64,000 nt of DNA, taken from IMG/VR virus record IMGVR_UViG_3300013102_000002, positions 64,001 through 128,000 of that record. The stretch is one strand, 5' to 3'. The position numbers were made by a program, and so were the translations under genes. Positions 1 through 64,000 of the stretch are shown here, in pieces. The first letter of the stretch is position 1; each line of letters opens with the position of its first letter. The notes beneath the pieces were generated by a model. It saw only the letters and a list, made by a program, of their open reading frames with translations. It did no database searches and was not told the DNA's origin. This stretch comes from a virus.

Positions 1-77
1 TGATTCACCAAATGAAGAGAGATGCACAGAAAATTGTTAATGATAAGATTGAAAATAAAAAGGAGAGTGTTGAGTAA

Positions 78-2255
78 TTGAATCCTATTATTGAGTTGAA
101 ATTAACACCAGTGAGAAAAATGTTTTATGGTAATGATTACGGAGTGTATGCCTGTGAGTCAAGATCGCCAGATGTAGAATACAATGCTTATGATAATTTC
201 GTAATTAATGGCGGAATGCAGGAACTTTCATTGGGTGCAGAATATATAGCATCCATTGAACTTAAAGAAAATAAGAAATATGGAAAAGGTTACGAAGTAC
301 ACAGTATCAGACAAGAACTACCCACTACTATAGAAGGCCAACACGCCTTTCTAAGAACAATATTAAGTGAGTCTCAGTGCGAACCCCTTATCAAAGCATA
401 TCCCACACAAGATATTATTCAATTAATTAAAGACAACACACTTGACTACAATAAAATTAGGGGTATTGGAGATAAAAAATTCACAAAGATTCGAGATAAG
501 GTCATTAAGAATATCGATATCCAGGAAGCACTAGTTGAATTATCAAAGTATGGAGTATCTTATACAATTGTTCAAAAACTGCTTGCTAGATATAATAATT
601 CACCTACTCTAGTTGTTCAAAAAGTTAAGGCTAACCCCTATATACTTTGTGATGAAGTTAATGGGTTGGGATTTGATAAGGTTGATAAATATGCCATCAA
701 AACAGGAGTTGAAGTTGACTCACCATATCGCATAGAATCAGCAATTTATTATATGTTAAAACAAGCAGAGAAAGATGGTAACTGCTGGACAGATAAAACT
801 GAGATTATTCAATTGGCTGCTGGAATGTTATCTTTACCTGAAGCAATAATTATCGAATTTATGAGTAACGGAAATTTAAAGTCGGCATACATAGACGAAA
901 GTAAAATAGCCCTAAAAAAGACATATATGCAAGAGAAGAAGATATGCGATAAAATATCTCAACTTGTAAAGAGTGAAAATATATTTAGAGTGGACAATAT
1001 TGATGATAAAATTAAAGTTGTAGAAGACGAGCAAGGATTCCAGTTTACAGACGAGCAAAGACAGGCGATATACGATAGTATTGATAATAACGTCATGATC
1101 ATTTCAGGTAAGGCAGGATGCGGTAAGACTGCATTGTTAAAAGGAATTATTAAAATATTGAGTGAATATACATATGATACATGTGCTTTTTCCGGTAAAG
1201 CCGCACAACGGATCACTGAATCTACAGGATTGAAATCACAAACTATACATAGAATACTTCAGTTTAATCCAAAGATTGGCGAGTTTATGTGCAATGAGGG
1301 CAGCCCAATTCCAGTACAGTCTGTTTACCTAGATGAAGGGAGTATGACTCCGACAAGTTTGTTTTATCATTTATCTGTTGCTGTTGCAAATGGGCATAAA
1401 CTGATTATTCTAGGCGATGTAGGACAATTATCCGCTATAGGGTGCGGTAGACCGTTTATTGATTTAATTGAAAGTGGAGTTATAAAAGTATGCGAATTAA
1501 CTAAGGTTCATAGACAGGCAATGAAGTCTGGGATATTGTTAGCAGCTAATGAAGTTAGAGAAGGAAAACAGATTATTAAAAGTGGAGATTATAAACCAAA
1601 AGTTATTGGAGAACTGAAGGATTTATATTTATATCCTAAAGAAACAAGTCAGCAGATTTTTGATCATATTATTCACCTATGCAAAAATAATAAAGATAGA
1701 TTTGATTTGATGGAGTTCCAGGTAGTCGTTCCACTTAAGAAGAAAGGTGTTATTAGTGCAAATAATTTGAATATTGAACTACAAAAAATATTCAATGACA
1801 GAGACGAACAGGGGTTAAAGAGAGGAGACTTTGTTTTTAAAACTGGAGACAAAGTTATTAAGAATGGCAATGATTATGATAATGGGGTATTCAACGGTAC
1901 TCTAGGGAAGATTGTTGAGATTGATTACGATGAAGATACTTTAAGTATTGATTTTATTGGAATAGATGACCTTGTGACATATAAAAGAGATCAGTTATTG
2001 CAAATTGATTTAGCATATGCACTTACTGGGCATCGCGTTCAAGGAAGTCAATTTAAACAAGGAATATTCGCTTTAGACTATGCGGCCTATAAATTGCTGA
2101 ATAGACAAGGTGTATATACTGGTATGACTCGATTTTCAGAGATGTGTGTGATGATCTTTGAGTTGAAGGCGTTAATTAAGGCAATTAGAACGAATGACAC
2201 TAATAAAAGAAACACATTTTTGAAAGATATGTTGATTGAGGAGTTTAATAAATGA
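78..2255 (+). CDS. recD2: RecD2-like SF1B ATP-dependent DNA helicase
   Basis: N-terminal OB/HhH region (IRGIGDKK, NPYILCDEVNGLGF), Walker A GKAGCGKT, DEGSM, GDVGQL, LTKVHRQ, LAYALTGHRVQGSQ, YTGMTR; TTG start after GGAG. Confidence 0.92.
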   Translation: MNPIIELKLTPVRKMFYGNDYGVYACESRSPDVEYNAYDNFVINGGMQELSLGAEYIASIELKENKKYGKGYEVHSIRQELPTTIEGQHAFLRTILSESQCEPLIKAYPTQDIIQLIKDNTLDYNKIRGIGDKKFTKIRDKVIKNIDIQEALVELSKYGVSYTIVQKLLARYNNSPTLVVQKVKANPYILCDEVNGLGFDKVDKYAIKTGVEVDSPYRIESAIYYMLKQAEKDGNCWTDKTEIIQLAAGMLSLPEAIIIEFMSNGNLKSAYIDESKIALKKTYMQEKKICDKISQLVKSENIFRVDNIDDKIKVVEDEQGFQFTDEQRQAIYDSIDNNVMIISGKAGCGKTALLKGIIKILSEYTYDTCAFSGKAAQRITESTGLKSQTIHRILQFNPKIGEFMCNEGSPIPVQSVYLDEGSMTPTSLFYHLSVAVANGHKLIILGDVGQLSAIGCGRPFIDLIESGVIKVCELTKVHRQAMKSGILLAANEVREGKQIIKSGDYKPKVIGELKDLYLYPKETSQQIFDHIIHLCKNNKDRFDLMEFQVVVPLKKKGVISANNLNIELQKIFNDRDEQGLKRGDFVFKTGDKVIKNGNDYDNGVFNGTLGKIVEIDYDEDTLSIDFIGIDDLVTYKRDQLLQIDLAYALTGHRVQGSQFKQGIFALDYAAYKLLNRQGVYTGMTRFSEMCVMIFELKALIKAIRTNDTNKRNTFLKDMLIEEFNK

Positions 2256-3271
2256 ATATAGAAAATATACATAATGGATTTGTTGCGAAGAATTATAAAC
2301 ATATGTGCAAGGTATTGGGTGAGGAAATTAAAACCGCAGGTGGTGCAAAGAAGTCCCAGCTAAAAAAGTGGGCTTCTTATTTTGAATTTAAAAAAGATGG
2401 TAATAAGTTAGTAGTTACTGATATTTTTCATGAACAAAAAGAATTGTCTAGAGGTGGGAATTTTACGCCATATATAGAAGAAATGAATGAATTATTAATT
2501 CAGATATTATTGAAGGCAGAAAACTATAAAATAATGCTCTCCAAAAACAGATTGTTATTAATGTTAAATATGATTAATGAGAATTATAGGGGATGTAGGG
2601 ATCGTATAACAGGACTTAGTGAGTATCTAAATATAGATAAAATAGACGTTTACGACTTCTACAACATAACAGATAATGTATTAAAAAGAAATGTTGAAAC
2701 ATCTTTAAGAAGCCTGAAAAATAAAAAGGCGATATTTTATAAAACTGCTTTAATATTATGTGATTATAGAGGTGTTCACCGAAAGGCATCAGACGAAGAA
2801 GAGGAAATTATTCTAACAATACAGGCAGATGTATTGAAAAGTATGAATTATTCTGGTTTACTGGAAGTGTATAGGAATGGGAAAATAGAGGAATATACTA
2901 AATTGTGCAATAAAGAATTTCTCGAACAAGCAAATATTTCATACGTGTATGAAGCATATGATATAACACTAAACAGAGACAGGTTAAAAAAAGAGGTTAC
3001 GCTAATGAGTGCAGAGAAGATAAGAGAGATCAATAACACTCTAAATTTATCTGTACAAATAAGATTGATGGAAAATGCTAATAAAAGACATGATAAGGCT
3101 AAGGTGAAAGAAGACGAATGGTTTGGTGAAGTTGACGATAGGCATGAATTTAGAGGAAGGAAAGGATACTTAGACAACCAAAGGAAGTTAATTGATATTC
3201 TGATTGATAAAAAACATAAAATTATTACCGATGATGTAAAAAGCATTGATAAAGCTAAGAAAAATACATAA
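2252..3271 (+). CDS. Conserved phage protein, paralog of 9189..10319 (possible DNA-binding or initiator-like protein)
   Basis: ATGA overlap with recD2; shares KNYKxxCxxLxExxKxG..KKxQLxxWxxYF, LNMINxNY, xVExxLxxLxxK, HRxAxxEE and LxENAxKR with the 9.2-kb ORF. Confidence 0.8.
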   Translation: MNIENIHNGFVAKNYKHMCKVLGEEIKTAGGAKKSQLKKWASYFEFKKDGNKLVVTDIFHEQKELSRGGNFTPYIEEMNELLIQILLKAENYKIMLSKNRLLLMLNMINENYRGCRDRITGLSEYLNIDKIDVYDFYNITDNVLKRNVETSLRSLKNKKAIFYKTALILCDYRGVHRKASDEEEEIILTIQADVLKSMNYSGLLEVYRNGKIEEYTKLCNKEFLEQANISYVYEAYDITLNRDRLKKEVTLMSAEKIREINNTLNLSVQIRLMENANKRHDKAKVKEDEWFGEVDDRHEFRGRKGYLDNQRKLIDILIDKKHKIITDDVKSIDKAKKNT

Positions 3272-3276
3272 AAATA

Positions 3277-3417
3277 AAAAGTTGCCCTCCAAAACGAATA
3301 ATAGATAAAACTCTTATATACGTTTTGCACGGCAACTTTTATAAAAACCCTTAAAAACAAAGGCAAAGAGCCGTCATAAAGCTAAAGCTTTATTCCGTAG
3401 CCATCCAACTACGTTGG
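3277..3417 (+). repeat. Inverted-repeat cluster after the 2252..3271 gene
   Basis: AAAAGTTGCC..CAAAACG / CGTTTTG..GGCAACTTTT (3277-3340), ATAAAGC-TAAA-GCTTTAT (3376-3393), CCAAC-TAC-GTTGG (3405-3417). Confidence 0.8.
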
Positions 3418-3655
3418 CTGTCTCCAACTTAGACCTTTCTGGAACAGGGGATGATTGTTGTGTAATGTTGTGTCAATTTTCATTATAATTTATGTATGAT
3501 TTTAATGGTGTAGTGTCTGGATGAACAAATAGACCAGATACATAGTTGAGGTGTGAATTTGTTATTAATTATAAATGAATTGTAGTTTAAAATTGAAATT
3601 GAGGTAAGAGGAAAAGTGTAGCGATATTAAATATATAATTGAATATTTATATGTG

Positions 3656-3689
3656 GGTAGTATCCAGGATATTGGGTGCTACCTTTTTT
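3656..3689 (+). terminator. Rho-independent terminator
   Basis: GGTAGTATCCA-loop-TGGGTGCTACC followed by T6. Confidence 0.7.
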
Positions 3690-4931
3690 ATGTTAATGTA
3701 CCCCCGGTATGGAGGAAGAGGATAAATTTTAATCGTGAGTGAGAAATGGGGTGAATGTGGTGTCGATTAGAATATGAAAATTGATGATAATTTAGTGTGG
3801 ATGAGAGAGGAAAAGTGTAGATAGAATAAGGATAATTTTATGATTGTAGATGATTATATTGCGAATGTGGTAAGTGAGTGCAGAGGGGTATGAGGAATGC
3901 GATATATAGAGTAATCGTAAAAGTTGAGGAAATATAAGGGTTATTGAGAGGAAATGGGGGACAAATGAGGAAAATGAGGTGATTTTAGAGGAAAATTAGA
4001 GGAAAAAGTGTAGGGAATATAAGGGGATTGCGATTGAAATTACGATTGAAATTAGGGTGAAAATGGACGGTAATTGGAAGGTGATGGAAAATAAGAATAG
4101 AGGATAAAATTTATGGAGAGGAGGTGAAAATTAAAAATTGAGTTGAGTGTAGGAGTGGAACAGATAGCGGACTATTTTCTATATTTACCAGTTATTGGGT
4201 TGTAAACTACCCCCGGTATCCCTTCATAGATAGCACATAAGTATAGTTGTATGCTATCTAGCTTAGATGATCAACCTTGACAACTCACTAGTTATATGCT
4301 GCTTATCTCACTGAATTTTATTTAAATTTTTTATTAAATTGAGCATATTTTCATTGAAATTTTTTGATTCTAGGCATACTATATATGATATCACTGTGCA
4401 TATCCACTATACACACTTGCAGAATCGAACGATAACGCGAAACCGCTAAATTATGACATCACATGTATCAACTTGATATATATCATATTGCAATATAAAT
4501 ATCTACTACCAGCATCACGGGACTTATATGCCATATCGGTTCGGCATATATCATATTGATATACTATCACAGTACACACACTCAGACGAAATCTCATTTG
4601 TTATTATCACAATGTATATATCACTATGACTCTTACAATATCATCCTCTTATTCTACTCATCACTACGTTCACTACTCATCATACTATTGTATCCATCTA
4701 TATAATATTATCGATTTAATATATTCATTATGATACTATCATCATGTTATTAACAATTAGTTATTATCTATTTACTCGTTAACCTATCACTAACACTCTT
4801 ATAATTATCAATATTATATTATCAATACAATACTATCATAATGACAATAACACATCTCCATCCAACATCACAGCATATTAACTATACCACATTCATTCCT
4901 CACCGACCTCATTCCAAACATATCAATCTAT

Positions 4932-4978
4932 TTAATAAATAAATATATGTTGCAATCATCTATTATCCATGCTATAAT
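4932..4978 (+). promoter_or_regulatory. sigmaA promoter with upstream conserved TTAATRARTAAATATAT motif (first of about 18 copies)
   Basis: TTGCAA(4950)-17-TATAAT(4973) with extended -10 TG; same architecture at 6483, 7945, 8591, 10628, 11337, 12291, 13505, 14665, 20179, 20623, 22707, 25417, 26569, 29326. Confidence 0.85.
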
Positions 4979-5032
4979 AAATATATAAAGTAAATCATAC
5001 ATATTAATCCTAATCACTTGGAGGTTATCCAC

Positions 5033-5671
5033 ATGTCAAACACTAAACTTACCGAAGCTTACGAGAAAGCAGTATCTGCCACTGACAAACAGAGATCCAC
5101 TATTGAACGTCACCAGTCACAACTTGACAAGATGCTTGCAACTCTCACTTCTAAAGGTGTTGACATCAATGACCTCGAAACTGCCAAATGGGCTAACACT
5201 GACAATGATCTTTACTGGGACATCTGCAAGATTCAAAGCAAGCAAGGTGACATCAAGAACGCTATCAAGAAACTAACTAAATGTGAATCCATTCAATCTA
5301 ATTGGTCAGATAAACTTAATAAAGAGATTGAGAAAGCACAACTGTTCTCAGAGCTTCCAGCTATCATCCTAGAGTTTGCAGAGAGATATAGAGTACGCTG
5401 CATTGAATGGCTGTTAGAAGGTCCAGAAGGCTACACACAAGCCGAAGCAGAGAAGAAGGCAGAACAGTTCAAGAAAGATCTGCTTACCACTCTAGTATAT
5501 AGAGTATCTGCCAAGGTTGGTAAAATCACAGACGCAAAAGGCTTAACAATTGGTATGAATGGTGAACTCAATGGTTTGGTTATTGGTGATAAAGACAGCG
5601 CAACTGTTACAACAATCCTAGCAGGTGGATATAATATCCAATGCTTGCACTATAGAGTATTAGTAGGCTAA
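5033..5671 (+). CDS. Conserved phage hypothetical protein (C-terminal AGGYNIQCLHYR motif)
   Basis: GGAGG RBS before ATG 5033; own promoter; downstream hairpin at 5681-5701. Confidence 0.8.
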   Translation: MSNTKLTEAYEKAVSATDKQRSTIERHQSQLDKMLATLTSKGVDINDLETAKWANTDNDLYWDICKIQSKQGDIKNAIKKLTKCESIQSNWSDKLNKEIEKAQLFSELPAIILEFAERYRVRCIEWLLEGPEGYTQAEAEKKAEQFKKDLLTTLVYRVSAKVGKITDAKGLTIGMNGELNGLVIGDKDSATVTTILAGGYNIQCLHYRVLVG

Positions 5672-5736
5672 TAACAAAAAGGCTCAGAGAGACACTGAGC
5701 CTAAATATTCCTAACTTTGAAGGGTGGATACATATA

Positions 5737-6279
5737 ATGTTCAATAAAGCGCTCAAGGCTCTTCCTAGTAATGTTGGTTATGATCCAGGTGAGCATACTA
5801 CCGTTTCAGATCTGCTCTATATTGTTCAACATGAGTTAGACCTCATGAATGAAGAACCAGAACAATATGAACACATGTCAGCAAGAGAATTTAATAAACT
5901 ATCCAATCAATATAAAAAGTTTATTGTTCGTTTCAGTAAAGAAAAAAACTCTTCTAAAACAAAATATACATATGTAGGTAAAATAAACGGTTATGACTTC
6001 CAAAGAACTTCAACTAAAAAATATACTCATGCTGTAGTATGGGTATCTGATAACAACAAAATTACTCTCTCTGAATCTGCAAGTTTCTGCGGTAGTTTTG
6101 AATTGGCCCTAAAGAGATCCCATAAAGAGATAATTAATTTTGTTGGAAAAGATTTAGAAAATAAGGGGATAGATTGGTCTAATGTCTATACAGATATTTG
6201 GTTTGTTGAATGGAGTAAAGAAATTGCTGGCCCTAAAATTCCGGGATTTTGGCATATTGTTCAATTAGAGGTGGAGTAG
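5737..6279 (+). CDS. Hypothetical protein
   Basis: 180-aa ORF with RBS-like GGGTGG. Confidence 0.7.
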   Translation: MFNKALKALPSNVGYDPGEHTTVSDLLYIVQHELDLMNEEPEQYEHMSAREFNKLSNQYKKFIVRFSKEKNSSKTKYTYVGKINGYDFQRTSTKKYTHAVVWVSDNNKITLSESASFCGSFELALKRSHKEIINFVGKDLENKGIDWSNVYTDIWFVEWSKEIAGPKIPGFWHIVQLEVE

Positions 6280-6574
6280 TTTTCATACTCTCACACCTCA
6301 CACAATCCATTCTAAGCCATTCCACTACACTCCGCATATTAACACTCACTCTATATACTCACGCTGTCACACTGCCTATGTTGTCTCATATATATAATCT
6401 ATCTCGCTGGATCACAGCATATACTCACACGGTTGCAATATAACATTGTTACTCATCATCAAGTTTAATAAGTAAATATATATTGCATTACATACATAAC
6501 CATGTTATAATTAGTTATAAGTTAATAGCACTCACTGTTAACACATTCCAGCATCACAAAAGGAGATCATACAT

Positions 6575-7915
6575 ATGTCAATCCAAACTCAATCATCTAT
6601 CCAGCTCTTCACATCCAACCTTATCGGCCTTAAAGTATTTGGTAACTGGGGAATTAGCGGTTTTGATTATGGCGTTGTTATCAATGAATATTCTGACTCT
6701 TACGGCAAAGATATTGTTATTGAATGGGAAAACGGTAATACAAAACAGATTGATGTAAAGGAAGTTACTGTAATTGAACAGCGCACAGACATTCACAATG
6801 TAGGTTATTACATTGACGTTACAGGCGAACACTTAAGCAATGAAGCTTCCGTTACTGAATCCACCATCACAGAACCAACTCAAATCCCAGTCCAATCCAT
6901 CACTTTCAAATGGTCCGAAGCTTCTCATATCATCGCCGATAACACTACAGTTTCCACCTTCACAGAAGCAAATTCCCTTATCCATTCCGTAGCCTATGAC
7001 ATGTATCATAACAATGAATCAGCCTACACTAAAACATCTTTCACTATCACCTGGGCAGATGGTCACACGCATGAAGGCCGTATAGATATCACTCCTTCAC
7101 TTATGAATAAATATAATCCAATTGGTGAACATGTTAAAAATTTCTATGAATCCATAGCAGGACTTCGCAAGCCTTCCCATTGGTCAGAAGAACAATATAA
7201 AGGTTATCTCTTGTCTGTTTATAAAATGGATGAGATTAAAACAGAAGAGGTTAAAACTATGCTTAATACTTATCTGTTTGAAGATACAGCCTCACATACT
7301 CCTGATACAGATCCTGAACCAGTCACAGAAACAGAAGTACAATCAAATACAGACATCAATTCTAACAGCGTTACAACCGTTTCTGAGCAGCTATACAGCA
7401 ATACATTTAACACGTACTCAGATGCTTACAATCACGCTATAAAGCATGATATTCCCTTATCTATGATTCTATCCAGTAATTCCAATCTAACCAATGATCA
7501 ACTAATTGACCTTGAATCATCCTACACAACTAATAAGCGCAACATGTCATTACAAGACGCTACAGTCTATCTTAATCACCTTGTTACTATTCCTTATTCC
7601 TCTGATTCAGAAGAGCGTATAAACGCTTTAAACAGGATTATAGAGCGTCACAGCAACAAACAAACAGCAGAGGACAAAAGAGAAGCCGAAACAGTAGAAT
7701 TAATTCATAAATTTGAGTCATTACAAAATAAACTTTACTCACTCGGTGTAACCAAAAAGAATCTCGGTGAATGCGGTTCATATTACACTAAATACTTTTA
7801 TAATGGCGAATGCATTTATACTTATTTCAGCGGTGAACATGTTTCAAAACTATATAATGACTTATTAACCGTTTATAATAAGTATTTTAAAAGTGAATCA
7901 TCTTATTCGGCCTAA
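6575..7915 (+). CDS. Protein with LPD25 (large polyvalent protein-associated) domain
   Basis: ITFKWSEA..TFTEANSLI..YTKTSFTITWADGHTHEGRIDI matches the LPD25 pattern; own promoter and AAGGAG RBS. Confidence 0.7.
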   Translation: MSIQTQSSIQLFTSNLIGLKVFGNWGISGFDYGVVINEYSDSYGKDIVIEWENGNTKQIDVKEVTVIEQRTDIHNVGYYIDVTGEHLSNEASVTESTITEPTQIPVQSITFKWSEASHIIADNTTVSTFTEANSLIHSVAYDMYHNNESAYTKTSFTITWADGHTHEGRIDITPSLMNKYNPIGEHVKNFYESIAGLRKPSHWSEEQYKGYLLSVYKMDEIKTEEVKTMLNTYLFEDTASHTPDTDPEPVTETEVQSNTDINSNSVTTVSEQLYSNTFNTYSDAYNHAIKHDIPLSMILSSNSNLTNDQLIDLESSYTTNKRNMSLQDATVYLNHLVTIPYSSDSEERINALNRIIERHSNKQTAEDKREAETVELIHKFESLQNKLYSLGVTKKNLGECGSYYTKYFYNGECIYTYFSGEHVSKLYNDLLTVYNKYFKSESSYSA

Positions 7916-8035
7916 GATTTAATGAATAAAAATAATAAAACCCATTGCAAGTTTATTTGGTCTGTGCTAATATGTATATATAAAGGTAATACATATTAAC
8001 AGCGCAAACCAAATAAACTTTCGGAGGTTTTCACC

Positions 8036-8530
8036 ATGAAAAAATATTTCCAATCCTGCAAAACGAAACAAGAGGCCAAAAAGTTGTTCCGTGAACTGGC
8101 TAAAATTAATCATCCAGATCAAGGCGGTTCTACTGCTGAAATGGTCGCTATCATTGCAGAGTACGAAATTGTCATGAAAAAACTTCCATCACAGAAAGAA
8201 GACAATTCCAGCACTGAAAATCAAACAGAAGAAGAATTCAACTTTCATGTTTCAGAAGAACTTAAAACAGTTATCAATAACATTTCACATCTGCCTTTAG
8301 ATATTGAAGTTATCGGTACGTGGATCTGGGTTTCTGGTGTTAATACATATAAATATAAATCTTATCTCACTGCTAACAACTTCGTATGGTGTCCTTCAAA
8401 GAAAATGTATTCTTGGCACATGGAAAAGGCCAAAAAGGGATATCACGGCAAGCCGCAAGAAATTGAAAAAATTCGTTTCACTTATGGCAGCACTAAAGTA
8501 AATAACACTAAACAGTATGCAATCAGATAA
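8036..8530 (+). CDS. J-domain (DnaJ-like) protein
   Basis: EAKKLFRELAKINHPDQGGS carries the HPD motif; own promoter. Confidence 0.8.
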   Translation: MKKYFQSCKTKQEAKKLFRELAKINHPDQGGSTAEMVAIIAEYEIVMKKLPSQKEDNSSTENQTEEEFNFHVSEELKTVINNISHLPLDIEVIGTWIWVSGVNTYKYKSYLTANNFVWCPSKKMYSWHMEKAKKGYHGKPQEIEKIRFTYGSTKVNNTKQYAIR

Positions 8531-8846
8531 TAAGTAAAAATTATTAACGCTTGAATCGATGAATGGTTTAGGCGTTAATAAATAAATATATTGCAATACA
8601 CAACCAACAATGTTACAATGAACTTACCAAATTAAATACATATTCCTAAAGGGAGACGATCTATAATGTCTTATAATCAATTAGTAAAAAAATATGGATT
8701 AACAAAAACAAATGATGCTCGTGATCAATGGTATTCTAATTATGGTCTCAGGGTTCGCGGGACACTTGCGACACTTGACATTAAGGGTTGTGCTGGAAAG
8801 GTGAATAAATGTCTTGAACTGATTATAAAAGGAGAGTTGGTTTAAA

Positions 8847-9077
8847 GTGAAACCTAAAAAAGATATGAAGGAAGTTTTCAGAGAATATCGGGTTCATGCC
8901 GACAGCATTGAAGAGTTCTTAAATAAATATACAAAACCTCGTTCGCATGGAGAGCGCGGAGAAGAATATGTACAGGATAGAATTCAATTTCATAAAGAAC
9001 GCTTAAGCAATTATGGATATACCTTCATTACCAGACATGACAGTATAACAGGTGATAATGTTTCATATTATGGATAA
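8847..9077 (+). CDS. Hypothetical protein
   Basis: AGGAGA RBS, GTG start. Confidence 0.65.
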   Translation: MKPKKDMKEVFREYRVHADSIEEFLNKYTKPRSHGERGEEYVQDRIQFHKERLSNYGYTFITRHDSITGDNVSYYG

Positions 9078-9188
9078 ATATAAATATTGCAAATTTCCAA
9101 GGAGAATCCTATTCTCCTTTTTATCATATATCCTCACACCGACTCAATAACACCAATAACAACAAACAATCAAAAGGAGGACATTCAT

Positions 9189-10319
9189 ATAGACACATCT
9201 AAACTTAAAAAAGGTCAAACGTTTAAGAATTATAAAGAATTATGTTCCCATCTCAATGAACCCGTTAAGGCTGGCAACTCTAAGAAGGTTCAACTTGAAA
9301 ACTGGGAAGTGTATTTTTTATCATCAAAATCAGGCCATAAAATTGTCATTGAACAAATATATAAAAAGCCAAAAGGGAAAATGAGTCGTTACGGATTAAT
9401 CAATGAGATAGAAGAATTGGTTTTAGATTTACTTGTGCAGGATGATAACAAGGGAGAAGTATTCTTATCTAAAATTAGGCTGTTTAGATCTTTAAATATG
9501 ATCAATGATAATTATAACTATGGCAGATATCATATTCCTAAACTAAGTTTATTCACTGAGATAAGCGAAAAAGAAATACATGAGTTTTATGATCTATCTA
9601 AAGAATCACTAGCCAGAAGCGTTGAAAATGCCCTGACACGACTCAGAAAGAAATCTCTTGTATATTGGTCAGCAGCTATGACTATTTGTATCTTAAACAC
9701 AAATATAGAGTCTAACCAGAGTGGAGATGCTAAAGCCTCCAGGAGCGTTCAGGGGCTTGATGAGTACGGTTCGGAGGTATATGATTATGATATCAATTAC
9801 AACATAAGACACGTTCACAGAGAGGCCACAAAAGAGGAGATTCAAGCTGTTTTATCAGCCGAAAGAAAGATAATGGACGAATTAAAATGCAACGACAAAT
9901 CAGAGGTAATAAGACGCAACCTATGGAATGACTTCTCAAACAAAGTTAAAAATTTAATATTCGATTCTCATAATATTCTTTATTATTACGACTCATATAA
10001 AATAACATGCAATGAAGATTTTATATATACTGTTTGGTCGGATCTGAACGAATTATCATTAACCAATATTACCAGAAACAAAAAATACATAAACTTGAAC
10101 AATAGTATAAAACACAAATTATTAGAAAATGCAGAGAAGAGACAAGCAAAAGCGCTTGAACATAATCTAGATGATTCAGATAATATAAGGTTAAACGATG
10201 CTTATCTAAGCAATAGTCAAAAGTTGATAGATAATTTGGTTGATATGGGAGCTAAAAATATTAAGCCCGATATTAAAAAGATCAATATCCATAAGGGTTT
10301 TGTGGATAAAAATAAGTAA
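9189..10319 (+). CDS. Conserved phage protein, paralog of 2252..3271; probable non-canonical ATA start
   Basis: AAGGAGG 8 nt before in-frame ATA at 9189; similarity to the paralog begins there. Confidence 0.7.
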   Translation: MDTSKLKKGQTFKNYKELCSHLNEPVKAGNSKKVQLENWEVYFLSSKSGHKIVIEQIYKKPKGKMSRYGLINEIEELVLDLLVQDDNKGEVFLSKIRLFRSLNMINDNYNYGRYHIPKLSLFTEISEKEIHEFYDLSKESLARSVENALTRLRKKSLVYWSAAMTICILNTNIESNQSGDAKASRSVQGLDEYGSEVYDYDINYNIRHVHREATKEEIQAVLSAERKIMDELKCNDKSEVIRRNLWNDFSNKVKNLIFDSHNILYYYDSYKITCNEDFIYTVWSDLNELSLTNITRNKKYINLNNSIKHKLLENAEKRQAKALEHNLDDSDNIRLNDAYLSNSQKLIDNLVDMGAKNIKPDIKKINIHKGFVDKNK

Positions 10320-10580
10320 AAATTTGAACGGAACAGCCTAATAATAATATATATAGTATTACTCCGTTTGGTTCAAATTTTTTATCGAAAAGTAAGTAAA
10401 AAGCTATATAGAATAAGGGTTTTTAATGAAAAGTTTAAAATTATTACTTCAAAGAACAAGATCAAAGGCTCCAGTGTAAAACTCGCAAAGGGCGCGAGTA
10501 GTACACTGAACGTCAGAACGCAAAAGGCGCGTTCATCCGTGAAGTTTTAACATCTTGACCGTCATTTCCATTATGACGGT
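10318..10580 (+). repeat. Inverted-repeat and hairpin cluster after the 9189..10319 gene
   Basis: AAAAATTTGAAC/GTTCAAATTTTT (10318-10382); CAGTGTA..ACTCGC-AAAGGGC-GCGAGT..TACACTG; GAACGC-AAAAGGC-GCGTTC; ACCGTCAT/ATGACGGT. Confidence 0.8.
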
Positions 10581-10751
10581 TATTTCTCATTCTCATTCAT
10601 TAACTCATTTTAAAGAATAAATATATGTAGACAAATAACAAATAGCGATGATATAATAAGTCATACCCAATAAGCAATACATATTATCCACCATTCAAAG
10701 TTTCAAGCCAACAGGCCGAATAAATCGGATGAGGTGAAAGGAGTCCTTCAC

Positions 10752-11324
10752 ATGACAACTCAAACACTTTCCCAATCATCCGCAATCACTGCTGAAGCCA
10801 ATCAATATCCATCGCTTTCCAATTTCTCTTTGCTCTCGACTTCCAACAAAGTTGACGTTTTGTCTGATGTTCTTGCTACAATTATCAGAGATGAATTCTT
10901 TGCTGATTATTACTCTGAACTTTCTTCAAATGAAAAGTCACTTGTTCAAATGTCTTTAATTGCCGAACTGTCCTTACACGGTATCAAGGTTGATGCTGAA
11001 CTGATTACAATGTGTGAAGCATGTTCTTCTGTCCTTGCTACACTTGTTATCAAATATGTTCAATCCATCTCCACAGCCGAACAAATAAACTCCGAACTTC
11101 AGATCATTAAACTGTCTGGTCAGAAATTCGCTATCAACAAAACCAGCTACGCTATGCCCAAAGGTTTCGCCTTACATCATCCTATCTTCGGCTTCCTGGG
11201 CTTCTCTGATGGCATCTCACCTTATCAACCAATTGGAGGTAAAAAAGCCCTACAATGGATTCTAGACGATGGTGGGTTTGTATCATTTGAGGGTATGAGA
11301 TGGTGGAAACCTATGCAAGTTTAA
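10752..11324 (+). CDS. Hypothetical protein
   Basis: AAAGGAG RBS, own promoter. Confidence 0.7.
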   Translation: MTTQTLSQSSAITAEANQYPSLSNFSLLSTSNKVDVLSDVLATIIRDEFFADYYSELSSNEKSLVQMSLIAELSLHGIKVDAELITMCEACSSVLATLVIKYVQSISTAEQINSELQIIKLSGQKFAINKTSYAMPKGFALHHPIFGFLGFSDGISPYQPIGGKKALQWILDDGGFVSFEGMRWWKPMQV

Positions 11325-11425
11325 TAAATAAATATATTGAAATACATTATCCTGTGTGGTAAAATGGTCTTAGATAGTTAATCAACCTTAACTCTATTCC
11401 ACTTACCACACTGGAGGTCATTGCA

Positions 11426-11866
11426 ATGTCAACATCAACTCAGATCACCTCAACAGAACTTGAATACATCCTTAAGGACTTCCTTACTACTAACTCCATT
11501 CATGACATTTATCTCAAGGATACATATAATTGTGAACTTGCCTCATTTCTCTATGATGATTTCATGTCTGAGATTGAAGTAAATATATCTAATATCATCA
11601 CATACGCTCAAAATCATTCCCTTGATCCTGTTCATGCAGCTAAGGCCATTCTGTGCCATGAATTAGGCCATTACATCGACTTCACAGCCTATAACGGCAT
11701 CCAGCGTTCAAACAGCGTAGAACGCGCTACAGGAGACCGTAAAACACGTTTACAACGTAACCTGGAATTGTCGGCCTATAGACACGGCAAACAATTTGTT
11801 ACTGCTGACTTTGCTCATGCTTATGAAGTAGTAAACAAAATCAATCTGCAATGTTATGCAGTGTAA
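11426..11866 (+). CDS. Zincin-like metallopeptidase
   Basis: ILCHELGH (HExxH) plus downstream ELSA glutamate; GGAGG RBS. Confidence 0.65.
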   Translation: MSTSTQITSTELEYILKDFLTTNSIHDIYLKDTYNCELASFLYDDFMSEIEVNISNIITYAQNHSLDPVHAAKAILCHELGHYIDFTAYNGIQRSNSVERATGDRKTRLQRNLELSAYRHGKQFVTADFAHAYEVVNKINLQCYAV

Positions 11867-11896
11867 ATAAATAAAAATATAAAGGTGGTTACCATA

Positions 11897-12244
11897 ATGA
11901 AATCAATCCTATTCGCTCTGTTCATTTCTCTTTCCCTATCTCAATTCCCACTATCCCCAATCAACTCGGCTCAGATCCTATCCGTTCCAGTCTCACACGC
12001 TCAATCACAGCAATACATATTTGAAGACTTCCGCATTGTCGATGTAACACCAATGGGTGAAATTTACGGCGAACTAATCACAGGCACAGGTGAAGGGATC
12101 TTTCTTCTCCAATCTCAATTATCAACTATTCCAGACGCACCGACTAAATTAATTGTTGGTGATGAAATAGAGATTGCTTGGACTGTTCAAGATTATCAAG
12201 ATGAGAACTGGGAGAATATACATTCGATTGAGTTTCTAAATTAA
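11897..12244 (+). CDS. Putative secreted protein
   Basis: N-terminal MKSILFALFISLSL resembles a signal peptide. Confidence 0.65.
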   Translation: MKSILFALFISLSLSQFPLSPINSAQILSVPVSHAQSQQYIFEDFRIVDVTPMGEIYGELITGTGEGIFLLQSQLSTIPDAPTKLIVGDEIEIAWTVQDYQDENWENIHSIEFLN

Positions 12245-12366
12245 GAATCCTTAACAGGGTTCTTTTTCTCATTTAATGAGTAAATATATATTGACAAATA
12301 CTATATATTCGTGGTAAAATTAATTATAACTTAAATTAACCACCTTCACTTAAGGAGCGGATACAT

Positions 12367-12804
12367 ATGACAGAAATCAAAAAGGTAATAACTAAAAATG
12401 GCAAGGTTCAATATTATGAATTTAGCCGTTTTCAGTTTCGTTCGTTCCGTATCTCAGCAGCAGATGCTGAATTAAAGTTAGCGACAGGTGAAAGTTGCTT
12501 AGTTGATAAGTTCTTGCATGAATCCGTATCTGCCGAACTTTTTCCAGAAGAAAATAAAAATGTTGAGTGTGTAGAAGTTGGCAAAGCTATTGAAGAAGTA
12601 AAACAAGATAATGTTGTTTCTTTTACCGATAAGTTTAAGGCAAAGCAAGAAAAAACTGACTTAGAAAAAGCTAAATCGCATTTTATTAATAACATTTTAC
12701 CCAACATGAGCTTGCAAGAAAAAGAGACTGTCCTGAACAATCCCGATATGATCAGAGAAGTTTTACTCAATGTAATGTTGAGAACTACAGTAGAAAAGAT
12801 GTAG
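12367..12804 (+). CDS. Hypothetical protein
   Basis: AAGGAG RBS, own promoter. Confidence 0.7.
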   Translation: MTEIKKVITKNGKVQYYEFSRFQFRSFRISAADAELKLATGESCLVDKFLHESVSAELFPEENKNVECVEVGKAIEEVKQDNVVSFTDKFKAKQEKTDLEKAKSHFINNILPNMSLQEKETVLNNPDMIREVLLNVMLRTTVEKM

Positions 12805-12812
12805 TAAATTAA

Positions 12813-13130
12813 TACATTGCAGCAGTTTACAACCAATTACAGCCGATCCCATTAACTCAACAGGAAGCATTATCAGTCATTCCAGCACTCACCAAACAAT
12901 CAGCCTTCACATACTCCTCACACGCTCTAGAACGCCTTAACCAGCCTGATAGATGCTTTACTGTTGAGCGTATGCTATTTATACTCAAGTTTCCTAAAGC
13001 AGTATCAGAGCCAGTATACAATGATAAATATAATGAGTATCGTCATTGTGTTCGAGGGTATAATAACAGACATGTTGTAGTCTCTTTAAGCGCTGCCAAT
13101 ACAGCAATGGTCATTATCACCGTCTATTGA
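12813..13130 (+). pseudogene. DUF4258/RelE-like reading frame lacking a canonical start
   Basis: 105-codon open frame FTYSSHALERL...RHVVVSL...MVIITVY*, absent from the ORF track; no ATG/GTG/TTG or RBS at the 5' end. Confidence 0.55.
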
Positions 13131-13219
13131 TTGTCTGTGATTCTCTGGCCTTTCCTGGAGCCTCAGAGCGCGTTATAATTGAATCTAATACATAGTTACC
13201 AATACAAATTTACATAGGA

Positions 13220-13459
13220 GTGTTACCCATGACTAATAATCAGTACATAACCGATATCATTCAAAATGCATTCAAAAACAATAACAAAATGGATCAATTT
13301 AAGCACTTTTATAATTTATCTCATGAGGATCTGACCGGAGTTGCTGAAGCTTATAAACATGGAGCAATGACGGAAGAGGAAATGCAGGAACAAATTAAAG
13401 TGTTTATGAATGAGTATACCTATAATTTGATTGAGTTGATGAGTAGCGAAGGGGAGTAA
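13220..13459 (+). CDS. Hypothetical protein
   Basis: AGGAG RBS; true start probably ATG 13229. Confidence 0.65.
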   Translation: MLPMTNNQYITDIIQNAFKNNNKMDQFKHFYNLSHEDLTGVAEAYKHGAMTEEEMQEQIKVFMNEYTYNLIELMSSEGE

Positions 13460-13576
13460 AGTACGTAATGTACGTAAACTGAGTGAATTTAAAGAATAAA
13501 TATATTGCAATAACCTTTTATGTGTTGTATAATAAAAACAAGAAGAAGATAATACATATAAGGGAGACGATGTAAA

Positions 13577-13786
13577 ATGATGTTAGTTAGAAACTCTAAA
13601 GGAACGCCAATCGGTAAAGTTAGTGCAAACGAGGATCAAGCGGGAACAACTTGGACAGCGACAGCGATTCTCTGGGGAGACGATGCCAGCAAACATCTGG
13701 GCATTTTCTCAACAATTGATGAAGCTATTAAAGAAGTAAAGAAAAACGGACGTAAAAAGCTTCAGGCATATTATGCGGCAATGTAA
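13577..13786 (+). CDS. Hypothetical protein
   Basis: Own promoter, GGGAG RBS. Confidence 0.65.
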   Translation: MMLVRNSKGTPIGKVSANEDQAGTTWTATAILWGDDASKHLGIFSTIDEAIKEVKKNGRKKLQAYYAAM

Positions 13787-13861
13787 ATAAATAAAAATAG
13801 TAAGACTACATTTTCTTGTAAGAGCGGAGATGCGGTCTTACTTGTGAGAGGATACTCATAA

Positions 13862-14206
13862 ATGAAAATAGAAATTACTAACGATAGTTCGACTCTGGGG
13901 AAGCAATACATATCTGAGCTTGGATCATTTAAAGAAAAAGGTAAAACAAAGGAAGAAGCCAAAACAAATTTACAGAACGCTCTTAAATGGTACTTTGACT
14001 TTACCGGAGACGATAATATAATTAAGCAGATCCCAACAGCAAAAAGAACTTTAATTCTACAGCGTTCATTTACTGGATATATGCTTGTAATCAGTTATCA
14101 AGACGACACAGAAGGTCTTAATACTAGTATCAGTCTTTTGGGGAGAATAAATCATTCTCAGGCGTTAAACGTCTTAGAAACATATATACATATGTACAGT
14201 AATTAA
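13862..14206 (+). CDS. HicB-like domain protein
   Basis: ISELGSFKEKGKTKEEAKTNLQNALKWY resembles the HicB N-terminal GxTxEEAxxNxxxAL motif; no hicA nearby. Confidence 0.5.
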   Translation: MKIEITNDSSTLGKQYISELGSFKEKGKTKEEAKTNLQNALKWYFDFTGDDNIIKQIPTAKRTLILQRSFTGYMLVISYQDDTEGLNTSISLLGRINHSQALNVLETYIHMYSN

Positions 14207-14385
14207 ACATCATGAAATACTTGTTTTATCAAGTTATTTATGTATATGTATTCATGATTGGATGTATAAATGAGCATATTAGATGAATAATATACATAAT
14301 ACTGTATAAATATAATATAGTTGATTTATAAGAATAAAAATATATACAATAATCAATATTAGGTGTATTATTTATATATTAAGCA

Positions 14386-14625
14386 ATGAGAGGCGGAATT
14401 ATTATGGCATCTTCTAAATTTAATGGAATGTATGAATACATGGGTTTTGCTATTACTAATGACGGTGATGCTCATGAATGGAACATAGAGCCTATAGAAT
14501 GGGATCTGAGAGCCGTTGAACGGTTTAAGGGAGAAGCACCTATTCCAATAATTAAAACACTAGCAGCGGCTAAAAAATGGATTAGGGCTAATAGTGAACA
14601 ATATAGAGAAGCAGACTTTTTATAG
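14386..14625 (+). CDS. Hypothetical protein
   Basis: ORF followed by hairpin AGGCC-GAAA-GGCTT and a T-tract. Confidence 0.65.
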   Translation: MRGGIIMASSKFNGMYEYMGFAITNDGDAHEWNIEPIEWDLRAVERFKGEAPIPIIKTLAAAKKWIRANSEQYREADFL

Positions 14626-14738
14626 AGGCCGAAAGGCTTCTTTTTTGTTTAATGAATAAATATATTGACAATACACAAATAAAGGTTTAATATATAGATA
14701 AGAAGTTAATACATATTAATTACATGGAGGTTTTACAA

Positions 14739-17060
14739 ATGGCTAGAACATATAACTATTACAATTTCAGAGACGCAAAGGTAAACATCGCTCATACGCT
14801 TATGGCGAAAGGTTGGGAAGTATTCGGTTATTCTGCTGATCAATCCGACAGCATGACAGATTATTACTGCCCAGCTCACTGGAACGGTGTGGCTTCTAAA
14901 AATGGTTATGTGTTACTGGTCGATGTTTCTTCTCTTAGTGATAGTGGCCGCACAGTTACAAAAAGATCATTTAACAGTACAACTAAAGACATCCAAAATA
15001 AAATTGCAAAACTTCAAAATATGACAACGGAAAAAGGTGCAAGCCAACAAGAAGAAGAATCTGCAAAAGCAGCAATCGAAAAATTGCTTGAAAAACAAAA
15101 TGAAGGTTGGACTGAAGAAGTTGTTGCAATCTATCCAGAATTTAAAAACGTTAATCCTTCCACTTCAAAATGGCACATTGAAAAAGATGGTGTTTTAGTT
15201 GATAAAGGTACGGGCATTGGTAAATTTTCTGATCTCCCGTATAACTGGGACGGCATAACAAAACACGAAGACGAAGACAAACAAAAAGCAATCAGCGCTT
15301 TTAATAAATTCATCTCCAGAATTGAAAAAATTGTAAATACTATCACTGTTACGGATGGTTCAGAAGTTGGATCTGCCGATGTTGAAACAATGCAGCTAGT
15401 GACTGAACGAGTAACAAAGACAGTGACAAGACCAGTACAAGTTGAAAAAGAAAATATCGAAATTGGTGACTATTTGAAATTTGCTCATCGTGGCGGGTTC
15501 TGGTTAGTAACAAATATTTATGAAGTGAACGGGAAAACCCGTATCTCTTATGAAAATGTAGGCAGTGAAAAAAGAGGATATCAACAATTGAAAAACTGCA
15601 CTAGATATTATGACCTGGAAGAAAGAATGCTCAAATCTATTCAAGAAGGAAAAACAGTTATTCATCAAATGACTACTTTCGACGAAATGACAGAAGTTGA
15701 AAAGTGGGTTAAGGTTGGCAAGACTCCTAGAGCAAGTAAAGAGGCCGTTACTGTTGATGCTGAAGAAGTTGTAACTGTTAACGAAGAAACGGCAACGGGC
15801 GAAACCGTAGAGACTTCTAACAGCGTTACAATGACAATCAATGAAGAATTGAACGGTATCGAATTGAAGTTTTCTAAAACCCTATCAGAAGAAGAACTAT
15901 CCACTCTATACGCTAATGGGTTTAAGTGGTCTAAACGCGGTGGAAAATGGTATACAAAGCAAACACCGGAGCGTCTTGAATTTGCTCAGACTCTCGTACC
16001 TTCTAACACTTCCAGCAGCGACAACGTAATAGAAACACAAGACACACAAGAAACGGCCTCAGAGACGGTTACAGACAGTCAGAACGATAACGTAATCTAT
16101 TATGAGTTTAACCAAAATGAAGCAGCAGAAACGAAACAAGAAGGTGATACAATGGATAATACATATGTCAACAACGATACGGATTACAATGTTAACGAAT
16201 CAATTCCTTTTAACTCTTTTGATGATATTTTTAATAAATTTGATAACATTGAAATTACAGCAGATCAAAAGGTTTCCGGTGAAGATTTGGAATTCTGTAA
16301 AGAACAAGAATACATTTATAAAGAATTGATCTCTAATTATAATGAATTCTATGAGCGTCTTCAGACTATAGGGGAGAAAGACAAAGAACACAGGAAAAAG
16401 TACGGAAGACAGTCAGGAACATACTTTCATGCTCAAAATACGGCCTATTATTGCTCAATGAGTAAATATGATTTTCAGGACGCAATAAACAAAATTAAAA
16501 ATTCTTTTATAGCTTGTGTGTGCGGTTATTTTGAAGGAAAATACAGTATTACAATTGATAGAGATAATATAATAAGTAAATATAAAGAATACATCAATTG
16601 TGATAATATTATTGATGAAATTCACGAACAAATGGGCGGACATAATTTCACAGAAAAGGCCGAACAAGAAATAAAAGCAAAATCTATCAATATTTTTAAA
16701 TATAATGATGAAAGAATAACTATTCGTAATAATAAATTAATCTTAAATGGTTACTTTGTTCGTCATGATTCAATTTGGAAAGATTATAGACTTACCAACA
16801 ACAAAGAATTCATCTTTAGCGCACTATCTCATTTTGACAATGGATCTGTGAAAATTAATCAAGAATTGTCAAATAAATATTGTGGTTATGATAACGAGAA
16901 AAAACCATCAAACTTTGAAAAGTATGAGACACAATCACTTAACAAAGTTAAATCAATTAAATTTTTGAAAAATGGAAAAATGGAAATCGAATTCACATCT
17001 AATCAAGTTGCTACTAAGTTTGCAAATGAATATTGCGGGTATAATCAACAATCAGCATAA
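14739..17060 (+). CDS. Large multidomain (polyvalent-like) protein
   Basis: Modular: DUF2786-like IAKLQNMTTEKGASQQEEESA, and NEELNGIELKF..GFKWSKRGGKWY resembling polyvalent-protein modules; acidic linkers. Confidence 0.7.
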   Translation: MARTYNYYNFRDAKVNIAHTLMAKGWEVFGYSADQSDSMTDYYCPAHWNGVASKNGYVLLVDVSSLSDSGRTVTKRSFNSTTKDIQNKIAKLQNMTTEKGASQQEEESAKAAIEKLLEKQNEGWTEEVVAIYPEFKNVNPSTSKWHIEKDGVLVDKGTGIGKFSDLPYNWDGITKHEDEDKQKAISAFNKFISRIEKIVNTITVTDGSEVGSADVETMQLVTERVTKTVTRPVQVEKENIEIGDYLKFAHRGGFWLVTNIYEVNGKTRISYENVGSEKRGYQQLKNCTRYYDLEERMLKSIQEGKTVIHQMTTFDEMTEVEKWVKVGKTPRASKEAVTVDAEEVVTVNEETATGETVETSNSVTMTINEELNGIELKFSKTLSEEELSTLYANGFKWSKRGGKWYTKQTPERLEFAQTLVPSNTSSSDNVIETQDTQETASETVTDSQNDNVIYYEFNQNEAAETKQEGDTMDNTYVNNDTDYNVNESIPFNSFDDIFNKFDNIEITADQKVSGEDLEFCKEQEYIYKELISNYNEFYERLQTIGEKDKEHRKKYGRQSGTYFHAQNTAYYCSMSKYDFQDAINKIKNSFIACVCGYFEGKYSITIDRDNIISKYKEYINCDNIIDEIHEQMGGHNFTEKAEQEIKAKSINIFKYNDERITIRNNKLILNGYFVRHDSIWKDYRLTNNKEFIFSALSHFDNGSVKINQELSNKYCGYDNEKKPSNFEKYETQSLNKVKSIKFLKNGKMEIEFTSNQVATKFANEYCGYNQQSA

Positions 17061-17122
17061 ATATAAGAATATGGGGAATCGGTTTTCAAAAGACTGATTC
17101 TCTTTTATTGGAGGACAGATAA

Positions 17123-20100
17123 ATGTACCAAATTTCAAACATAGAAGTACCACAAAATAAGCGCAAAGAGATAAATGAAAAGATTCAATTCATGATTCAA
17201 AATGATTCTTGTTCTAAACATGGAATCACCAAGCAAAACATATATGACATGTACAGCGGTACGGGTGGATTACATGGTCTAGAATTTAAAGATTTTGATT
17301 CTTTTTACTCCTTCACTGAGGCTAAAAAATTGCGTGAAGTAGGGGAGTTTTTTACACCTCATTCATTGTCAAAGTTTTTAGTGAACTGTTTAAAGATTGA
17401 TCGGTTTCAATTAGTCGCAGATTTGACGGCAGGTAGTGGTAACTTTATTAATTGGCTTCCTAATCAGCAAAATGTATATACTAACGAATTAAATATAAAT
17501 AACTATAAAGTTATGAAATATCTTTATCCTGATATTAACGCAACATGTGGAGATATACGCGAATATAACCCAGGAATGACCTTCGATTGTATTATAGGCA
17601 ATCCGCCGTTTAATTTAAAACTGCACATCAATAGAACGGAATATCTGAGTCAGTTATACTATTGCATTAAAGCCCATGAACTTTTAAAACCGTGCGGAAT
17701 ACTAGCCTTAATTGTTCCAGTCTCTTTTTTGTCTGACGACTTCTCAGATGGTGGAATGATTAAACAAATGAATGATATGTATAACTTTATCCATCAAGTG
17801 GAGTTACCGTCTGATTCTTTTAAATCTAGCGGAGTCGATAAATTCCGTACAAAAATTATGTTCTTTTCTAAAAAGAGTGAACATGTAACAAATGATAATT
17901 TGTATAATACAAGCCTATCAATGTTAAGCGGAATTTCAGACTTAAACAGCAAATCAATTTATAATACATATATTCTACCAGTAATTGAACAAAAGGAAAA
18001 AATAAAACATAAATTATTCTTTGAGCAAGTACAGAATAACCAAAAGGAAAGTAAAAATAATTTAGAATTTCAGTCAAAAGTTAAAAAACACCTATTTGAT
18101 ATCAAACGATCAAAAAATATTAACAACAAATATGCCGCATGTATGGAACATGTCAATAAATATTACAATCAAGAAAAACCCGAAGGAATGAAGTTCGAAG
18201 AATGGGAAAAAGTTCGTTTAACGCCTAATAAAGTATTGTCATATCTCAAGCGAGTCTTAAAGAATCAACATAAAAATGAGCAGGATTGTATTAAACTGGT
18301 TAAGACCAATAGCGGATTAAAATTAAAGGGATACTCTCATAAGAAAAAAATATATCTGTCAAAATACACAGGATTAAAAGAAATAAGTTTTAATGACTTG
18401 ATTTTGAAAGGTGAATATCCATTTGAAGATCAAACCTATAGAAAATTATTGAATAGAAAAATGAAAGCATACAAACAGCAAAGTAAGCCATTTAAAGAAA
18501 TGCAGCAGAACAGTTATATTTCTGAATGGTTAAATTCATATAGGCTTAATGACTCTCTAAATGACCGTGTAATTGAGTTGAACAGCATTCAACGGGAAGA
18601 CATAGGGAAGATACTTCAGAAGCGTTACGGCTTGTTACAGTGGGATTGTGGGGGCGGTAAATCATTGGCAGCAATTGCTTATACTCAATACCATTTACAG
18701 CATAACAATGTTAAAAACATGTTTGTTGTTGCTCCAGCAATTGCAATTACTGGAACTTTTGAATCTGTTTTAGATAGTTACGGTATTCCATTTGTTAAGA
18801 TTGATTCATTAAAAAGTATTGCAAGAATTAAGCCTTCTGACATCGTTCTAGTGACGTTTAATATGTTAACCAAGTACCAAAGACATATTAAGAAATTCAT
18901 ACGTTTAAACGGGCGTAAAATTGGCTTAGTGCTGGATGAATCCGACAGTATAGCAACAATGACAAGCAAGAGAACAAAAGCAACTTTGAATGTATTTAGG
19001 AATGCAAAATATAAACTTTTGACTACGGGTACAAGTGTTAGAAATTCAATAGGGGAAGCATTTCCGCAATTTCAATTGCTCTTTAATTCATCGGTGAATT
19101 TTATTAATCGCTGTGAAGAAATTTATGTACAAGATAAAAAAACTAAAGAGCTGAAAACAGAACGAAATTCACACTATTTAAAGCCTTATCCGCAATATCA
19201 TAAAGGGCAAAAGTTATTTCAGGAAAGCCACATCCCAGAAAAAATAACTGTATTCGGCGTGTCGCAGTCAACACAACATATTTATAATTCAGATATCCTT
19301 AAAAATCTTATTGACTCTACAATTATCACTAGAACGTTTGAAGAAATTACGGGTAGATCTATTGCAAACAGATTTCAAGATACTTGCACATTTAATAACC
19401 ATGAATATACACTATATAAAAAAATTGTAGATGAGTTTTACGAAATGGCTAGGAATGTGCAGAGAACCGGAAACAGCCGAAAAGATAGAATGCTTAAAAT
19501 TATTCAGCAACTTAATATGCTTATTAGAAGTTGCAGTGCTGCACATTTATTTAAAGAATATAATGGTAGTGGTTATTCTTCAAAATTTAAAAAAGTTTTT
19601 ACTATGCTTAAGGAATGGGATAATGAGCCTGTAGTTATTGGATGTCGGTTCAAAAAGACAGTATACAGTTATGCGAGATATATTAGAGAACTTTTCCCAG
19701 AACGCAAATTATTTATTGTTACAGGTGAAGATATGAGCCTTAAGCAGCGCAAAGAAATGATTACAGAAATGAAAAAACATACAAATCCAATTATGGTTTG
19801 CACTCAGCAATCACTTTCAAGCAGCGTTAGTATAAATTATGTGAATAAAATTATAGTAACGGAATTAGCCTGGAATGGGGCCAGCCTACACCAATTTACA
19901 GCGAGATTTATTCGTTTTGATTCAGAAGCCGATAATAAAGAAATTCATTATGTAACATACGAAAACAGTATCGAAAGCAATTTACTTAAACTGATATTGA
20001 GTAAAGAAAAGCTTAATTTATTCATGAAGGATGACAACATAGATGACGAAGAATTATTTGAGCGTTTCGGCGTTGACTTTGACATTTTGAATATGCTAAT

Positions 20101-20164
20101 GACAAAGGAAAAGGATCAAGACGGATATACTAGATTGAACTGGGGTCAACAAGAAATTATTTAA
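17123..20164 (+). CDS. N6-adenine DNA methyltransferase fused to SNF2/SF2 helicase (DarB-like)
   Basis: GEFFTP, DLTAGSG, IIGNPPF (MTase); WDCGGGKS, LVLDESD, LTTGTSVRN and HelicC-like C-terminus. Confidence 0.85.
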   Translation: MYQISNIEVPQNKRKEINEKIQFMIQNDSCSKHGITKQNIYDMYSGTGGLHGLEFKDFDSFYSFTEAKKLREVGEFFTPHSLSKFLVNCLKIDRFQLVADLTAGSGNFINWLPNQQNVYTNELNINNYKVMKYLYPDINATCGDIREYNPGMTFDCIIGNPPFNLKLHINRTEYLSQLYYCIKAHELLKPCGILALIVPVSFLSDDFSDGGMIKQMNDMYNFIHQVELPSDSFKSSGVDKFRTKIMFFSKKSEHVTNDNLYNTSLSMLSGISDLNSKSIYNTYILPVIEQKEKIKHKLFFEQVQNNQKESKNNLEFQSKVKKHLFDIKRSKNINNKYAACMEHVNKYYNQEKPEGMKFEEWEKVRLTPNKVLSYLKRVLKNQHKNEQDCIKLVKTNSGLKLKGYSHKKKIYLSKYTGLKEISFNDLILKGEYPFEDQTYRKLLNRKMKAYKQQSKPFKEMQQNSYISEWLNSYRLNDSLNDRVIELNSIQREDIGKILQKRYGLLQWDCGGGKSLAAIAYTQYHLQHNNVKNMFVVAPAIAITGTFESVLDSYGIPFVKIDSLKSIARIKPSDIVLVTFNMLTKYQRHIKKFIRLNGRKIGLVLDESDSIATMTSKRTKATLNVFRNAKYKLLTTGTSVRNSIGEAFPQFQLLFNSSVNFINRCEEIYVQDKKTKELKTERNSHYLKPYPQYHKGQKLFQESHIPEKITVFGVSQSTQHIYNSDILKNLIDSTIITRTFEEITGRSIANRFQDTCTFNNHEYTLYKKIVDEFYEMARNVQRTGNSRKDRMLKIIQQLNMLIRSCSAAHLFKEYNGSGYSSKFKKVFTMLKEWDNEPVVIGCRFKKTVYSYARYIRELFPERKLFIVTGEDMSLKQRKEMITEMKKHTNPIMVCTQQSLSSSVSINYVNKIIVTELAWNGASLHQFTARFIRFDSEADNKEIHYVTYENSIESNLLKLILSKEKLNLFMKDDNIDDEELFERFGVDFDILNMLMTKEKDQDGYTRLNWGQQEII

Positions 20165-20688
20165 TGAGTAAATATATGTTGTAATGTGTAATAAATAATG
20201 ATAAGATAAAGATATAAATTTAATAAATATTACAAGGAGGCTCCCCCTATGATCCAAGCAATCAGCAAAATTCTCCCTATTCCCAGCAAATCAAACTTTA
20301 CCAAGACTATGCAGCAAGAAACTAAACTCAAAAAGAAAATCAACAAACTAAACGAAACAGACGTTTATACGTCATTTGCTGAGCAACTAGGACTGGCTTG
20401 TAAATTCAACTAAATAATAAATATACAGAGGAGTTTATATAATGAAAACAAAAACAATCAAACTTGTGAAGCGTGACGGATCGGTTATCTTGAAATGCGA
20501 GGGTGATAACATGAAGGTGTTTGAACTTGCTACATGCTGTAAGCATGATATTATTTGTTCTTATGGTGATGTTGTGGAGATTAAGGTTAGTGCATGATAT
20601 AATAAATAAATATAAAATAGTATTGCAATAAAATTTGATGTGTGCTAATATTATTACATAAGGTAATACATATTAGGAGGCGGTAAAA

Positions 20689-21087
20689 ATGGTGATTACA
20701 GCTAAATTCGCAAGTGTTTGTCCGGTTTGTTCTAGAGGTATCGAAGTTGGTTCCAGTGTAGAGTGGACTAAAGGCCAAAAAGCCAAACATTCGAAGTGCT
20801 GCAATAACCCAACCGTCAAAAGTGAAAATAGAATGGGGATGTCTCTTCCCGTAATCGGAATGAAGGTAAAATCTTTTCTCAATATTCAAATGAAAAACAC
20901 CTTATTAGGAACTACTCACGAAGGTGTTATTATCGGCTTTGATGATAAGTATCCTATAGTTGATTGGAGTATTGAGGGAGTAAAGCCAGAGGCTATACGT
21001 GTAATCAACGAAGAAAAATGCACCAGAGAGAAGAAAGCGCTTTGCATATTTGATATTGAAAACCGTAAACAACTTTACGTGGTCTAA
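20689..21087 (+). CDS. Hypothetical protein with N-terminal Zn-finger
   Basis: AKFASVCPVC..HSKC; GGAGG RBS; own promoter. Confidence 0.7.
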   Translation: MVITAKFASVCPVCSRGIEVGSSVEWTKGQKAKHSKCCNNPTVKSENRMGMSLPVIGMKVKSFLNIQMKNTLLGTTHEGVIIGFDDKYPIVDWSIEGVKPEAIRVINEEKCTREKKALCIFDIENRKQLYVV

Positions 21088-21133
21088 GGGGAAGAAATTC
21101 CCCTTTCTTCAATTTGAATCTTGAGGTGGTTTT

Positions 21134-21331
21134 ATGAAGCCAAATAACTTAATTAATAGACAGGTGAAAATAACTGATCATGATTCCCCTTATTATGGTC
21201 ATTGGGGATACGTTAAAAATTATGATGGTGACTTATTTCATATATCAGGCGGTTCAATATCTACAGACAGCGGAGAGATAACGGCAATTTTTGACCGTGA
21301 TCAATTTAAAATCGTCAAAACAAAAAAGTAA
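21134..21331 (+). CDS. Small SH3/KOW-like protein, paralog of 27438..27629
   Basis: Shared YxGHWGxxKxxDGxxFHIxGGSIS..FxRDxFKI. Confidence 0.75.
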   Translation: MKPNNLINRQVKITDHDSPYYGHWGYVKNYDGDLFHISGGSISTDSGEITAIFDRDQFKIVKTKK

Positions 21332-21684
21332 CGGAGTGGACGGTGTAATAATGGAGAATATAAGAGTTAATAACAATACTGATTATGAAAATGACCAATT
21401 TTTAGGCATATGTAAGTTCTGTCTAGAGGCTGCAATAATTGACGATATAGAGGTGTGCATACATTGTATCAAGTGAGTTAGAATAAATTCCGTTCTTGAT
21501 AAAAACAAGGTTTTATCAAATTCTAAATGAATATTTATACGGCCCTTAATTTACAAGTGTCGTATTTTTCATGAGAATATACATTTAAATGTATGAATAT
21601 TAGGACGGAAAATTTAATGAATAAATATATACAAACACATAAAAGTGTGATACAATGTATTTATAAGGTAATACATAGGAGGCA

Positions 21685-21876
21685 ATGAATATGAAATTTG
21701 AACGTGGAGTACCATACGAAATCAAGTATAAAGGCGTAAAGAAATCAAAGGTTGGAACGTATCTCTGTACAAGCGATGGAGTTAACATATTTTTTGATAT
21801 AAGCGGTGAATTTGGTGTAAGTGATGAATTTATCAAGAATCGGCATGTTGATATTGAAGAAATAGCGGACATTTAG
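21685..21876 (+). CDS. Hypothetical protein
   Basis: GGAGG RBS, own promoter. Confidence 0.65.
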   Translation: MNMKFERGVPYEIKYKGVKKSKVGTYLCTSDGVNIFFDISGEFGVSDEFIKNRHVDIEEIADI

Positions 21877-22067
21877 TGAATTACTCATTTCATAAGGAGA
21901 TGTTAACAATGTTGAAAAATAAAAATCCTAAATTGTGGGCTTGCGCAAAAGAGATTTGCAGAATTAAGAATGAAGGAAAAACATTCAAAGATGTAAAGGA
22001 TTTAAGGAATTTCGTTAAAGAGAATAAATCTCTCTTGCCAGCAGTTGTTGATGGTTGGGCGGTCTAA
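21876..22067 (+). CDS. Hypothetical protein
   Basis: Small ORF ending at a junction palindrome. Confidence 0.55.
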   Translation: MNYSFHKEMLTMLKNKNPKLWACAKEICRIKNEGKTFKDVKDLRNFVKENKSLLPAVVDGWAV

Positions 22068-22095
22068 ATGAAAGAGTGATTTCGTTTAATAAACA

Positions 22096-22278
22096 TTGAA
22101 AGGGAGTATAAATATGAAGGATGAATTAATTATCACACTAAAAACAAACAATAGTTCTACAGACATTATGAATTTTGTAACTGCTGTAAATAAAACAAAT
22201 AGTCTGACTGCGCTAGTTTTACCAAAATTAGATGATAAAAATTATTTTGAGATTAGTGTCTATAAATTAAACACTTAA
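22096..22278 (+). CDS. Hypothetical protein
   Basis: GGGAG RBS; flanked by junction palindromes at 22068 and 22278. Confidence 0.6.
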   Translation: MKGSINMKDELIITLKTNNSSTDIMNFVTAVNKTNSLTALVLPKLDDKNYFEISVYKLNT

Positions 22279-22391
22279 TAAAACCCGTCTTTCATAGCCT
22301 ATATTCACAACACACAGTCACAATAGCCCATTACTTACGCGATTTATTCAGATGTGTTACTATGGCAAAAAGAGCTATAGGAGGCGTTAAA

Positions 22392-22646
22392 ATGGCTTAC
22401 ACAACGTGTAGAGATGAGTTGTTGAAGACGGTCAGAACGTTAGTGAAGGATAAGGGTAAAAATGAATTTACACCTATAGAAGTCATATCCCTGATGATTC
22501 AAAATGGGTCTAATTATAATGTGAGAACGATACGAACACATATTGTATCTAAGTGCTGCATTAACGCTAACCAGAATCATGCTGAAGTATTTAATGATTA
22601 TAGGAGATTGGAAAGAGGAAAGTATGAGTTGGTTAATTTTAAATAA
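22392..22646 (+). CDS. Small putative winged-helix protein
   Basis: GGAGG RBS; EFTPIEVISLM..RTIRTHI..LERGKYEL. Confidence 0.6.
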   Translation: MAYTTCRDELLKTVRTLVKDKGKNEFTPIEVISLMIQNGSNYNVRTIRTHIVSKCCINANQNHAEVFNDYRRLERGKYELVNFK

Positions 22647-22782
22647 AAAGTGAGTGCTTGGTGAGTAGATCACTGAGCACGTTTTTATTTAATTAATAAA
22701 TATATATTGACAATACAATTAGTGGAGTGTATTATTGTAGATAAGAAGAGGAAACACAATACATAGTGCGGAGGCGGTAAAG

Positions 22783-23013
22783 ATGATGAAAATTTCAGAG
22801 CTTATTGAAGTTTTACAAAAGATTGATCAAGATATGTATGTTGAGGTGGATACTCCGGTAAATCAAACATATCATATTCCTTATTCTTCTAGCAACGAGA
22901 TTTTTAAGGTTGAGGGGCTAGTGAAGAAGAGTATGGATAGATTTGTAATAAGCATTCGCTTCCCAGAAAATGTACAGGAATTAAACGCTCAAGTTAATTT
23001 AAGTAAAAAATAA
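22783..23013 (+). CDS. Hypothetical protein
   Basis: Own promoter, GGAGG RBS. Confidence 0.65.
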   Translation: MMKISELIEVLQKIDQDMYVEVDTPVNQTYHIPYSSSNEIFKVEGLVKKSMDRFVISIRFPENVQELNAQVNLSKK

Positions 23014-23065
23014 GTAACGAAGATTTGATCAAATTTTAAATTTATTAGATAATGGAGGAATTTAT

Positions 23066-23248
23066 GTGGATGTTAGTCAGAAAGTGCTTAACATTACTTT
23101 TAGTATCGCTGCCGCCTATGTAGTTATTCGAATGGCATTAGATTTTTCTACTGACAACTTCAATCACTTAGTGATTAGAGCCGGACAACTCGCTTTTATT
23201 GCTGCCGTTTATTATTACACTACTTACAGATTAAAGAAAGACGGATGA
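23066..23248 (+). CDS. Small two-TM membrane protein
   Basis: GGAGG RBS, two hydrophobic segments. Confidence 0.6.
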   Translation: MDVSQKVLNITFSIAAAYVVIRMALDFSTDNFNHLVIRAGQLAFIAAVYYYTTYRLKKDG

Positions 23249-23381
23249 TATGTTATCTTTGAATGAAATGTCAATTTCACATAAATCAAGGTATTCAAAA
23301 TGAAAATTTAGGTATTGACTTTGAATCACTAAATATGTTAAGATGTAAATATAAGAAAAGATATTAAAGGAGCGGGTTAAC

Positions 23382-23816
23382 ATGACAGAAGTAGTCGAAG
23401 TGGTTAAGGTAGATGGAAGAGGTAAAAACATTAAACATTTTGATCTTCTAGAAGTTAACACTGCTTATCTGGACTCATTCAGAAACAGTAAATATCCAGA
23501 GTGGAATACAAATAAAAAACAAAGTAGTTCTTGGGCGCAATATAAAGTAAGCTTTGGAAAGTTTCTTGAGTCTATTGATAAAGATGCCGTTACAATTGAT
23601 GAAGACGAATTGATGACCTTCATTGTATCATTTGAAAATGAAGAAGTTAAAAAGAATCGCACCGTACACGTTAGAACATTGCTGACACACATTTTAACAC
23701 ACAACATTGAAAACTGCCGTGATCATGCAAGCAAATTTGTATTAGTATTTACCGGAAGTGTTGCTGCTTGGTTGGTTGATGATAAAGAATTGTTAGCAAG
23801 AATTGAAAAAATGTAA
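23382..23816 (+). CDS. Stand-alone phage-integrase N-terminal (SAM-like/core-binding) domain protein
   Basis: SWAQYKVSFGKFLESIDKDAVTIDEDELMTFI..NRTVHVRTLLTHI helical pattern; no catalytic domain. Confidence 0.5.
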   Translation: MTEVVEVVKVDGRGKNIKHFDLLEVNTAYLDSFRNSKYPEWNTNKKQSSSWAQYKVSFGKFLESIDKDAVTIDEDELMTFIVSFENEEVKKNRTVHVRTLLTHILTHNIENCRDHASKFVLVFTGSVAAWLVDDKELLARIEKM

Positions 23817-23831
23817 TAAGGAAGTGGCATC

Positions 23832-24050
23832 ATGAATTTTGGACAATATATCAAGAATCTAATTGATGAGAGAGGTTACCGCATTCCCTGGGTAGCTGAT
23901 AAAGTTGGAATACATGAAAAAACATTACATGGAAAAATAAGAAGAGACAGCTTTAGTTATGATGAAATGATTGGGCTGGCGGTGTTCTTTAATATAGATT
24001 TGAATCAATTTAAGGAATATGAAGAGTTTCAAAAATACAAAAACAATTGA
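23832..24050 (+). CDS. XRE-family HTH regulator
   Basis: FGQYIKNLIDERGYRIPWVADKVGIHEKTL. Confidence 0.8.
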   Translation: MNFGQYIKNLIDERGYRIPWVADKVGIHEKTLHGKIRRDSFSYDEMIGLAVFFNIDLNQFKEYEEFQKYKNN

Positions 24051-24064
24051 TGGAGGTTTTATAA

Positions 24065-25084
24065 ATGATTAAAAAAGCTAACATCCAATGGAGTGCGAAA
24101 CAACTCACAAAGTCAATTCAAAAAGGCAACATTAAATTTGATAATGCTGTGCAACGTGGTTATGTATGGGATCAAGATAGAAAGTCTCTGCTTATTCATT
24201 CTCTTATCGAAGGATACCCTGTACCAGCGTTCTACGCTGTCAAAGATGAGAATAGTCAATATAGCATGCTCGATGGCAAGCAACGCTCTGAGGCCATTAG
24301 CGGCTTTCTAAATGGAGAATATGAACTAACCAATGTCCCAGAAATTAATATTGGCGATGAAGGCGAAACGCTGAATATTAACGGTCTAAGATTTTCCAAT
24401 TTACCAGAAGATGCAAGAGATGAAATAGAAAGTTATTCACTAACTGTTTATTATTTTGATAGTCAGATTACGGACGATGAAATAAATGAATTGTTCTTCA
24501 GATTAAATAACGGTAAGCCATTAACAAGTATTGAACTTAGCAGAGTTAAGGCTAAATCAATTGAAACTATCCAGGAGATCGGCAAACATGAACTTTTCAA
24601 AGCAACACTAACAGAAAAGGCCATTAACAAATATACAAATGAAGAAATTGTTATTAAATCATGGGCGATGCTGAACGTTGAACAACCTTCATTTGAAACT
24701 AAGTCAATCCGTCCTCTGATTGAAACAGCAGATATTACGCCGGAACAGACAGAAGAAATTAAAATTGCCTATGATCGAATCCTAGAGACATATAACTCAA
24801 TCAAGCAGATTGATGATAAAGAGCATAATAAAATTGCAAAACGAATCATCACACGCACACACTTGATTGCACTGGTTCTAGTAGCCGCTAAATCCGTTAG
24901 TGATGGAGTTGGGATTTCCGATTTTACAAAATGGGCAACGTCATTTTTTAGTGGAAAGAATTCTGCAAGTGTGAGCGATATTTATAATAGTGCAATTGGC
25001 TCTGGATCTGCAAAACCGGAAAACATCAAGAAAAGAAATGATTCGATTATGGAAAGTTACAATGAACAATTCTCAAACCAATAA
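24065..25084 (+). CDS. DUF262 (ParB/Srx-fold, GmrSD N-terminal-like) protein
   Basis: VQRGYVW, LIHSLIEGYPVP, LDGKQR, FFRLNNGKPL. Confidence 0.85.
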   Translation: MIKKANIQWSAKQLTKSIQKGNIKFDNAVQRGYVWDQDRKSLLIHSLIEGYPVPAFYAVKDENSQYSMLDGKQRSEAISGFLNGEYELTNVPEINIGDEGETLNINGLRFSNLPEDARDEIESYSLTVYYFDSQITDDEINELFFRLNNGKPLTSIELSRVKAKSIETIQEIGKHELFKATLTEKAINKYTNEEIVIKSWAMLNVEQPSFETKSIRPLIETADITPEQTEEIKIAYDRILETYNSIKQIDDKEHNKIAKRIITRTHLIALVLVAAKSVSDGVGISDFTKWATSFFSGKNSASVSDIYNSAIGSGSAKPENIKKRNDSIMESYNEQFSNQ

Positions 25085-25513
25085 CCACACCTGTACTTAC
25101 TGCAACAAGCCCGTCACACAAGCAGCATACGCTTACTGTCTGTCTAATGGGCTTCCTGTGGCTTGCTACAGGTGTCAATATGATAAGGGTATAAGTAAAT
25201 ATAGTGTACACCAGAGAATGCGACAGAAGGTCGATGAGGAGGGTTTGACAATGAATTTAGATGATGAGGAGGAATAAAGAATGAATATGTTAAAAGGAAT
25301 AATGATGGACTTTTGGTCTAATAACTGGACTCTGGTTGCTGCTATTGTGGTATGGGGATTATGGATTGTTAAAGTTGTGGAGTGTGTAACTGATTAGTTT
25401 AAAGAATAAATATATATTGAATAATATATATGCGTGTGGTATGATTGCATCAAGAAATACATAGGACGAATACTGATCAAACAGTTACTTTATCAAATTT
25501 AAGGAGGTCATCT

Positions 25514-25672
25514 ATGAATGATTATCTGGTAGTGTTCTATAATCGGTTTGCATGTCAGACTCAGACGATAAAAATTAGAGCAAAAAATAAGTTTCGAGCT
25601 GGACGAGAATTTTATAAACAATACGATAAAAAACAGTAATATGAAACAATTGAGGCTATTACTAAGTGCTGA
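25514..25672 (+). pseudogene. Small ORF with internal TAA, bracketed by two junction palindromes
   Basis: AAGGAGG RBS; MNDY..KKQ*YETIEAITKC*; second stop abuts palindrome 25672. Confidence 0.45.
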
Positions 25673-25715
25673 TGAAAGTCTGAGTTTATCAAAAATATAA
25701 AGGACGGTAGATAAA

Positions 25716-26048
25716 ATGAAAATTAATGAAGAATTACTAAAAGAAAAAGGATATAACGCTTATACTGCTGGATTCCGAATCGACAACCCGGCCTATGTGC
25801 AATCATGGCAAAAAACGTTTTATGATACAAATAATAAATATTATATTGATATCGATCAATTTGATTTTGCTAAAGTTCCACAATATAAAATCCCCTATGA
25901 TAAAGCGTTTGGTGCTCATGCTCAATTTATCACTGAAGAAGACGAAACATTTAATATTGAATATTTTATTGAGAAAGATACTGAGTTGATTGACATAGAA
26001 CTATTTTTCAAAAAAGTATACGAAAAGATGGATTGTAAATCTGAGTGA
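25716..26048 (+). CDS. Hypothetical protein
   Basis: 110-aa ORF with RBS. Confidence 0.7.
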   Translation: MKINEELLKEKGYNAYTAGFRIDNPAYVQSWQKTFYDTNNKYYIDIDQFDFAKVPQYKIPYDKAFGAHAQFITEEDETFNIEYFIEKDTELIDIELFFKKVYEKMDCKSE

Positions 26049-26352
26049 TGAATATATAAAAGGAGGTACTAGTGTTATGCAAACAGCAATACGTTGTCGA
26101 GATGATCAAGGAAATATTATCATGAGTATGCGCGAAGAAAAAATCAAAACTTTGCCCGATATAATTGCAGATATTGAAAAAGCAATAATTATTGTAGGAG
26201 TAATCTTTATAGCTGTTGTAACTGCTGTAGCGGTACTATTATAAATAAAAATACAAATACATATCACAATTATGGGAATACACATCAAGAAAATAGCCGA
26301 TGTGTATTTTTCTTTGTGGTAAAACAAATCAAAAGGAGCTGCAAGCCTCTAT

Positions 26353-26535
26353 ATGTCATCATATGACCGTTATCTAATTGAAGCAGAACATTCGTCGCAT
26401 CCATTTGAAACTGGCCTTATATCGTCTTTTACGGTGGCTAACAAGGTGTATAAACGTTGGCAAAGTGATCCGTGGGTTAGTAATGTACGATTGATGAAAT
26501 GCACTAACCAGGGGAGAGTACATATAGAAATATAG
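26353..26535 (+). CDS. Hypothetical protein
   Basis: AAGGAG RBS. Confidence 0.55.
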   Translation: MSSYDRYLIEAEHSSHPFETGLISSFTVANKVYKRWQSDPWVSNVRLMKCTNQGRVHIEI

Positions 26536-26839
26536 AAATAATGAATAGATTTAATAAATAAATATATATTGACTGTTGTTGTTTTGCGTGATAAGATAAT
26601 TACAGATAATAAACATACATACATGAGGTGAAATGGATTAATGTACGAAGTAAAAATCATTGAAAAGATATTTGGAAAGTTAGCAGTAAACGTGTACAGC
26701 TTTGAAAAAGAAGGAGATATGGAACTGTTCATTGAAATGTGTAAGGATGATAGGGGGATTATTTTGATCCATAAAGCGAGAGCTGCTTAAAGAAAAGCTG
26801 ACGAAATTATGTTTTTATCAAAAAGGAGAGAGGTAAACA

Positions 26840-27184
26840 ATGCAAGTTGGAGATAAAGTTTTCTTGAAAGCAGTAAACAATAATGCGCGAGGTCGTAAAG
26901 AAGTACTGATTAAAGAATATGAAATTGTTAAGATCGGAAGAAAATTCTTTGAGGTTAATAATAACCCCAATTACAAACCATTAAAATTTTTAATTGAGAA
27001 TAAGAAGCAGGAAATGGGCGGCTATGTTCCAGACTGGGAATTGTACTTTTCTGAACAAGAAATTTTAGATGAAATAGAATTCAATAGATTATTCGGGAAA
27101 ATCGAAAGCAGATTTAATGTATATGGGAAAGTGAATTTAACTTTAGACCAACTTAGACGAATTATAAAGATTATTGAAGAGTAA
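26840..27184 (+). CDS. Hypothetical protein (SH3-like beta barrel)
   Basis: MQVGDKVFLK..IVKIGRKFFEV; palindromes on both sides. Confidence 0.7.
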   Translation: MQVGDKVFLKAVNNNARGRKEVLIKEYEIVKIGRKFFEVNNNPNYKPLKFLIENKKQEMGGYVPDWELYFSEQEILDEIEFNRLFGKIESRFNVYGKVNLTLDQLRRIIKIIEE

Positions 27185-27215
27185 ACGAAACTATATTTTC
27201 ATGTGAAAAAGGAGA

Positions 27216-27404
27216 ATGAGAGTGAAGAAGATTATCGAATATACTAACGTTACCTATCATTATGATACAAGAGAAGAAAGAGATAAGCACGTTGTTGAAA
27301 TGGAGTCTGAAGGTTGGGAGTGTAGCGGACAGATTAGGGAAACTCCATCACTTCATTCATCGGAATCTGTGTGGTGCGGTAAATTCACAAAATACAATGT
27401 TTGA
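27216..27404 (+). CDS. Hypothetical protein
   Basis: AAGGAG RBS; palindromes on both sides. Confidence 0.65.
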   Translation: MRVKKIIEYTNVTYHYDTREERDKHVVEMESEGWECSGQIRETPSLHSSESVWCGKFTKYNV

Positions 27405-27437
27405 GTAAAATGATCCTTTCAAAAGGAGTTAAATAGT

Positions 27438-27629
27438 ATGAATCCCAAAAACATGATCGGCAAAAAAGTATCAATCATCAACAAAGAATCTCAATACATA
27501 GGACATTGGGGATTTATAAAACAATGGGATGGAAGATGGTTTCATATTGGAGGAGGTTCCATATCAAGAGATTATGGTGGGATTACACCAGTATTTGAAA
27601 GAGATGAATTTAAAATCATGAGTAAATGA
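27438..27629 (+). CDS. Small SH3/KOW-like protein, paralog of 21134..21331
   Basis: Clear sequence similarity to the 21134 ORF. Confidence 0.75.
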   Translation: MNPKNMIGKKVSIINKESQYIGHWGFIKQWDGRWFHIGGGSISRDYGGITPVFERDEFKIMSK

Positions 27630-27658
27630 ATATTATAACAAAAAAAGGAGATTGGAAG

Positions 27659-27823
27659 ATGAGTCGAATTAAAGGTTTTACCTTAACCTGCAATGAGTGC
27701 GGAAACACCGTTGTACTGCAAGACAAATTCGATAGATGTACTGAGAACATCTTCATTAATACGTGGATGTCTTGCGATATTAAATGTGAAAACTGTGAAA
27801 ATCAAGTTGAAGAAAAAGCATGA
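27659..27823 (+). CDS. Small Zn-ribbon protein
   Basis: CNEC..CENC; AAGGAG RBS. Confidence 0.65.
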   Translation: MSRIKGFTLTCNECGNTVVLQDKFDRCTENIFINTWMSCDIKCENCENQVEEKA

Positions 27824-27852
27824 GTTTATAAATAGATTATTTTATAAGGAGG

Positions 27853-28047
27853 TTGATTTATAAGATGTACCAACACAAAGTTACTTATATTGAAGGAGAC
27901 TATGAGGATAAGCTGTATGTTGGAGGTAAATATTGTGGTCGCGTGGATACATTTTCACCGTCAGAGATGCTTTGTTTGCTCGCAAGAGAAGGATTAATTG
28001 AGTTGCAAATTAAAACTGTGGAAGAAATCGATTTGTTGAATAGATGA
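27853..28047 (+). CDS. Hypothetical protein
   Basis: AAGGAGG RBS (true start may be slightly downstream); palindromes on both sides. Confidence 0.6.
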   Translation: MIYKMYQHKVTYIEGDYEDKLYVGGKYCGRVDTFSPSEMLCLLAREGLIELQIKTVEEIDLLNR

Positions 28048-28088
28048 TAAAAGGATTCTTTTATTAAAATAAAAATAAAAGGGAGTGT

Positions 28089-28460
28089 ATGAAATTTATG
28101 ACTAAATGGATTGGCAATGAAGTCAATACGAGTGGAAGTTATTACGAGGCAGGTTGTGAAGAACTAAAGAAGAGAAATGGCGGTACAAATAATGGAGGAA
28201 CTTTGTATGAGTTCAGTAGCAGATTTGACGAGAACTATTATATAAGCGATATCGATGTAATTGAAAAAATTGAAACATTGATTGATAAAAAAGAACCTTC
28301 AGAATTGATTGATTACTTATATAAATTGACCATTGATAAATTCGGCGCTGTTGATCTTTTAGTGAGAATCGGACATAAGATAGCACGACAGCGAGATGAA
28401 GGTTATAAAGCAGGTAAAGAAGCGGCTAGAAGCACCATGCGTGAAGCGCTTGGGTTATGA
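28089..28460 (+). CDS. Hypothetical protein
   Basis: GGGAG RBS; stop codon lies inside palindrome 28457. Confidence 0.7.
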   Translation: MKFMTKWIGNEVNTSGSYYEAGCEELKKRNGGTNNGGTLYEFSSRFDENYYISDIDVIEKIETLIDKKEPSELIDYLYKLTIDKFGAVDLLVRIGHKIARQRDEGYKAGKEAARSTMREALGL

Positions 28461-28491
28461 AAGAAGTATTTCACAAGGAGACATTAGCATA

Positions 28492-28695
28492 ATGGATGAA
28501 AAAGTATATGTAGAGTTTGCCGAAGATTGCGGGAATTATGACAACGTTATCTATAATCTGAGAATTAAGAAGTGCGATTTACCACATATTGGTGACACTA
28601 TTGAGTTCTATCCAGAAATCAATGGCCGTAAAGTTGTCGATAGAAAAATTACATACTCTAAAGGTGAAATTGATAAAATCAGAATTTATCTATAG
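28492..28695 (+). CDS. Hypothetical protein
   Basis: AAGGAG RBS; palindromes on both sides. Confidence 0.6.
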   Translation: MDEKVYVEFAEDCGNYDNVIYNLRIKKCDLPHIGDTIEFYPEINGRKVVDRKITYSKGEIDKIRIYL

Positions 28696-28732
28696 GGCTA
28701 ATGCAATAAGTCTTTTACAAGGAGTTGATTTA

Positions 28733-28930
28733 ATGACAGAAACAGAAGCAATTATGAGAAGAAAAGCTAGGAGAATTAAAAGAGCAAGTGAAATGGTCGA
28801 ATGGCTTCGTTATGATATTGAACGTACAGCAGTAAGTGAAGTTGAAAAACAAGGGTTATTAAATACAATCACTTTATTGAATAAAATTTTAAAGAATGAT
28901 GATAAAGAAGATTCCATATGGAATAGGTGA
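28733..28930 (+). CDS. Hypothetical protein
   Basis: AAGGAG RBS; palindromes on both sides. Confidence 0.6.
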   Translation: MTETEAIMRRKARRIKRASEMVEWLRYDIERTAVSEVEKQGLLNTITLLNKILKNDDKEDSIWNR

Positions 28931-28981
28931 TGAAAGAGAAAGTTTATCAAGAATTTATTATAAAAAATAAATATACAAAGG

Positions 28982-29164
28982 ATGATACATATGAATACAT
29001 GGGATTTCATTGTTAACAATCAAGTTGTTGAAACCATTGACCAACAACAAAACAAGGAATCATTTTATTGGATTGTATTAGACAAGGTGTATTCACTCAC
29101 ACAGCACTATGGGGCTTCTGTGACCGTCTATAACCGTTACGGGAGTGAATACAGTTATGTATAA
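28982..29164 (+). CDS. Hypothetical protein
   Basis: AAGGA RBS. Confidence 0.6.
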   Translation: MIHMNTWDFIVNNQVVETIDQQQNKESFYWIVLDKVYSLTQHYGASVTVYNRYGSEYSYV

Positions 29165-29657
29165 GAATGGACGAGTAAAGGACGGAAAGTGTGTTGTGGT
29201 GACTGTGGAAGGTGCGGAAATTGGTTTACTTGATGCTGCTAAAAAATATAGTCAAAATATTAAATAGCTGATGTGGCGGACATTATAAAATGTTCGCCAT
29301 TTTTTATTTAATAAGTAAATATATATTGAATAATGACTATGTATATGGTAAAATGAAGGAGACAAGAAGGATGTTATACATATGAAGGAGAATAGAATAT
29401 TGAGCGCTGATAATGCTAAAATGAGATCAATGATTGCTTTACAAATCCGGGATCTGGAAGCATTGAAGGATTCTGCCGTTGCCAAGTCATCACCTCAACG
29501 GTTAATGATGGTTGAGGCTGAGATTAAGGGATTGCATGTTAGAATGGAAAAGTATGCTTGATTTATGTTTTCGTAAAAGGTTGGTTTTATCAAGATATTT
29601 GGTTTAAAAAAGCCAATAAAATCAAGGGTTTTTAAAATGACAAGGAGGAGTAAAAAA

Positions 29658-30194
29658 ATGAAATGGAGCGATATACCGCAACTTATTCAAAGTAGTGGAT
29701 GGGAATGTGATTATTCTTTTCCTTCTTTTGTTCGGTTCATTGAGGAGAACGAACAAGATTTTGGGCTGCAAATGAATCCTGATTTTCAACGTGGTCATGT
29801 CTGGAGTGAAGAACAGCAAGTATCTTACATAGAGTTTTTACTGCATGGCGGTAAAACAGCTAGAGTAATTTATTTGAATAATAATCATTGGCAGAAGACG
29901 AAACCCCAAGGGGAACAATATTTTGTTTGTGTTGATGGACTGCAAAGGGCAACTGCGATCAGAAGATTTGTAAACAATGAAATTAAAGCAATAGATCATT
30001 ATTATAGTGAATTCGAAGGAAGCCCAAGAATTATGCAAGGAATCAAAGTGAATGTGAATGATCTTCAAACTAGAGCCGAGGTTTTACAATGGTATATTGA
30101 ATTTAACTCAGGTGGTACGGTACATACAAAAGAAGAAATAGAGCGTGTTCGTGAATTGCTAATAAAAGAAACTAAGTACAATGATCTACTTTAA
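29658..30194 (+). CDS. Minimal DUF262 (ParB/Srx-fold) protein
   Basis: NPDFQRGHVW, VDGLQR, EFNSGGT. Confidence 0.85.
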   Translation: MKWSDIPQLIQSSGWECDYSFPSFVRFIEENEQDFGLQMNPDFQRGHVWSEEQQVSYIEFLLHGGKTARVIYLNNNHWQKTKPQGEQYFVCVDGLQRATAIRRFVNNEIKAIDHYYSEFEGSPRIMQGIKVNVNDLQTRAEVLQWYIEFNSGGTVHTKEEIERVRELLIKETKYNDLL

Positions 30195-30209
30195 AGGAGA
30201 GTACGAACG

Positions 30210-30437
30210 ATGCTTGTATTTTTTCTAATTTACTCCTATGTCACTGTAATGCTCTGTAAATATCTATATAGAGGGATAATGTCATATCATAGTGAAAGCA
30301 ATTTTATCTTGGCGCTTAAAGAAATGAGTGAGCGAAAATACTTGAGAATCGTATTTTCGGTGATTGGATTTTGTTTAACCGCTGGATGTCTAGTTTTTCT
30401 GCTTTGGTTGGCAGAAATTACAGATAATGCGTTTTGA
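30210..30437 (+). CDS. Small membrane protein
   Basis: Two hydrophobic segments, AAGGAG RBS. Confidence 0.6.
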   Translation: MLVFFLIYSYVTVMLCKYLYRGIMSYHSESNFILALKEMSERKYLRIVFSVIGFCLTAGCLVFLLWLAEITDNAF

Positions 30438-30503
30438 CATCTGATCAAAGGAATGTTTTATCGGATTACACATTAGACACATATAGTAAAGGAGAAAAGT
30501 AAA

Positions 30504-30707
30504 ATGACCTTTAAAATCCTTAAAGAACATAAGTATTTTCTTAGTATTGGAGCGAAACGTCCAGAAGGATTTACTGGAATCATGACATCCAGTGAGCATA
30601 TAGCAACATACAAAGGAAAAAATGAAGATGGAACTTTCATCTTTGATGAAAATGGTTCTGAGTTGTTGGTATGTCCAAGCGATATCAGAGGGATATCAAA
30701 TTTCTAA
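30504..30707 (+). CDS. Hypothetical protein
   Basis: AAGGAG RBS. Confidence 0.6.
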   Translation: MTFKILKEHKYFLSIGAKRPEGFTGIMTSSEHIATYKGKNEDGTFIFDENGSELLVCPSDIRGISNF

Positions 30708-30945
30708 GACTGCTGAACAGTCGAAGATATAACGACATATGAAAGGAATGGAGGGTCCTAAAATGCACAGCAATGTGAATGGTGTTAATGGATATCAAAT
30801 TCATCATTGGACGCTATTACATAACAGATAAAAAAGACAACGGTGTGTGGCTCTGCGAGGATAAGGATAGAAGTATTGTAGAGGAATATGCAAAAACATT
30901 GGAGTAGAATGAAAGGCATCTTTTATCAAGAAAGGAGGGTGAATA

Positions 30946-31167
30946 GTGAATCATAATACCGGATCAGTACTTAATGGCGATTATGTTAGGCTAGGAGACG
31001 TTTTAATGGGCGACAACATGATTAAAGCTGTTGTCCTATGGGATGATGTTAATAGAGCATATGGGGTTGAAATTGGACAACAGAGAGACACATGGTGTGA
31101 ACTTGAGCCATATCTGATTAAAGATGAAAGTCTAAAAGTTGTTGGCAATATTCTTAATAGAAATTGA
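30946..31167 (+). CDS. YopX-like C-terminal fragment
   Basis: LNGDYVRLGDVL..LKVVGNI. Confidence 0.55.
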   Translation: MNHNTGSVLNGDYVRLGDVLMGDNMIKAVVLWDDVNRAYGVEIGQQRDTWCELEPYLIKDESLKVVGNILNRN

Positions 31168-31234
31168 CTACTAAGAGGACATTCTAAGAGAGTGAAATGA
31201 AAGCTCCATGCAGAAAGTATAGGAGGGATTTAAT

Positions 31235-31432
31235 ATGAGAGTCGAATATGTTAAAGATCGTTTCGATGATGAATTTACTCTTAATAAAAAATACGACTTT
31301 GATGTTAAATCGTATGGTATTGAGATTGTTGATGACCTGAACAATAAACATGTAATAGCCACGAGAAACAATGAGTTCAATAGTTATGAAGAAGACGATT
31401 TTTTTAGGCACAGATTCGAATTTTGTGATTAA
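31235..31432 (+). CDS. Hypothetical protein
   Basis: GGAGG RBS. Confidence 0.65.
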   Translation: MRVEYVKDRFDDEFTLNKKYDFDVKSYGIEIVDDLNNKHVIATRNNEFNSYEEDDFFRHRFEFCD

Positions 31433-31884
31433 GATAAAATGTAGTTTTGATCAAAAGATATACATACATTGAGAGAGAAAGGAAGAAGATAAATGATTGA
31501 GTTAAACAATCTTAATGTAACTAATATCGTTTATGATGAGGACTATGTTCTCATCATAAAAGGTAAAGAAATTGTACAAATTAGTCGAGTTTTATTGTCG
31601 CGAATCAATGTGATGTTATCAGATGAAAAGGAATAAATATTTCTTATGTTACGAAGTCACAGAACCAGAAAGAGAGTTATGAATAAATGCATCAGAAAAA
31701 AGTATGGAGCCTTGACATGAAGTACGAAGATACAAAGGGAGGATATAAGCGTGGACAGTAGACTTTGTGTTTGCAGAGAGTGTCAAAAGGCATTTCGGAG
31801 CACGTACAACGGCTATCTGTGCAGAAATTGCAGGTTGTCTAAAAGAGGACCTTTACCAAAATGATATTTAGAGGAGGATATTAA

Positions 31885-32577
31885 ATGACACAAACAATTG
31901 TAGACTTTATGTATAATATGGATATTAACGATAATGGCAATATTCAAGCAGTCGTACAGATTAACTCAGAAACGGGGAGGTTTGAAATAACGGAGAAAGA
32001 CTTAAAGAGAATGCTCAATGTAATTAAAGTGGATCTTTACACAATTGAGCAAATGAGAGATTACGCAGAACAGAGAGAACGTCCAATGTTAGAGTGTTTG
32101 ACTGCTGCTCGGGGACGTATAGATCAATTAGAAGCGGCTTGTATGGATATGAGCGAACAAAAAGAAAGAGCAGATAGAGCCGTAAAAGATAATGATAATC
32201 TAAGCAATGAAAATTCCAGATTGAAAACAAGTCTATTATCAAAACAAACATTACTTAGAGATACGGATGCATCTAGAGAGGAGTGGAAGGAAAAGTTTTG
32301 GAGTGTTTGCCATATTGCAAATGATGCTCGTGAAAAACTGGAAGACTGTAAAGACCAATTGTCCATTAGTGCAGAAAGAGAAAAGCATCACTTAGAACTA
32401 GCAACCGAAGAAGCGGATAAGGTAAAGCGGTTGAGAGAGGAATCAACCGAGGCAGTAGAAAGCCTATATCAAATCATTCAGCGTGGCGATTTAACAAGTT
32501 TGGATTTAGAACAGGCGGAGGAAGTATTCAATAGATTCTCAAAGTCACTTAAGGAGGTTACGAATGGTGAAATTTAA
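31885..32577 (+). CDS. Coiled-coil protein
   Basis: Heptad-rich; GAGGAGG RBS. Confidence 0.7.
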   Translation: MTQTIVDFMYNMDINDNGNIQAVVQINSETGRFEITEKDLKRMLNVIKVDLYTIEQMRDYAEQRERPMLECLTAARGRIDQLEAACMDMSEQKERADRAVKDNDNLSNENSRLKTSLLSKQTLLRDTDASREEWKEKFWSVCHIANDAREKLEDCKDQLSISAEREKHHLELATEEADKVKRLREESTEAVESLYQIIQRGDLTSLDLEQAEEVFNRFSKSLKEVTNGEI

Positions 32578-32716
32578 CTTTACCAAGCAGCAAGTAATTG
32601 TCCCGATACCATTGTTTTTGGATGAGCAAGGTATAAATAAAAACGCCAAATTGGTGAGTGTGGTAATCGAAGGGGATAAGGTCGTCATTACCTACAAAGA
32701 CGGTAATAACCAATGA
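32564..32716 (+). CDS. 50-aa AbrB/MazE-like protein (copy 1)
   Basis: AAGGAGG RBS; MVKFNFTKQQVIVPIPLFLDEQGINKNAKLVSVVIEGDKVVITYKDGNNQ; paralog at 60007. Confidence 0.65.
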   Translation: MVKFNFTKQQVIVPIPLFLDEQGINKNAKLVSVVIEGDKVVITYKDGNNQ

Positions 32717-33030
32717 TATACAACGAAATCGTTAAGCAAAAATATCTTCAAACTATGAAGAATCGGCAAGTATCTGAGATATTTAGTTTATTTCATGAAA
32801 TCGGCTCAGCTGAACAAATGCACAAGAAAGATATTTATGATTTCTCTAAGGATGAACTTAATCAAGTTCTGTTTATATTAAAGCCGTCAACTTTTAAACA
32901 ATCAGTACAAAACAAAAAAATAGTTGAACAATACATTGATTGGGCGATTACACAAGCACATTCTGATATTAATTTTAATCCTCTTTCTTTATGGGGAAAT
33001 GATTGGTGTGAACAGCACATTGTTAAATGA
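32713..33030 (+). CDS. Stand-alone N-terminal domain of a YopR/MrpR-type repressor
   Basis: Aligns to the N-terminal ~110 aa of 38473..39468 (NExxKxxYL, KDxYxF, YIxWAIxQ, NPL). Confidence 0.75.
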   Translation: MIYNEIVKQKYLQTMKNRQVSEIFSLFHEIGSAEQMHKKDIYDFSKDELNQVLFILKPSTFKQSVQNKKIVEQYIDWAITQAHSDINFNPLSLWGNDWCEQHIVK

Positions 33031-33136
33031 ATTACATAAGTGTTATATTGACTAAGCCGACTTTAATTAAGGTTGGTTTTTTCTATATATTTTATGTTAC
33101 ATTTAATTAATCAAATATTATTATCCAAGTATAGGA

Positions 33137-33517
33137 GTGATTTTGATGCACCAAGTGTTCTCGGGTAATTTCATTATTCATAAGGGGCCGAATGGATACA
33201 AATCGCGCGAATTATCATCCTACATGACGCAACTATCAAAAGAAATTTTGGCCTATCTTCATTTTCTATTTATAACGGAAGAATCGATAAATTCTATGCT
33301 TGAGGACTATGAACTTAATCGAATTATGGATTCAGTAGTGAGTAAGAAGATTCCCAGAGAATTATTTGAAAACAGTCTCATGTCTGAAATGGATGGGTTC
33401 CCAGAATTTTATTCAGAAGAATTAATGAATAATTCATCAAACCCAAATGGGGAAATTTTAACAGTAGATATTATGAAAAAGATAGTAATAAGCTTGATTG
33501 AGAAGAAGGCCACATGA
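33137..33517 (+). CDS. Hypothetical protein
   Basis: AGGAG RBS; stop inside palindrome 33514. Confidence 0.65.
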   Translation: MILMHQVFSGNFIIHKGPNGYKSRELSSYMTQLSKEILAYLHFLFITEESINSMLEDYELNRIMDSVVSKKIPRELFENSLMSEMDGFPEFYSEELMNNSSNPNGEILTVDIMKKIVISLIEKKAT

Positions 33518-33821
33518 AATACGAATTTTATCTAAAATTGCGATGAAAAAACCCTTGATTTATAAGGGTTTTTTGTTTTGTCTTTTTATGAAAATTTTGA
33601 ATTTTGGAATTTTTTCTGTTTAAGAGTGAAAATATAAGGTTAATACAAAATAAGAGAGACATTAGTCACGTATATACATATTCCCAGCAGTAATGCAGTA
33701 CTTTTCAATTTTCAGAGAATGTCAACACCAAAACACACTATTATCCTAATTTATGTAAGGAAATTTTGTGCAACAACATTTGTATTGACAAAAACAAAAA
33801 CATTTGAATTTATTGACGTTT

Positions 33822-33835
33822 AGAACAAATGTTCG
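33822..33835. promoter_or_regulatory. LexA/SOS (Cheo) box upstream of mazF
   Basis: AGAAC-AAAT-GTTCG matches the Firmicute consensus CGAAC-N4-GTTCG. Confidence 0.7.
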
Positions 33836-33944
33836 CTTGTGAAAATAACTATCACTAGGTATAATAAATATATAAATAGTTAATAATAAAAGTACATAGT
33901 GATAGAAAAAATAGAGTGAAGCAAGAACAATAATAATCGGGAGT

Positions 33945-34349
33945 GTGGTACATATGAGCATGGTCATGGAACGAGTGGAAATGAATAAAAATACTAAAAT
34001 CGATGTAAGGAAATATGAAGTGTGGATGGCTGATTTAAACTCAGACGGTTCTGTACAAGGAGGAAGAAGACCAGTTGTTATTGTATCCAACAATCTTCAC
34101 AATAAATTTTCTCCGACTGCCATTATTGTACCGACAACAGGAAGCAAAACAAAACGTCCGCTTCCTACTCATGTCGATCTAATTGCTTCTGAGACAGGAT
34201 TTATTAAAAACAGTGTTATGCTGTGTGAGCAAATCACTTCTATTGACAAAGAACGACTGAAGTGGAAAATAACCGACCTCCCTCTAAATTATCATGGGAT
34301 AATTAGTAAAGCCGTAGGAGTAGCGACTTCCGATGTACAAGTTTACTAA
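33945..34349 (+). CDS. mazF: MazF/PemK-family endoribonuclease toxin (start uncertain)
   Basis: EVWMADL..GSVQGGRRPVVIVSNN..NKFSPTAIIVP..LPTHV..SVMLCEQITSIDKERL. Confidence 0.92.
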   Translation: MVHMSMVMERVEMNKNTKIDVRKYEVWMADLNSDGSVQGGRRPVVIVSNNLHNKFSPTAIIVPTTGSKTKRPLPTHVDLIASETGFIKNSVMLCEQITSIDKERLKWKITDLPLNYHGIISKAVGVATSDVQVY

Positions 34350-34372
34350 ATAAATATAAAAAGAAGAGGTTT

Positions 34373-34603
34373 TTATACCTCTTCTTTTTTAGAATCATCT
34401 TTGTGATATTTAAACAAATCAATAATATCAATATCTAACTCATCACATATTGAGACAATATTCTTTAGAGGAATTTGTTTGGCTGTATTATTGCACATTT
34501 CATTGATAGTTGAATGCCTTATGTTGGTACGTCTAGAAAGTTCTCTTTTAGTAATCCCCTTGCTATCTAGTATGTATTGTAATCTTATCTCAACCCATGA
34601 CAT
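34373..34603 (-). CDS. XRE/Cro-C1 HTH regulator (YozG-like)
   Basis: LQYILDSKGITKRELSRRTNIRHSTINEMCNN..ICDELDIDIIDLF; GGGGG RBS. Confidence 0.85.
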   Translation of the reverse strand: MSWVEIRLQYILDSKGITKRELSRRTNIRHSTINEMCNNTAKQIPLKNIVSICDELDIDIIDLFKYHKDDSKKEEV

Positions 34604-34631
34604 GATGTATCCCCCTGAGAATAATTAAGTA

Positions 34632-34684
34632 TTGACTTATAAAAGGTAATCTAGTATATTAAGGGTGGAACGATAATCGTTCCA
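34632..34684 (+). promoter_or_regulatory. sigmaA promoter with perfect palindromic operator
   Basis: TTGACT(34632)-17-TATATT(34655); TGGAACGAT-A-ATCGTTCCA at 34666-34684, between the divergent HTH gene and 34711. Confidence 0.7.
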
Positions 34685-34710
34685 AAATTTAAGCATAGAA
34701 AAATCTCCCC

Positions 34711-35001
34711 ATGAATATGGAGAGATACTTATTAAGCAATCATAACAGAGTTAGAAATGAAATCATAGGCAAAATATTACATCGAGGTGCAGTCAGAATT
34801 ATGCCTAAAACGGGAAGATATTGTTTACAACGTCTGGTTTATTTTGATCCAGAAAGCAGACTTGAAACCTGGAAAATAACAAATTTAAAAAGTGATAGTG
34901 TCCATGCTTTTAGCAATTTTAATACTGAATTATACAGAATATTTGATACATTAGAAAACAAAGTTATTCCATTTATAGAAATTAAAAACATCATAGAGTA
35001 A
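34711..35001 (+). CDS. Hypothetical protein
   Basis: ORF downstream of promoter; weak RBS. Confidence 0.45.
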   Translation: MNMERYLLSNHNRVRNEIIGKILHRGAVRIMPKTGRYCLQRLVYFDPESRLETWKITNLKSDSVHAFSNFNTELYRIFDTLENKVIPFIEIKNIIE

Positions 35002-35075
35002 TATATTATATTTTTTATAATGAATAAAAATATGACAAATAATAATTAAATGATGTATAGAAGGGTGGAACTTAA

Positions 35076-35375
35076 ATGAATATTACATACAAGCATCTTC
35101 CCAAACATAAAAAGTTCTTAGTTCAAATGAGCGGCAGAGCTAATAGATATTGTTACGAGGTGAGGTATGAAATAGAAGTTGATCGAGGAGAAAGAATTGT
35201 TGAGGGAATCAATATTCTAAAAAAAGATATGTTGAACAGCGAAGAACTAACAAAAGAAACTTTAGCAATATTCAATACAAATTTTAAACGTGATTATTAT
35301 AGGATATTTAGGCTATTGTCGGTTGAACTTATAAATGCTTACTATATCAAACCAGACTTTCTGAAGGGGATATGA
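35076..35375 (+). CDS. Hypothetical protein
   Basis: RBS GGGTGG. Confidence 0.65.
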   Translation: MNITYKHLPKHKKFLVQMSGRANRYCYEVRYEIEVDRGERIVEGINILKKDMLNSEELTKETLAIFNTNFKRDYYRIFRLLSVELINAYYIKPDFLKGI

Positions 35376-35379
35376 CTAG

Positions 35380-35643
35380 ATGGATGATCAAGTTGAATTG
35401 ACTGTCAAATTGGTGCAGGTGGATCGTGGAAACGATTTTTATGATAGATACTTGAGACCAAAAGATGTTAGTACATACACCTTTGAAAGCAATAGGGAGC
35501 GGTATGTATGGCAGATCAATAATCCCTATGAAGAGGGCTTGATCGAGGGAGATTATTATAAGATATGTGCAACCAAAGGGAAAAGATTGTTTGGTGGAAG
35601 AGGAGTTGCACTAATTGATGTAGTGATAACATCCTATATCTAA
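35380..35643 (+). CDS. Hypothetical protein
   Basis: AAGGGG RBS, coupled to the upstream ORF. Confidence 0.65.
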   Translation: MDDQVELTVKLVQVDRGNDFYDRYLRPKDVSTYTFESNRERYVWQINNPYEEGLIEGDYYKICATKGKRLFGGRGVALIDVVITSYI

Positions 35644-35791
35644 CCAAGAAAAAACTAAATAGTGTACCATAAAAAGTTCTATACATATGCAAATAAATGA
35701 CTTTAAAGTTGTTTATTTGTGTATAATAGGACTTTTTATTGTTATTTATTAAAATAGTATTGCAATTTTTAATCACAATGGTAAATTAGGT

Positions 35792-36283
35792 TTGGGGGTG
35801 ATATGTCTGGGGTATATTAGTGAAGATAAGAATTCTTTAAGCATTATGACATACACTTTAAACAGTGGAATAAAATCGACAGTGCCTTTGTCTGCCATAC
35901 AGATTGAAGAATGGAAAGAATGCTACCAAAATGATAAGAAGTTTATAGTAAATGTAGGAACAGAAACGTTTGGCTTGAATCCGTCCTTAGTAGCGGATTG
36001 GAGAGTACATAATAAATATTCGGAACACAGAAAACAAATTGAATGTACTATTAAAGACGTAACCCCCAATATTGAATTAAAGAATGCCTACGAAAGAGCT
36101 AAAGTTTTGATAAAAGTTGATTGCAAATGTGGAACAACTTATACTACGGAATCAACAAAAAGAAAAGTTTGGTCCTGTAGCAAATGTAAGCAAGAAGTAT
36201 ATATTATTGATGATAGTCTACATGATACAAATAAAGGAAAAGCATACGTAATGTCGAATAAGGTAAATATGTTTAAAAATTAA
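35792..36283 (+). CDS. Zn-ribbon protein
   Basis: CKCG..CSKC near the C-terminus. Confidence 0.65.
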   Translation: MGVICLGYISEDKNSLSIMTYTLNSGIKSTVPLSAIQIEEWKECYQNDKKFIVNVGTETFGLNPSLVADWRVHNKYSEHRKQIECTIKDVTPNIELKNAYERAKVLIKVDCKCGTTYTTESTKRKVWSCSKCKQEVYIIDDSLHDTNKGKAYVMSNKVNMFKN

Positions 36284-36284
36284 A

Positions 36285-37076
36285 GTGGAAAGGAAACTTA
36301 ATTTGATCAATAAAAAATTAGAAAGCAAACTTAAGGAACTTGAAAGAAGTCATGGCTATTTGAATGTTGAACTATATGATAAATACAGAGGCAAAGAATA
36401 TCCTTCAAGCGAAACCATAAAGAAAAGCTATAATCAATCTTTGGTTGAAATATTAAAAAACCTAAAAATTAAAAATAAAGAAGATTATACCATAGAAAAA
36501 AACAGACCAGTCGCCATAAGCAATATGAAGTTATTGTTCTTAGAACATGGAGAAATATCTAAGTCGTTGTATGATAGAGCTAAATTATTGCCCAGCAGTG
36601 AGTACATTACAAAAAAATATGGATGGGAAGAATTAGCTAAAGAAGCAAATGTCAAATTGGCTAATTCTCAGTACACATCGAGTGGAGCAGTTCTAAGTGA
36701 GTTGAGGTTTAGAATAAAGGAACTAGGTTACATACCAACAAGTAAAGAGTATGAACAATTAAAGCTAAAACCCTCTTTAGAAGTTTTGCGAAAGTATAGA
36801 TTTACATTTGTAAGTGCTATGCGTAAATGTGGATTTAAAACATATAATAAACCAGTTACAGTTAAAGATAAGATTTGCAACAGTAAGAATTGCTTCAGGC
36901 AGTTTACTCCTGTAGATGATGAAATATATTGCGATGAATGTTATAAGGACTTAAGATCCAGACTTATTAAAGAGATAGGTAATATGAATCAACAAAGACT
37001 TAGAGATGTCTGCCAAAAGCTAATATATACAGGAAACAAACAAAAGACAATATTAGACATATTTAACAATATGTAA
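36285..37076 (+). CDS. Protein with homing-endonuclease-associated repeats and C-terminal Zn finger
   Basis: Three repeats like LGYIPTSKEYEQLKLKPSLEVLRKYRFTFVSAMRKCG; CNSKNC..CDEC. Confidence 0.6.
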   Translation: MERKLNLINKKLESKLKELERSHGYLNVELYDKYRGKEYPSSETIKKSYNQSLVEILKNLKIKNKEDYTIEKNRPVAISNMKLLFLEHGEISKSLYDRAKLLPSSEYITKKYGWEELAKEANVKLANSQYTSSGAVLSELRFRIKELGYIPTSKEYEQLKLKPSLEVLRKYRFTFVSAMRKCGFKTYNKPVTVKDKICNSKNCFRQFTPVDDEIYCDECYKDLRSRLIKEIGNMNQQRLRDVCQKLIYTGNKQKTILDIFNNM

Positions 37077-37151
37077 AATTAGCGAAATAATTAATGAGAA
37101 TTTATTATATTTATATTTTATGATATAATTTAAATAAGGAGATGAACTCAA

Positions 37152-38483
37152 TTGAAAAAAGACAGAGATCAGCTTGAAACATTAATTGCGGAGACAATTG
37201 CAGAAGTTAAAGTTGATCGGAAAAAAGTGTTGAAAGTTAATAATTTCCTCTCTGAATCAGGAGTATCATTAGGAACATTTGATGAGATATCAAAGGGAGA
37301 TAAGCAATTATCAACATTAGAATCATCAATGTTATGTGTTTTATCCGATGCTCTGTATGAACTAACTGCTAACGGGAATCTCAAACCTGACCAATGGTTT
37401 ACCACTAAAGAAATAAGTTATGCAAAAAAGGAATTAATGAACAATACAGAAACCAATAGAATAATGTTGCCTATAGCTCTTGAAAATGTTGAGATGGTAA
37501 GTATAGACAATTATATCACTAAAATTAAGATGTCCGATTTAGTTCAATGGTTTCACTCGCAGTTAATCATTTATGATTTTGATACTCAAAGAAGTGCAAA
37601 GTTTAAAACTGGTAAGAATGGAGTTGTACCTGTACCAGATATTAATTTAAAAAGCGTTGTAGATATTGCAGATAATATGTTAAATGGTACATACCTAGAG
37701 GATATGATTACTCTAAATATTTACTCAGACGAAACTGAGGCAGTTGATTATAACTCTAAATCTCGGCTGTTGACGGTTAATGAACAAGCGGTAATATCTA
37801 TCCTTGATGGGTTTCATCGTCTACAGGGAGGTGTGAGGGCCTGTGCAACCAACCCCGAGTTAGAGCAGATGATGATTCTTTCAATTAGATCATATGATAC
37901 AGATACGGCCAAGAAGTATTTTGGACAAATCAATACCATAAACGTAGTGAAAAAAGAAAGATTGAAGGAACTGAAGTCTCAAAAATTCTCAGATTTAGTC
38001 GTTAAAGATCTTCAACAAAAAACTGATCTTAAGGGCAAGATTGCATCAGCATCAAGAATAAGCGAATTGGCTGGACAATTGACCACCTTTGACATACTTT
38101 CACATGCTATTGACAATGTTTATAAACCTAAAAGCAGACTTGATGCAATGGAGATATCAGAAAAACTCACGAAATTTTTTAATTGGTTGGCAGGTAGTTT
38201 TGTTGATGAGTTTATAACAAATCCTAACAATTATAGGGATGAGAATATTAATCATTCTCTTATATTTTTAGGATATGTCGTAATTGCTAAATACTTTGAA
38301 GACAACCAAATTCCATACAAGGACATAAAGAGTTTTATCGAAAATAAAATAGATTTTAAAGACAAGAAGTTAATTGAGCTTTTAAATAATAAGCGTGGAA
38401 TCAACAATGCAAAAGTAAGAAATGATGTAATTAAATATTTTGAGCGGCTGATAGGAATAGGAGTGGATCAAGATGTCCAATAA
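37152..38483 (+). CDS. yopQ: SPbeta YopQ-like protein (DndB/ParB-fold)
   Basis: YDFDTQR, PVPDINLKSVVDI, ISILDGFHRL; directly upstream of the yopR-like gene as in SPbeta. Confidence 0.75.
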   Translation: MKKDRDQLETLIAETIAEVKVDRKKVLKVNNFLSESGVSLGTFDEISKGDKQLSTLESSMLCVLSDALYELTANGNLKPDQWFTTKEISYAKKELMNNTETNRIMLPIALENVEMVSIDNYITKIKMSDLVQWFHSQLIIYDFDTQRSAKFKTGKNGVVPVPDINLKSVVDIADNMLNGTYLEDMITLNIYSDETEAVDYNSKSRLLTVNEQAVISILDGFHRLQGGVRACATNPELEQMMILSIRSYDTDTAKKYFGQINTINVVKKERLKELKSQKFSDLVVKDLQQKTDLKGKIASASRISELAGQLTTFDILSHAIDNVYKPKSRLDAMEISEKLTKFFNWLAGSFVDEFITNPNNYRDENINHSLIFLGYVVIAKYFEDNQIPYKDIKSFIENKIDFKDKKLIELLNNKRGINNAKVRNDVIKYFERLIGIGVDQDVQ

Positions 38484-39468
38484 AATATATGAAGATGGAT
38501 TTTTTAATGAATCCCATAAAGAAATGTATCTTAAAGATCTAAGTGAAAAAACTTACGTGTCCTATGCAAGAGTCCTAAAAAGAGCACGATATGTAGAAGA
38601 ACAATTAGGTAAAGACCTATATAACTTTAATGTGTCTGAGATAGAACAACTACTTACATTTATGTCGCCTGGGTCTTATTCAGTAAGCGGTGGAAACATA
38701 AACGTAATTAGAACTTATATAAGATGGGCAATTCAACAAGACTTAAGAGTTGATAACATCAATCCGTTAGACTCCGTTATCAGTGATGAATTTATAAACA
38801 AGTTTATTGACACAACAAACAAGAAACTATTTACCGAAGAAGAAATTAATACAATCGTTGGTGGACTACAAAGCTTCCAGGATGCAGCAATAATACAATG
38901 TCTGTTTGAGGGAATAATGGGACATGAGTACTCTGAGATTTTAAACATACTCAAAGGCGATGTAGATAGGGATAGTACTAAACTAGAGGTAAGAAATTCT
39001 CCAGCATCAGGACCAATGGAAAGAAGAGTAGCCGAAGTGAGTCCTAAATTAATGAACTTACTGTACAGTGCAGCAAACGAGACAGAATACTTAAAGTTTA
39101 ATGGGATGAGTAATTCTAAAGCTCAGAGAATCGAATTAATCGAGAATGAGTATGTATTTAGATCGGTTAAACTCAGAGTGGTTAATTATGAAAGAGCAAG
39201 TAATCATTTAGTGTTAAGAAGAATAAAGAGTATTAGGGAATGGTATGGATATCCTCATCTAACTGCAACAGGAATAAAAAACTCAGGTATGCTTAAGATG
39301 GCTAGAGATCTTTATGTAGTAAATAAGACTTTAACCCGAGAAGATATAAATAAGATTTGTAAACGATTTGGAGCGAACGCAATTGCTACAACAAGGCTCA
39401 CAAAAGACTTTTTAAATGTAGATACAATCAGGTCGCTTTATCCAGAAGTAGATGAAGAACAAGCCTAA
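38473..39468 (+). CDS. yopR: YopR/MrpR-like master repressor (tyrosine-recombinase fold, catalytic residues degenerate)
   Basis: FFNESHKEMYL, KDLYNF, YIRWAI, QDAAIIQCLFEGIMG..SEILNI, LTATGIKNSGM; R, HxxR and catalytic Y not evident. Confidence 0.8.
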   Translation: MSNKIYEDGFFNESHKEMYLKDLSEKTYVSYARVLKRARYVEEQLGKDLYNFNVSEIEQLLTFMSPGSYSVSGGNINVIRTYIRWAIQQDLRVDNINPLDSVISDEFINKFIDTTNKKLFTEEEINTIVGGLQSFQDAAIIQCLFEGIMGHEYSEILNILKGDVDRDSTKLEVRNSPASGPMERRVAEVSPKLMNLLYSAANETEYLKFNGMSNSKAQRIELIENEYVFRSVKLRVVNYERASNHLVLRRIKSIREWYGYPHLTATGIKNSGMLKMARDLYVVNKTLTREDINKICKRFGANAIATTRLTKDFLNVDTIRSLYPEVDEEQA

Positions 39469-39487
39469 AACTTGTTCTTCTTTTTTT
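39453..39487 (+). terminator. Rho-independent terminator after the yopR-like gene
   Basis: GAAGAACAAG-CCTAAAA-CTTGTTCTTC followed by T7. Confidence 0.8.
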
Positions 39488-39498
39488 GTTTAAAAGTG

Positions 39499-39561
39499 TT
39501 GACTTTGGCTTTTACGCATGATATATTGAGTACATAAGAAATACATATATTTATTAATTAA
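39499..39561 (+). promoter_or_regulatory. Promoter of the agr-like operon with an inverted copy of the phage promoter motif
   Basis: TTGACT(39499)-17-TATATT(39522) with TG; ATATATTTATTAATTAA at 39545-39561 is the reverse complement of the motif at 22689. Confidence 0.7.
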
Positions 39562-39591
39562 AACAACATCATAAAAGGAGACAAGAGAAAG

Positions 39592-40248
39592 ATGCTAGAT
39601 GCGATTATTTATGTAGGGTTTGCAGCAATTGAAGTTTACTCAATTATGTTTTTGATAATGTCAATTGCAAGGATGAATATTTTTGAATACATAAAGGAGT
39701 CTACGGTAGGAGTAGTGATTGTTTCGATCTGCACTTACTTATTTAAAGAATCTACGATATTGAGTCAGATATCTCCTATGATATGTCTCCTGCTGTTTTT
39801 ATCAATTTTAATCTTTATCTTTAGGGTTTCAACAATCCACTCAATAATCATTGTGTTGATCGGATACATAACATGCCTTATTATACAGGGAGTATTTATC
39901 TTTATTCCAACAATTTTTTCAAACTTAACCTTTGACGAAATAAAAGCCAACGATACTCTGAGATACTCCTTTCAAACAATTAATGCAATAATCATCTTCT
40001 CCCTGGGGCATTTTCTTAGAAAGAAAAACATTGGATTTTTATTTGTTCCTTATGCACCATCATTTAAGTTTAAAATCACAAAAACAAATTTGAATATCGT
40101 CTATCTATTGATACTTGCAGTACTCGCATTAAGTTCAATTCTAGAGATCGGTAAGATGTACATTGGAATCTTTATGCTAATCATTCTGTTTAATTTCGCG
40201 CTATTTATGGGACTGAGAAGAGAAAGAGGGTCGGTTAAGTTTGATTGA
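39592..40248 (+). CDS. Polytopic membrane protein resembling the AgrC sensor domain, without histidine kinase domain
   Basis: 6-7 TM segments, 218 aa, no H-box or HATPase; translationally coupled to agrB. Confidence 0.7.
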   Translation: MLDAIIYVGFAAIEVYSIMFLIMSIARMNIFEYIKESTVGVVIVSICTYLFKESTILSQISPMICLLLFLSILIFIFRVSTIHSIIIVLIGYITCLIIQGVFIFIPTIFSNLTFDEIKANDTLRYSFQTINAIIIFSLGHFLRKKNIGFLFVPYAPSFKFKITKTNLNIVYLLILAVLALSSILEIGKMYIGIFMLIILFNFALFMGLRRERGSVKFD

Positions 40249-40777
40249 TAAAATATGCGGATTGGCTACAAACTATTTTCATAAATATGATGGAATGCCC
40301 GAAAAAGACGTAATAGAATATTCGCTTAAATTCATCTTAACAAATATAATTACATTTCTATTAATTATAGCATTGGGACTGACAACTGGGAATATCATCA
40401 ATGTTCTTATTGCTGCATTATCTTTTTCTTTACTAAGAGTTTTCTCTGGGGGGATACACATCAAAAACCCCGATTTATGTATATTAACATCTTTGACTGT
40501 GGTTTATGCATTAGCAAATCTACCAAGTTATATTAGTCCTGAATATGTAAAAGTTTTTATGGTCATTACTTTTCTATTAGTAATTATATATGCTCCTTCA
40601 AAAATAGAAGATCACTCTATATTAAGAAAAGAAAAGCACTATATATTTAAAATAATTTCCATAATTATAGTGTTTGCTGGAATCATTGGCAAGAATGAAA
40701 TTATACAGTTTTCTTTTTTTGTGCAAAGTCTAACCCTCATCAATATTCGCATGAAGGGGGGTGAAATTAATGAATAA
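40241..40777 (+). CDS. agrB: AgrB-family peptide maturation protease
   Basis: IEYSL, LLRVFSGGIH..DLC (catalytic His/Cys), IYAPS; membrane protein. Confidence 0.92.
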   Translation: MIDKICGLATNYFHKYDGMPEKDVIEYSLKFILTNIITFLLIIALGLTTGNIINVLIAALSFSLLRVFSGGIHIKNPDLCILTSLTVVYALANLPSYISPEYVKVFMVITFLLVIIYAPSKIEDHSILRKEKHYIFKIISIIIVFAGIIGKNEIIQFSFFVQSLTLINIRMKGGEINE

Positions 40778-40904
40778 ATTCATGAAGAAAATTGCGCCAG
40801 TAATGGGCACACTGTTTTCAGCAGTTGCAGTTCTAAGCACAGCTTCGACCGCATCTGCTTTGTGGCTCGGTAGTAATCCGGCTCCAAAGAGTTTGAGAAA
40901 GTAA
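40770..40904 (+). CDS. agrD: AgrD-like cyclic lactone autoinducer precursor (44 aa)
   Basis: GGGGGTGA RBS; MNKFMKKIAPVMGTLFSAVAVLSTASTA-SALWL-GSNPAPKSLRK: amphipathic leader, TAS core, PxP..L tail; below the ORF-track cutoff. Confidence 0.88.
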   Translation: MNKFMKKIAPVMGTLFSAVAVLSTASTASALWLGSNPAPKSLRK

Positions 40905-40973
40905 AATTTAGGCGAATCGTCTCCTCCCATTTATATAGTGGGAGGATATGCCGCCAAATTGGAGGCTATTATT

Positions 40974-41363
40974 TTGGGCGATAGAATAATGGTTATCAAA
41001 GTTGAAATAGATCTGAAAAAAAAGGAATACATAACCGGGGAAGCCCAATGGCTAGAAGTAGAAAAAATATTGAATACAAGAGTTGAAAGAATAAAAGGAC
41101 GAGACAAAATCATAATCAATACTACAGAAGGGTTGTTTTTTTATAATGTACTAGCAGACAACTTCACATCTTTAATGTCGGAATTAAATGGATTTGAAAT
41201 AGCTGATAGAGGTGTAATCGTTAATCTTGAGAATGAGGTTGCTCTTGACCTAGATAAAAGAGTTATTGTATTTGAAGACTATCCTAGTATCATAGCTCCA
41301 GTGGGAGGATCACGACTTCCTGATATTAAGAAGTTAATAAAAAAATGGGTACTAAAAAAGTAG
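40974..41363 (+). CDS. Stand-alone LytTR DNA-binding domain protein (no receiver domain)
   Basis: GFEIADRGVIVNL..LDLDKRVIVF..VGGSRLPDIKK; GGAGG 8 nt before in-frame TTG 40974. Confidence 0.75.
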   Translation: MGDRIMVIKVEIDLKKKEYITGEAQWLEVEKILNTRVERIKGRDKIIINTTEGLFFYNVLADNFTSLMSELNGFEIADRGVIVNLENEVALDLDKRVIVFEDYPSIIAPVGGSRLPDIKKLIKKWVLKK

Positions 41364-41410
41364 TACTCATTAAAAAATAAATATATATAAGTTAAATCGT
41401 TAATCAACCA

Positions 41411-41462
41411 TTGCAATAAAGAAATATTAAATGTATAATTAATAAATAAGAACATTTGTTCC
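41411..41462 (+). promoter_or_regulatory. sigmaA promoter with LexA box near +1
   Basis: TTGCAA(41411)-17-TATAAT(41434); AGAAC-ATTT-GTTCC at 41449-41462. Confidence 0.75.
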
Positions 41463-41683
41463 TGTTTTCATCATCCGACACGAACCGACAAATTATAACC
41501 TCCGAAGAAAAATATGGCAATTGTCAACACTAAAGTTGTTGCACAATTATCGTATTGAAATAGTATCACATTAGATATATGATATATTTACCACTTATGA
41601 GTGAGGGAGCCGATGTCTATTTTTCAACTCAGATATGATAGTAGTAACAACGGGGAGCATTTCAAAAAAGAGGGGATACGCAC

Positions 41684-42076
41684 ATGCACTTATCAATGAT
41701 CAGAGAACTCTCGATGGCACTAAACGTTGATTCTAATGCTGCTGGTTTCTGGAATAACGTACGTTATCTATTTAAAACAGATGATGAGGTCAGGTCATTA
41801 CTGCATGAGTGTGCTGGGAAATCGAGAAGAGAAATAGATAAGTATATTTCAAAAGTAAGGAATGAAAAAATAAAAAAGTATCGTTTTCTGTCTTTAAATG
41901 ATTTTGTAAGTAGCTTCAATGTCGATAAGATTACTGCTCTCGAAAGGATGTTCCAAGAGCCAATTGATATTTCGAAACTATCCAAATTGACTACCAATGA
42001 CCCAACCCGCATATTCACTATACATAGCAACCTACCACTTGCGGTGTGGTTCATGAGTTTTGTAATCTATTTGTAG
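41684..42076 (+). CDS. Hypothetical protein (possibly SOS-regulated)
   Basis: GAGGGG RBS; first sizeable ORF after the LexA-box promoter. Confidence 0.65.
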   Translation: MHLSMIRELSMALNVDSNAAGFWNNVRYLFKTDDEVRSLLHECAGKSRREIDKYISKVRNEKIKKYRFLSLNDFVSSFNVDKITALERMFQEPIDISKLSKLTTNDPTRIFTIHSNLPLAVWFMSFVIYL

Positions 42077-42268
42077 TTGTAGTAGAGTATTTGTGAAATT
42101 ATGCACGTTATTGTAAGCCGGGAGTAAAATCCCGGTAAAACAATTTAATAAATAAATATATAAAAAGTATTGACGCATTTAAATTGACGGAGTATATTAA
42201 AGAAGAAGAGAGAAACAAACAAAAGCAAATCTTAATGAAGTTAATAATTTTATCAAGAAATTTAATGT

Positions 42269-42342
42269 GGGTCTTTCGTCTAATTGGTTAAGGCTTCTAT
42301 CTCATAAATAGAATAATGCCCGTTCAAGTCGGGTGAGACCCA
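42269..42342 (+). tRNA. tRNA with CAT anticodon (Ile2 or elongator Met); CCA not encoded
   Basis: Acceptor GGGTCTT/GAGACCC, D arm GTCT..AGGC, anticodon arm TCTAT-CTCATAA-ATAGA, T arm GCCCG-TTCAAGT-CGGGT. Confidence 0.9.
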
Positions 42343-42477
42343 TAGAATTAAAATGCCATGCGAAAGCATGTTGAATATATAGTCTTACGTAAGTGAGGTT
42401 ATAGATATTCTAATACTGAAAGGTGGTGAACCGACAAACTCAGTTTTGTACGATACATATAGAAGTGGGTAAGAATA

Positions 42478-43416
42478 ATGAGTTTACAACCAACATACGG
42501 AAATTTCGAAGTAAGAGGTATTGTAACCGGAATGTTAAACTCCAAAGCATATAGTGATGGAGACATGCAGGATGGACAATGGAACAGGGTTCAGTTTGGT
42601 GTAAAGGTTAGTAACAATGCGTTCGTTTATGTCGAACTAATGGGGAATAAAACAAGTAAGATAAAGATGTTTAAAATTGATCCAATGACGAAGAGATATG
42701 ATAAAAATAATCACATAATGGTTAACTGGGATGAAAAGTATAGTCAGAAGTATAATGGCTATAAATACTTCCAACCAGTAAAGATTAATCTTTTAGGGTT
42801 AGATGCCGAAGATGTTCAATTGATCGGATATGACGCTGCTGAATACATCAGAGATAACCTAAAAGATGGTACATACATATTGATCAAAGGTTCGTTACGA
42901 TTTAATGAATACAAAGGCGATACTCAAGAAAATTTTATCATCAAAGAAATATATATTATGGATCAGAATGAGTTATCAAATGAAGCTTATTTTGCCCAGG
43001 AGATTGTTTATATGGGAATTGAAGATATAAACAAGTCAAAGTGTAAAGTAAATTCAAAATTGATTGTTCGTAATTCCGATGGATTTGATATCATCCCCTA
43101 CTCTTTTTTCATTAATAATAAAGATAGTAAGATGAAAAGTGTTTATGATTACTTCAAAGATAATATTCAGATTGGATCAACTTTAAAAGTTCATGGTTTG
43201 ATTAGGAATTATGTTCCTATGACCTGGACATATGAAGGGCAAGAACTTATATGTGGTTCTGCGGTTAAAGAATTGGAGATTACAGGGGGGAATATATCTT
43301 CATTGGTTCAAGGCAGATATATTCCTGAAGAACTGGAATCGAACATTATTCAAGGTTCACCGTTTGAGGATGATTCGCAAACACATGATAAAGGAGTAAA
43401 CAAATTTGGGTTCTGA
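42478..43416 (+). CDS. Tandem-OB ssDNA-binding-like protein (paralog of the next gene)
   Basis: FEVRGIV, GSTLKVHGLI, KELEITGG, acidic tail ending FGF. Confidence 0.6.
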   Translation: MSLQPTYGNFEVRGIVTGMLNSKAYSDGDMQDGQWNRVQFGVKVSNNAFVYVELMGNKTSKIKMFKIDPMTKRYDKNNHIMVNWDEKYSQKYNGYKYFQPVKINLLGLDAEDVQLIGYDAAEYIRDNLKDGTYILIKGSLRFNEYKGDTQENFIIKEIYIMDQNELSNEAYFAQEIVYMGIEDINKSKCKVNSKLIVRNSDGFDIIPYSFFINNKDSKMKSVYDYFKDNIQIGSTLKVHGLIRNYVPMTWTYEGQELICGSAVKELEITGGNISSLVQGRYIPEELESNIIQGSPFEDDSQTHDKGVNKFGF

Positions 43417-43543
43417 TGAAAGGATGTGAGGGCATAGTCAATTCAATGCGAAGTCCACCGATGTAATGAAGTGCCGCAAAATTAACCTTATACTTAAAAC
43501 TTTAAAAAACTAAACTTATACATATGGGAGAGATAAATTAATA

Positions 43544-44560
43544 ATGACAACCGAAAACAAAAAACTTCAAGAGGGCATTAATAATATTCACATCGAAGGC
43601 CTGGTAAAGGAAATTCGTATTGAAGAAAAGCCCATCGGCGGAAAAGATGCTATTTCTGGAGAAATTGATATCCAAGTTACCCCAGATTCAATTCATACAA
43701 TCAACGTATTTTCCTATAAATTGACTCAAGAAGGTAAGGTTAGTGGATTGTATAAAACGCTCGTTACAATTCGAGATGAATACAAAACTATTGATGCAGA
43801 CGGAATTGATAATGCAGACAAGGTGCGAGTTGAAACATCGGGTAAATTTGACAACGGTAAAGTTAGCAAAAATGAATATGTTGGTCAAGATGGAGAATGG
43901 AAGTCGTTCCCTCGTCTGACTGCAAAATTTGTAAATCGCCTAAAGGCTGGAGAAGTATTTGAACCACAAGCAAAATTCAACCTGGAAGTTGCGGTTGCTG
44001 GAACTAAAGAAGAAGTTCGTAATAACGAAGAAACTGGACGGCTTATTCTTAAAGGCTATATTGTTAATTTTCAAGATCAGAAAGACGACTTTAAGAAGAT
44101 TTATCCGTTTGACTTCATTGTTGAAAATCCAACATCCGTAAAGTATGTTCAGAATAATTACGAAAAAGGTCAAACAGTTAAGATTCATGGGGATATCGTT
44201 AACAGCAAAATTGTCACCAAACGTCTTGTAGAAGTGGGATTTGGAGATCCTCAAGAAGAAATTGAGCGTAAAGAAGTACGTGAGTACATTATTGTTTCCG
44301 GTACACCTCCATATGACGAAGATGATAAAAATGCTTTTGATGCTGTACTTATTCGTGAAGCACTAAAAAAACGTGAAGCTGCAATTGAAAAGAAAAAAGA
44401 AGAAAAAGCAAATGGAAATAATAATTCATCAAATTCAAATGGTGGATTCGGTGGTTCAAGCTCTAGTCAGGCAAAGAATCTTCAAAATCCATTTGGGAAT
44501 GATCCGTTTTCGGGAGACGGTAAACCGCTAGACATTTCGGACGCAGACTTGCCGTTCTGA
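43544..44560 (+). CDS. Phage SSB-like protein (SPbeta YorF-like)
   Basis: NNIHIEGLVKE, KGQTVKIHGDI; Gly/Asn-rich linker and SSB-type C-terminal DISDADLPF. Confidence 0.75.
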   Translation: MTTENKKLQEGINNIHIEGLVKEIRIEEKPIGGKDAISGEIDIQVTPDSIHTINVFSYKLTQEGKVSGLYKTLVTIRDEYKTIDADGIDNADKVRVETSGKFDNGKVSKNEYVGQDGEWKSFPRLTAKFVNRLKAGEVFEPQAKFNLEVAVAGTKEEVRNNEETGRLILKGYIVNFQDQKDDFKKIYPFDFIVENPTSVKYVQNNYEKGQTVKIHGDIVNSKIVTKRLVEVGFGDPQEEIERKEVREYIIVSGTPPYDEDDKNAFDAVLIREALKKREAAIEKKKEEKANGNNNSSNSNGGFGGSSSSQAKNLQNPFGNDPFSGDGKPLDISDADLPF

Positions 44561-44658
44561 GTAACAAATAAAAATAAGATATGAGTAATTAAATTATGGG
44601 GCAGATTTAAAGTCTGCCCCAACCATAAAAAACATACATAGAGGAGATAGATATATAA

Positions 44659-45846
44659 ATGGCGATTGATATTTTTAATATTGAACCAACAGTGATTTCG
44701 CGCGACCTGAGAGGTAAGATTGTTACTTTTTATGGGGAATATAAAACAGGCAAAACGACAAACGCAGTGAAATTTCCCAAACATCTCCTTCTTGCAACAG
44801 AGGTTGGCTATAACGCTTTGGCGGGAGTCAAGGCACAAAAAATCAGCAAATGGTCGGATTTCAAGTCTGTGCTTAAACAACTTAAGAATCCTGGAGCTTC
44901 AGATATGTTTGAAACGGTCATTATTGATACCGCCGATATCCTATATGATCTTTGCGAGAAGTTTATTCTGAACCGTGAAGGCGTAGATAAAATTGGGGAT
45001 ATTCCTTATGGGCAAGGATATGGAATGGTAGAAAAAGAATACGATGAGGGTCTGCGCGAAATTCCGCTGCTTGGGTTCGGACTTGTAATGATTAGTCACT
45101 CAGAGGACAAAACATTTAAAGATGAGCATGGAGAAGAATATAATAAAATCGTTCCAACCCTTCCTAAGAAGCCGCGCAAAATTGTTCTTCGTATGAGCGA
45201 CATTATTGCTTTTAGTAAGTCGATTGATACAGAGACTGGGACAAAAACAGCCTTGTATATGCGAGGAACTACAAGATTTGAAGCAGGGAGCCGATTCAAA
45301 TATACACCAGATGTTATCGAATTCACTTATGATAATCTAGTAAATGCTATTGCTGATGCGATTGAAAAACAAGAACTTGAAGATGGAGCAACAGTTGTAG
45401 CGGAGCATATTAACAATTATGAAGATAAAGAAATCAGAAGTTTCGAAACAGTGTTTAATAATATTCAAGACATGGGCAACAATCTCGTTGGAATCGGTAA
45501 AATTGCCGAAGTTAACAAGGTAGTTGAAGGTTATCTCGGTAAGGGTAAAAATATTAAAGATACAACAGAAGAGCAACTCGATATTCTTGTTCTGATTGAA
45601 GATGATCTAAAAGACATTGCTGAAAAGTATAAATCACAGTTTATTGACTTTAGTAAATATGATTTCGATGCGCTGAAGAAAGAAATTATTGCTAATGGTA
45701 AGAGACTATTCGATCTTGGTAAAAACTCGGAAGTAACAAAGTCAATTGAAAAACACCTTGGAGTAGGGAAGAAAGTAACTGACTTTGCAAAAGAACATGT
45801 TGTTCTTATGACAACAATTTTGGAAGAATTAAAGGCTGTAAAGTAA
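44659..45846 (+). CDS. yorG: AAA_24/Sak4-like ATPase (SPbeta YorG-like recombination protein)
   Basis: MAIDIFN, FYGEYKTGKTT, VIIDTAD, IPYGQGY, LVMISH, FEAGSRF. Confidence 0.8.
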   Translation: MAIDIFNIEPTVISRDLRGKIVTFYGEYKTGKTTNAVKFPKHLLLATEVGYNALAGVKAQKISKWSDFKSVLKQLKNPGASDMFETVIIDTADILYDLCEKFILNREGVDKIGDIPYGQGYGMVEKEYDEGLREIPLLGFGLVMISHSEDKTFKDEHGEEYNKIVPTLPKKPRKIVLRMSDIIAFSKSIDTETGTKTALYMRGTTRFEAGSRFKYTPDVIEFTYDNLVNAIADAIEKQELEDGATVVAEHINNYEDKEIRSFETVFNNIQDMGNNLVGIGKIAEVNKVVEGYLGKGKNIKDTTEEQLDILVLIEDDLKDIAEKYKSQFIDFSKYDFDALKKEIIANGKRLFDLGKNSEVTKSIEKHLGVGKKVTDFAKEHVVLMTTILEELKAVK

Positions 45847-45937
45847 GACCTAATAAAAGACAGATTTCATGAGGATTTAATGTCTATATATGGTGTATTA
45901 TAAACAAATATACACCATATATAGATGAAATATTAAT

Positions 45938-46309
45938 ATGATGGAGGATAATATGGATAAGCATACACATAACGTGAGTGTTAGTAATCACAATCACGGC
46001 TTTGATATTGGCGGAATTACTATCAGAGACACATCTAGTGCATTGGCGAGTATTTGGGACAGTGTTGCATATAAAACAACCAACAAAAAGGAGAATGAAA
46101 ATATGGAAACTTTGTATCAAGTAACTGTAGTAGCAAAAAATAAGGAAATTATCCTTGATAAAGAATCAGTTGTGGCGGTCGATCAAGAAAATGCTAAATT
46201 CATGGTGGGTCTTTATGGAATTTTGGCAGACAGAGAACTGACTCCAGCAGATGTAACGGTTATTGTAACGGCAATTGGTCAAGTTAAAATCGAAAAAGAA
46301 TCTAAGTAA
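45938..46309 (+). CDS. Hypothetical protein
   Basis: ORF; internal RBS suggests a possible start near 46103. Confidence 0.55.
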   Translation: MMEDNMDKHTHNVSVSNHNHGFDIGGITIRDTSSALASIWDSVAYKTTNKKENENMETLYQVTVVAKNKEIILDKESVVAVDQENAKFMVGLYGILADRELTPADVTVIVTAIGQVKIEKESK

Positions 46310-46377
46310 TCATTACATAAGAATAAAAATACATAGCCTCACTGTAATGGTGGGGCTATATCTAAAACACGGAGGTT

Positions 46378-46923
46378 ATGATGCTGAACGCAATTATCGC
46401 CCTGATATTCTCATTTGCTCTGGCTCACTCAGGGATCAATGAACAAGCGGTCGGGGAAAACAAAGAAACTATGCCAATTGAAAAGAAAGTCGTCCAGACG
46501 GTTAAGGTTGAGAATGAAAAGAAAGTTGCAAAGGTTGAACCAAAAGAAATTTCAACAATTGCTGAAGAATACAAAGATTTTGAACAAGAATTAACGCCAG
46601 ATAGTACATGGGATACATATATTATTACTGCGTATGAGAATGGTGTAAGCTCTACAGGGAAGCGTCCAGGAGACAAGGGGTATTCGATTACTAGGTCAGG
46701 CAAAAAGACCGTGCAAGGCGTTACAGCGGCTGGAGATTTGAGTAAATTACCACTTGGAACAATAGTTTATATCGAATCAATTGGGTATCGCACAATACTT
46801 GATTCAGGGTCAAAAGTAAAAAATAAACATATTGATGTATTTATGGAGTCATATGATGATTGTATGGAGTTTGGGCGGCAGAAGCTTAAGGTCAAAATCA
46901 TTAAAATGGGAGAGTTGGATTAA
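46378..46923 (+). CDS. Secreted 3D-domain (cell-wall lytic transglycosylase-like) protein
   Basis: Signal peptide; ITAY..TRSG..AAGD..LPLGTIVYI..DSGSKVKNKHIDVF. Confidence 0.85.
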   Translation: MMLNAIIALIFSFALAHSGINEQAVGENKETMPIEKKVVQTVKVENEKKVAKVEPKEISTIAEEYKDFEQELTPDSTWDTYIITAYENGVSSTGKRPGDKGYSITRSGKKTVQGVTAAGDLSKLPLGTIVYIESIGYRTILDSGSKVKNKHIDVFMESYDDCMEFGRQKLKVKIIKMGELD

Positions 46924-47468
46924 TGAAGAATAAAGTTTTCGTACTCATGGCCTACAGCGGTGCGGGGAAGACGGAGATTGCTAAAGAGTTAGAAAAACAC
47001 GGTTACGATGTTTTGCAGTCGTATACAACGAGACAGCCGCGCTACAAAGGCGAATACGGGCACATGTTCTGTTCGGTAGAGGAATATGAACAGTTTGAGA
47101 AAAACGGTGAAGTTGCTGCGTATAGTTTGATTGAGGGGAATCATTATTTTAGCACAAAAGATCAGATTAAAAACAGTAAAAACAACCTCATTTATGTTTG
47201 CGATCCAGATGGAATCAAAGACCTTAAAGAAAAAGTTCCAGATGTTGAGTTTATCACAATCTACATCAAAGTAGATAAAAAAACTCGTTGGAGACGGATG
47301 GTAGAACGTGGAGATAGCACAGATAAAATTCTTAGTCGAGTTACAACTGATGGAATTAAGTTTGCAAAAAAACGCTTTGATTACCAAGTCATCAATTATG
47401 AATTTGATAAAGCAGTAAAGATAATCAAGAATATTATTGAGGTGGAAAACGAACAACCATTAAATTAA
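46923..47468 (+). CDS. gmk: Guanylate kinase-like NMP kinase
   Basis: AYSGAGKT, SYTTRQPR..GEYGHMF, DPDG, RMVERGD. Confidence 0.8.
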   Translation: MKNKVFVLMAYSGAGKTEIAKELEKHGYDVLQSYTTRQPRYKGEYGHMFCSVEEYEQFEKNGEVAAYSLIEGNHYFSTKDQIKNSKNNLIYVCDPDGIKDLKEKVPDVEFITIYIKVDKKTRWRRMVERGDSTDKILSRVTTDGIKFAKKRFDYQVINYEFDKAVKIIKNIIEVENEQPLN

Positions 47469-47675
47469 AAAGGGAAGTGATGATATGTTTCCTGTTGATT
47501 TAGAAATTTTCAAGGACGTTCTTGATGCGGTTGTTAGTGGAGACTATACATATAGCGAGTTGTTGGAGTTAAGAGACAAGTTGAAAGACGTAGCGGACTA
47601 TGTAGAACGGTTGTTAGATGAAGAGTAAATGATGATAAAACTGTTAATTTATGAAGAAATTAAAGGAGGATAAAA

Positions 47676-47882
47676 ATGGATAAATATGAAGTAGGATCAA
47701 AAGTGATGTTGCTTGAAAGTAGTTATGCAGAAAATTTGGGGATCACAGGAATGACCGGATACATTATTGATGAAGATAGTGATCATTATGATTATGCAGT
47801 AGAATATTCTCTTCCAAAACTGAATAGAAAAATGAAGGACTTTTTCAATCACAAAGAACTAACTTTAGTCACTGAGGATTAA
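47676..47882 (+). CDS. Small SH3-like protein
   Basis: KYEVGSKVML; AAGGAG RBS. Confidence 0.65.
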   Translation: MDKYEVGSKVMLLESSYAENLGITGMTGYIIDEDSDHYDYAVEYSLPKLNRKMKDFFNHKELTLVTED

Positions 47883-47884
47883 TA

Positions 47885-48190
47885 ATGAACAAACCTAAGA
47901 AAAAATTGGTACTAGGGGAGAATAAAATGGAAACGAAACTTGGCGAATGGGCTGAAAGTATTAATGCCTTTTGGTGTGGTGGGAATGGTATGGAATGTGT
48001 TGCACGAAAAGGGGCTTTAGAGGTACTTGTTTATGACTGCGACCAGTATCCATGTCCACCGAATTACGTAGTTTTGTTGGGGATGGGGCGAAGAATTAGA
48101 ACGCTGGATGATTTCAACGAAGCATTAACCAGTGGAGTACGGATGAAAGCGACTTATGAAAAAGCTGGAACTGGAGCATTTGGAGATTAA
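47885..48190 (+). CDS. Hypothetical protein
   Basis: ORF ending at palindrome 48198. Confidence 0.6.
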   Translation: MNKPKKKLVLGENKMETKLGEWAESINAFWCGGNGMECVARKGALEVLVYDCDQYPCPPNYVVLLGMGRRIRTLDDFNEALTSGVRMKATYEKAGTGAFGD

Positions 48191-48239
48191 TTTCTTGATA
48201 AAAACCGCATTTTATTTGAATATTTAAGGAGATGGTAGA

Positions 48240-48506
48240 GTGGATATTTTTCAAACTATTCAGAAGAAAGTAAATAAAATTGCCAAAGAGACATATAAAT
48301 TGGATGAAGATCCGCCAGAATTCATCGTCAGTCTATTATATGAAAAGGCAGAAAACGGCGCAAAGGATATTGATCATAAAATTATCCTAACCATTAAACA
48401 TTGTGGATTTTCATTTAGCAAAGTGATTTTTCCTCAAACATCGCAAAGATACGGTTATGAATCTTTAGAAGAAGAAATGAAATATATGTATAACAAAACG
48501 ATGTAA
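48240..48506 (+). CDS. Hypothetical protein
   Basis: AAGGAG RBS. Confidence 0.65.
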   Translation: MDIFQTIQKKVNKIAKETYKLDEDPPEFIVSLLYEKAENGAKDIDHKIILTIKHCGFSFSKVIFPQTSQRYGYESLEEEMKYMYNKTM

Positions 48507-48670
48507 GAGGTGAATCATGAGCATTGATAAAGATGGTTTTGGTAACGAAGTATGTTCTAAGTGTGGAGAAGAGATATATAACTCAGAGACATTGAGTAGG
48601 TGTTTGAGATGTGGGAAATCGACTCCCAGAGAAATGAGCGGTAAGGAATATTATAAGAATAAATATATGG

Positions 48671-49048
48671 ATGGTGAAAATAATGAAAATTGAAGTGCCG
48701 CTATATAAGGAATCAGAAAAGTATATCAAAGAAACTTTTTCACGATACACCGAGAGTAGGGAGTTGCCATTTTCATTGACACTTGACAATTGCATTATCC
48801 ATATGTATCCGCACAGTGATACATACGATGATAATGGCGAATTGAATGGTTATGTTGATGCCTTGTTTTTTAGAGCACATATATACGATGTGAAAAATGG
48901 TGTAGTTTATAAATCTGAAATTCACGATGCAATTTTTACTGAAGCAAACTGTCAAATTAAATATTTTAAAGACATGAGTACAATGGTTCATTTTGAGAGA
49001 CCAATTAATATAATTATGGGCAGAGCAATTCACGTAATGAGTGTTTGA
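48671..49048 (+). CDS. Hypothetical protein
   Basis: 125-aa ORF. Confidence 0.65.
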   Translation: MVKIMKIEVPLYKESEKYIKETFSRYTESRELPFSLTLDNCIIHMYPHSDTYDDNGELNGYVDALFFRAHIYDVKNGVVYKSEIHDAIFTEANCQIKYFKDMSTMVHFERPINIIMGRAIHVMSV

Positions 49049-49095
49049 TAATGGTTAATAAAATAAGGAATTGATTAGGAAAGGAGGGCTGCTTA

Positions 49096-49284
49096 ATGGA
49101 ACTGAATGGAATATATGTAGTTTTATTTAAACATCCAGATGATAATACAAGTTCTTGTCATCATTACAGGTTTGAAGGCAGGTGTGAGAACTTTGTTACA
49201 ATAGGTACTTGTGCTTTTTCAAATGACAAAAAAGAAATGCTATTAGTTAACTATAGAGATATAGTTCAGATGAGATTAAAATAA
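49096..49284 (+). CDS. Hypothetical protein
   Basis: AAGGAGG RBS. Confidence 0.65.
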   Translation: MELNGIYVVLFKHPDDNTSSCHHYRFEGRCENFVTIGTCAFSNDKKEMLLVNYRDIVQMRLK

Positions 49285-49332
49285 CGCCTTACCAAATGGA
49301 TCTTTTAAATAGAAAGGATGAAATAAATACAC

Positions 49333-49614
49333 ATGAGTGAAACTAAAGTAGTTAATAAATATCACAAATTACCATATGACATCTATTGCGGCAGAGGATC
49401 TAAATGGGGAAACCCATTTGTTATAGGCAAGGACGGAGATAGAGATGAAGTGTGTGATAAATACGAAGAGTGGTTTCCTAGTCAAGAACACTTGGTCAAA
49501 GACCTGCATGAGTTAAAAGGGAAAACTTTGTGCTGCTTCTGTAAGCCTAAGAGGTGTCATGTTGATTTTTTAGCAAAAAGGGCAGATGAAACTAGAAAGG
49601 AAAGTGCCAATTGA
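49333..49614 (+). CDS. DUF4326 family protein
   Basis: YDIYCGRGSKWGNPF..ELKGKTLCCFCKPKRCHVD. Confidence 0.85.
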   Translation: MSETKVVNKYHKLPYDIYCGRGSKWGNPFVIGKDGDRDEVCDKYEEWFPSQEHLVKDLHELKGKTLCCFCKPKRCHVDFLAKRADETRKESAN

Positions 49615-49793
49615 AAGAACTTATGGCTTACGTAAACATGATTAAAGATGTTCTGGATCGTGAATATGGGAAAGAAGTTATCTTCTATAGTGAAGGAGAG
49701 TGGTATTCAAGAGACCACTCTAGAAATATTACTGTTGAAGAACTAAGAGAATACCTGCTACAGCAAACATATAAAGGTGAGGATGCTTATTGA
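49611..49793 (+). CDS. Hypothetical protein
   Basis: TTGA overlap with the upstream gene. Confidence 0.6.
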   Translation: MKELMAYVNMIKDVLDREYGKEVIFYSEGEWYSRDHSRNITVEELREYLLQQTYKGEDAY

Positions 49794-49836
49794 GTCTTAA
49801 TGAATTCATCATTTCACGGAGAAAGGGAGAGGTAAC

Positions 49837-50073
49837 ATGAACGAATTTGAAGAATTAAAAGAGTATGAAGAGGATTATTTAAAAAGTAATTGGTCTCGTA
49901 TGGACTTATTTTTAGCAGAAAAAATTAAAATGCAAAGTAGTGAGTTGGAGAACTTGAGGAAGTTTTATAGTTATTTTCGTGAATTGTATGGCGAAGGTCT
50001 GGAGGTAGCAAATTGGCACAAAAACGGAGATCTGGAACCATTTGATAACCTCTTTGATTCCGCCGAAGAGTGA
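49837..50073 (+). CDS. Hypothetical protein
   Basis: GGAGAGG RBS; palindromes on both sides. Confidence 0.65.
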   Translation: MNEFEELKEYEEDYLKSNWSRMDLFLAEKIKMQSSELENLRKFYSYFRELYGEGLEVANWHKNGDLEPFDNLFDSAEE

Positions 50074-50107
50074 TAAAATAAAACTTTTATGAGGAGATGA
50101 GAAAAAT

Positions 50108-50419
50108 ATGAATATTAAACAAGTAGAAAAAATTAATGATTATTCAGCATGTACCGGAGACTTGCTTCTAACTAAAGATTCTAATGGGACAGAGCAATAT
50201 TTATTATTTTGCGAATCTGATGCAAGTATAGTCTTTGACGAAGAAAGATTCAGCAAATTTTATTTTGTAAATATTAAATCAGGGTATATGTTTGAACAAG
50301 AATTGCATAGCGACGATGAAATTAAAGTGGGAACTAAGATTAATGGGTGTGGAGCAATTATTAAGATCGTACCCAGTGATGATATCGAAGTGTTATTGCA
50401 CGAGTCTAAATATAATTAA
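50108..50419 (+). CDS. Hypothetical protein, paralog of 52339..52620
   Basis: Shared AxTGDLL..EqYxLFxE..KxG..IKxGTxI..GxI. Confidence 0.7.
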   Translation: MNIKQVEKINDYSACTGDLLLTKDSNGTEQYLLFCESDASIVFDEERFSKFYFVNIKSGYMFEQELHSDDEIKVGTKINGCGAIIKIVPSDDIEVLLHESKYN

Positions 50420-50452
50420 ATTTTGATTAATAGTTGAGAGGAGAAGGAGTTA

Positions 50453-50716
50453 TTGAAATTAATCAACTATCTTTTAGAAACTGACAAAGAAATTGAAACA
50501 TATGAAATGGCTGCTAGTTTTCATGAGATGGAAGTTGAAGATTACATTAAAACTGGATATTGCCCTTCGGCATTTACTGTTTTTATAAATACAGTCTACA
50601 GTAAACCACTTGTTGCCGATAAAAAGCACAAAGATTCGTGTAAATATTCCAATCTAGAGGATCAAGATAAATGTAATGAATGTTGGAGCAGAAATATTCT
50701 TTTTGTTACTAAGTAA
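50453..50716 (+). CDS. Cys-containing hypothetical protein
   Basis: YCPS..C..CNECW. Confidence 0.6.
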   Translation: MKLINYLLETDKEIETYEMAASFHEMEVEDYIKTGYCPSAFTVFINTVYSKPLVADKKHKDSCKYSNLEDQDKCNECWSRNILFVTK

Positions 50717-50753
50717 AAATTAGAAAACATACATATGAAAGTGGGAAATAATA

Positions 50754-51041
50754 ATGGCAAACCTGTTACCAGAAGAAAAAGAAACAGTATGCACTACGGA
50801 TGAAGAGAGCAAGGTTTGGAAAATCTATTCCATGTCAAAACCGAAGATTACGAAAATGCTTAAAGCTGGGTTTGTTCCAGTAAAAGTTGACGAAGAGGGC
50901 GGTCACTTCTTTGAAGTAGAGGATAATCAAGTTTCATTCAGAGCAAAAAGTACACGAGTTGTGAGCCAAGAACAGAAAGATGCTGCTTCAGAACGGTTTA
51001 AACAAATGTGGAAAGATAAACTCAATCAAGAGGAGGTTTAA
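50754..51041 (+). CDS. Hypothetical protein
   Basis: EEKETVC..VSFR..SQEQKDAASERF, a common phage small-protein pattern. Confidence 0.7.
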   Translation: MANLLPEEKETVCTTDEESKVWKIYSMSKPKITKMLKAGFVPVKVDEEGGHFFEVEDNQVSFRAKSTRVVSQEQKDAASERFKQMWKDKLNQEEV

Positions 51042-51042
51042 T

Positions 51043-51411
51043 ATGGACGCTGAAACTAAAGTAAGAACCGATTCTCAACGGTTAAAGATTCTCAATCTGC
51101 TACGGTCTGCCGGAACAAGCGGCGTAACTATTGTGGATTTAGCCAAGATTGCCAAACGCTATAACGCACGTATTCAAGAAATGTACGTTGAAGGGTATGA
51201 GATCAAGGTCGAAGATTTGGGTGGAGGTTTGACTAAATACACACTGGTAAAAGAGCCTGAAACAAAGAAAAGTAAACCAGAGAAGGCATTAAATGTTCTG
51301 ATTGAAGGTATTAAGAATAAATATAATGGTAATTTGAGTGTTGAACAATTGATTGAAGAGTTGAATAATAACAATTTTACAGTGAGACGGAATATCGGAA
51401 CGTTTTGCTAA
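51043..51411 (+). CDS. Winged-HTH protein
   Basis: SQRLKILNLLRSAG..RYNARIQEMYVEGYEI. Confidence 0.7.
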   Translation: MDAETKVRTDSQRLKILNLLRSAGTSGVTIVDLAKIAKRYNARIQEMYVEGYEIKVEDLGGGLTKYTLVKEPETKKSKPEKALNVLIEGIKNKYNGNLSVEQLIEELNNNNFTVRRNIGTFC

Positions 51412-51428
51412 AATAAAGGAGAGATTAG

Positions 51429-51827
51429 ATGAAGAAAATAAAAGTTATCTGTAACAAATGCGGAAAATCAATCAAACGCTCTTATGATGAAGACTTTAAA
51501 ACAATCAATCTGGATTTTGGGTATGAGAGTAGTTTTGACGGAGAGACTTGGAGTTTCGATCTGTGCGATGATTGCTTAGAGGAGATGATTAAAACATTTA
51601 AATATCCTCCGTCTGGATTTAAAATTGATAATCATTTATTACTAGATGATGACATGCATCAGAGAGTGTTTGAAGACTGGAAGATAACTGGCGAATGGGA
51701 AGATTTAAAATATCATACATATGAACAGTTAGTAGATCTAAACGGTTATATGAGCGCAGGATACTTAAACACATATATCGAAAAGTATCACAAATTAATG
51801 CCCATGCTAGAAAATAATGATATTTAG
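51429..51827 (+). CDS. Zn-finger protein
   Basis: CNKCG..DLCDDC. Confidence 0.7.
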   Translation: MKKIKVICNKCGKSIKRSYDEDFKTINLDFGYESSFDGETWSFDLCDDCLEEMIKTFKYPPSGFKIDNHLLLDDDMHQRVFEDWKITGEWEDLKYHTYEQLVDLNGYMSAGYLNTYIEKYHKLMPMLENNDI

Positions 51828-52074
51828 TTTTGATCAAAGGAGAACTTATATGGGGAATGATCCAACCGTACTAGGAGCTGTCGATATAGTTAAGCTTGAA
51901 CTCGAAGAATTGGTTAGCAAGGGCGAAATAGCAAAAAGTTATTTAGATGAAGTTCTTTACGCTGAAAGAGATTACAAAAAAGGATTTAAAGACATTCCTG
52001 AAATGATCGAATTGATTAATGACATTGCTCTGTTTTGCAGGGGCACCAGAGAGGATGTTGATGATGATTTGTAA
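51817..52074 (+). CDS. Hypothetical protein
   Basis: AAGGAG RBS before ATG near 51850. Confidence 0.6.
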   Translation: MIFSFDQRRTYMGNDPTVLGAVDIVKLELEELVSKGEIAKSYLDEVLYAERDYKKGFKDIPEMIELINDIALFCRGTREDVDDDL

Positions 52075-52309
52075 TAATACACACTGTTTATGGAATGCTT
52101 ATGCAATGTGCTGTCACGAGAGCAAAGAAGGTTATGCAGCAGCAACACCTAATGAGTTGGATTGTTCATCATCACTACGTAAGGACTTTCAGGAGTCAAT
52201 GTATCAAATGATGGATGAAATTGATGAAATGATGATTAAGAGAAAGTTTATTGAGTTAGTTCAAATACATAAATTTGTAAGAGATCAAAGAAAAGTTGAT
52301 AAAGTCTAA
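52019..52309 (+). CDS. Cys-rich hypothetical protein
   Basis: CNNTHC..CC; true start probably near 52061. Confidence 0.6.
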   Translation: MTLLCFAGAPERMLMMICNNTHCLWNAYAMCCHESKEGYAAATPNELDCSSSLRKDFQESMYQMMDEIDEMMIKRKFIELVQIHKFVRDQRKVDKV

Positions 52310-52338
52310 ATTTCGTGAAGAAAGGATGACTATTAATA

Positions 52339-52620
52339 ATGAAATTTAAGCGCATCGCACAGACAGATATTGAAGCCACAACCGGAGACTTACTAATTAT
52401 TGAGTCAGAGGAAAGTGCTGAGTACTTTTTATTTTCTGAAAACAATAAACAGCCAGATGAAAAAGGCGTAGACGGAGTTGTTTTTACAGAGCTTAAGACT
52501 GGTATCTCATATGTAAAAATTATTCCAAGTTCATTGCCTATTAAAAAAGGAACACTTATTGATGATATTGGAATAATAAGAGAGGTTATTACTCAAGAAA
52601 AAATTGAAATATCGTTTTAA
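52339..52620 (+). CDS. Hypothetical protein, paralog of 50108..50419
   Basis: Sequence similarity to the 50108 ORF. Confidence 0.7.
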   Translation: MKFKRIAQTDIEATTGDLLIIESEESAEYFLFSENNKQPDEKGVDGVVFTELKTGISYVKIIPSSLPIKKGTLIDDIGIIREVITQEKIEISF

Positions 52621-52650
52621 AACAAATTCACTAAGAATGGGAGATAGTTA

Positions 52651-53718
52651 ATGTATAGCGAACCAGATTACTACGATTATGAACGTGAACCCTCAGAAAT
52701 TGAAAATGTGTTTTCAACTATGGTTGAAGCTGAAGTGACTAAGCGTACATCAAAGTATTTTGAAAAAATGAAACAGTTAGAAGACCAACACCTGACCGAT
52801 GTTAAAAAAGTGCTTGAAATCAAAAACGAGAGAGATGAGTTGAAAAAGACTCACAAACAAAGTGAATCATTCAGTGTATTTAAATCACAGATCAATGATA
52901 AAAATATTGAGAATGTAGTATCATTCTTGAATCTTAATGAAGTTAAAATTGATTTTAACGGAATGGATAGTGAGCGAATTCCATCATGGTTTAAATTGAT
53001 TGCAAAGTATTATCCAGATCGAGACAAAATCTTCTCATTATTGGATTTGTTTGAAATAAAATATCCTGATTGGGCAAAGTCATTTAAGATGCCGTTTGAT
53101 TATGGAGAGAAAGAACTGGATCTAATTTTCTTAAAACTTGGAAGGATGTATGTGTGTAATGGTTGCATATTTGATGGAAATATGGGGTTCTTCTATACTA
53201 ATTATTCTAGATATAAAGATATTAACATTTTATTTGATAAAGAATCTTCTGTTGGAATTCCGTGGAATCTATTCTTACAGAACAAACTTCTTACGACAGA
53301 AAAGTACTTTGATAAGATCATACAGGCATTTAAAGACAAAGAGAGACATTCTGTATATTTTTATAAGATTCAAGATTATCAAGAGTTGGTTCCAGAGCAA
53401 GCAGAAAGATTGTTTGATTTTCTACCGATGAATAATCTCTACGACATTCATAAAATGTTCATTGAGTTGAATACGGACATTATTAAAAAGAAACCAGAAT
53501 TAGCGAATACATATAAAGATAAGATGAGCGACAATCAGTACTCAAGTTTTTATTATTTGAACTTTCCTGTTGAAATGCAAAAAGACTTTATCAGAAATTA
53601 CAGGGGGATGGGGAGATATGAGTCTAAATTTGATCTTATAAAAAAGATGAACATCTCCAAGGAGGATAAACTAGTGTTTCTGCAAGAGATTAATGAACAA
53701 ATGTTAAGTAATAAATAA
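52651..53718 (+). CDS. Hypothetical protein
   Basis: 355-aa ORF, GGGAG RBS. Confidence 0.75.
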   Translation: MYSEPDYYDYEREPSEIENVFSTMVEAEVTKRTSKYFEKMKQLEDQHLTDVKKVLEIKNERDELKKTHKQSESFSVFKSQINDKNIENVVSFLNLNEVKIDFNGMDSERIPSWFKLIAKYYPDRDKIFSLLDLFEIKYPDWAKSFKMPFDYGEKELDLIFLKLGRMYVCNGCIFDGNMGFFYTNYSRYKDINILFDKESSVGIPWNLFLQNKLLTTEKYFDKIIQAFKDKERHSVYFYKIQDYQELVPEQAERLFDFLPMNNLYDIHKMFIELNTDIIKKKPELANTYKDKMSDNQYSSFYYLNFPVEMQKDFIRNYRGMGRYESKFDLIKKMNISKEDKLVFLQEINEQMLSNK

Positions 53719-53776
53719 ACTTCATAAATGATAGGTTTTATTATAACAAAAATACATATAAAAGGAGAAATAATTA

Positions 53777-54445
53777 ATGGAAGCATATGAATATCAAAAC
53801 GAAGTAAATGAACTAATTGAGGATCAAGACGAACTATCTTATATTATCCAGGATGAGACATGGAAGGTACTAGACCTAGCAACTGCTGTATGGGTAGATG
53901 AGAAAATCCATGAACGAGAAGTCAAGATTGCAGAAGTTGAAAAAGTTGCAGATGATAATATTACTGCACTGGAAGCGAAGATCGAGAAACTGAAGGCGTG
54001 GAAAGATGCTTCTACAAAGGTAGATAAGGATCGAATTACATTCTTCAAAGAACATCTACATATTTGGCATAGTAAATTGATTGATTGCGAAAAGCAAATA
54101 AATGAAGAGTTGATTGCTAAAGGTAAAAAAGAGAAGAAACTGAGCCTCACTGTCAAATTGCCGTATCGTAATTTGACTTGTCGTAATCAGAGTCCAGAAA
54201 TTATTATCAATGGCAAAGACACTTTGAACGCCAAAAAAGATGAAACGTTTGTTAAATACGTAAAAGAGAACAGTCCACAATACATTAAAACAACCGAAGA
54301 AGTTAAGTGGTCAGAATATAAAGACAGCCTCAATACAAGTGTGATCGATGGTGAGTTAATGTATGTAGATGAAAACGGCAGTCCAATTGAATTTATTAAA
54401 CTTCAACAACGTGGAGAAAAGTATGATTGGAAACTGACTGAATAA
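53777..54445 (+). CDS. Mu Gam-like host-nuclease inhibitor
   Basis: WKVLDLATAVWV, coiled coil, TVKLPY..RNQSPE, YIKTTEEVKWSEYK. Confidence 0.75.
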   Translation: MEAYEYQNEVNELIEDQDELSYIIQDETWKVLDLATAVWVDEKIHEREVKIAEVEKVADDNITALEAKIEKLKAWKDASTKVDKDRITFFKEHLHIWHSKLIDCEKQINEELIAKGKKEKKLSLTVKLPYRNLTCRNQSPEIIINGKDTLNAKKDETFVKYVKENSPQYIKTTEEVKWSEYKDSLNTSVIDGELMYVDENGSPIEFIKLQQRGEKYDWKLTE

Positions 54446-54543
54446 TTTAATGAATAAAAATATGTACATAACAAAAACAACGTGGTATAATGACATTAGA
54501 TAAGTCGTTATACCACGTTTTATTGTGAGGAGGGAAAATACAT

Positions 54544-54774
54544 ATGCGTAAACTTGGCGAAGATTTTGAAAAGTTAATGGAGGAAGCCAAAGAGATACCT
54601 GGAGTTAAAGAACGGTCGGAGAAACCGTTTCGTAAAAGCCGCGAAGAGATCCTTGAACTGGCAGACAAGTGGGGAATTGAATACGAATTGAATTCTGATA
54701 ATCCTGGATTCTTTGTTGAAGATAAAGACGGTGTAGTAAGGAAAGTGAGTATTGAAGATATATTGTTTTTATAA
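54544..54774 (+). CDS. Hypothetical protein
   Basis: Own promoter, GAGGAGG RBS. Confidence 0.65.
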   Translation: MRKLGEDFEKLMEEAKEIPGVKERSEKPFRKSREEILELADKWGIEYELNSDNPGFFVEDKDGVVRKVSIEDILFL

Positions 54775-56088
54775 AAAAACCTTGAAAGGGAGGTGATATA
54801 ATAAATGTATAAATCAATCTACATTCCAGTAAAAGCAAATAAAGCAGATATAGTTTATCTTTTTCAAACCAGAAGATTATCTGCCGAAGTATGGAATTTA
54901 TGTGTCCAACTTGACAAATCAAATAGAAAAGAAACTGGAAAGTCTCTTACAATGTCAGAAATTCAAAAGTTAACAAAGAAATGTGTGGGGCTACATGCCA
55001 AAGGTATACATCATGTATCTCACAAATACCTATTTGCAAGAGACGCAATGTTTCGGTCTAGGGAGTCAGGTGTGGAAAGAGTCAGATTACCATATAAAAA
55101 TAAGCGATATTTCAATACTGGCTGGGACTACCAAAGTATAAAAATTGACTATGACAAGGGAATCATTTTTCTTGCTCGACAAAGTAGTATTGTTGACGGA
55201 AAAGTAAAAAGAAACCCCCGTGTAAAATGTTATGCAAGAACTATTCCAAAAAATATTGTAGAGATTGAATTAACGCACAAGGGGAAGTTGATGCTTTGTA
55301 TTAAGTACAAAGAAGAAGATTATCTCGAAGTTAAACGTGAGAATGAGGCATCTATTGATCTTGGTGAAATTCACGCAATAACATCTATGTGCAACAATAA
55401 GAACGGAGTTATAATTACTGGTCGAAAAATCCGAGAAATAAAACATCTAAGAAATAATAATTTATCCGTACTGCGTTCCAAAAGAAGCAAATGCACAAAG
55501 GGTAGTAGGCAGTATAGAAAATACTCTAGGGCAATTGCAAAATTACAGGTAAAAACAGATACCAGAGTAAATGACTGTGTTCACAAAGTTTCTAAACAAT
55601 ATCTTGATTTTTGTCTAACAAACAATATAGGCAAGGTTTATTATGGAGATCTTGATTCTGCCACACGCTCCACGAAGCAGAATAATAAAGGGAATAATCA
55701 CGTTAGACAGAAATTGAGTCAATGGAATTACGGTGAACTAATGCGGCAAGTAGAAAATAAACTAACTCGTCACGGAATCAAACTAGAAAAGGTCAAAGAA
55801 TATTATACCTCACAGAAGTGTCCACAATGTAAAACTCTGAATAAAGTTCATAACCGCGAATACAAATGTTCATGCGGATACAAGCAACACAGAGACATTG
55901 TAGGAGCAATAAATATACTTAATGACAATGGTGGATACTCAATAGTGAGATATGAAACAAAATTGTATCTGCAAATTGCTTAGAGCATGAGCAGTAAATG
56001 TGGACGTAAGCCACCACTTGAACATGAGTGTAGCCTATGGATTACGCATAGGAAATTGATTCTAGTGTTTCACTAGATGAAACCTTAC
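54773..56088 (+). mobile_element. Non-autonomous IS200/IS605-family (IS1341-type) tnpB-only element; ends inferred
   Basis: Preceded by TTTAT (putative TAM), ends in subterminal hairpin TCTAGTG-TTT-CACTAGA..TTAC; removing it restores a consensus junction palindrome; no tnpA. Confidence 0.6.
54805..55983 (+). CDS. tnpB: TnpB RNA-guided endonuclease with rearranged RuvC-II glutamate
   Basis: ASIDLGE (RuvC-I), YYGDL (Gly at the canonical Glu), KVKEYYTSQKCPQC, CSCG..HRDIVGAINI. Confidence 0.92.
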   Translation: MYKSIYIPVKANKADIVYLFQTRRLSAEVWNLCVQLDKSNRKETGKSLTMSEIQKLTKKCVGLHAKGIHHVSHKYLFARDAMFRSRESGVERVRLPYKNKRYFNTGWDYQSIKIDYDKGIIFLARQSSIVDGKVKRNPRVKCYARTIPKNIVEIELTHKGKLMLCIKYKEEDYLEVKRENEASIDLGEIHAITSMCNNKNGVIITGRKIREIKHLRNNNLSVLRSKRSKCTKGSRQYRKYSRAIAKLQVKTDTRVNDCVHKVSKQYLDFCLTNNIGKVYYGDLDSATRSTKQNNKGNNHVRQKLSQWNYGELMRQVENKLTRHGIKLEKVKEYYTSQKCPQCKTLNKVHNREYKCSCGYKQHRDIVGAINILNDNGGYSIVRYETKLYLQIA

Positions 56089-56105
56089 GAAAGGCACGTT
56101 TTATC
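55984..56105 (+). ncRNA. Putative omegaRNA 3' scaffold plus guide
   Basis: Successive hairpins GTGG..CCAC, CACTTG..TGAGTG, CCTATG..CATAGG, TCTAGTG..CACTAGA right after tnpB; guide would begin near 56089. Confidence 0.6.
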
Positions 56106-56127
56106 AAAACTTTAAGGAGGTAGTAAC

Positions 56128-56679
56128 ATGGATTATTTAGAAAATTTAAACATGCAATCTGAAATAAGTTCATTAAAAAGAAAATTAGAAGAATCGGAAG
56201 AACCGTCTTCTTCAACTCATGGAGCGATAATCTATGGTGAGATTAGAAGAAAAATCTATTACGGAGCGCATATATATAGCAGAGAAGGATCAATCACTAA
56301 AGTTGTTGATATGTCTATTTGCGAAGGAAGCGAGTTTGTTGAGTATAAAGAAATCTTCAGGGGAGACATTAGAAATCCAAGCCTTTCTGGAACAATAAAA
56401 TTAAATATTGAGGACGAGAAAACAGCATACATAAAAGATAAAGTAAGAGATATCAAAGGAAATTTTCTATACTATACCAATTATATTATTGAGACAGTCG
56501 AAGATGAAAAAACTACTAAGTCTTTTGAAAAATTCAACAATGAAAAAGATGAATTGTGCAGAAGAGCGAATGAGCGTCTAAGAAACGGATTTGAGGACTT
56601 TATTACTGATGAGGTAGTTACTAAAGAAAATTTTTGGAAACGATTGGTGAACATAATATTTAATGGGAAAGGAAGGTAG
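56128..56679 (+). CDS. Hypothetical protein
   Basis: AAGGAGG RBS. Confidence 0.7.
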   Translation: MDYLENLNMQSEISSLKRKLEESEEPSSSTHGAIIYGEIRRKIYYGAHIYSREGSITKVVDMSICEGSEFVEYKEIFRGDIRNPSLSGTIKLNIEDEKTAYIKDKVRDIKGNFLYYTNYIIETVEDEKTTKSFEKFNNEKDELCRRANERLRNGFEDFITDEVVTKENFWKRLVNIIFNGKGR

Positions 56680-56681
56680 GC

Positions 56682-56891
56682 ATGATTCCAACGTATACAA
56701 AAATCAAAGAAATGATTGAAGATGAGCGCCGTTCAATGCAAGAGAAGTACGGACACTATTGTAATTACGCACGAACACAAGGATATGAGCCAGTTACATA
56801 TACAGCGTTTAAAGAGTCAAGAAAATATTTTGAAGGTGGAATTAAGAAGTTGACTCATATTATTCATGGAGGGATTAAGAATGAAAATTAG
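56682..56891 (+). CDS. Hypothetical protein
   Basis: RBS, operon-coupled. Confidence 0.6.
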   Translation: MIPTYTKIKEMIEDERRSMQEKYGHYCNYARTQGYEPVTYTAFKESRKYFEGGIKKLTHIIHGGIKNEN

Positions 56892-57255
56892 TGATTTTAG
56901 TGTTCCTTGCGAAATTATTCAATTTAATTTGACAAATAAATATATTGAATTAAAGACAGAATATGAATCATTATGGTGCGAGTTGAACGAACTGATGAAG
57001 AGTCAATCAAAGTTATATGACCAAATCAAGGACACGGTAAGTCCGTTAGACAGATATGGTCATCGTTATGCTTATACATATGAAGATTTCAAAAAGCGCA
57101 AAGCGTGGCGTGATGTATTAGTGCTACAGGATGTAATTAATCAAGCCGTTGAAAATGAAGCTATGGTTCAGGAGATCAATATGAAGTATATTGGAGTTGG
57201 TGAAAAAATAAAAAACATTTATAAGAAGTGCGGACTAAATCCTAAATGGGTTTAA
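56866..57255 (+). CDS. Hypothetical protein
   Basis: GGAGGG RBS before ATG 56881. Confidence 0.65.
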   Translation: MEGLRMKISDFSVPCEIIQFNLTNKYIELKTEYESLWCELNELMKSQSKLYDQIKDTVSPLDRYGHRYAYTYEDFKKRKAWRDVLVLQDVINQAVENEAMVQEINMKYIGVGEKIKNIYKKCGLNPKWV

Positions 57256-57262
57256 AAGGAGA

Positions 57263-57718
57263 ATGTTTATGATTAAAATTATTGAAGGAAATTTACTTGA
57301 AGCATCTGAAGATATTATTGGGCATCAGGTGAATTGTCAAGCAGTAATGGGATCTGGTATCGCCAAATCTCTCAGAGATAAATACTCTAATTTATACCCA
57401 TCCTATAAACAATTTTGCCAAAATCATAATCCACATGATTTGCTTGGCAAGTGCCATATCATTAAAACAGGGGAAAAATATACTGCCAACATATTTGGGC
57501 AGTTGAATTATGGCAGACAGAAAGTTAGATATACTGATTATGATGCTTTGAGGGAAGGTTTAATATCTCTTAAAGTTAGAGCAGTAAAACATAATTTAAG
57601 CGTTGCTCTTCCCTGGATGATTGGATGCGGATTGGCTAATGGAAGTTGGGATGTAGTTTATAAGATAATTGATGAGGTATTTGAGGATTGTGAAGTTACG
57701 TTATATAAACTGAATTGA
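57263..57718 (+). CDS. Macro domain ADP-ribose hydrolase (Poa1/DarG-like)
   Basis: IIEGNLL..IGHQVNCQAVMGSGIA..ALPWMIGCGLANGSW. Confidence 0.9.
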   Translation: MFMIKIIEGNLLEASEDIIGHQVNCQAVMGSGIAKSLRDKYSNLYPSYKQFCQNHNPHDLLGKCHIIKTGEKYTANIFGQLNYGRQKVRYTDYDALREGLISLKVRAVKHNLSVALPWMIGCGLANGSWDVVYKIIDEVFEDCEVTLYKLN

Positions 57719-57734
57719 GGAGATGGATTAAAAG

Positions 57735-57923
57735 ATGAAAATAATTAAAACTGACAACTTTGACAGAGATTATGTAAGTGACAAATTAGTTTGTGAGAAC
57801 GTGAATCAGTATTATGGAAAACATATTGTTGATTTTTTGAACAATAAATTTTCCGGTGATAACAGTTCTGATTTCTATAAATTGGTCGAAGACGGTCAAG
57901 AATTATATGTGTGGGAGCCATAA
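57735..57923 (+). CDS. Hypothetical protein
   Basis: GAGGAG RBS. Confidence 0.65.
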   Translation: MKIIKTDNFDRDYVSDKLVCENVNQYYGKHIVDFLNNKFSGDNSSDFYKLVEDGQELYVWEP

Positions 57924-57924
57924 A

Positions 57925-58149
57925 ATGTATAAAAAATGGATAATCAGAGAGGGCAAAAAGTACCTCATTTCTATTGAAGAAGAAACCGTTATGGTTAGAA
58001 TTGGCGATTTCATCAAATTTAACATTGTTACAATTAAGAAAACTAGGATGTTATTTGGTTGGAAAATAATTTACAAGAATAAACATAAAGAGTCTACACT
58101 AACATTGAGCGAATTGGCTGAATTATCAATCGAGGATTGTTTTAAATGA
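57925..58149 (+). CDS. Hypothetical protein
   Basis: GGGAG RBS; ends at palindrome 58154. Confidence 0.55.
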   Translation: MYKKWIIREGKKYLISIEEETVMVRIGDFIKFNIVTIKKTRMLFGWKIIYKNKHKESTLTLSELAELSIEDCFK

Positions 58150-58202
58150 CACGATGAAATGCGTGTTTTATTAATAAATAAAAATATATAGGAGATGAAA
58201 TT

Positions 58203-58436
58203 ATGGATAACGAACAAAAAGAACTACTTTTGAAGGAGAAAGAAGAATACAACTATGAATGTTTTGACTCGATGATGACTTCACTTTTTGATTTGGCAAG
58301 TGAATTACATGACAAATTAGAAGAAAACAAAGAACTGACCAGTGCAGAAGTAGAGTTTTTGTTGAGTTTTGATCTATATGTTGATTCGGCATGTGAACTC
58401 AGTGATTCAGAGGAGGAATTGAAAAATGTTCAGTAA
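58203..58436 (+). CDS. Highly acidic small protein (possible nucleic-acid mimic)
   Basis: Very rich in Glu and Asp. Confidence 0.6.
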   Translation: MDNEQKELLLKEKEEYNYECFDSMMTSLFDLASELHDKLEENKELTSAEVEFLLSFDLYVDSACELSDSEEELKNVQ

Positions 58437-58647
58437 CGAAATTATTGTAAAAGGGAATTATGTATCTGGGACAATTAAGAAGAATGACGGCAATAAAGAT
58501 ACATCAAATCATCCATACATACTGCATAGCGGGTTAAATTTTGGTGGACGTGGAGGAACAACTTGGACTGCCGATAAAATGAGAGAAATTATAGTTGAAC
58601 TAGAAAATGTGATTATTGAAATGGATAAACAGAACGGAGTGAAGTAA
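58426..58647 (+). CDS. Hypothetical protein
   Basis: GAGGAGG RBS. Confidence 0.6.
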   Translation: MFSNEIIVKGNYVSGTIKKNDGNKDTSNHPYILHSGLNFGGRGGTTWTADKMREIIVELENVIIEMDKQNGVK

Positions 58648-58994
58648 TGACACAGGAAGAATTCGATAAAAAGTGTAAGGAGCCAGTTGATCTTGATAAA
58701 GTACATGAGGCATTGAAACGATTCATCGATAAACGAGGAAGAATGAGTGTTCCAGTTAATCCAGATGATGACGATATGTTAATTTGTAGATTGATGATTG
58801 AAGTCGAGAAGCATAGAAAGATAGAGAAATCAAAGGAAGAAGTTTATGTGGTCCAGGGGAGAAGTGGAATTGTATTTTCTGCCACAAATAATTATGAGGA
58901 GGCTTTGAGGGTTAAGGATGGCTTGAACGAGATCGAAAGCGATAGAGGAAGAATGAATCACTGGGAAAACAATAAATGTGTTTTGCAGGATTGA
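58647..58994 (+). CDS. Hypothetical protein
   Basis: TAATG coupling with the upstream gene. Confidence 0.6.
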   Translation: MTQEEFDKKCKEPVDLDKVHEALKRFIDKRGRMSVPVNPDDDDMLICRLMIEVEKHRKIEKSKEEVYVVQGRSGIVFSATNNYEEALRVKDGLNEIESDRGRMNHWENNKCVLQD

Positions 58995-59289
58995 TATAAA
59001 AAACAAGATCAAATACATATTTAAACAAAAACAAGGAGTGGTTGTTTTGGAAACTAGATGGAGTTTTTATGGAGAAAATGTAAAAGAGAAACTAGTTCCG
59101 AGTTTAGAAAGATACGGATTAAAATATGTAGAGCCTGATGGAAAGAATCGAGAATTTTATAATTTGGATCTGATTAGTTATAAGCAATACGAAGATTTAG
59201 AAACATTAGCTGAGACACTCGACTTAGTATTGCGCATCAGACACGGAGCAGAATGGTTGGCATGTTTATATTATGATCTGAGCAAATGA
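58978..59289 (+). CDS. Hypothetical protein
   Basis: AAGGAG RBS inside the ORF; true start likely near 59047. Confidence 0.55.
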   Translation: MFCRIDIKNKIKYIFKQKQGVVVLETRWSFYGENVKEKLVPSLERYGLKYVEPDGKNREFYNLDLISYKQYEDLETLAETLDLVLRIRHGAEWLACLYYDLSK

Positions 59290-59512
59290 ACATTTCATAA
59301 TGAAAGGAAAGAATGATGAGGTGTATAACATGAGAGTTCCTGCCGAATCTTTAAAGAAGTCTCTTGAAGACATGAAACAAATTCGTCAAGGCAAACAACC
59401 TAGAAAAACGTGGGATGATTATTTAAAGGAACAAAAGGAAAATATGAAATCATCTGACACATTAATGAAGGGAATATGAGTAAAAAAAATACATAAAATC
59501 AAAGGAGAAAAA

Positions 59513-59815
59513 ATGAAGGAACATCTCTTAAATGATATTGAAGCTATGGTTCTAGCGGCAAAGGGAGGACTTTGGACTGCCGAGTATGAGATGAAAGAAA
59601 GAGCATCGGTAATTATTCCAGAATTGTTGGATGCTTTAAAGTATGAAATGGGTAAAGATAAAGATACTTATTGGAGTAAAGAGAGTAGATACCAAGACAA
59701 GGTTTCAAAAGTATTTGCACAAGCAGATGAAATTAGAGAACTAAGGACCACCGTAGAAGAATTGCAACATCGACTAGATCGGATAATTAATGCTTCAGGT
59801 ATTAATTACATGTAG
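59513..59815 (+). CDS. Hypothetical protein
   Basis: AAGGAG RBS. Confidence 0.65.
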   Translation: MKEHLLNDIEAMVLAAKGGLWTAEYEMKERASVIIPELLDALKYEMGKDKDTYWSKESRYQDKVSKVFAQADEIRELRTTVEELQHRLDRIINASGINYM

Positions 59816-60006
59816 AAGAGGAGTTTTAAATTGAGTTGGTATTTAGTAATTGACCGTGAGGACGTAGTGATGGTTATAGAAAATGAACCGCAGATAAGTG
59901 AAGTCATCACAGATCAGGAAATAGGGAAAGTGTACACCGTATATGAGAAGTCAAAAGAAAGCAGGGTTGTTTTTGTGACCGAATACTTTAGAGAGGATGA
60001 AGAAAA

Positions 60007-60156
60007 ATGAAATTCAATTGGTTGAAACAACAGATTATTGTTCCTATCCCACTGTTTTTGAATGAGAACGGGATAGATAAGACTTCAGAATTGGTGAGTG
60101 TAGAAATACAAGGAGATAAAGTAGTCATTACCTACAAAGACGGTGATAAGCAATGA
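60007..60156 (+). CDS. 49-aa AbrB/MazE-like protein (copy 2)
   Basis: MKFNWLKQQIIVPIPLFLNENGIDKTSELVSVEIQGDKVVITYKDGDKQ; paralog of 32564. Confidence 0.65.
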   Translation: MKFNWLKQQIIVPIPLFLNENGIDKTSELVSVEIQGDKVVITYKDGDKQ

Positions 60157-60446
60157 CCAAACCACATTCCTGTTTCAACTGTCACCACATCATTGATGAC
60201 TGCGAATATGGCGACTATGGAACCACCCTATCCACTCACTGGGAATGTGGCAAGCGCGGAGAAGAACTGCCAGAGGATGCAGACTTCCCGTTCGATATAG
60301 CACCAAAGGAATGCTTCAGGATGGATTTCTGGCACAGTGAGTTCTGCTTAGAACTGAAAGACGGAAGTCAAGAAGAAATGAACAAGGTGTATGCTAAATA
60401 TGAAGAATGGTGCAAACAGGAATACGCTGCTGTTTCAAACAAGTAG
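60153..60446 (+). CDS. Cys-containing hypothetical protein
   Basis: CFNCHH; ATGA overlap. Confidence 0.65.
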   Translation: MTKPHSCFNCHHIIDDCEYGDYGTTLSTHWECGKRGEELPEDADFPFDIAPKECFRMDFWHSEFCLELKDGSQEEMNKVYAKYEEWCKQEYAAVSNK

Positions 60447-60557
60447 GCACGATGTGCAATCATTACTCTGCGAATGACATATGAAATAAATATATAATGT
60501 GATTAAAACAAACAATAAAATTTTTATCATTAATAAAACAAGAAGAAGAGGTGAAAA

Positions 60558-60839
60558 ATGAAACAACACATATCTCCAATGCAAGCAAGAGAAGTGACAG
60601 AGGAGCAGTTTTATTCTTTTTATCCAGAGGGTGAATTAGTAAGGCGAAAAGATTGGGCTACATATCATCACAAGAAAATGACTATCGGTAAGATGATTGA
60701 GATCATGACTAATAAAGGACATAAGATAACCATTGATAACTGTACCCCATGCTCAGTTAAGGATTATATGATCGATAAAGAGTACTGCCAAATGAGCGTA
60801 TGCGATACGCTTTGGGATGCGGTCAAAGGTTGTATTTAA
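60558..60839 (+). CDS. Hypothetical protein
   Basis: GAGGTG RBS; MKQHIS..IGKMIEI..CDTLWDAVK. Confidence 0.7.
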   Translation: MKQHISPMQAREVTEEQFYSFYPEGELVRRKDWATYHHKKMTIGKMIEIMTNKGHKITIDNCTPCSVKDYMIDKEYCQMSVCDTLWDAVKGCI

Positions 60840-61057
60840 ATAGATTTTAGAGGGGGATACACCAACTGTTGAATCTTTAGCGATGGACTATATGTTCTAT
60901 TCACAATATTTGAGAGAGGATGAGTGATAATAATGCCATATATGCCAGATTTACACTATTGCTGTGTATGCAAAGAATATCTGGGGCCAGATAATGGTGA
61001 TGGTATTTGTTTGGATTGTGATACTGAAGAAGAAATCAATATCGAGGAGGAAACTAA

Positions 61058-61420
61058 TTGACACTAACAAAAGAGGTGGTCCTAGCTCAAGTCCCAGGTA
61101 GAACACTTGATATAATGGTTGCCGAAGAAGTTATGGGATTCAGATATAAATATGTTGAGCGTTATAACGTGTTCATGTGGGTTAAATCGGAAACCGAATG
61201 TACTTCGTGGTTTCCAGCATCAACCGACATAGCTGTAGCATGGGAAGTTGTGGAGAAGATGAGAGAAATGGGCGTATATCTTAATATTCACGCCGATAAA
61301 GACACTTACTACGTTCTTGGATTAGTAAGTTCTGAATCTGCTCCGGAAGCAATTTGTAAGGCTGCTTTAATCGCAATCATATATATGAAAAATGATGCTA
61401 ATAATCGACAACCTGTATGA
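61058..61420 (+). CDS. Phage ABA-sandwich (BC1872-like) domain protein
   Basis: GRTLDIMVAEEVMG..STDIAVAWEVVEKM..APEAICKAAL. Confidence 0.8.
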   Translation: MTLTKEVVLAQVPGRTLDIMVAEEVMGFRYKYVERYNVFMWVKSETECTSWFPASTDIAVAWEVVEKMREMGVYLNIHADKDTYYVLGLVSSESAPEAICKAALIAIIYMKNDANNRQPV

Positions 61421-61423
61421 CAT

Positions 61424-61633
61424 TTATTCATACCAATCATTAAAGTCGTCTCTATAAAAAATTGGAGGGATGAAGCGAGTACTCCAACCACATTTTTCAC
61501 ATTTTAAAATAACTTCATTATTAACCATCATAGGTACTATCTTTCCGTGTACATAGACTGAACTACATCTCATCATTCTGTCATCATTTTTTTGGAATAT
61601 GTTTATTCTGTCAATTAAGATTTGGTTGTCCAT
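61424..61633 (-). CDS. Small Zn-ribbon protein on the opposite strand
   Basis: GGAGG RBS on the minus strand; C..H..CEKC. Confidence 0.6.
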   Translation of the reverse strand: MDNQILIDRINIFQKNDDRMMRCSSVYVHGKIVPMMVNNEVILKCEKCGWSTRFIPPIFYRDDFNDWYE

Positions 61634-61740
61634 AATACATCTTTCCTCCAAACGATCAAATTAATTAACTACATACAATTCTACACAAGAAAAAAATAAA
61701 TGCAAATTCTAAGATTGGGAAATTGTAGGAGGAATAAATC

Positions 61741-62163
61741 ATAAAAATACTTGAATGTTCATCCAAAGGAGATAAGCGTTTTTCTGCATTTTACGCTAAA
61801 GTTAAAGCATGGGGAAGATATGACAGTATAGAAAACCATTATCAACTCGCTAAACGATTTGGAGATTATAAACCTACATCATGGAAAGATGCCAAGGGAA
61901 AGCAACCAACGCATATTGAGTTGAATGGAAAGCAGTATGAATTACGCTTTCTGTCTCAATGGTATCAAATGCTATGGGTAAATTACCTGGATAACAATCC
62001 TGATCTGGTTGAATATGCAAAAGGATTTGATGAATTCAATGATATTTTCAAAGGTAAAAGTTTGAACTGTCAGGCTGACGTTGTGAGACAATACATAAAA
62101 CAAGGAAGGCAATCCCTGGTTGATGAGTACCAGGAGTTAATGGATTTGTTTAAGAAAAAATGA
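61741..62163 (+). CDS. NADAR-like phage protein; probable ATA start
   Basis: GGAGG 8 nt before in-frame ATA; KILECSSKGDKRFSAFYA..SIENHYQ..NCQA; the ORF track shows only the C-terminal 80 aa. Confidence 0.6.
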   Translation: MKILECSSKGDKRFSAFYAKVKAWGRYDSIENHYQLAKRFGDYKPTSWKDAKGKQPTHIELNGKQYELRFLSQWYQMLWVNYLDNNPDLVEYAKGFDEFNDIFKGKSLNCQADVVRQYIKQGRQSLVDEYQELMDLFKKK

Positions 62164-62174
62164 AGATTTGAGAG

Positions 62175-62789
62175 GTGAACATTATTAAAATTGCAGGGAT
62201 TAGTATTAATCTGAAGAATCGTGAAAAGTGGGTTGCAATTATTGGTTCTAGAAACGCCACAACAGATGAACTTAAAACAGCATTTAATTTTTCATTCAAC
62301 CTTGCTTCTCAAGGATACATAATTGTTTCAGGACTTGCCAAAGGAATTGATGCTGCTGCACACAAAGGGGCAATTGCAGCAAAAGGAAAAACAGTAGCAT
62401 TGGTGAATGCACCAATCGAACAAGATATTTATCCTTGGCAGAATAGAAGTCTTGCCGAACAAATTAAGCAATTTGGATGTATCATTCATCCGTTCACTGG
62501 TAAGGCAACAGAGGACAATGAAAAGGGCTTGAGCCAATTTTCTAAGCGTCTGATCGAACGAGATAGACTTCTGGCAAGACTGTGTCCCAAAGTCGTTACA
62601 GTTAAGAATGAGGGAGTTATTGATGGCGGTACACGATATGGTATGACTTATGGCAAACAGTATGATCAAGATGTTTATCGTTATGATAACCAGATGACGC
62701 TACACAAAAACCCCGAAGTCAAAGAGGGTAAGATTTGGTGGAATATGGAGTTAGATATTGAAGGTTTGATTGACGAATATTTCTCATAA
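62175..62789 (+). CDS. SLOG/DprA(Smf)-like protein
   Basis: VAIIGSRNAT, SGLAKGIDAAAHKGA, ERDRLL, GGT. Confidence 0.85.
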   Translation: MNIIKIAGISINLKNREKWVAIIGSRNATTDELKTAFNFSFNLASQGYIIVSGLAKGIDAAAHKGAIAAKGKTVALVNAPIEQDIYPWQNRSLAEQIKQFGCIIHPFTGKATEDNEKGLSQFSKRLIERDRLLARLCPKVVTVKNEGVIDGGTRYGMTYGKQYDQDVYRYDNQMTLHKNPEVKEGKIWWNMELDIEGLIDEYFS

Positions 62790-62867
62790 AATTGGGCTTT
62801 CATCAGAAAATAAGTTGAGTAAAACAGAGCAATTAAGAGTATTTAAGAGATACTGGGAGGTTCTATT

Positions 62868-63290
62868 TTGAATAATTTAAGTCAGGCTATTTGCATAGCT
62901 ACAACAGCTCATACTGGTCAATTTGATAAAGGTGGTAATCCTTATATCCTTCATCCATTAAGAATTATGCTGAAAATGGATTCCAATGAAGAAAGAATAG
63001 TTGCCGTTCTTCATGATGTAATTGAAGATACTAATGTTTTAATTAGCGAATTAAGAAAAGTTTTCTTTGATGAAATTGCAAATGCCATTCTAGCACTAAC
63101 AAGAAATCATAATGAATCCTATATAGACTTTATTAGACGTTGTAAACAAAATGATTTGGCCCGTAAAGTTAAAATTGCTGATATTGAAGACAATATGGAT
63201 TTGAGTCGGATTGATAATCCAACAGAAGAGGATTATAAGCGAGTTAAAAAATACGAAAAGGCGTGGAGGGAATTGAATAAAAATGACTAA
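62868..63290 (+). CDS. HD-domain small alarmone hydrolase-like protein (RelA/SpoT HD, Mesh1-like)
   Basis: AHTGQFDKGGNPYILHP, AVLHDVIEDT, VKIADIEDN. Confidence 0.85.
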   Translation: MNNLSQAICIATTAHTGQFDKGGNPYILHPLRIMLKMDSNEERIVAVLHDVIEDTNVLISELRKVFFDEIANAILALTRNHNESYIDFIRRCKQNDLARKVKIADIEDNMDLSRIDNPTEEDYKRVKKYEKAWRELNKND

Positions 63291-63576
63291 CAGACTATTG
63301 GCAATCGGATTTATTGTGGTTAGTGCACTAACATTAAGTGGATGCAAAAACGATGTTAAAACTGTTTATAATCAAACATACATAGAAACGGTTAGTACGC
63401 AAAAAGGTGATGTCATGATCTTCAAAAACGAAGAAGGGTTTAAATACGGTTATATATTAGATCCGAGTGATTCTTTTAAGGTTTCAAAAAATAAAGTATA
63501 TGATTTACAGGTGTCAGTTGAAACGTTGTTTACTTCATATGGAGGATTCATAAAAGGCGTTGATGAAAATAAATAA
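63283..63576 (+). CDS. Putative lipoprotein
   Basis: Signal peptide with lipobox LSGC. Confidence 0.75.
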   Translation: MTNRLLAIGFIVVSALTLSGCKNDVKTVYNQTYIETVSTQKGDVMIFKNEEGFKYGYILDPSDSFKVSKNKVYDLQVSVETLFTSYGGFIKGVDENK

Positions 63577-63914
63577 TGATAAAAATCAAAATATTAAAAG
63601 GAGTAAAAATAATGAAAAAGATAAGTAAATTAAAGAAACAATCTCAGAACAATGTATATAACTTTCCACCCAAAACAGATTTAGAATTTCGTATACATAT
63701 GAAGACTAATTCCCAAGGCAATAAAATAATCATCTGCTTTGAGTTACCTAATGGAGAGCAGCATATTAGAAATTATGGCGATATTCCTTCACATAATTTA
63801 TTAATTCCATTCGAATCACAATTATTTGAGCTTTATCTTGATGAAGGATATCAAGGAAAATACAAATTGCTCACGGCAACTCGTGACGCATTTACGTATG
63901 ATAAGGTAGAATAG
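63576..63914 (+). CDS. Hypothetical protein
   Basis: AAGGAG RBS before ATG near 63612; hairpin follows. Confidence 0.6.
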   Translation: MIKIKILKGVKIMKKISKLKKQSQNNVYNFPPKTDLEFRIHMKTNSQGNKIIICFELPNGEQHIRNYGDIPSHNLLIPFESQLFELYLDEGYQGKYKLLTATRDAFTYDKVE

Positions 63915-64000
63915 ACATATAAACATCATGATCAACTTAGGCCGTCTAATTATAGGCGGTCATTTTGAGTAAATAAATTTAAAGTGCTTGCTTTTAATGA

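Follow-up and report, generated by a model that had tools for sequence, protein, structure and literature searches.

A family of palindromic sites in an SPbeta-like phage

The stretch analysed here (the window) comprises 64,000 nucleotides, positions 64,001 to 128,000 of IMG/VR record IMGVR_UViG_3300013102_000002, a 174.5-kb SPbeta-like phage genome (G000, hereafter G0) that was compared with two relatives, G1 and G2. It opens on the 3′ end of a gene for a YopP-like recombinase and encodes, among others, a Sak4-like AAA_24 protein (44659–45846) and a Mu Gam-like protein (53777–54445). Inverted repeats around a 6-bp core are scattered along it. They are listed below in window coordinates, without strand, and were scored against a symmetric weight matrix derived from the same genome (threshold in the window, 10 bits).

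1–77, + strand: 3′ end of the gene for a YopP-like Xer-type tyrosine recombinase, the candidate enzyme (whole gene G000 63010–64077)
14212–14229: site, core TACTTG; 23.0 bits; core identical in G1 and G2
21499–21516: site, core ACAAGG, best copy (9-6-9); 23.8 bits; ACAAGA (one mismatch) in G1 and G2
21876–21893: site, core TACTCA, absent from the original prediction; 15.7 bits; core identical in G2
22068–22085: site, core GAGTGA; 13.8 bits; core identical in G2
22278–22295: site, core CCCGTC; 14.7 bits; core identical in G1 and G2
23028–23045: site, core TTTTAA, absent from the original prediction; 16.4 bits; core identical in G2
23263–23280: site, core TGTCAA; 11.7 bits; core identical in G1 and G2
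25476–25493: site, core CAGTTA; 13.1 bits; core identical in G1, two unrelated flanks
25672–25689: site, core GTCTGA; 17.9 bits; no such core found in G1 or G2
26801–26818: site, core TTATGT; 19.6 bits; core identical in G1; slot to next site 384 nt here, 273 nt in G1
27185–27202: site, core CTATAT; 13.2 bits; core identical in G1, two unrelated flanks
27405–27422: weak site, core TGATCC; 9.1 bits, sub-threshold; G2 homology from 27404
27828–27845: site, core AGATTA; 16.3 bits
28047–28064: site, core GGATTC; 18.5 bits; core identical in G2, two unrelated flanks
28457–28474: site, core GAAGTA; 15.7 bits; core identical in G2, two unrelated flanks
28701–28718: site, core TAAGTC; 13.1 bits; core identical in G2
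28930–28947: site, core GAGAAA; 16.4 bits; core identical in G1 and G2, homology in right flank only
29573–29590: site, core GGTTGG; 20.6 bits; GGTTGA in G1, G2 and G010
30444–30461: site, core GGAATG; 18.3 bits; start of G1 homology, end of G2 homology
30909–30926: site, core GGCATC; 17.2 bits; 18-mer identical in G1 and G2, flanks differ
31434–31451: site, core TGTAGT; 16.8 bits
33514–33531: site, core TACGAA, left edge of a conserved 8.7-kb lysogeny block; 19.1 bits
41254–41271: doubtful copy, core GAGTTA; 12.6 bits; within a called gene; right arm TTGTAT
45853–45870: site, core GACAGA; 23.6 bits; core identical in G1, GACAGT in G2
47635–47652: site, core CTGTTA; 17.2 bits; core identical in G1 and G2, homology in left flank only
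48198–48215: site, core ACCGCA; 20.0 bits; TCCGCA in G1 and G2
49058–49075: site, core TAAGGA, absent from the original prediction; 15.2 bits
49800–49817: site, core TCATCA; 14.6 bits; core identical in G1
50073–50090: site, core TAAAAC; 17.6 bits; core identical in G1 and G2, two unrelated flanks
52299–52316: site, core TCTAAA; 15.2 bits; core identical in G2
53724–53741: site, core GATAGG; 16.4 bits; core identical in G1
56087–56104: site, core GGCACG; 19.6 bits; core identical in G1 and G2, two unrelated flanks
58154–58171: site, core TGCGTG; 14.3 bits; core identical in G1 and G2, two unrelated flanks
59281–59298: site, core TGAACA; 13.7 bits; core identical in G1 and G2, two unrelated flanks
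62786–62803: site, core TTGGGC; 23.0 bits; core identical in G1 and G2, two unrelated flanks

All 31 copies listed in the original prediction are present, 30 of them at 10 bits or more, the exception being 27405. The matrix adds three good-looking positions at this threshold (21876, 23028, 49058) and three doubtful ones (41254, 59300, 63054). The motif had been assigned to the range 21496–62803; it is real there but extends through the whole genome, densest from 78 to 174 kb. The gap described around yopQ holds, the 33.5–45.8 kb block (yopQ/mrpR and neighbours) having a single doubtful copy.

In the whole 174.5-kb genome the strict form ATRAAA-N6-TTTYAT has 30 matches, where second-order Markov simulations predict about 0.7, and the loose form RYNAAA-N6-TTTNRY has 24 in the window (5.7 expected). 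At 12 bits the weight matrix returns 73 sites genome-wide versus 4.1 expected, and its genome total is 73–85. Fifty-nine of the 73 lie outside called genes, although non-coding DNA, by the same calls, accounts for just 12.7% of the genome. The association with stop codons seen earlier was likewise recovered: in 46/73 sites a stop codon ends between −12 and +20 nt relative to where the site starts, the median lying 5 nt ahead of that point. A start codon lies within 60 nt of 52/73 sites, at a median of 23 nt after the site, and the typical spacing is narrow, 20–27 nt downstream, a distance equally compatible with a function in gene expression.

Symmetric DNA sites with collinear cores

The half-site consensus, YYTNATRAAA, spans about 10 bp and is inverted around a 6-bp central region, with symmetry extending over about 10 bp of each half-site. 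As originally described, the spacer is fixed: in the genome-wide matrix test 6 nt alone is enriched, spacers of 3–5 and 7–10 nt remaining at background. None of the mirrored pairs of arm positions covaries above shuffled controls, and the counts at positions 3/16 (G-T 20, A-T 16, A-C 14, G-C 10) match independence. This absence of compensatory pairing, also anticipated, indicates a double-stranded DNA site of a symmetric binder instead of a hairpin. In layout the sites match a tyrosine-recombinase core site. The motif was also considered as the MrpR operator, SPBRE, and rejected, SPBRE being a different sequence.

The cores, said at the outset to be all different, are unique within each of the three genomes (85/85, 75/75 and 86/86). 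No cores in any of these genomes are identical, reverse-complement-identical or palindromic; the zero clashes observed, against 5.1, 4.1 and 6.9 expected (P = 0.004, 0.013 and 0.0007), indicate over-dispersion, and core pairs one position apart are depleted. Between genomes, 44–52 of the 85 cores are identical in G1/G2, compared with 2–3 for reversed cores and 6–18 for flanking 6-mers at fixed offsets, and the same-core matches of G0 with G1/G2 are perfectly collinear. When pairs were defined by flank homology alone, the core was identical in 31/37; per-position identity in such pairs was 0.88–1.0 in the core versus 0.52–0.69 at positions 3 and 16 of the arms, which vary freely. Cores serve as fixed collinear addresses: their order is constant and the slot contents vary. 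Our literature search found no description of such core-addressed inter-gene phage sites.

Exchange of flanking genes

Among 96 same-core pairs, 36 have two 300-nt flanks without homology, whether as nucleotides or in translation; homology is one-sided in 47 and two-sided in 13. Slot lengths vary widely among the three genomes: 2067, 954 and 1378 nt to the next site from 56087, 1127, 3126 and 462 nt from 58154, and 3505, 590 and 920 nt from 59281. At 33514, homology to G1/G2 sets in at 33513, and each of the three genomes has a different left flank. Of 270 HSP ends, 38 lie no more than 15 nt from the centre of a site, versus 3.4 at random.

In a set of 27 SPbeta-family phages and prophages, single cores are joined to many flank alleles. 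Core TGTAAG joins 3 left and 7 right flank alleles in 11 combinations, GTAAAA 5 and 9 in 15, and TCGTAC 4 and 10 in 13. In pairs from this family, left half-site identity is 0.89 where the left flank alone is shared and 0.17 where the right alone is; for the right half-site it is 0.73 with only the right flank shared and 0.28 with only the left. Half-sites track their own flanks, which places the switch of linkage within the shared 17–18 bp stretch containing the core; the trend is also present, more weakly, in G0/G1/G2. These comparisons show the sites to be junctions at which neighbouring genes are exchanged.

Site-less junctions, though, break almost as often. Set against site-less gene junctions as mosaic breakpoints in G0, the odds ratio for sites is 1.0–2.1; in the SPbeta frame, sites break with a probability of 0.42, site-less junctions with one of 0.30 and random positions with one of 0.16, and only 7/96 unique breakpoints there fall at sites. 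The sites are therefore not the sole way in which mosaics arise, and may not be the chief one. Within the SPbeta set, mismatched cores were not associated with an absence of exchange.

A candidate recombinase and competing explanations

A recombinase had been predicted outside the window, and a candidate does lie there, just upstream; recombination at the sites is itself something we infer from sequence. The YopP-like protein carries Pfam Phage_int_SAM_1 and Phage_integrase domains (SAM-like and catalytic), shares 30% identity with SPbeta YopP (E 4e-34), conserves R, K, HxxR, H and Y, and among solved relatives matches the profiles of XerA, XerH and XerD most closely. In SPbeta YopP itself the second catalytic Arg is replaced by Lys. 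A different enzyme, a large serine recombinase, serves integration; the YopP-like gene is intact and spare, and no sites lie beside it. The gene for YopP is conserved in the SPbeta family and transcribed in lysogens, and has no assigned function (PMC8612738, PMC10516654, bioRxiv 10.1101/2021.11.22.469490).

Ten records with YopP homologues were examined, seven at least 88% complete and three provirus fragments of about one-third completeness. All seven of the former are enriched in the motif, by strict counts in G0, G1, G2, G010, G012 and SPbeta and by weight-matrix counts in phi3T. Fragment G009 has 6 strict copies (control 0), while G008 (1 versus 0) and G011 (2 versus 1) are indistinguishable from controls. 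Other B. subtilis phages, BSP21, PM1 and SPO1, have zero strict copies; AR9 has 4 motif copies in 251 kb (control 1), and none of these four has a Phage_integrase match. This co-occurrence is confounded by common ancestry.

Tyrosine recombinases (Xer, Cre, Flp, lambda Int) swap strands across the central region, where the partners must match. On balance we lean towards dif-like core sites at which a tyrosine recombinase encoded by the phage would allow in-register exchange between diverged phages. The likeliest enzyme would be the YopP-like protein, with a YomM-like paralogue as the alternative; it would bind and cut the sites, with the crossover presumably within the core. Since every site has its own 6-bp core, recombination would be productive only with a same-core site, namely the equivalent position in a relative that is co-resident or co-infecting. 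This would give reciprocal, in-register crossovers precisely at gene borders, between genomes whose divergence precludes homologous recombination, and ectopic events inside one genome would be avoided. Cores would be retained since partners must match, and over time the slots between conserved addresses would come to hold different accessory genes in each phage. Weighing against this reading are the breaks at site-less junctions, the few SPbeta-frame breakpoints that coincide with sites, the missing association between core mismatch and absence of exchange, the Lys of SPbeta YopP, the absence of sites beside the recombinase gene, the survival of other non-coding elements as conserved islands, the narrow placement ahead of start codons and the common ancestry behind the co-occurrence with YopP. 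It is also difficult to account, by evolvability alone, for lasting purifying selection on the cores.

The phage half-site resembles those of single-recombinase Xer systems, difH (XerH; AGTTATGAAAA) and difSL (XerS; TTTCCGAAAA), both adjoining the central region (PMC5357621). Unlike integron attC, the phage sites are not folded hairpins, nor did an attI or Pc platform turn up. Of the original tyrosine-recombinase reading, the architecture and the flank exchange in relatives survive; integron-like capture or free shuffling left no sign. The cores are collinear and their order is kept.

Phage mosaic boundaries generally fall at gene borders. The sites could instead be functional islands, dispersed operators or architectural sites bound by a non-recombinase symmetric dimer (a small helix-turn-helix or HU/IHF-like protein) that regulates transcription, blocks read-through, organises the genome or aids replication or packaging, their overlap with mosaic junctions reflecting no more than that rule. 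We consider this unlikely, although it accommodates palindromes with independently varying half-sites, the narrow placement before start codons and the frequent breakage of site-less junctions; terminators and a promoter-linked repeat likewise survive as isolated conserved islands, of which motif sites make up about one-third. It leaves unexplained why each site has a unique core conserved above the free arm positions, why duplicate, reverse-complementary and palindromic cores are avoided, and why half-sites track their flanks with the switch inside the site; moreover, ChAP-seq of the SPbeta master repressor peaks at SPBRE only (PMC10516654).

Less probably, the sites are passive linkers kept for another function, and genes are exchanged at them by homologous or microhomology recombination, phage annealing/repair proteins or host RecA acting on 17–26 bp of shared sequence with no dedicated enzyme. 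The Sak4-like and Mu Gam-like proteins could serve here, crossovers are resolvable only to the shared 17–18 bp, and 15/16 junctions of laboratory phi3Ts-SPbeta hybrids lie at homology regions (bioRxiv 10.1101/2020.05.06.055103). Against this, orthologous sites in G0/G1/G2 are often unlike at positions 3 and 16 of the arms, and in such cases the longest unbroken identity is often only 12 nt; G0 contains 22 directly oriented copies of the 17-nt promoter-linked repeat; and the palindromic arms and the spare, intact Xer-like recombinase gene go unexplained.

It is very unlikely that host Xer recombinases (CodV/RipX-like) use the sites while the phage recombinases serve elsewhere. The dif-like 10-6-10 layout would suit them, and host XerC/XerD are thought to act on the pdif modules of Acinetobacter plasmids (PMC13141974, PMC6449649), but the half-sites are of the single-recombinase XerH/XerS type, the sites are symmetric and not built of two unlike half-sites, and the motif follows YopP-carrying phages. 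A weak hairpin acting in mRNA processing, stability or translational control, which would suit the position just 5′ of the ribosome-binding site after a stop codon and the 9–10 bp stems possible in the best copies, is already disfavoured and seems most improbable, given zero covarying pairs, 14 A-C mismatches against about 12 expected under independence, conservation in arm sequence and not structure, and unique conserved loops with no obvious RNA role.

If the sites are indeed dif-like targets of a phage-encoded tyrosine recombinase, these phage genomes would carry built-in crossover points for an Xer-like recombinase.

Palindromic sites at gene junctions

The full record comprises 174,510 bp with direct terminal repeats and, judging from its sequence, belongs to an SPbeta-like phage; nearly all genes of the window lie on the + strand. 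All 31 copies of the palindrome listed in the original prediction are present in the window, and 30 of them reach 10 bits with a symmetric weight matrix, trained on the whole phage genome (G0), which yields the half-site YYTNATRAAA. Three further good copies were found in the window. In the window a loose pattern has 24 matches where 5.7 would be expected; in the whole genome the strict form, ATRAAA-N6-TTTYAT, has 30, while second-order Markov simulations predict about 0.7. With the matrix, a cut-off of 12 bits gives 73 sites in the genome (4.1 expected) and one of 10 bits gives 85, scattered through its whole length and on both arms. The spacer had been described as always 6 nt long, and matrix sites are indeed enriched at this spacing only, those with 3-5 and 7-10 nt being at background; the strict form with other spacings of 4 to 8 nt is not enriched in the whole genome either.

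The enrichment at gene junctions, which the original prediction proposed to measure, is pronounced: 59 of the 73 sites lie outside called genes, though genes take up 87% of the sequence. Of the 73, 46 have a stop codon that ends between -12 and +20 nt relative to their start (median 5 nt before the site), and 52 have a start codon no more than 60 nt away, which begins a median of 23 nt after the site; the ribosome-binding site is directly 3' of the site. On inspection a sigma-70 promoter was rejected, since its hexamers would be wrongly spaced and the site runs straight into the ribosome-binding site.

When the sites are oriented by their downstream gene, mirrored positions show no Watson-Crick excess over shuffles. 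The variable positions 3 and 16 occur in their four combinations as independence predicts, including 14 A-C mismatches, and both arms, together with about 4 flanking bases, follow one consensus on either side. Compensatory changes being absent and A-C pairs occurring at the expected frequency, an RNA hairpin was rejected. The element is best read, as had been claimed, as two equivalent half-sites recognized on duplex DNA by a symmetric protein assembly. Xer/dif core sites consist of two inverted half-sites of about 10-11 bp and a fixed central region of 6-8 bp, within which the strands are exchanged and whose sequence has to agree in both partners; here YYTNATRAAA stands on both sides, and the 6-nt spacer (hereafter the core) is the only one enriched.

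Cores and flanks in related phages

Two complete IMG/VR relatives, G1 and G2 (164.0 and 166.6 kb), encode an MrpR 95% identical to that of the window and carry 27 strict copies each, against 0-1 in controls. The three genomes are strongly mosaic, nucleotide-level alignment covering only 59-83 of 174 kb. Their longest unbroken homology, 8.7 kb at 82-83% identity, spans window positions 33513-42218 and includes two lysogeny genes:

37152-38483, YopQ-like DndB-family protein
38473-39468, MrpR/YopR (master repressor) homologue, both MrpR Pfam domains present

The left end of this block coincides exactly with the site at 33514. No good site lies inside it, in agreement with the earlier remark that good copies are missing from the yopQ/yopR/agr/ssb junctions. 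At 33547-33578 two contigs assembled from the probable source metagenome meet, and two more match rightwards only, from 33547 and 33568. The contig boundary and the two loose ends lie 16-37 nt to the right of site 33514 and hint at a co-occurring relative with another left flank. Depth is flat across the sequencing data checked, namely the contigs of the probable source assembly and of one low-share run. Two window segments used as DNA queries against the phage collection, which may lack near relatives, gave no match, nor did one small cassette protein used as a query for relatives.

Every core is unique within its genome, and the cores are the best-conserved part of the junctions among the three phages. 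Of the 85 cores of G0, 44 recur exactly in G1 and 52 in G2, compared with 2-3 for reversed cores and 6-18 for flank 6-mers taken at a fixed offset, and the recurring cores are perfectly collinear in all three. Among 96 same-core pairs compared over 300-nt flanks at the nucleotide and translated levels, 36 lack similarity on either side, 47 are similar on one side only and 13 on both. Slots (the DNA between successive sites) that are bounded by the same cores vary in length. The first slot after 56087 measures 2067, 954 and 1378 nt in the three genomes, the second 1127, 3126 and 462 nt, and the third 3505, 590 and 920 nt.

Among the genes in such slots, a TnpB-like ORF with OrfB_IS605 and Cas12f-like TNB domains (54805-55983) occupies the slot between sites 53724 and 56087. 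Two further cassette genes may serve in defence or counter-defence, one for a 1013-residue fusion of an N6-adenine methylase and a DEAD/Helicase_C helicase (17123-20164), the other for a protein with a GmrSD N-terminal domain (24065-25084).

We also paired sites blind to their cores, by flank homology alone. Cores are identical in 31 of 37 such pairs, with a per-position identity of 0.88-1.0, compared with 0.52-0.69 at arm positions 3 and 16. Without having a consensus, the core is thus constrained site by site. Moreover, cores avoid one another: identical, reverse-complementary or palindromic cores number 0 where 5.1, 4.1 and 6.9 are expected in the three genomes (P = 0.004, 0.013 and 0.0007), and pairs differing at one position are also depleted. 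Such avoidance is expected if selection acts against cross-reaction between sites of one genome, with the deletions or inversions that this would cause, and it also fits a need of each site for direction. Some genes do change slot, since a 207-nt segment, 81% identical between the two genomes, lies between cores GGCTGC and TGAGAC in G0 (whole-genome coordinates, prefixed G000, 171043-171249) and between TGCGTG and TGAACA in G1 (2830-3036).

These observations extend to the SPbeta family, represented by SPbeta, phi3T, SPR, SPbetaL2, BUCT083 and 22 IMG/VR proviruses with a YopP homologue. SPbeta itself has 14 strict copies (about 0.8 expected) in the same order of stop codon, site and ribosome-binding site. 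Many cores are common to these phages even where the flanks differ; phi3T and SPbeta, for instance, have several in common with different neighbour genes, such as the one before yopW (TGTAAG, SPbeta 83687); further common cores are GTAAAA (SPbeta 86885), GATCAA (113663) and TGCATA (69423). At single cores, several versions of each flank are found in many combinations.

Flank alleles at four cores in SPbeta-family phages (core; left alleles; right alleles; combinations observed)
TGTAAG, before yopW in SPbeta, 26 phages; 3; 7; 11
GTAAAA; 5; 9; 15
TCGTAC; 4; 10; 13
AGACTG; 6; 4; 8

The left 11-nt half-site is identical in 0.89 of the pairs that have only the left flank in common and in 0.17 of those that have only the right. 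For the right half-site, identity is 0.73 where its own flank is common and 0.28 where only the opposite one is. Each half-site therefore tracks its own flank, and linkage switches inside the common 17-18 bp that hold the core; the presumed crossover maps to this stretch and no finer. The same trend, although weaker, is seen among G0, G1 and G2. The phi3Ts-SPbeta hybrids obtained in the laboratory arose through recombination within long homologous stretches and are thus uninformative on the sites. At one orthologous junction with a common left flank, the 18-mer is exactly reverse-complemented, with core TGATAA at SPbeta 99497 and in SPbetaL2 (L157:33486) and TTATCA in phi3T (L155:30986) and BUCT083 (L158:31841), so the site, or its core, can flip.

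Tyrosine recombinases and the spread of the sites

The recombinase had been placed outside the window, where a candidate gene does lie, ending at window base 77. A search of the rest of the genome, likewise suggested earlier, identified two intact tyrosine recombinases:

G000 63010-64077, YopP-like protein, 355 aa, Phage_int_SAM_1 and Phage_integrase domains
G000 39979-40962, - strand, YomM-like protein, late region, HxxK in place of HxxR

The YopP-like protein is 30% identical to SPbeta YopP (E 4e-34) and has the R-K-H-R-H-Y set found in the recombinases of Xer/dif systems. In a five-member family alignment these residues (R166, K194, H258, R261, H279 and Y288) are conserved with one exception, SPbeta YopP having Lys for the second catalytic Arg (HxxR) at 261. 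Of the solved structures, XerA, XerH and XerD are closest to the family profile, while a search of such structures with the single YopP-like sequence gave no match. Published work presents YopP only as a XerC-like gene that the family conserves and lysogens transcribe (PMC8612738, PMC10516654, bioRxiv 10.1101/2021.11.22.469490). The phage also encodes a large serine recombinase resembling the integrase of SPbeta, SprA, and the YopP-like enzyme is therefore not needed for integration. We regard it as the candidate enzyme acting on the sites. The YomM-like protein is 64% identical to its copy in G1; its gene was not detected in one motif-rich relative (88% complete). With a site on either side (G000 39585 and 41014), the gene itself has the look of a cassette.

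Ten records bearing a YopP homologue were examined, and the motif is enriched in all seven that are at least 88% complete. Among these, a 128-kb provirus whose YopP is 58% identical has 30 strict copies, and a phage of 164 kb whose YopP is 26% identical has 13, each against 0-1 in controls. The other three are provirus fragments about one third complete: G009 holds 6 strict copies against 0, and the counts in G008 (1 against 0) and G011 (2 against 1) are indistinguishable from controls. BSP21, PM1 and SPO1 have zero copies and AR9 has 4 in 251 kb (control 1); none of these four gave a Phage_integrase match. This co-occurrence of YopP and motif is confounded by shared ancestry. An IMG/VR scan with one full site (arms and one core) returned mostly chance matches, and the large contigs checked from it were without the recombinase.

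Known systems and the nature of the exchange

Our literature search on the element, on the function of YopP and on SPbeta mosaicism found no description of these sites. The nearest known systems, dif modules, integrons and the PeSLs of T4-type phages, all differ from them in defining features.

Like XerH/difH, XerS/difSL and XerA/dif, the phage sites have inverted half-sites of 10-11 bp around a central region. The half-sites of difH, AGTTATGAAAA, and difSL, TTTCCGAAAA, adjoin that region (PMC5357621) and have GAAAA at the end next to it; CTTGATGAAA, the typical phage half-site, is similar in kind. The candidate enzyme, of about 355 residues with SAM-like and catalytic domains, resembles the single-recombinase Xer systems, whose XerH/XerS-type enzymes have 354-362 aa (PMC5357621). 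Xer systems, however, use one site per chromosome for dimer resolution, often with FtsK, whereas the phage has about 85 sites with differing centres at gene junctions, none of which adjoins the recombinase gene (the nearest lie about 5 kb upstream and 14 kb downstream of it).

The pdif modules of Acinetobacter plasmids are likewise accessory-gene units bounded by many Xer-type sites with 6-bp centres, and they occur in varied combinations in related replicons (PMC13141974, PMC6449649). There, distinct XerC and XerD half-sites correspond to the host dif and alternate in orientation, host enzymes are used and modules change context; the phage sites are symmetric and their candidate enzyme is phage-encoded. 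Judged on the half-site consensus, which is one and the same for both half-sites, the sites were rejected as pdif/dif modules. Since their cores are unique, collinear and conserved, exchange appears to take place in place, unlike that of pdif.

The integron-like mechanism of the original prediction is not supported. Like an integron, the phage combines a tyrosine recombinase with small, mostly single-gene units and imperfect palindromes abutting the stop codon. Integron attC sites, however, are recombined as folded single strands, with a conserved structure and variable sequence and length, and it is a single attI, lying downstream of one promoter, that takes up the cassettes. The phage sites are short duplex sites of fixed length with conserved arms and no covariation, and they are spread genome-wide rather than gathered at a platform of intI, attI and promoter.

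PeSLs are repeated intergenic elements proposed to serve modular shuffling between phages (PMC2839356, PMC4122927), and they too lie among small accessory genes. They are about 70 bp long, with a strong sigma-70-type promoter and a terminator stem-loop; they are thought to work by homologous recombination of similar copies with one another and can yield mini-circles. The present sites span 18-26 bp, are neither promoters nor stable hairpins and differ mutually in their centres; with no room for a promoter before the ribosome-binding site and no selection on pairing, a PeSL was rejected.

A further dispersed intergenic element of SPbeta-like phages, SPBRE, is bound by MrpR, a protein with a tyrosine-recombinase fold, at about 10 promoters (PMC10516654), and SroF, the phi3T counterpart of MrpR, is a monomer when bound to its box of 24 bp (bioRxiv 10.1101/2025.11.27.690993). 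SPBRE, derived here from ten published targets in the SPbeta record as ACAAATACAAAWAATATGTATA, is an asymmetric box of 15-24 bp unrelated to the symmetric palindrome, and an MrpR operator was therefore rejected. The counterpart of SPBRE in this phage is probably a promoter-linked 17-nt repeat, TTAATRARTAAATATAT. The genome has 22 copies of it, every one on the + strand and directly upstream of sigma-A-like -35 and -10 hexamers. This repeat explains the repeated stretch seen with window 21400-22400.

Copies of TTAATRARTAAATATAT in the window, + strand
4932, 6465, 8575, 11321, 12273, 14649, 20161
21614, 26551, 29308, 42145, 63994

The proposal that homology breaks at the motif was borne out in part. 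In the SPbeta frame only 7 of 96 unique breakpoints fall at sites, although this is six times the random rate, and site-less junctions break nearly as often: homology breaks with a probability of 0.42 at sites, compared with 0.30 at gene junctions that have none and 0.16 at random positions, and the odds ratio of motif to non-motif junctions in G0 is 1.0-2.1. Motif sites make up about one third of the isolated conserved islands in a scan limited to collinear matches, and terminators and the promoter-linked repeat also survive as such islands. Orthologous sites with mutated cores show no association with lack of exchange (odds ratio 0.86). Nor is it easy to see how purifying selection on the cores could persist if they pay off only in recombination yet to come.

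The palindrome and its position would be accounted for by a regulator or architectural protein binding the sites. We consider this unlikely, as it fails to explain cores that are unique, conserved and mutually avoiding, or half-sites that segregate with their own flanks. More doubtful still are passive linkers exchanged through microhomology: orthologous sites often have only 12 uninterrupted identical bases, and consensus arms and a spare intact recombinase fit poorly with this explanation, which does account for the junctions. Use of the sites by the host Xer is very improbable, and an RNA element slightly more so. Since these rivals leave the cores, the half-site linkage or the enzyme unexplained, we put first a site-specific, core-matched exchange by the phage's Xer-like enzyme, which we hold to be slightly more likely than not.

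Its fuller form, in which the sites would be individually addressed Xer-type sites throughout the genome, used by YopP for in-register crossover with diverged relatives, we hold to be evenly poised. Each SPbeta-like genome would carry about 20 to 85 sites with common arms, each with its own 6-bp crossover region, and YopP would act on them at gene borders, keeping the exchange in register even with relatives whose divergence precludes homologous recombination. The outcome would be an ordered gene exchange, a natural counterpart of cassette exchange between heterospecific sites. In the heterospecific lox/FRT systems, common arms enclose different spacers and only same-spacer sites recombine, leading to ordered replacement between two sites; these are laboratory designs with two or a few sites, whereas the phage would have a natural, genome-wide set of about 85.

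Why mosaic tailed-phage genomes have breakpoints at gene borders is an old question with two classical answers: linker sequences are conserved, or illegitimate recombination strikes at random and selection then acts on the products. If our preferred reading is true, a dedicated site-specific system would be a third answer, in which individually addressed sites allow in-register exchange only. Such a system would provide a function for the conserved SPbeta-family gene YopP, and the sites might serve as a tool, being naturally orthogonal recombination sites. It would also help to explain the free swapping of anti-defence and other accessory genes among these phages.

Follow-up and report, generated by a model that had tools for sequence, protein, structure and literature searches.

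Can an agr-type peptide be read where there is neither a histidine kinase nor a receiver domain, and would a temperate phage use such a peptide in its choice between lysis and lysogeny? Both questions are raised by a four-gene cassette next to the repressor genes of a phage, in a stretch of 64,000 nucleotides (the window; positions 64,001 to 128,000 of IMG/VR virus record IMGVR_UViG_3300013102_000002). In canonical agr, the agrBDCA system of Staphylococcus aureus, AgrC is an HPK10 histidine kinase and AgrA combines a receiver with a LytTR domain. Our reading, to which we give a probability of about 0.45, is that the cassette is a self-contained agr-type peptide signalling unit that works without phosphotransfer in an SPbeta-like temperate phage of Paenibacillus.

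The phage genome of 174,510 bp is complete (~174.5 kb), has a GC content of 34.4% and encodes a large serine recombinase. A collinear, low-GC island of ~175 kb in the chromosome of Paenibacillus tianjinensis is an integrated relative, and from these two observations the phage is temperate. The SPbeta-like hallmarks were all present: the MrpR/YopR repressor with YopQ, the large serine integrase and a LexA-gated early promoter. By its sequence, then, this is a large temperate SPbeta-like phage of Paenibacillus. The locus is laid out as follows (positions of the window).

37152 to 38483, + strand: yopQ (sroE)-like gene, DndB/DGQHR fold, 443 aa (Pfam DndB 7.9e-6, TIGR03187 1.1e-8, phrog_5732 4e-111)
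38473 to 39468, + strand: MrpR/YopR (SroF)-type master repressor, integrase-like fold, 331 aa (Pfam MrpR_N_CB 5.5e-24, MrpR_C_cat 2.4e-14)
39454 to 39490, + strand: intrinsic terminator closing the yopQR transcript, 10-bp stem then T-run (conserved in 5 loci)
39499 to 39527, + strand: the cassette's own promoter, TTGACT, 17 nt, TGnTATATT (consensus scan)
39592 to 40248, + strand: TM218, seven-helix membrane protein, putative peptide sensor, 218 aa (AF2 model)
40241 to 40777, + strand: AgrB peptidase, 178 aa (PF04647 1.2e-24)
40770 to 40904, + strand: AgrD precursor, 44 aa, no Cys (conserved in all relatives)
40911 to 40955, + strand: RNA stem-loop between agrD and lytTR, without U-tract (RNAalifold)
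40974 to 41363, + strand: stand-alone LytTR DNA-binding protein, ~129 aa, no receiver domain (AF2 and Foldseek)
41411 to 41461, + strand: rightward early promoter (TTGCAA, 17 nt, TATAAT) with LexA box GAACATTTGTTC at 41450-41461
41521 to 41546, no strand: right arm of a 26-nt inverted repeat, candidate repressor operator (left arm 33766-33791)
41684 to 42076, + strand: first gene after the SOS promoter, 130 aa (by position)

The positions that the first-pass annotation had given for the four cassette parts were borne out by profiles, an AF2 model and an ORF check, and so was its naming of yopQ and yopR/mrpR homologues upstream (DndB/DGQHR and MrpR_N_CB matches). The repressor is 31% identical to phi3T_97/YopR, and a yopQ-like gene stands 5' of MrpR in all relatives. 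The membrane protein, described as having 6-7 transmembrane segments and no kinase domain, is predicted to have seven helices. AgrB does carry the proposed catalytic pair, H73 and C80 being invariant and seven residues apart; R66, S69, G70 and G71 are likewise invariant. AgrD does lack Cys, and Ser stands where relatives use it: the core STAS-ALWL is followed by the tail GSNPAPKSLRK, with Ser five residues ahead of it and Pro at +6, the latter as in S. aureus AgrD. The longest LytTR frame spans 40938-41363, with a likely TTG start at 40974, 8 nt after GGAGG. The protein had no Pfam match of its own and its best profile match among PDB sequences was AgrA (E 0.14). An ortholog matches Pfam LytTR at 7e-6, and the AF2 model (pLDDT 81) had LytTR domains as all ten of its best Foldseek PDB matches (among them AgrA, ComE and 3d6w; probability 1.0), in agreement with a LytTR lacking a receiver.

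The genes for TM218 and AgrB, like those for AgrB and AgrD, overlap by 8 nt. A biosynthetic role would equally fit the way in which translation of TM218 is tightly coupled to that of AgrB. The stem-loop after agrD has 18 predicted pairs, 6 of them with compensatory changes (RNAalifold, 5 loci).

The absence of a kinase, a response regulator and AimR, first claimed for the window, holds for the whole 174,510-bp genome. Profile searches there found no HATPase_c, HATPase_c_5 or Response_reg match and no second LytTR, and neither PF22871 nor phi3T AimR queries matched anything in it, although a B. subtilis control genome did match. AimR was also found in none of the 38 Paenibacillaceae genomes that carry MrpR.

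The cassette shares with canonical agr the AgrB peptidase with its His/Cys pair, a multi-helix membrane partner, a LytTR output, and an AgrD in which a leader precedes a ring nucleophile, set five residues ahead of a tail with Pro, and whose alleles are hypervariable (pherotypes). It differs in that the AgrC kinase core (DHp, HATPase_c_5) is missing and LytTR carries no receiver, so that phosphotransfer is impossible. The gene order, sensor-B-D-regulator, is also unlike that of canonical agr, and Ser replaces Cys in AgrD, as in the Streptococcus intermedius AIP and enterococcal GBAP.

The claim that the cassette follows yopQ-yopR directly stood as to position. It did not stand as to transcription: a terminator and a near-consensus extended -10 promoter, both conserved in relatives, separate yopR from the cassette, which is therefore not co-transcribed with it. 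The -35 element, extended -10 and leader of this promoter are all conserved. On the other side of the cassette, the LexA box and early promoter are conserved in 6 loci, and the genome has only two such boxes (41450-41461 and 33823-33834). The 26-nt inverted repeat, a candidate repressor operator, brackets the regulatory region, and genome-wide its core occurs only in its two arms. The 130-aa gene holds the position of Sar, the LexA-controlled antirepressor of phi3T (phi3T layout and Sar: bioRxiv 10.1101/2025.11.27.690993), and has no sequence similarity to phi3T_99 (Sar; BLASTP E 2.1).

Linkage to yopR in relatives, which the first-pass annotation had set beforehand as a test of its idea, was found. 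Six more lineages of phages or prophages have the cassette 3' of yopR, with the order yopQ-yopR-TM-agrB-agrD-lytTR-LexA promoter kept in L002, L003/L048, L005, L064/L065 and L006. Among 29 other MrpR loci of Paenibacillaceae, sampled from different species, 9 have it directly 3' of MrpR, in at least three gene orders, against a rough chance expectation of ~0.006 loci. All its frames are intact in every lineage, and its promoter, hairpin and gene overlaps are conserved. Unrelated phages carry it too. In Davies and Emery it lies in the lysogeny module, between integrase and cI-like genes, with two TM218 paralogues, AgrB, an AgrD of 38-39 aa and a LytTR-only gene by the integrase.

The four-gene layout is also common in bacterial chromosomes of Paenibacillaceae, away from prophages, and the idea that the cassette is a phage invention was rejected for this reason. 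The TM218 family occurs in 160 of 301 genomes, about half of the Paenibacillaceae sampled; 27 of 30 bacterial loci have the full layout, with a LytTR-only gene following, and one locus lies beside spo0A/spoIVB.

TM218, AgrB and AgrD form pherotypes, and the predicted co-variation of peptide and receptor was seen across relatives: TM218 identity goes with the ring of the peptide (SALWL or SILWL) rather than with the flanks. In L003 the flanks are 94-95% identical to those of the window, yet the TM protein is 60% and AgrB 51% identical, and the ring is SILWL. L002 and L064, with flanks of 76-84%, have TM proteins of 77-88% and the ring SALWL, as in the window. LytTR does not co-vary with TM218 (in L064, TM 77%, LytTR 42%). 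Bacterial cassettes have either Ser or Cys at the ring position, Cys taking the place of Ser in some of them.

Neither TM218 nor its family matches any Pfam or NCBIfam model. The family consists of stand-alone proteins of ~215 aa in 349 representative clusters, of which the best 150 range from 73 to 293 aa, mostly ~205-235, and none of these is long enough for a kinase domain. By predicted fold, the nearest matches are membrane portions of HATPase_c_5/SPOB_a kinases of the AgrC type (TM-score by query 0.70-0.74 with the Atlas model, 0.50 with our AF2 model), and no solved structure resembles TM218. In sequence, the family HMM did not match the AgrCs of the host, and hhalign of TM218 against the host AgrC sensors (A3 vs A4) gave a probability of 0.1; TM218 may even so share its descent with AgrC sensors, which are highly divergent. 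In predicted structure, TM218 is closest to the sensor portion of AgrC-type kinases. Its variable positions fall in transmembrane helices 1-6; of the cytoplasmic loop and tail, 74-83% is invariant; and only Q99 and Q128 are near-invariant family-wide.

Complex prediction lends weak support to binding of LytTR by TM218 in silico. The pair reached an ipSAE of 0.37 against 0.01 for the best control, a weak score overall, with at least 97% contact agreement between runs and a partner pLDDT of at least 74. The pass mark lets through 58 of 80 solved complexes and 2 of 110 mismatched pairs, but at passing scores of 0.60 or less stand only 7 of the 80 solved complexes and yet both passing mismatches.

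A bare LytTR adjoining a membrane protein, with no kinase, is also what defines the likeness to the LytTR regulatory systems HdrRM and BrsRM of Streptococcus mutans, and control by sequestration at the membrane has been proposed for those and may by analogy apply here. The signals of those systems are unknown (Zou et al. 2018, PMC6193735); the cassette, unlike them, encodes a dedicated AgrBD peptide. TM218 differs further in its seven helices and reversed gene order, and is not filed with the DUF2154 of HdrM, since it matches no Pfam model at all. [quoted passage not shown] Neither the surroundings of the cassette nor the phage promoters yielded a LytTR target site.

Like arbitrium (aimR-aimP-aimX of SPbeta and phi3T), the cassette is a phage-encoded peptide signal with pherotypes that adjoins yopM-R (sro), the repressor operon, in an SPbeta-type temperate phage whose induction is gated by LexA. 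The parts are unrelated. Arbitrium uses a linear hexapeptide, Opp import and a cytoplasmic TPR receptor and lies upstream of yopM; the cassette lies downstream of yopR, and its peptide is predicted to be cyclic, made by AgrB and putatively sensed at the membrane.

The first-pass annotation cited phage agr genes that come with a kinase. Kinase-less ones were already on record: agrB, agrD and membrane proteins that "lack a HTPase_C domain" were described in Brevibacillus phages Davies, Emery and Abouo (Hargreaves et al. 2014, PMC3901668). That paper does not have the LytTR gene, the bacterial spread of the family, the pherotypes or the link to an SPbeta-type repressor. Phage phiCDHM1 has a true AgrC kinase, in contrast to the cassette of the window, and the carrier here is a 174-kb SPbeta-like phage, unlike these four. 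New here are the yopR linkage in six lineages and 9 of 29 MrpR loci, the pherotypes, the chromosomal spread and the Ser/Cys interchange.

How might such a circuit run? In all likelihood AgrB would cut the AgrD tail and close a ring from the conserved Ser, and the product would be exported; this would probably be cyclo-SALWL, a lactone of five residues that bears a short exocyclic tail, the exact ring being less sure. From here on, the signalling mechanism and the role in lysis and lysogeny are what we infer. On balance we expect TM218, with its AgrC-sensor-like shape, to bind the cognate peptide within the transmembrane core, where it is variable. With slightly less than even odds, its conserved cytoplasmic loop (residues 145-163) and C-terminal tail would hold or release LytTR, after the model of the membrane inhibitors of streptococcal LytTR regulatory systems. 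Free LytTR would then bind phage and/or host promoters, DNA binding as such being fairly likely. Most tentatively, and by analogy with arbitrium, the cassette would tell how dense lysogens or infections of its own pherotype are and would tip lysogenisation or induction; a strong promoter of its own and a site between the repressor gene and the LexA-gated promoter could allow such a report.

The cassette need not serve the phage decision, given that the unit is common in chromosomes away from prophages. It could be a real kinase-less circuit acting in lysogenic conversion, or as a hitch-hiker, with its output on host traits or its own expression, and owe its place by the repressor to nothing more than a region that accepts cargo and is active in lysogens. 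Morons are often found between integrase or repressor genes, PHROGs files the TM218 family under morons, and the site in Davies and Emery is a usual one for cargo. The chromosomal frequency (160 of 301 genomes, 27 of 30 full layouts), the separate promoter after a terminator and the phage promoters without a LytTR site speak for it as well. We nevertheless consider it rather unlikely, in view of the linkage to MrpR in 9 of 29 further loci and at least three gene orders, the presence in unrelated phages beside a different type of switch, the phage-like GC of the cassette (32.6%, against ~51% in the host), the lack of arbitrium in these phages, and pherotypes among near-identical phages, as expected if phages need private channels.

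It is more improbable that TM218 is no receptor but a partner of AgrB in peptide making, export or resistance, for example a leader protease, the role of MroQ (a CPBP/Abi family member) in S. aureus; the peptide would then be read by, or jam, the AgrC kinases of the host, and LytTR would be an unrelated regulator. The two genes overlap and are always together, both of their products change along with the peptide, which a processing enzyme would do too, LytTR does not follow TM218, and the host has two canonical agrBDCA loci (L014, L015). Yet the host AgrD ring, CMTFF, is unlike SALWL, TM218 matches no Pfam family, CPBP/Abi included, no motif typical of CPBP/Abi was seen in its sequence, and two near-invariant residues are not like a catalytic set. 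The kinase sensor folds, the LytTR-only gene that comes next in 27 of 30 loci, whereby sensor and output travel with the signal, and, weakly, the complex score also argue against it. That both phosphorelay domains of canonical agr are missing could further mean a decaying, functionless remnant of a captured locus; with intact frames in every lineage, conserved promoter, hairpin and overlaps, and a stand-alone family of hundreds of clusters whose best 150 are too short for a kinase, this is hardly credible.

The self-contained signalling cassette thus remains our preferred reading. Its fullest form, a phosphorylation-free circuit from AgrBD lactone through TM218 to LytTR, by which temperate phages of Paenibacillaceae use private pherotypes instead of arbitrium to weigh lysogeny and SOS induction by kin density, is more doubtful. 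Kin-specific signalling is made directly testable by the pherotypes among near-identical phages, with P. tianjinensis lysogens and phages Davies and Emery at hand, and the TM218 family is large, yet without a Pfam or NCBIfam model. If the reading is true, the lactone would be the first known ligand for a system of LytTR plus membrane protein, and agr-type peptides would be readable without a histidine kinase. It would also give phage lysis-lysogeny control a second, unrelated peptide language, in a group that has the SPbeta repressor and SOS architecture and no arbitrium.

Six genes lie on the plus strand at 37152-41363, with the following features:

plus strand: yopQ-like gene (DndB/DGQHR), the first of the six
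plus strand: MrpR/YopR-type repressor (Pfam MrpR_N_CB 5.5e-24, MrpR_C_cat 2.4e-14)
39454-39480: yopR terminator, conserved in relatives
39499-39527: the cassette's own promoter, near-consensus with an extended -10, conserved in relatives
39592-40248, plus strand: TM218, a 218-aa seven-helix membrane protein
plus strand: AgrB (PF04647, 1.2e-24)
40770-40904, plus strand: agrD, a 44-aa Cys-free ORF overlapping agrB
40911-40955: stem-loop between agrD and lytTR, conserved and without a U-tract; in a comparison of five loci, 6 of the 18 pairs carry compensatory changes
plus strand: LytTR protein, 124-141 aa depending on the choice of start codon

The first-pass annotation had described a membrane protein without a kinase domain, an AgrB with catalytic His and Cys, a 44-aa AgrD and a LytTR protein without a receiver, and all of these are present. 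Residues H73 and C80 of AgrB are invariant and seven residues apart, as are the catalytic His and Cys of S. aureus AgrB. The last protein of the cassette had no Pfam match itself; it is a bare LytTR domain, as its AlphaFold model, the family profile and an ortholog agree. The ten best PDB matches of the model (pLDDT 81) were all LytTR domains (AgrA, ComE, 3d6w), followed by a sharp drop, AgrA ranked first when the family profile was compared with PDB sequences (E 0.14), and a distant ortholog matches Pfam LytTR at 7e-6. Translation of lytTR likely starts at the TTG at 40974, 8 nt 3' of a GGAGG, where relatives have GTG or TTG. TM218 overlaps agrB, and agrB overlaps agrD, by 8 nt each, and the stem-loop before lytTR may act in RNA processing, RNA stability or attenuation, and so fix how much regulator is made relative to the signal genes. 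The reported absence of a kinase, a response regulator and AimR from the window was upheld and extends to the complete phage genome, in which HATPase_c, HATPase_c_5, Response_reg, a second LytTR and AimR all gave no match; the control genomes did match.

Searched against 1.84 billion proteins, the TM218 profile retrieved 349 representative clusters. The best 150 of these 349 representatives are mostly about 205-235 aa long, the longest being 293 aa and none having room for a kinase domain; a 426-aa open frame resembling a kinase fusion proved to be a stop-to-stop artefact over a normal gene of about 215 aa. No Pfam or NCBIfam model covers the 42 family members sampled. The family is present, often in several copies, in 160 of 301 Paenibacillaceae genomes. 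AgrB is encoded directly 3' of the TM218-family gene in 27 of 29 sampled loci, and a LytTR-only protein lies 3' in 27 of 30 (the 29 plus one further bacterial cassette locus, L013). The P. tianjinensis chromosome has one cassette copy near spo0A/spoIVB in addition to two canonical agrBDCA loci. The best reading of the module is a peptide circuit of the agr type without a kinase, from a family that is widespread but has no name.

A common pattern runs through the AgrD peptides of these cassettes: (S/T)(T/A)A-[S/C]-xxxx and then a Pro-rich tail that ends in EL. Since either Ser or Cys stands at one position, five residues ahead of the tail, Ser is supported as the ring nucleophile, and the peptide of the window would likely form cyclo-SALWL. 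The ring size is less than certain, because in a subgroup that includes the peptides of phages Davies and Emery the nucleophile stands at another place.

The source virus record, of which the window is bases 64001-128000, is complete (174,510 bp, direct terminal repeats). The phage is SPbeta-like, temperate and of Paenibacillus, as judged from its MrpR (31% identical to phi3T/SPbeta YopR), its large serine recombinase and a collinear chromosomal island; it also encodes a DNA polymerase III alpha subunit. The island, of about 175 kb, lies at 4.143-4.318 Mb of P. tianjinensis CP070969, has 33-36% GC against a 51% background, and is permuted at the recombinase gene. The same chromosome carries a second MrpR homologue (4,073,450-4,074,073) and a 37% GC block at 4.08-4.09 Mb directly left of the prophage, so that 4.073-4.090 Mb may hold another SPbeta-like element, in tandem with the first. 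The sample of origin is a rhizosphere metagenome, and the sequencing runs listed as containing the sequence are all DNA, from rhizosphere and soil metagenomes. The cassette region had no blastn match among GenBank phages, tblastn with TM218 gave no match, and PADLOC reported no defence family.

The following relatives have the same arrangement of genes, from mazF as far as the early genes:

L002: the P. tianjinensis prophage
L003/L047 and L048: two IMG/VR phages of 164 and 167 kb
L005: a 137-kb contig
L064 and L065: two ENA contigs
L006: a distant prophage of Paenibacillus sp. JSM ZJ436

IMG/VR scans with TM218 and YopR returned two near relatives only, and those with a broad TM alignment and with AgrB returned nothing. 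Linkage to yopR, on which the first-pass annotation had staked its reading, held in the lineages listed and beyond them. MrpR was found in 38 of 401 sampled Paenibacillaceae species genomes. Among 29 MrpR loci retrieved from further genomes, 9 have a TM218-family gene directly 3' of yopR (with AgrB in 8 of the 9), in at least three gene orders. With fewer than one family member per 6-Mb genome, a rough estimate of the chance expectation is about 0.006 such loci. AimR did not exceed the cut-off in any of the 38 genomes with MrpR. In two loci (L074 and L087) AgrB follows yopR and the membrane protein comes after it, the reverse of the order in the window, so the cassette has come to lie next to yopR in more than one layout. 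Davies and Emery, which are unrelated temperate phages of Brevibacillus available in culture, each have two TM218 paralogues, AgrB, an AgrD of 38-39 aa and a LytTR-only gene; the set is located between the integrase gene and genes of cI/cro type. Their paralogues stand in tandem ahead of AgrB (Davies gp44/gp45, L066 2604-4008; Emery gp53/gp54, L067) and match the family HMM at E 1e-40 and 2.5e-44; two sensors with one peptide gene might sense self and non-self peptides.

Downstream of lytTR there is a rightward promoter with a LexA box (41450-41461), followed by a 26-nt inverted-repeat arm and then the early genes. In phi3T the LexA-controlled antirepressor Sar is the gene after yopR and yopS (bioRxiv 10.1101/2025.11.27.690993). 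In the window, the agr-like cassette occupies the space between the repressor gene and the SOS promoter. Behind that promoter, the first gene encodes a 130-aa protein without similarity to phi3T Sar, and is thus analogous to it in position only. A tandem CGACAC-N4-CGACAA, conserved and unique in the genome, lies 3' of the LexA box (within 41462-41546), ahead of the right arm. It could be assigned neither to LytTR nor to MrpR; it is partly kept in the contig L064, whose LytTR is only 42% identical. A minus-strand promoter-like site at 41520-41492 (TTGCCA, 17 nt, TATAAT; 11/12 matches) faces back into lytTR and could give antisense transcription.

The second arm is found at 33766-33834 together with the only other LexA box of the genome, upstream of a mazF homologue of the phage. 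This MazF/PemK toxin gene (33945-34349; PF02452 7e-22), conserved in all relatives, is 3' of a promoter with the LexA box GAACAAATGTTC (33823-33834), beside the left arm. No antitoxin ORF is evident upstream of it, and an HTH_26 gene on the minus strand (34373-34603) is convergent with it. An SOS-boxed phage MazF at the switch is noteworthy because the phi3T arbitrium acts via host MazEF (PMC10769878). A truncated second MrpR-like protein is encoded by a 105-aa ORF (32713-33030), which precedes the full repressor by about 5.5 kb; it consists of the MrpR N-terminal core-binding domain alone (PF22822, 3.3e-18).

Co-variation of the peptide with its putative receptor, proposed earlier as a check, was seen in the loci compared.

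Percent identity to the window's own proteins, with the AgrD ring
L003, L048: YopQ 94, YopR 95, TM218 59-60, AgrB 51, ring SILWL, LytTR 81
L002: YopQ 83, YopR 84, TM218 88, AgrB 66, ring SALWL, LytTR 71
L064: YopQ 76, YopR 83, TM218 77, AgrB 63, ring SALWL, LytTR 42

From these identities, TM218, and less strictly AgrB, tracks the peptide (SALWL or SILWL) and not the phage backbone, as in agr specificity groups; LytTR identity does not track the pherotype. The TM218 positions that separate the two pherotypes are in helices 1-6; in the cytoplasmic loop (145-163), in helix 7 and in the C-terminal tail, 67-83% of positions are invariant.

Sequence comparison did not tie TM218 to AgrC: neither the family HMM against the host AgrC nor hhalign against an AgrC sensor alignment showed similarity. 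The TM218 profile found nothing among PDB sequences, and Foldseek against the PDB gave non-significant GPCR rows only, with no similar solved structure. Beyond its own family, the predicted folds closest to TM218 come from the membrane portions of AgrC-type (HATPase_c_5/SPOB_a) kinases, with TM-scores by query of 0.70-0.74 over about 200 residues for the Atlas model and 0.50 over residues 1-155 for the AF2 model. Complex prediction, the AlphaFold-type check suggested for the membrane protein and LytTR, hints weakly that TM218 binds LytTR: ipSAE was 0.37 against 0.01 for the best control, a pass that, by the calibration of the tool, is wrong in most cases if the pair was not likely beforehand. 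At least 97% of contacts agreed between runs, with a partner pLDDT of at least 74. Direct repeats define the streptococcal LytTR regulatory systems (PMC6193735); no LRS/AgrA-type repeats were found near the cassette, nor were they enriched upstream of 30 bacterial cassettes, so one of the features that define those systems was not seen here.

Hargreaves et al. 2014 (PMC3901668) had already described agrB, agrD and membrane proteins without the HATPase domain in phages Davies, Emery and Abouo; the LytTR gene is absent from their account. A 2025 review says only that phages carry agrB, agrC and agrD homologues. In the literature, which was covered incompletely, we found no account of an AgrBD system with a LytTR-only protein as a four-gene unit, of the spread of this unit in bacteria or of its link to an SPbeta-type repressor. 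The original observation is confirmed and extended. The main rival explanation is that the cassette is an accessory quorum-sensing module expressed in lysogens. We regard three proposals as plausible: that TM218 senses the peptide, that LytTR is controlled by binding, and that the role is like that of arbitrium. The cassette has been recruited repeatedly by temperate Paenibacillaceae phages into their lysogeny switch regions, and has diversified there into pherotypes.
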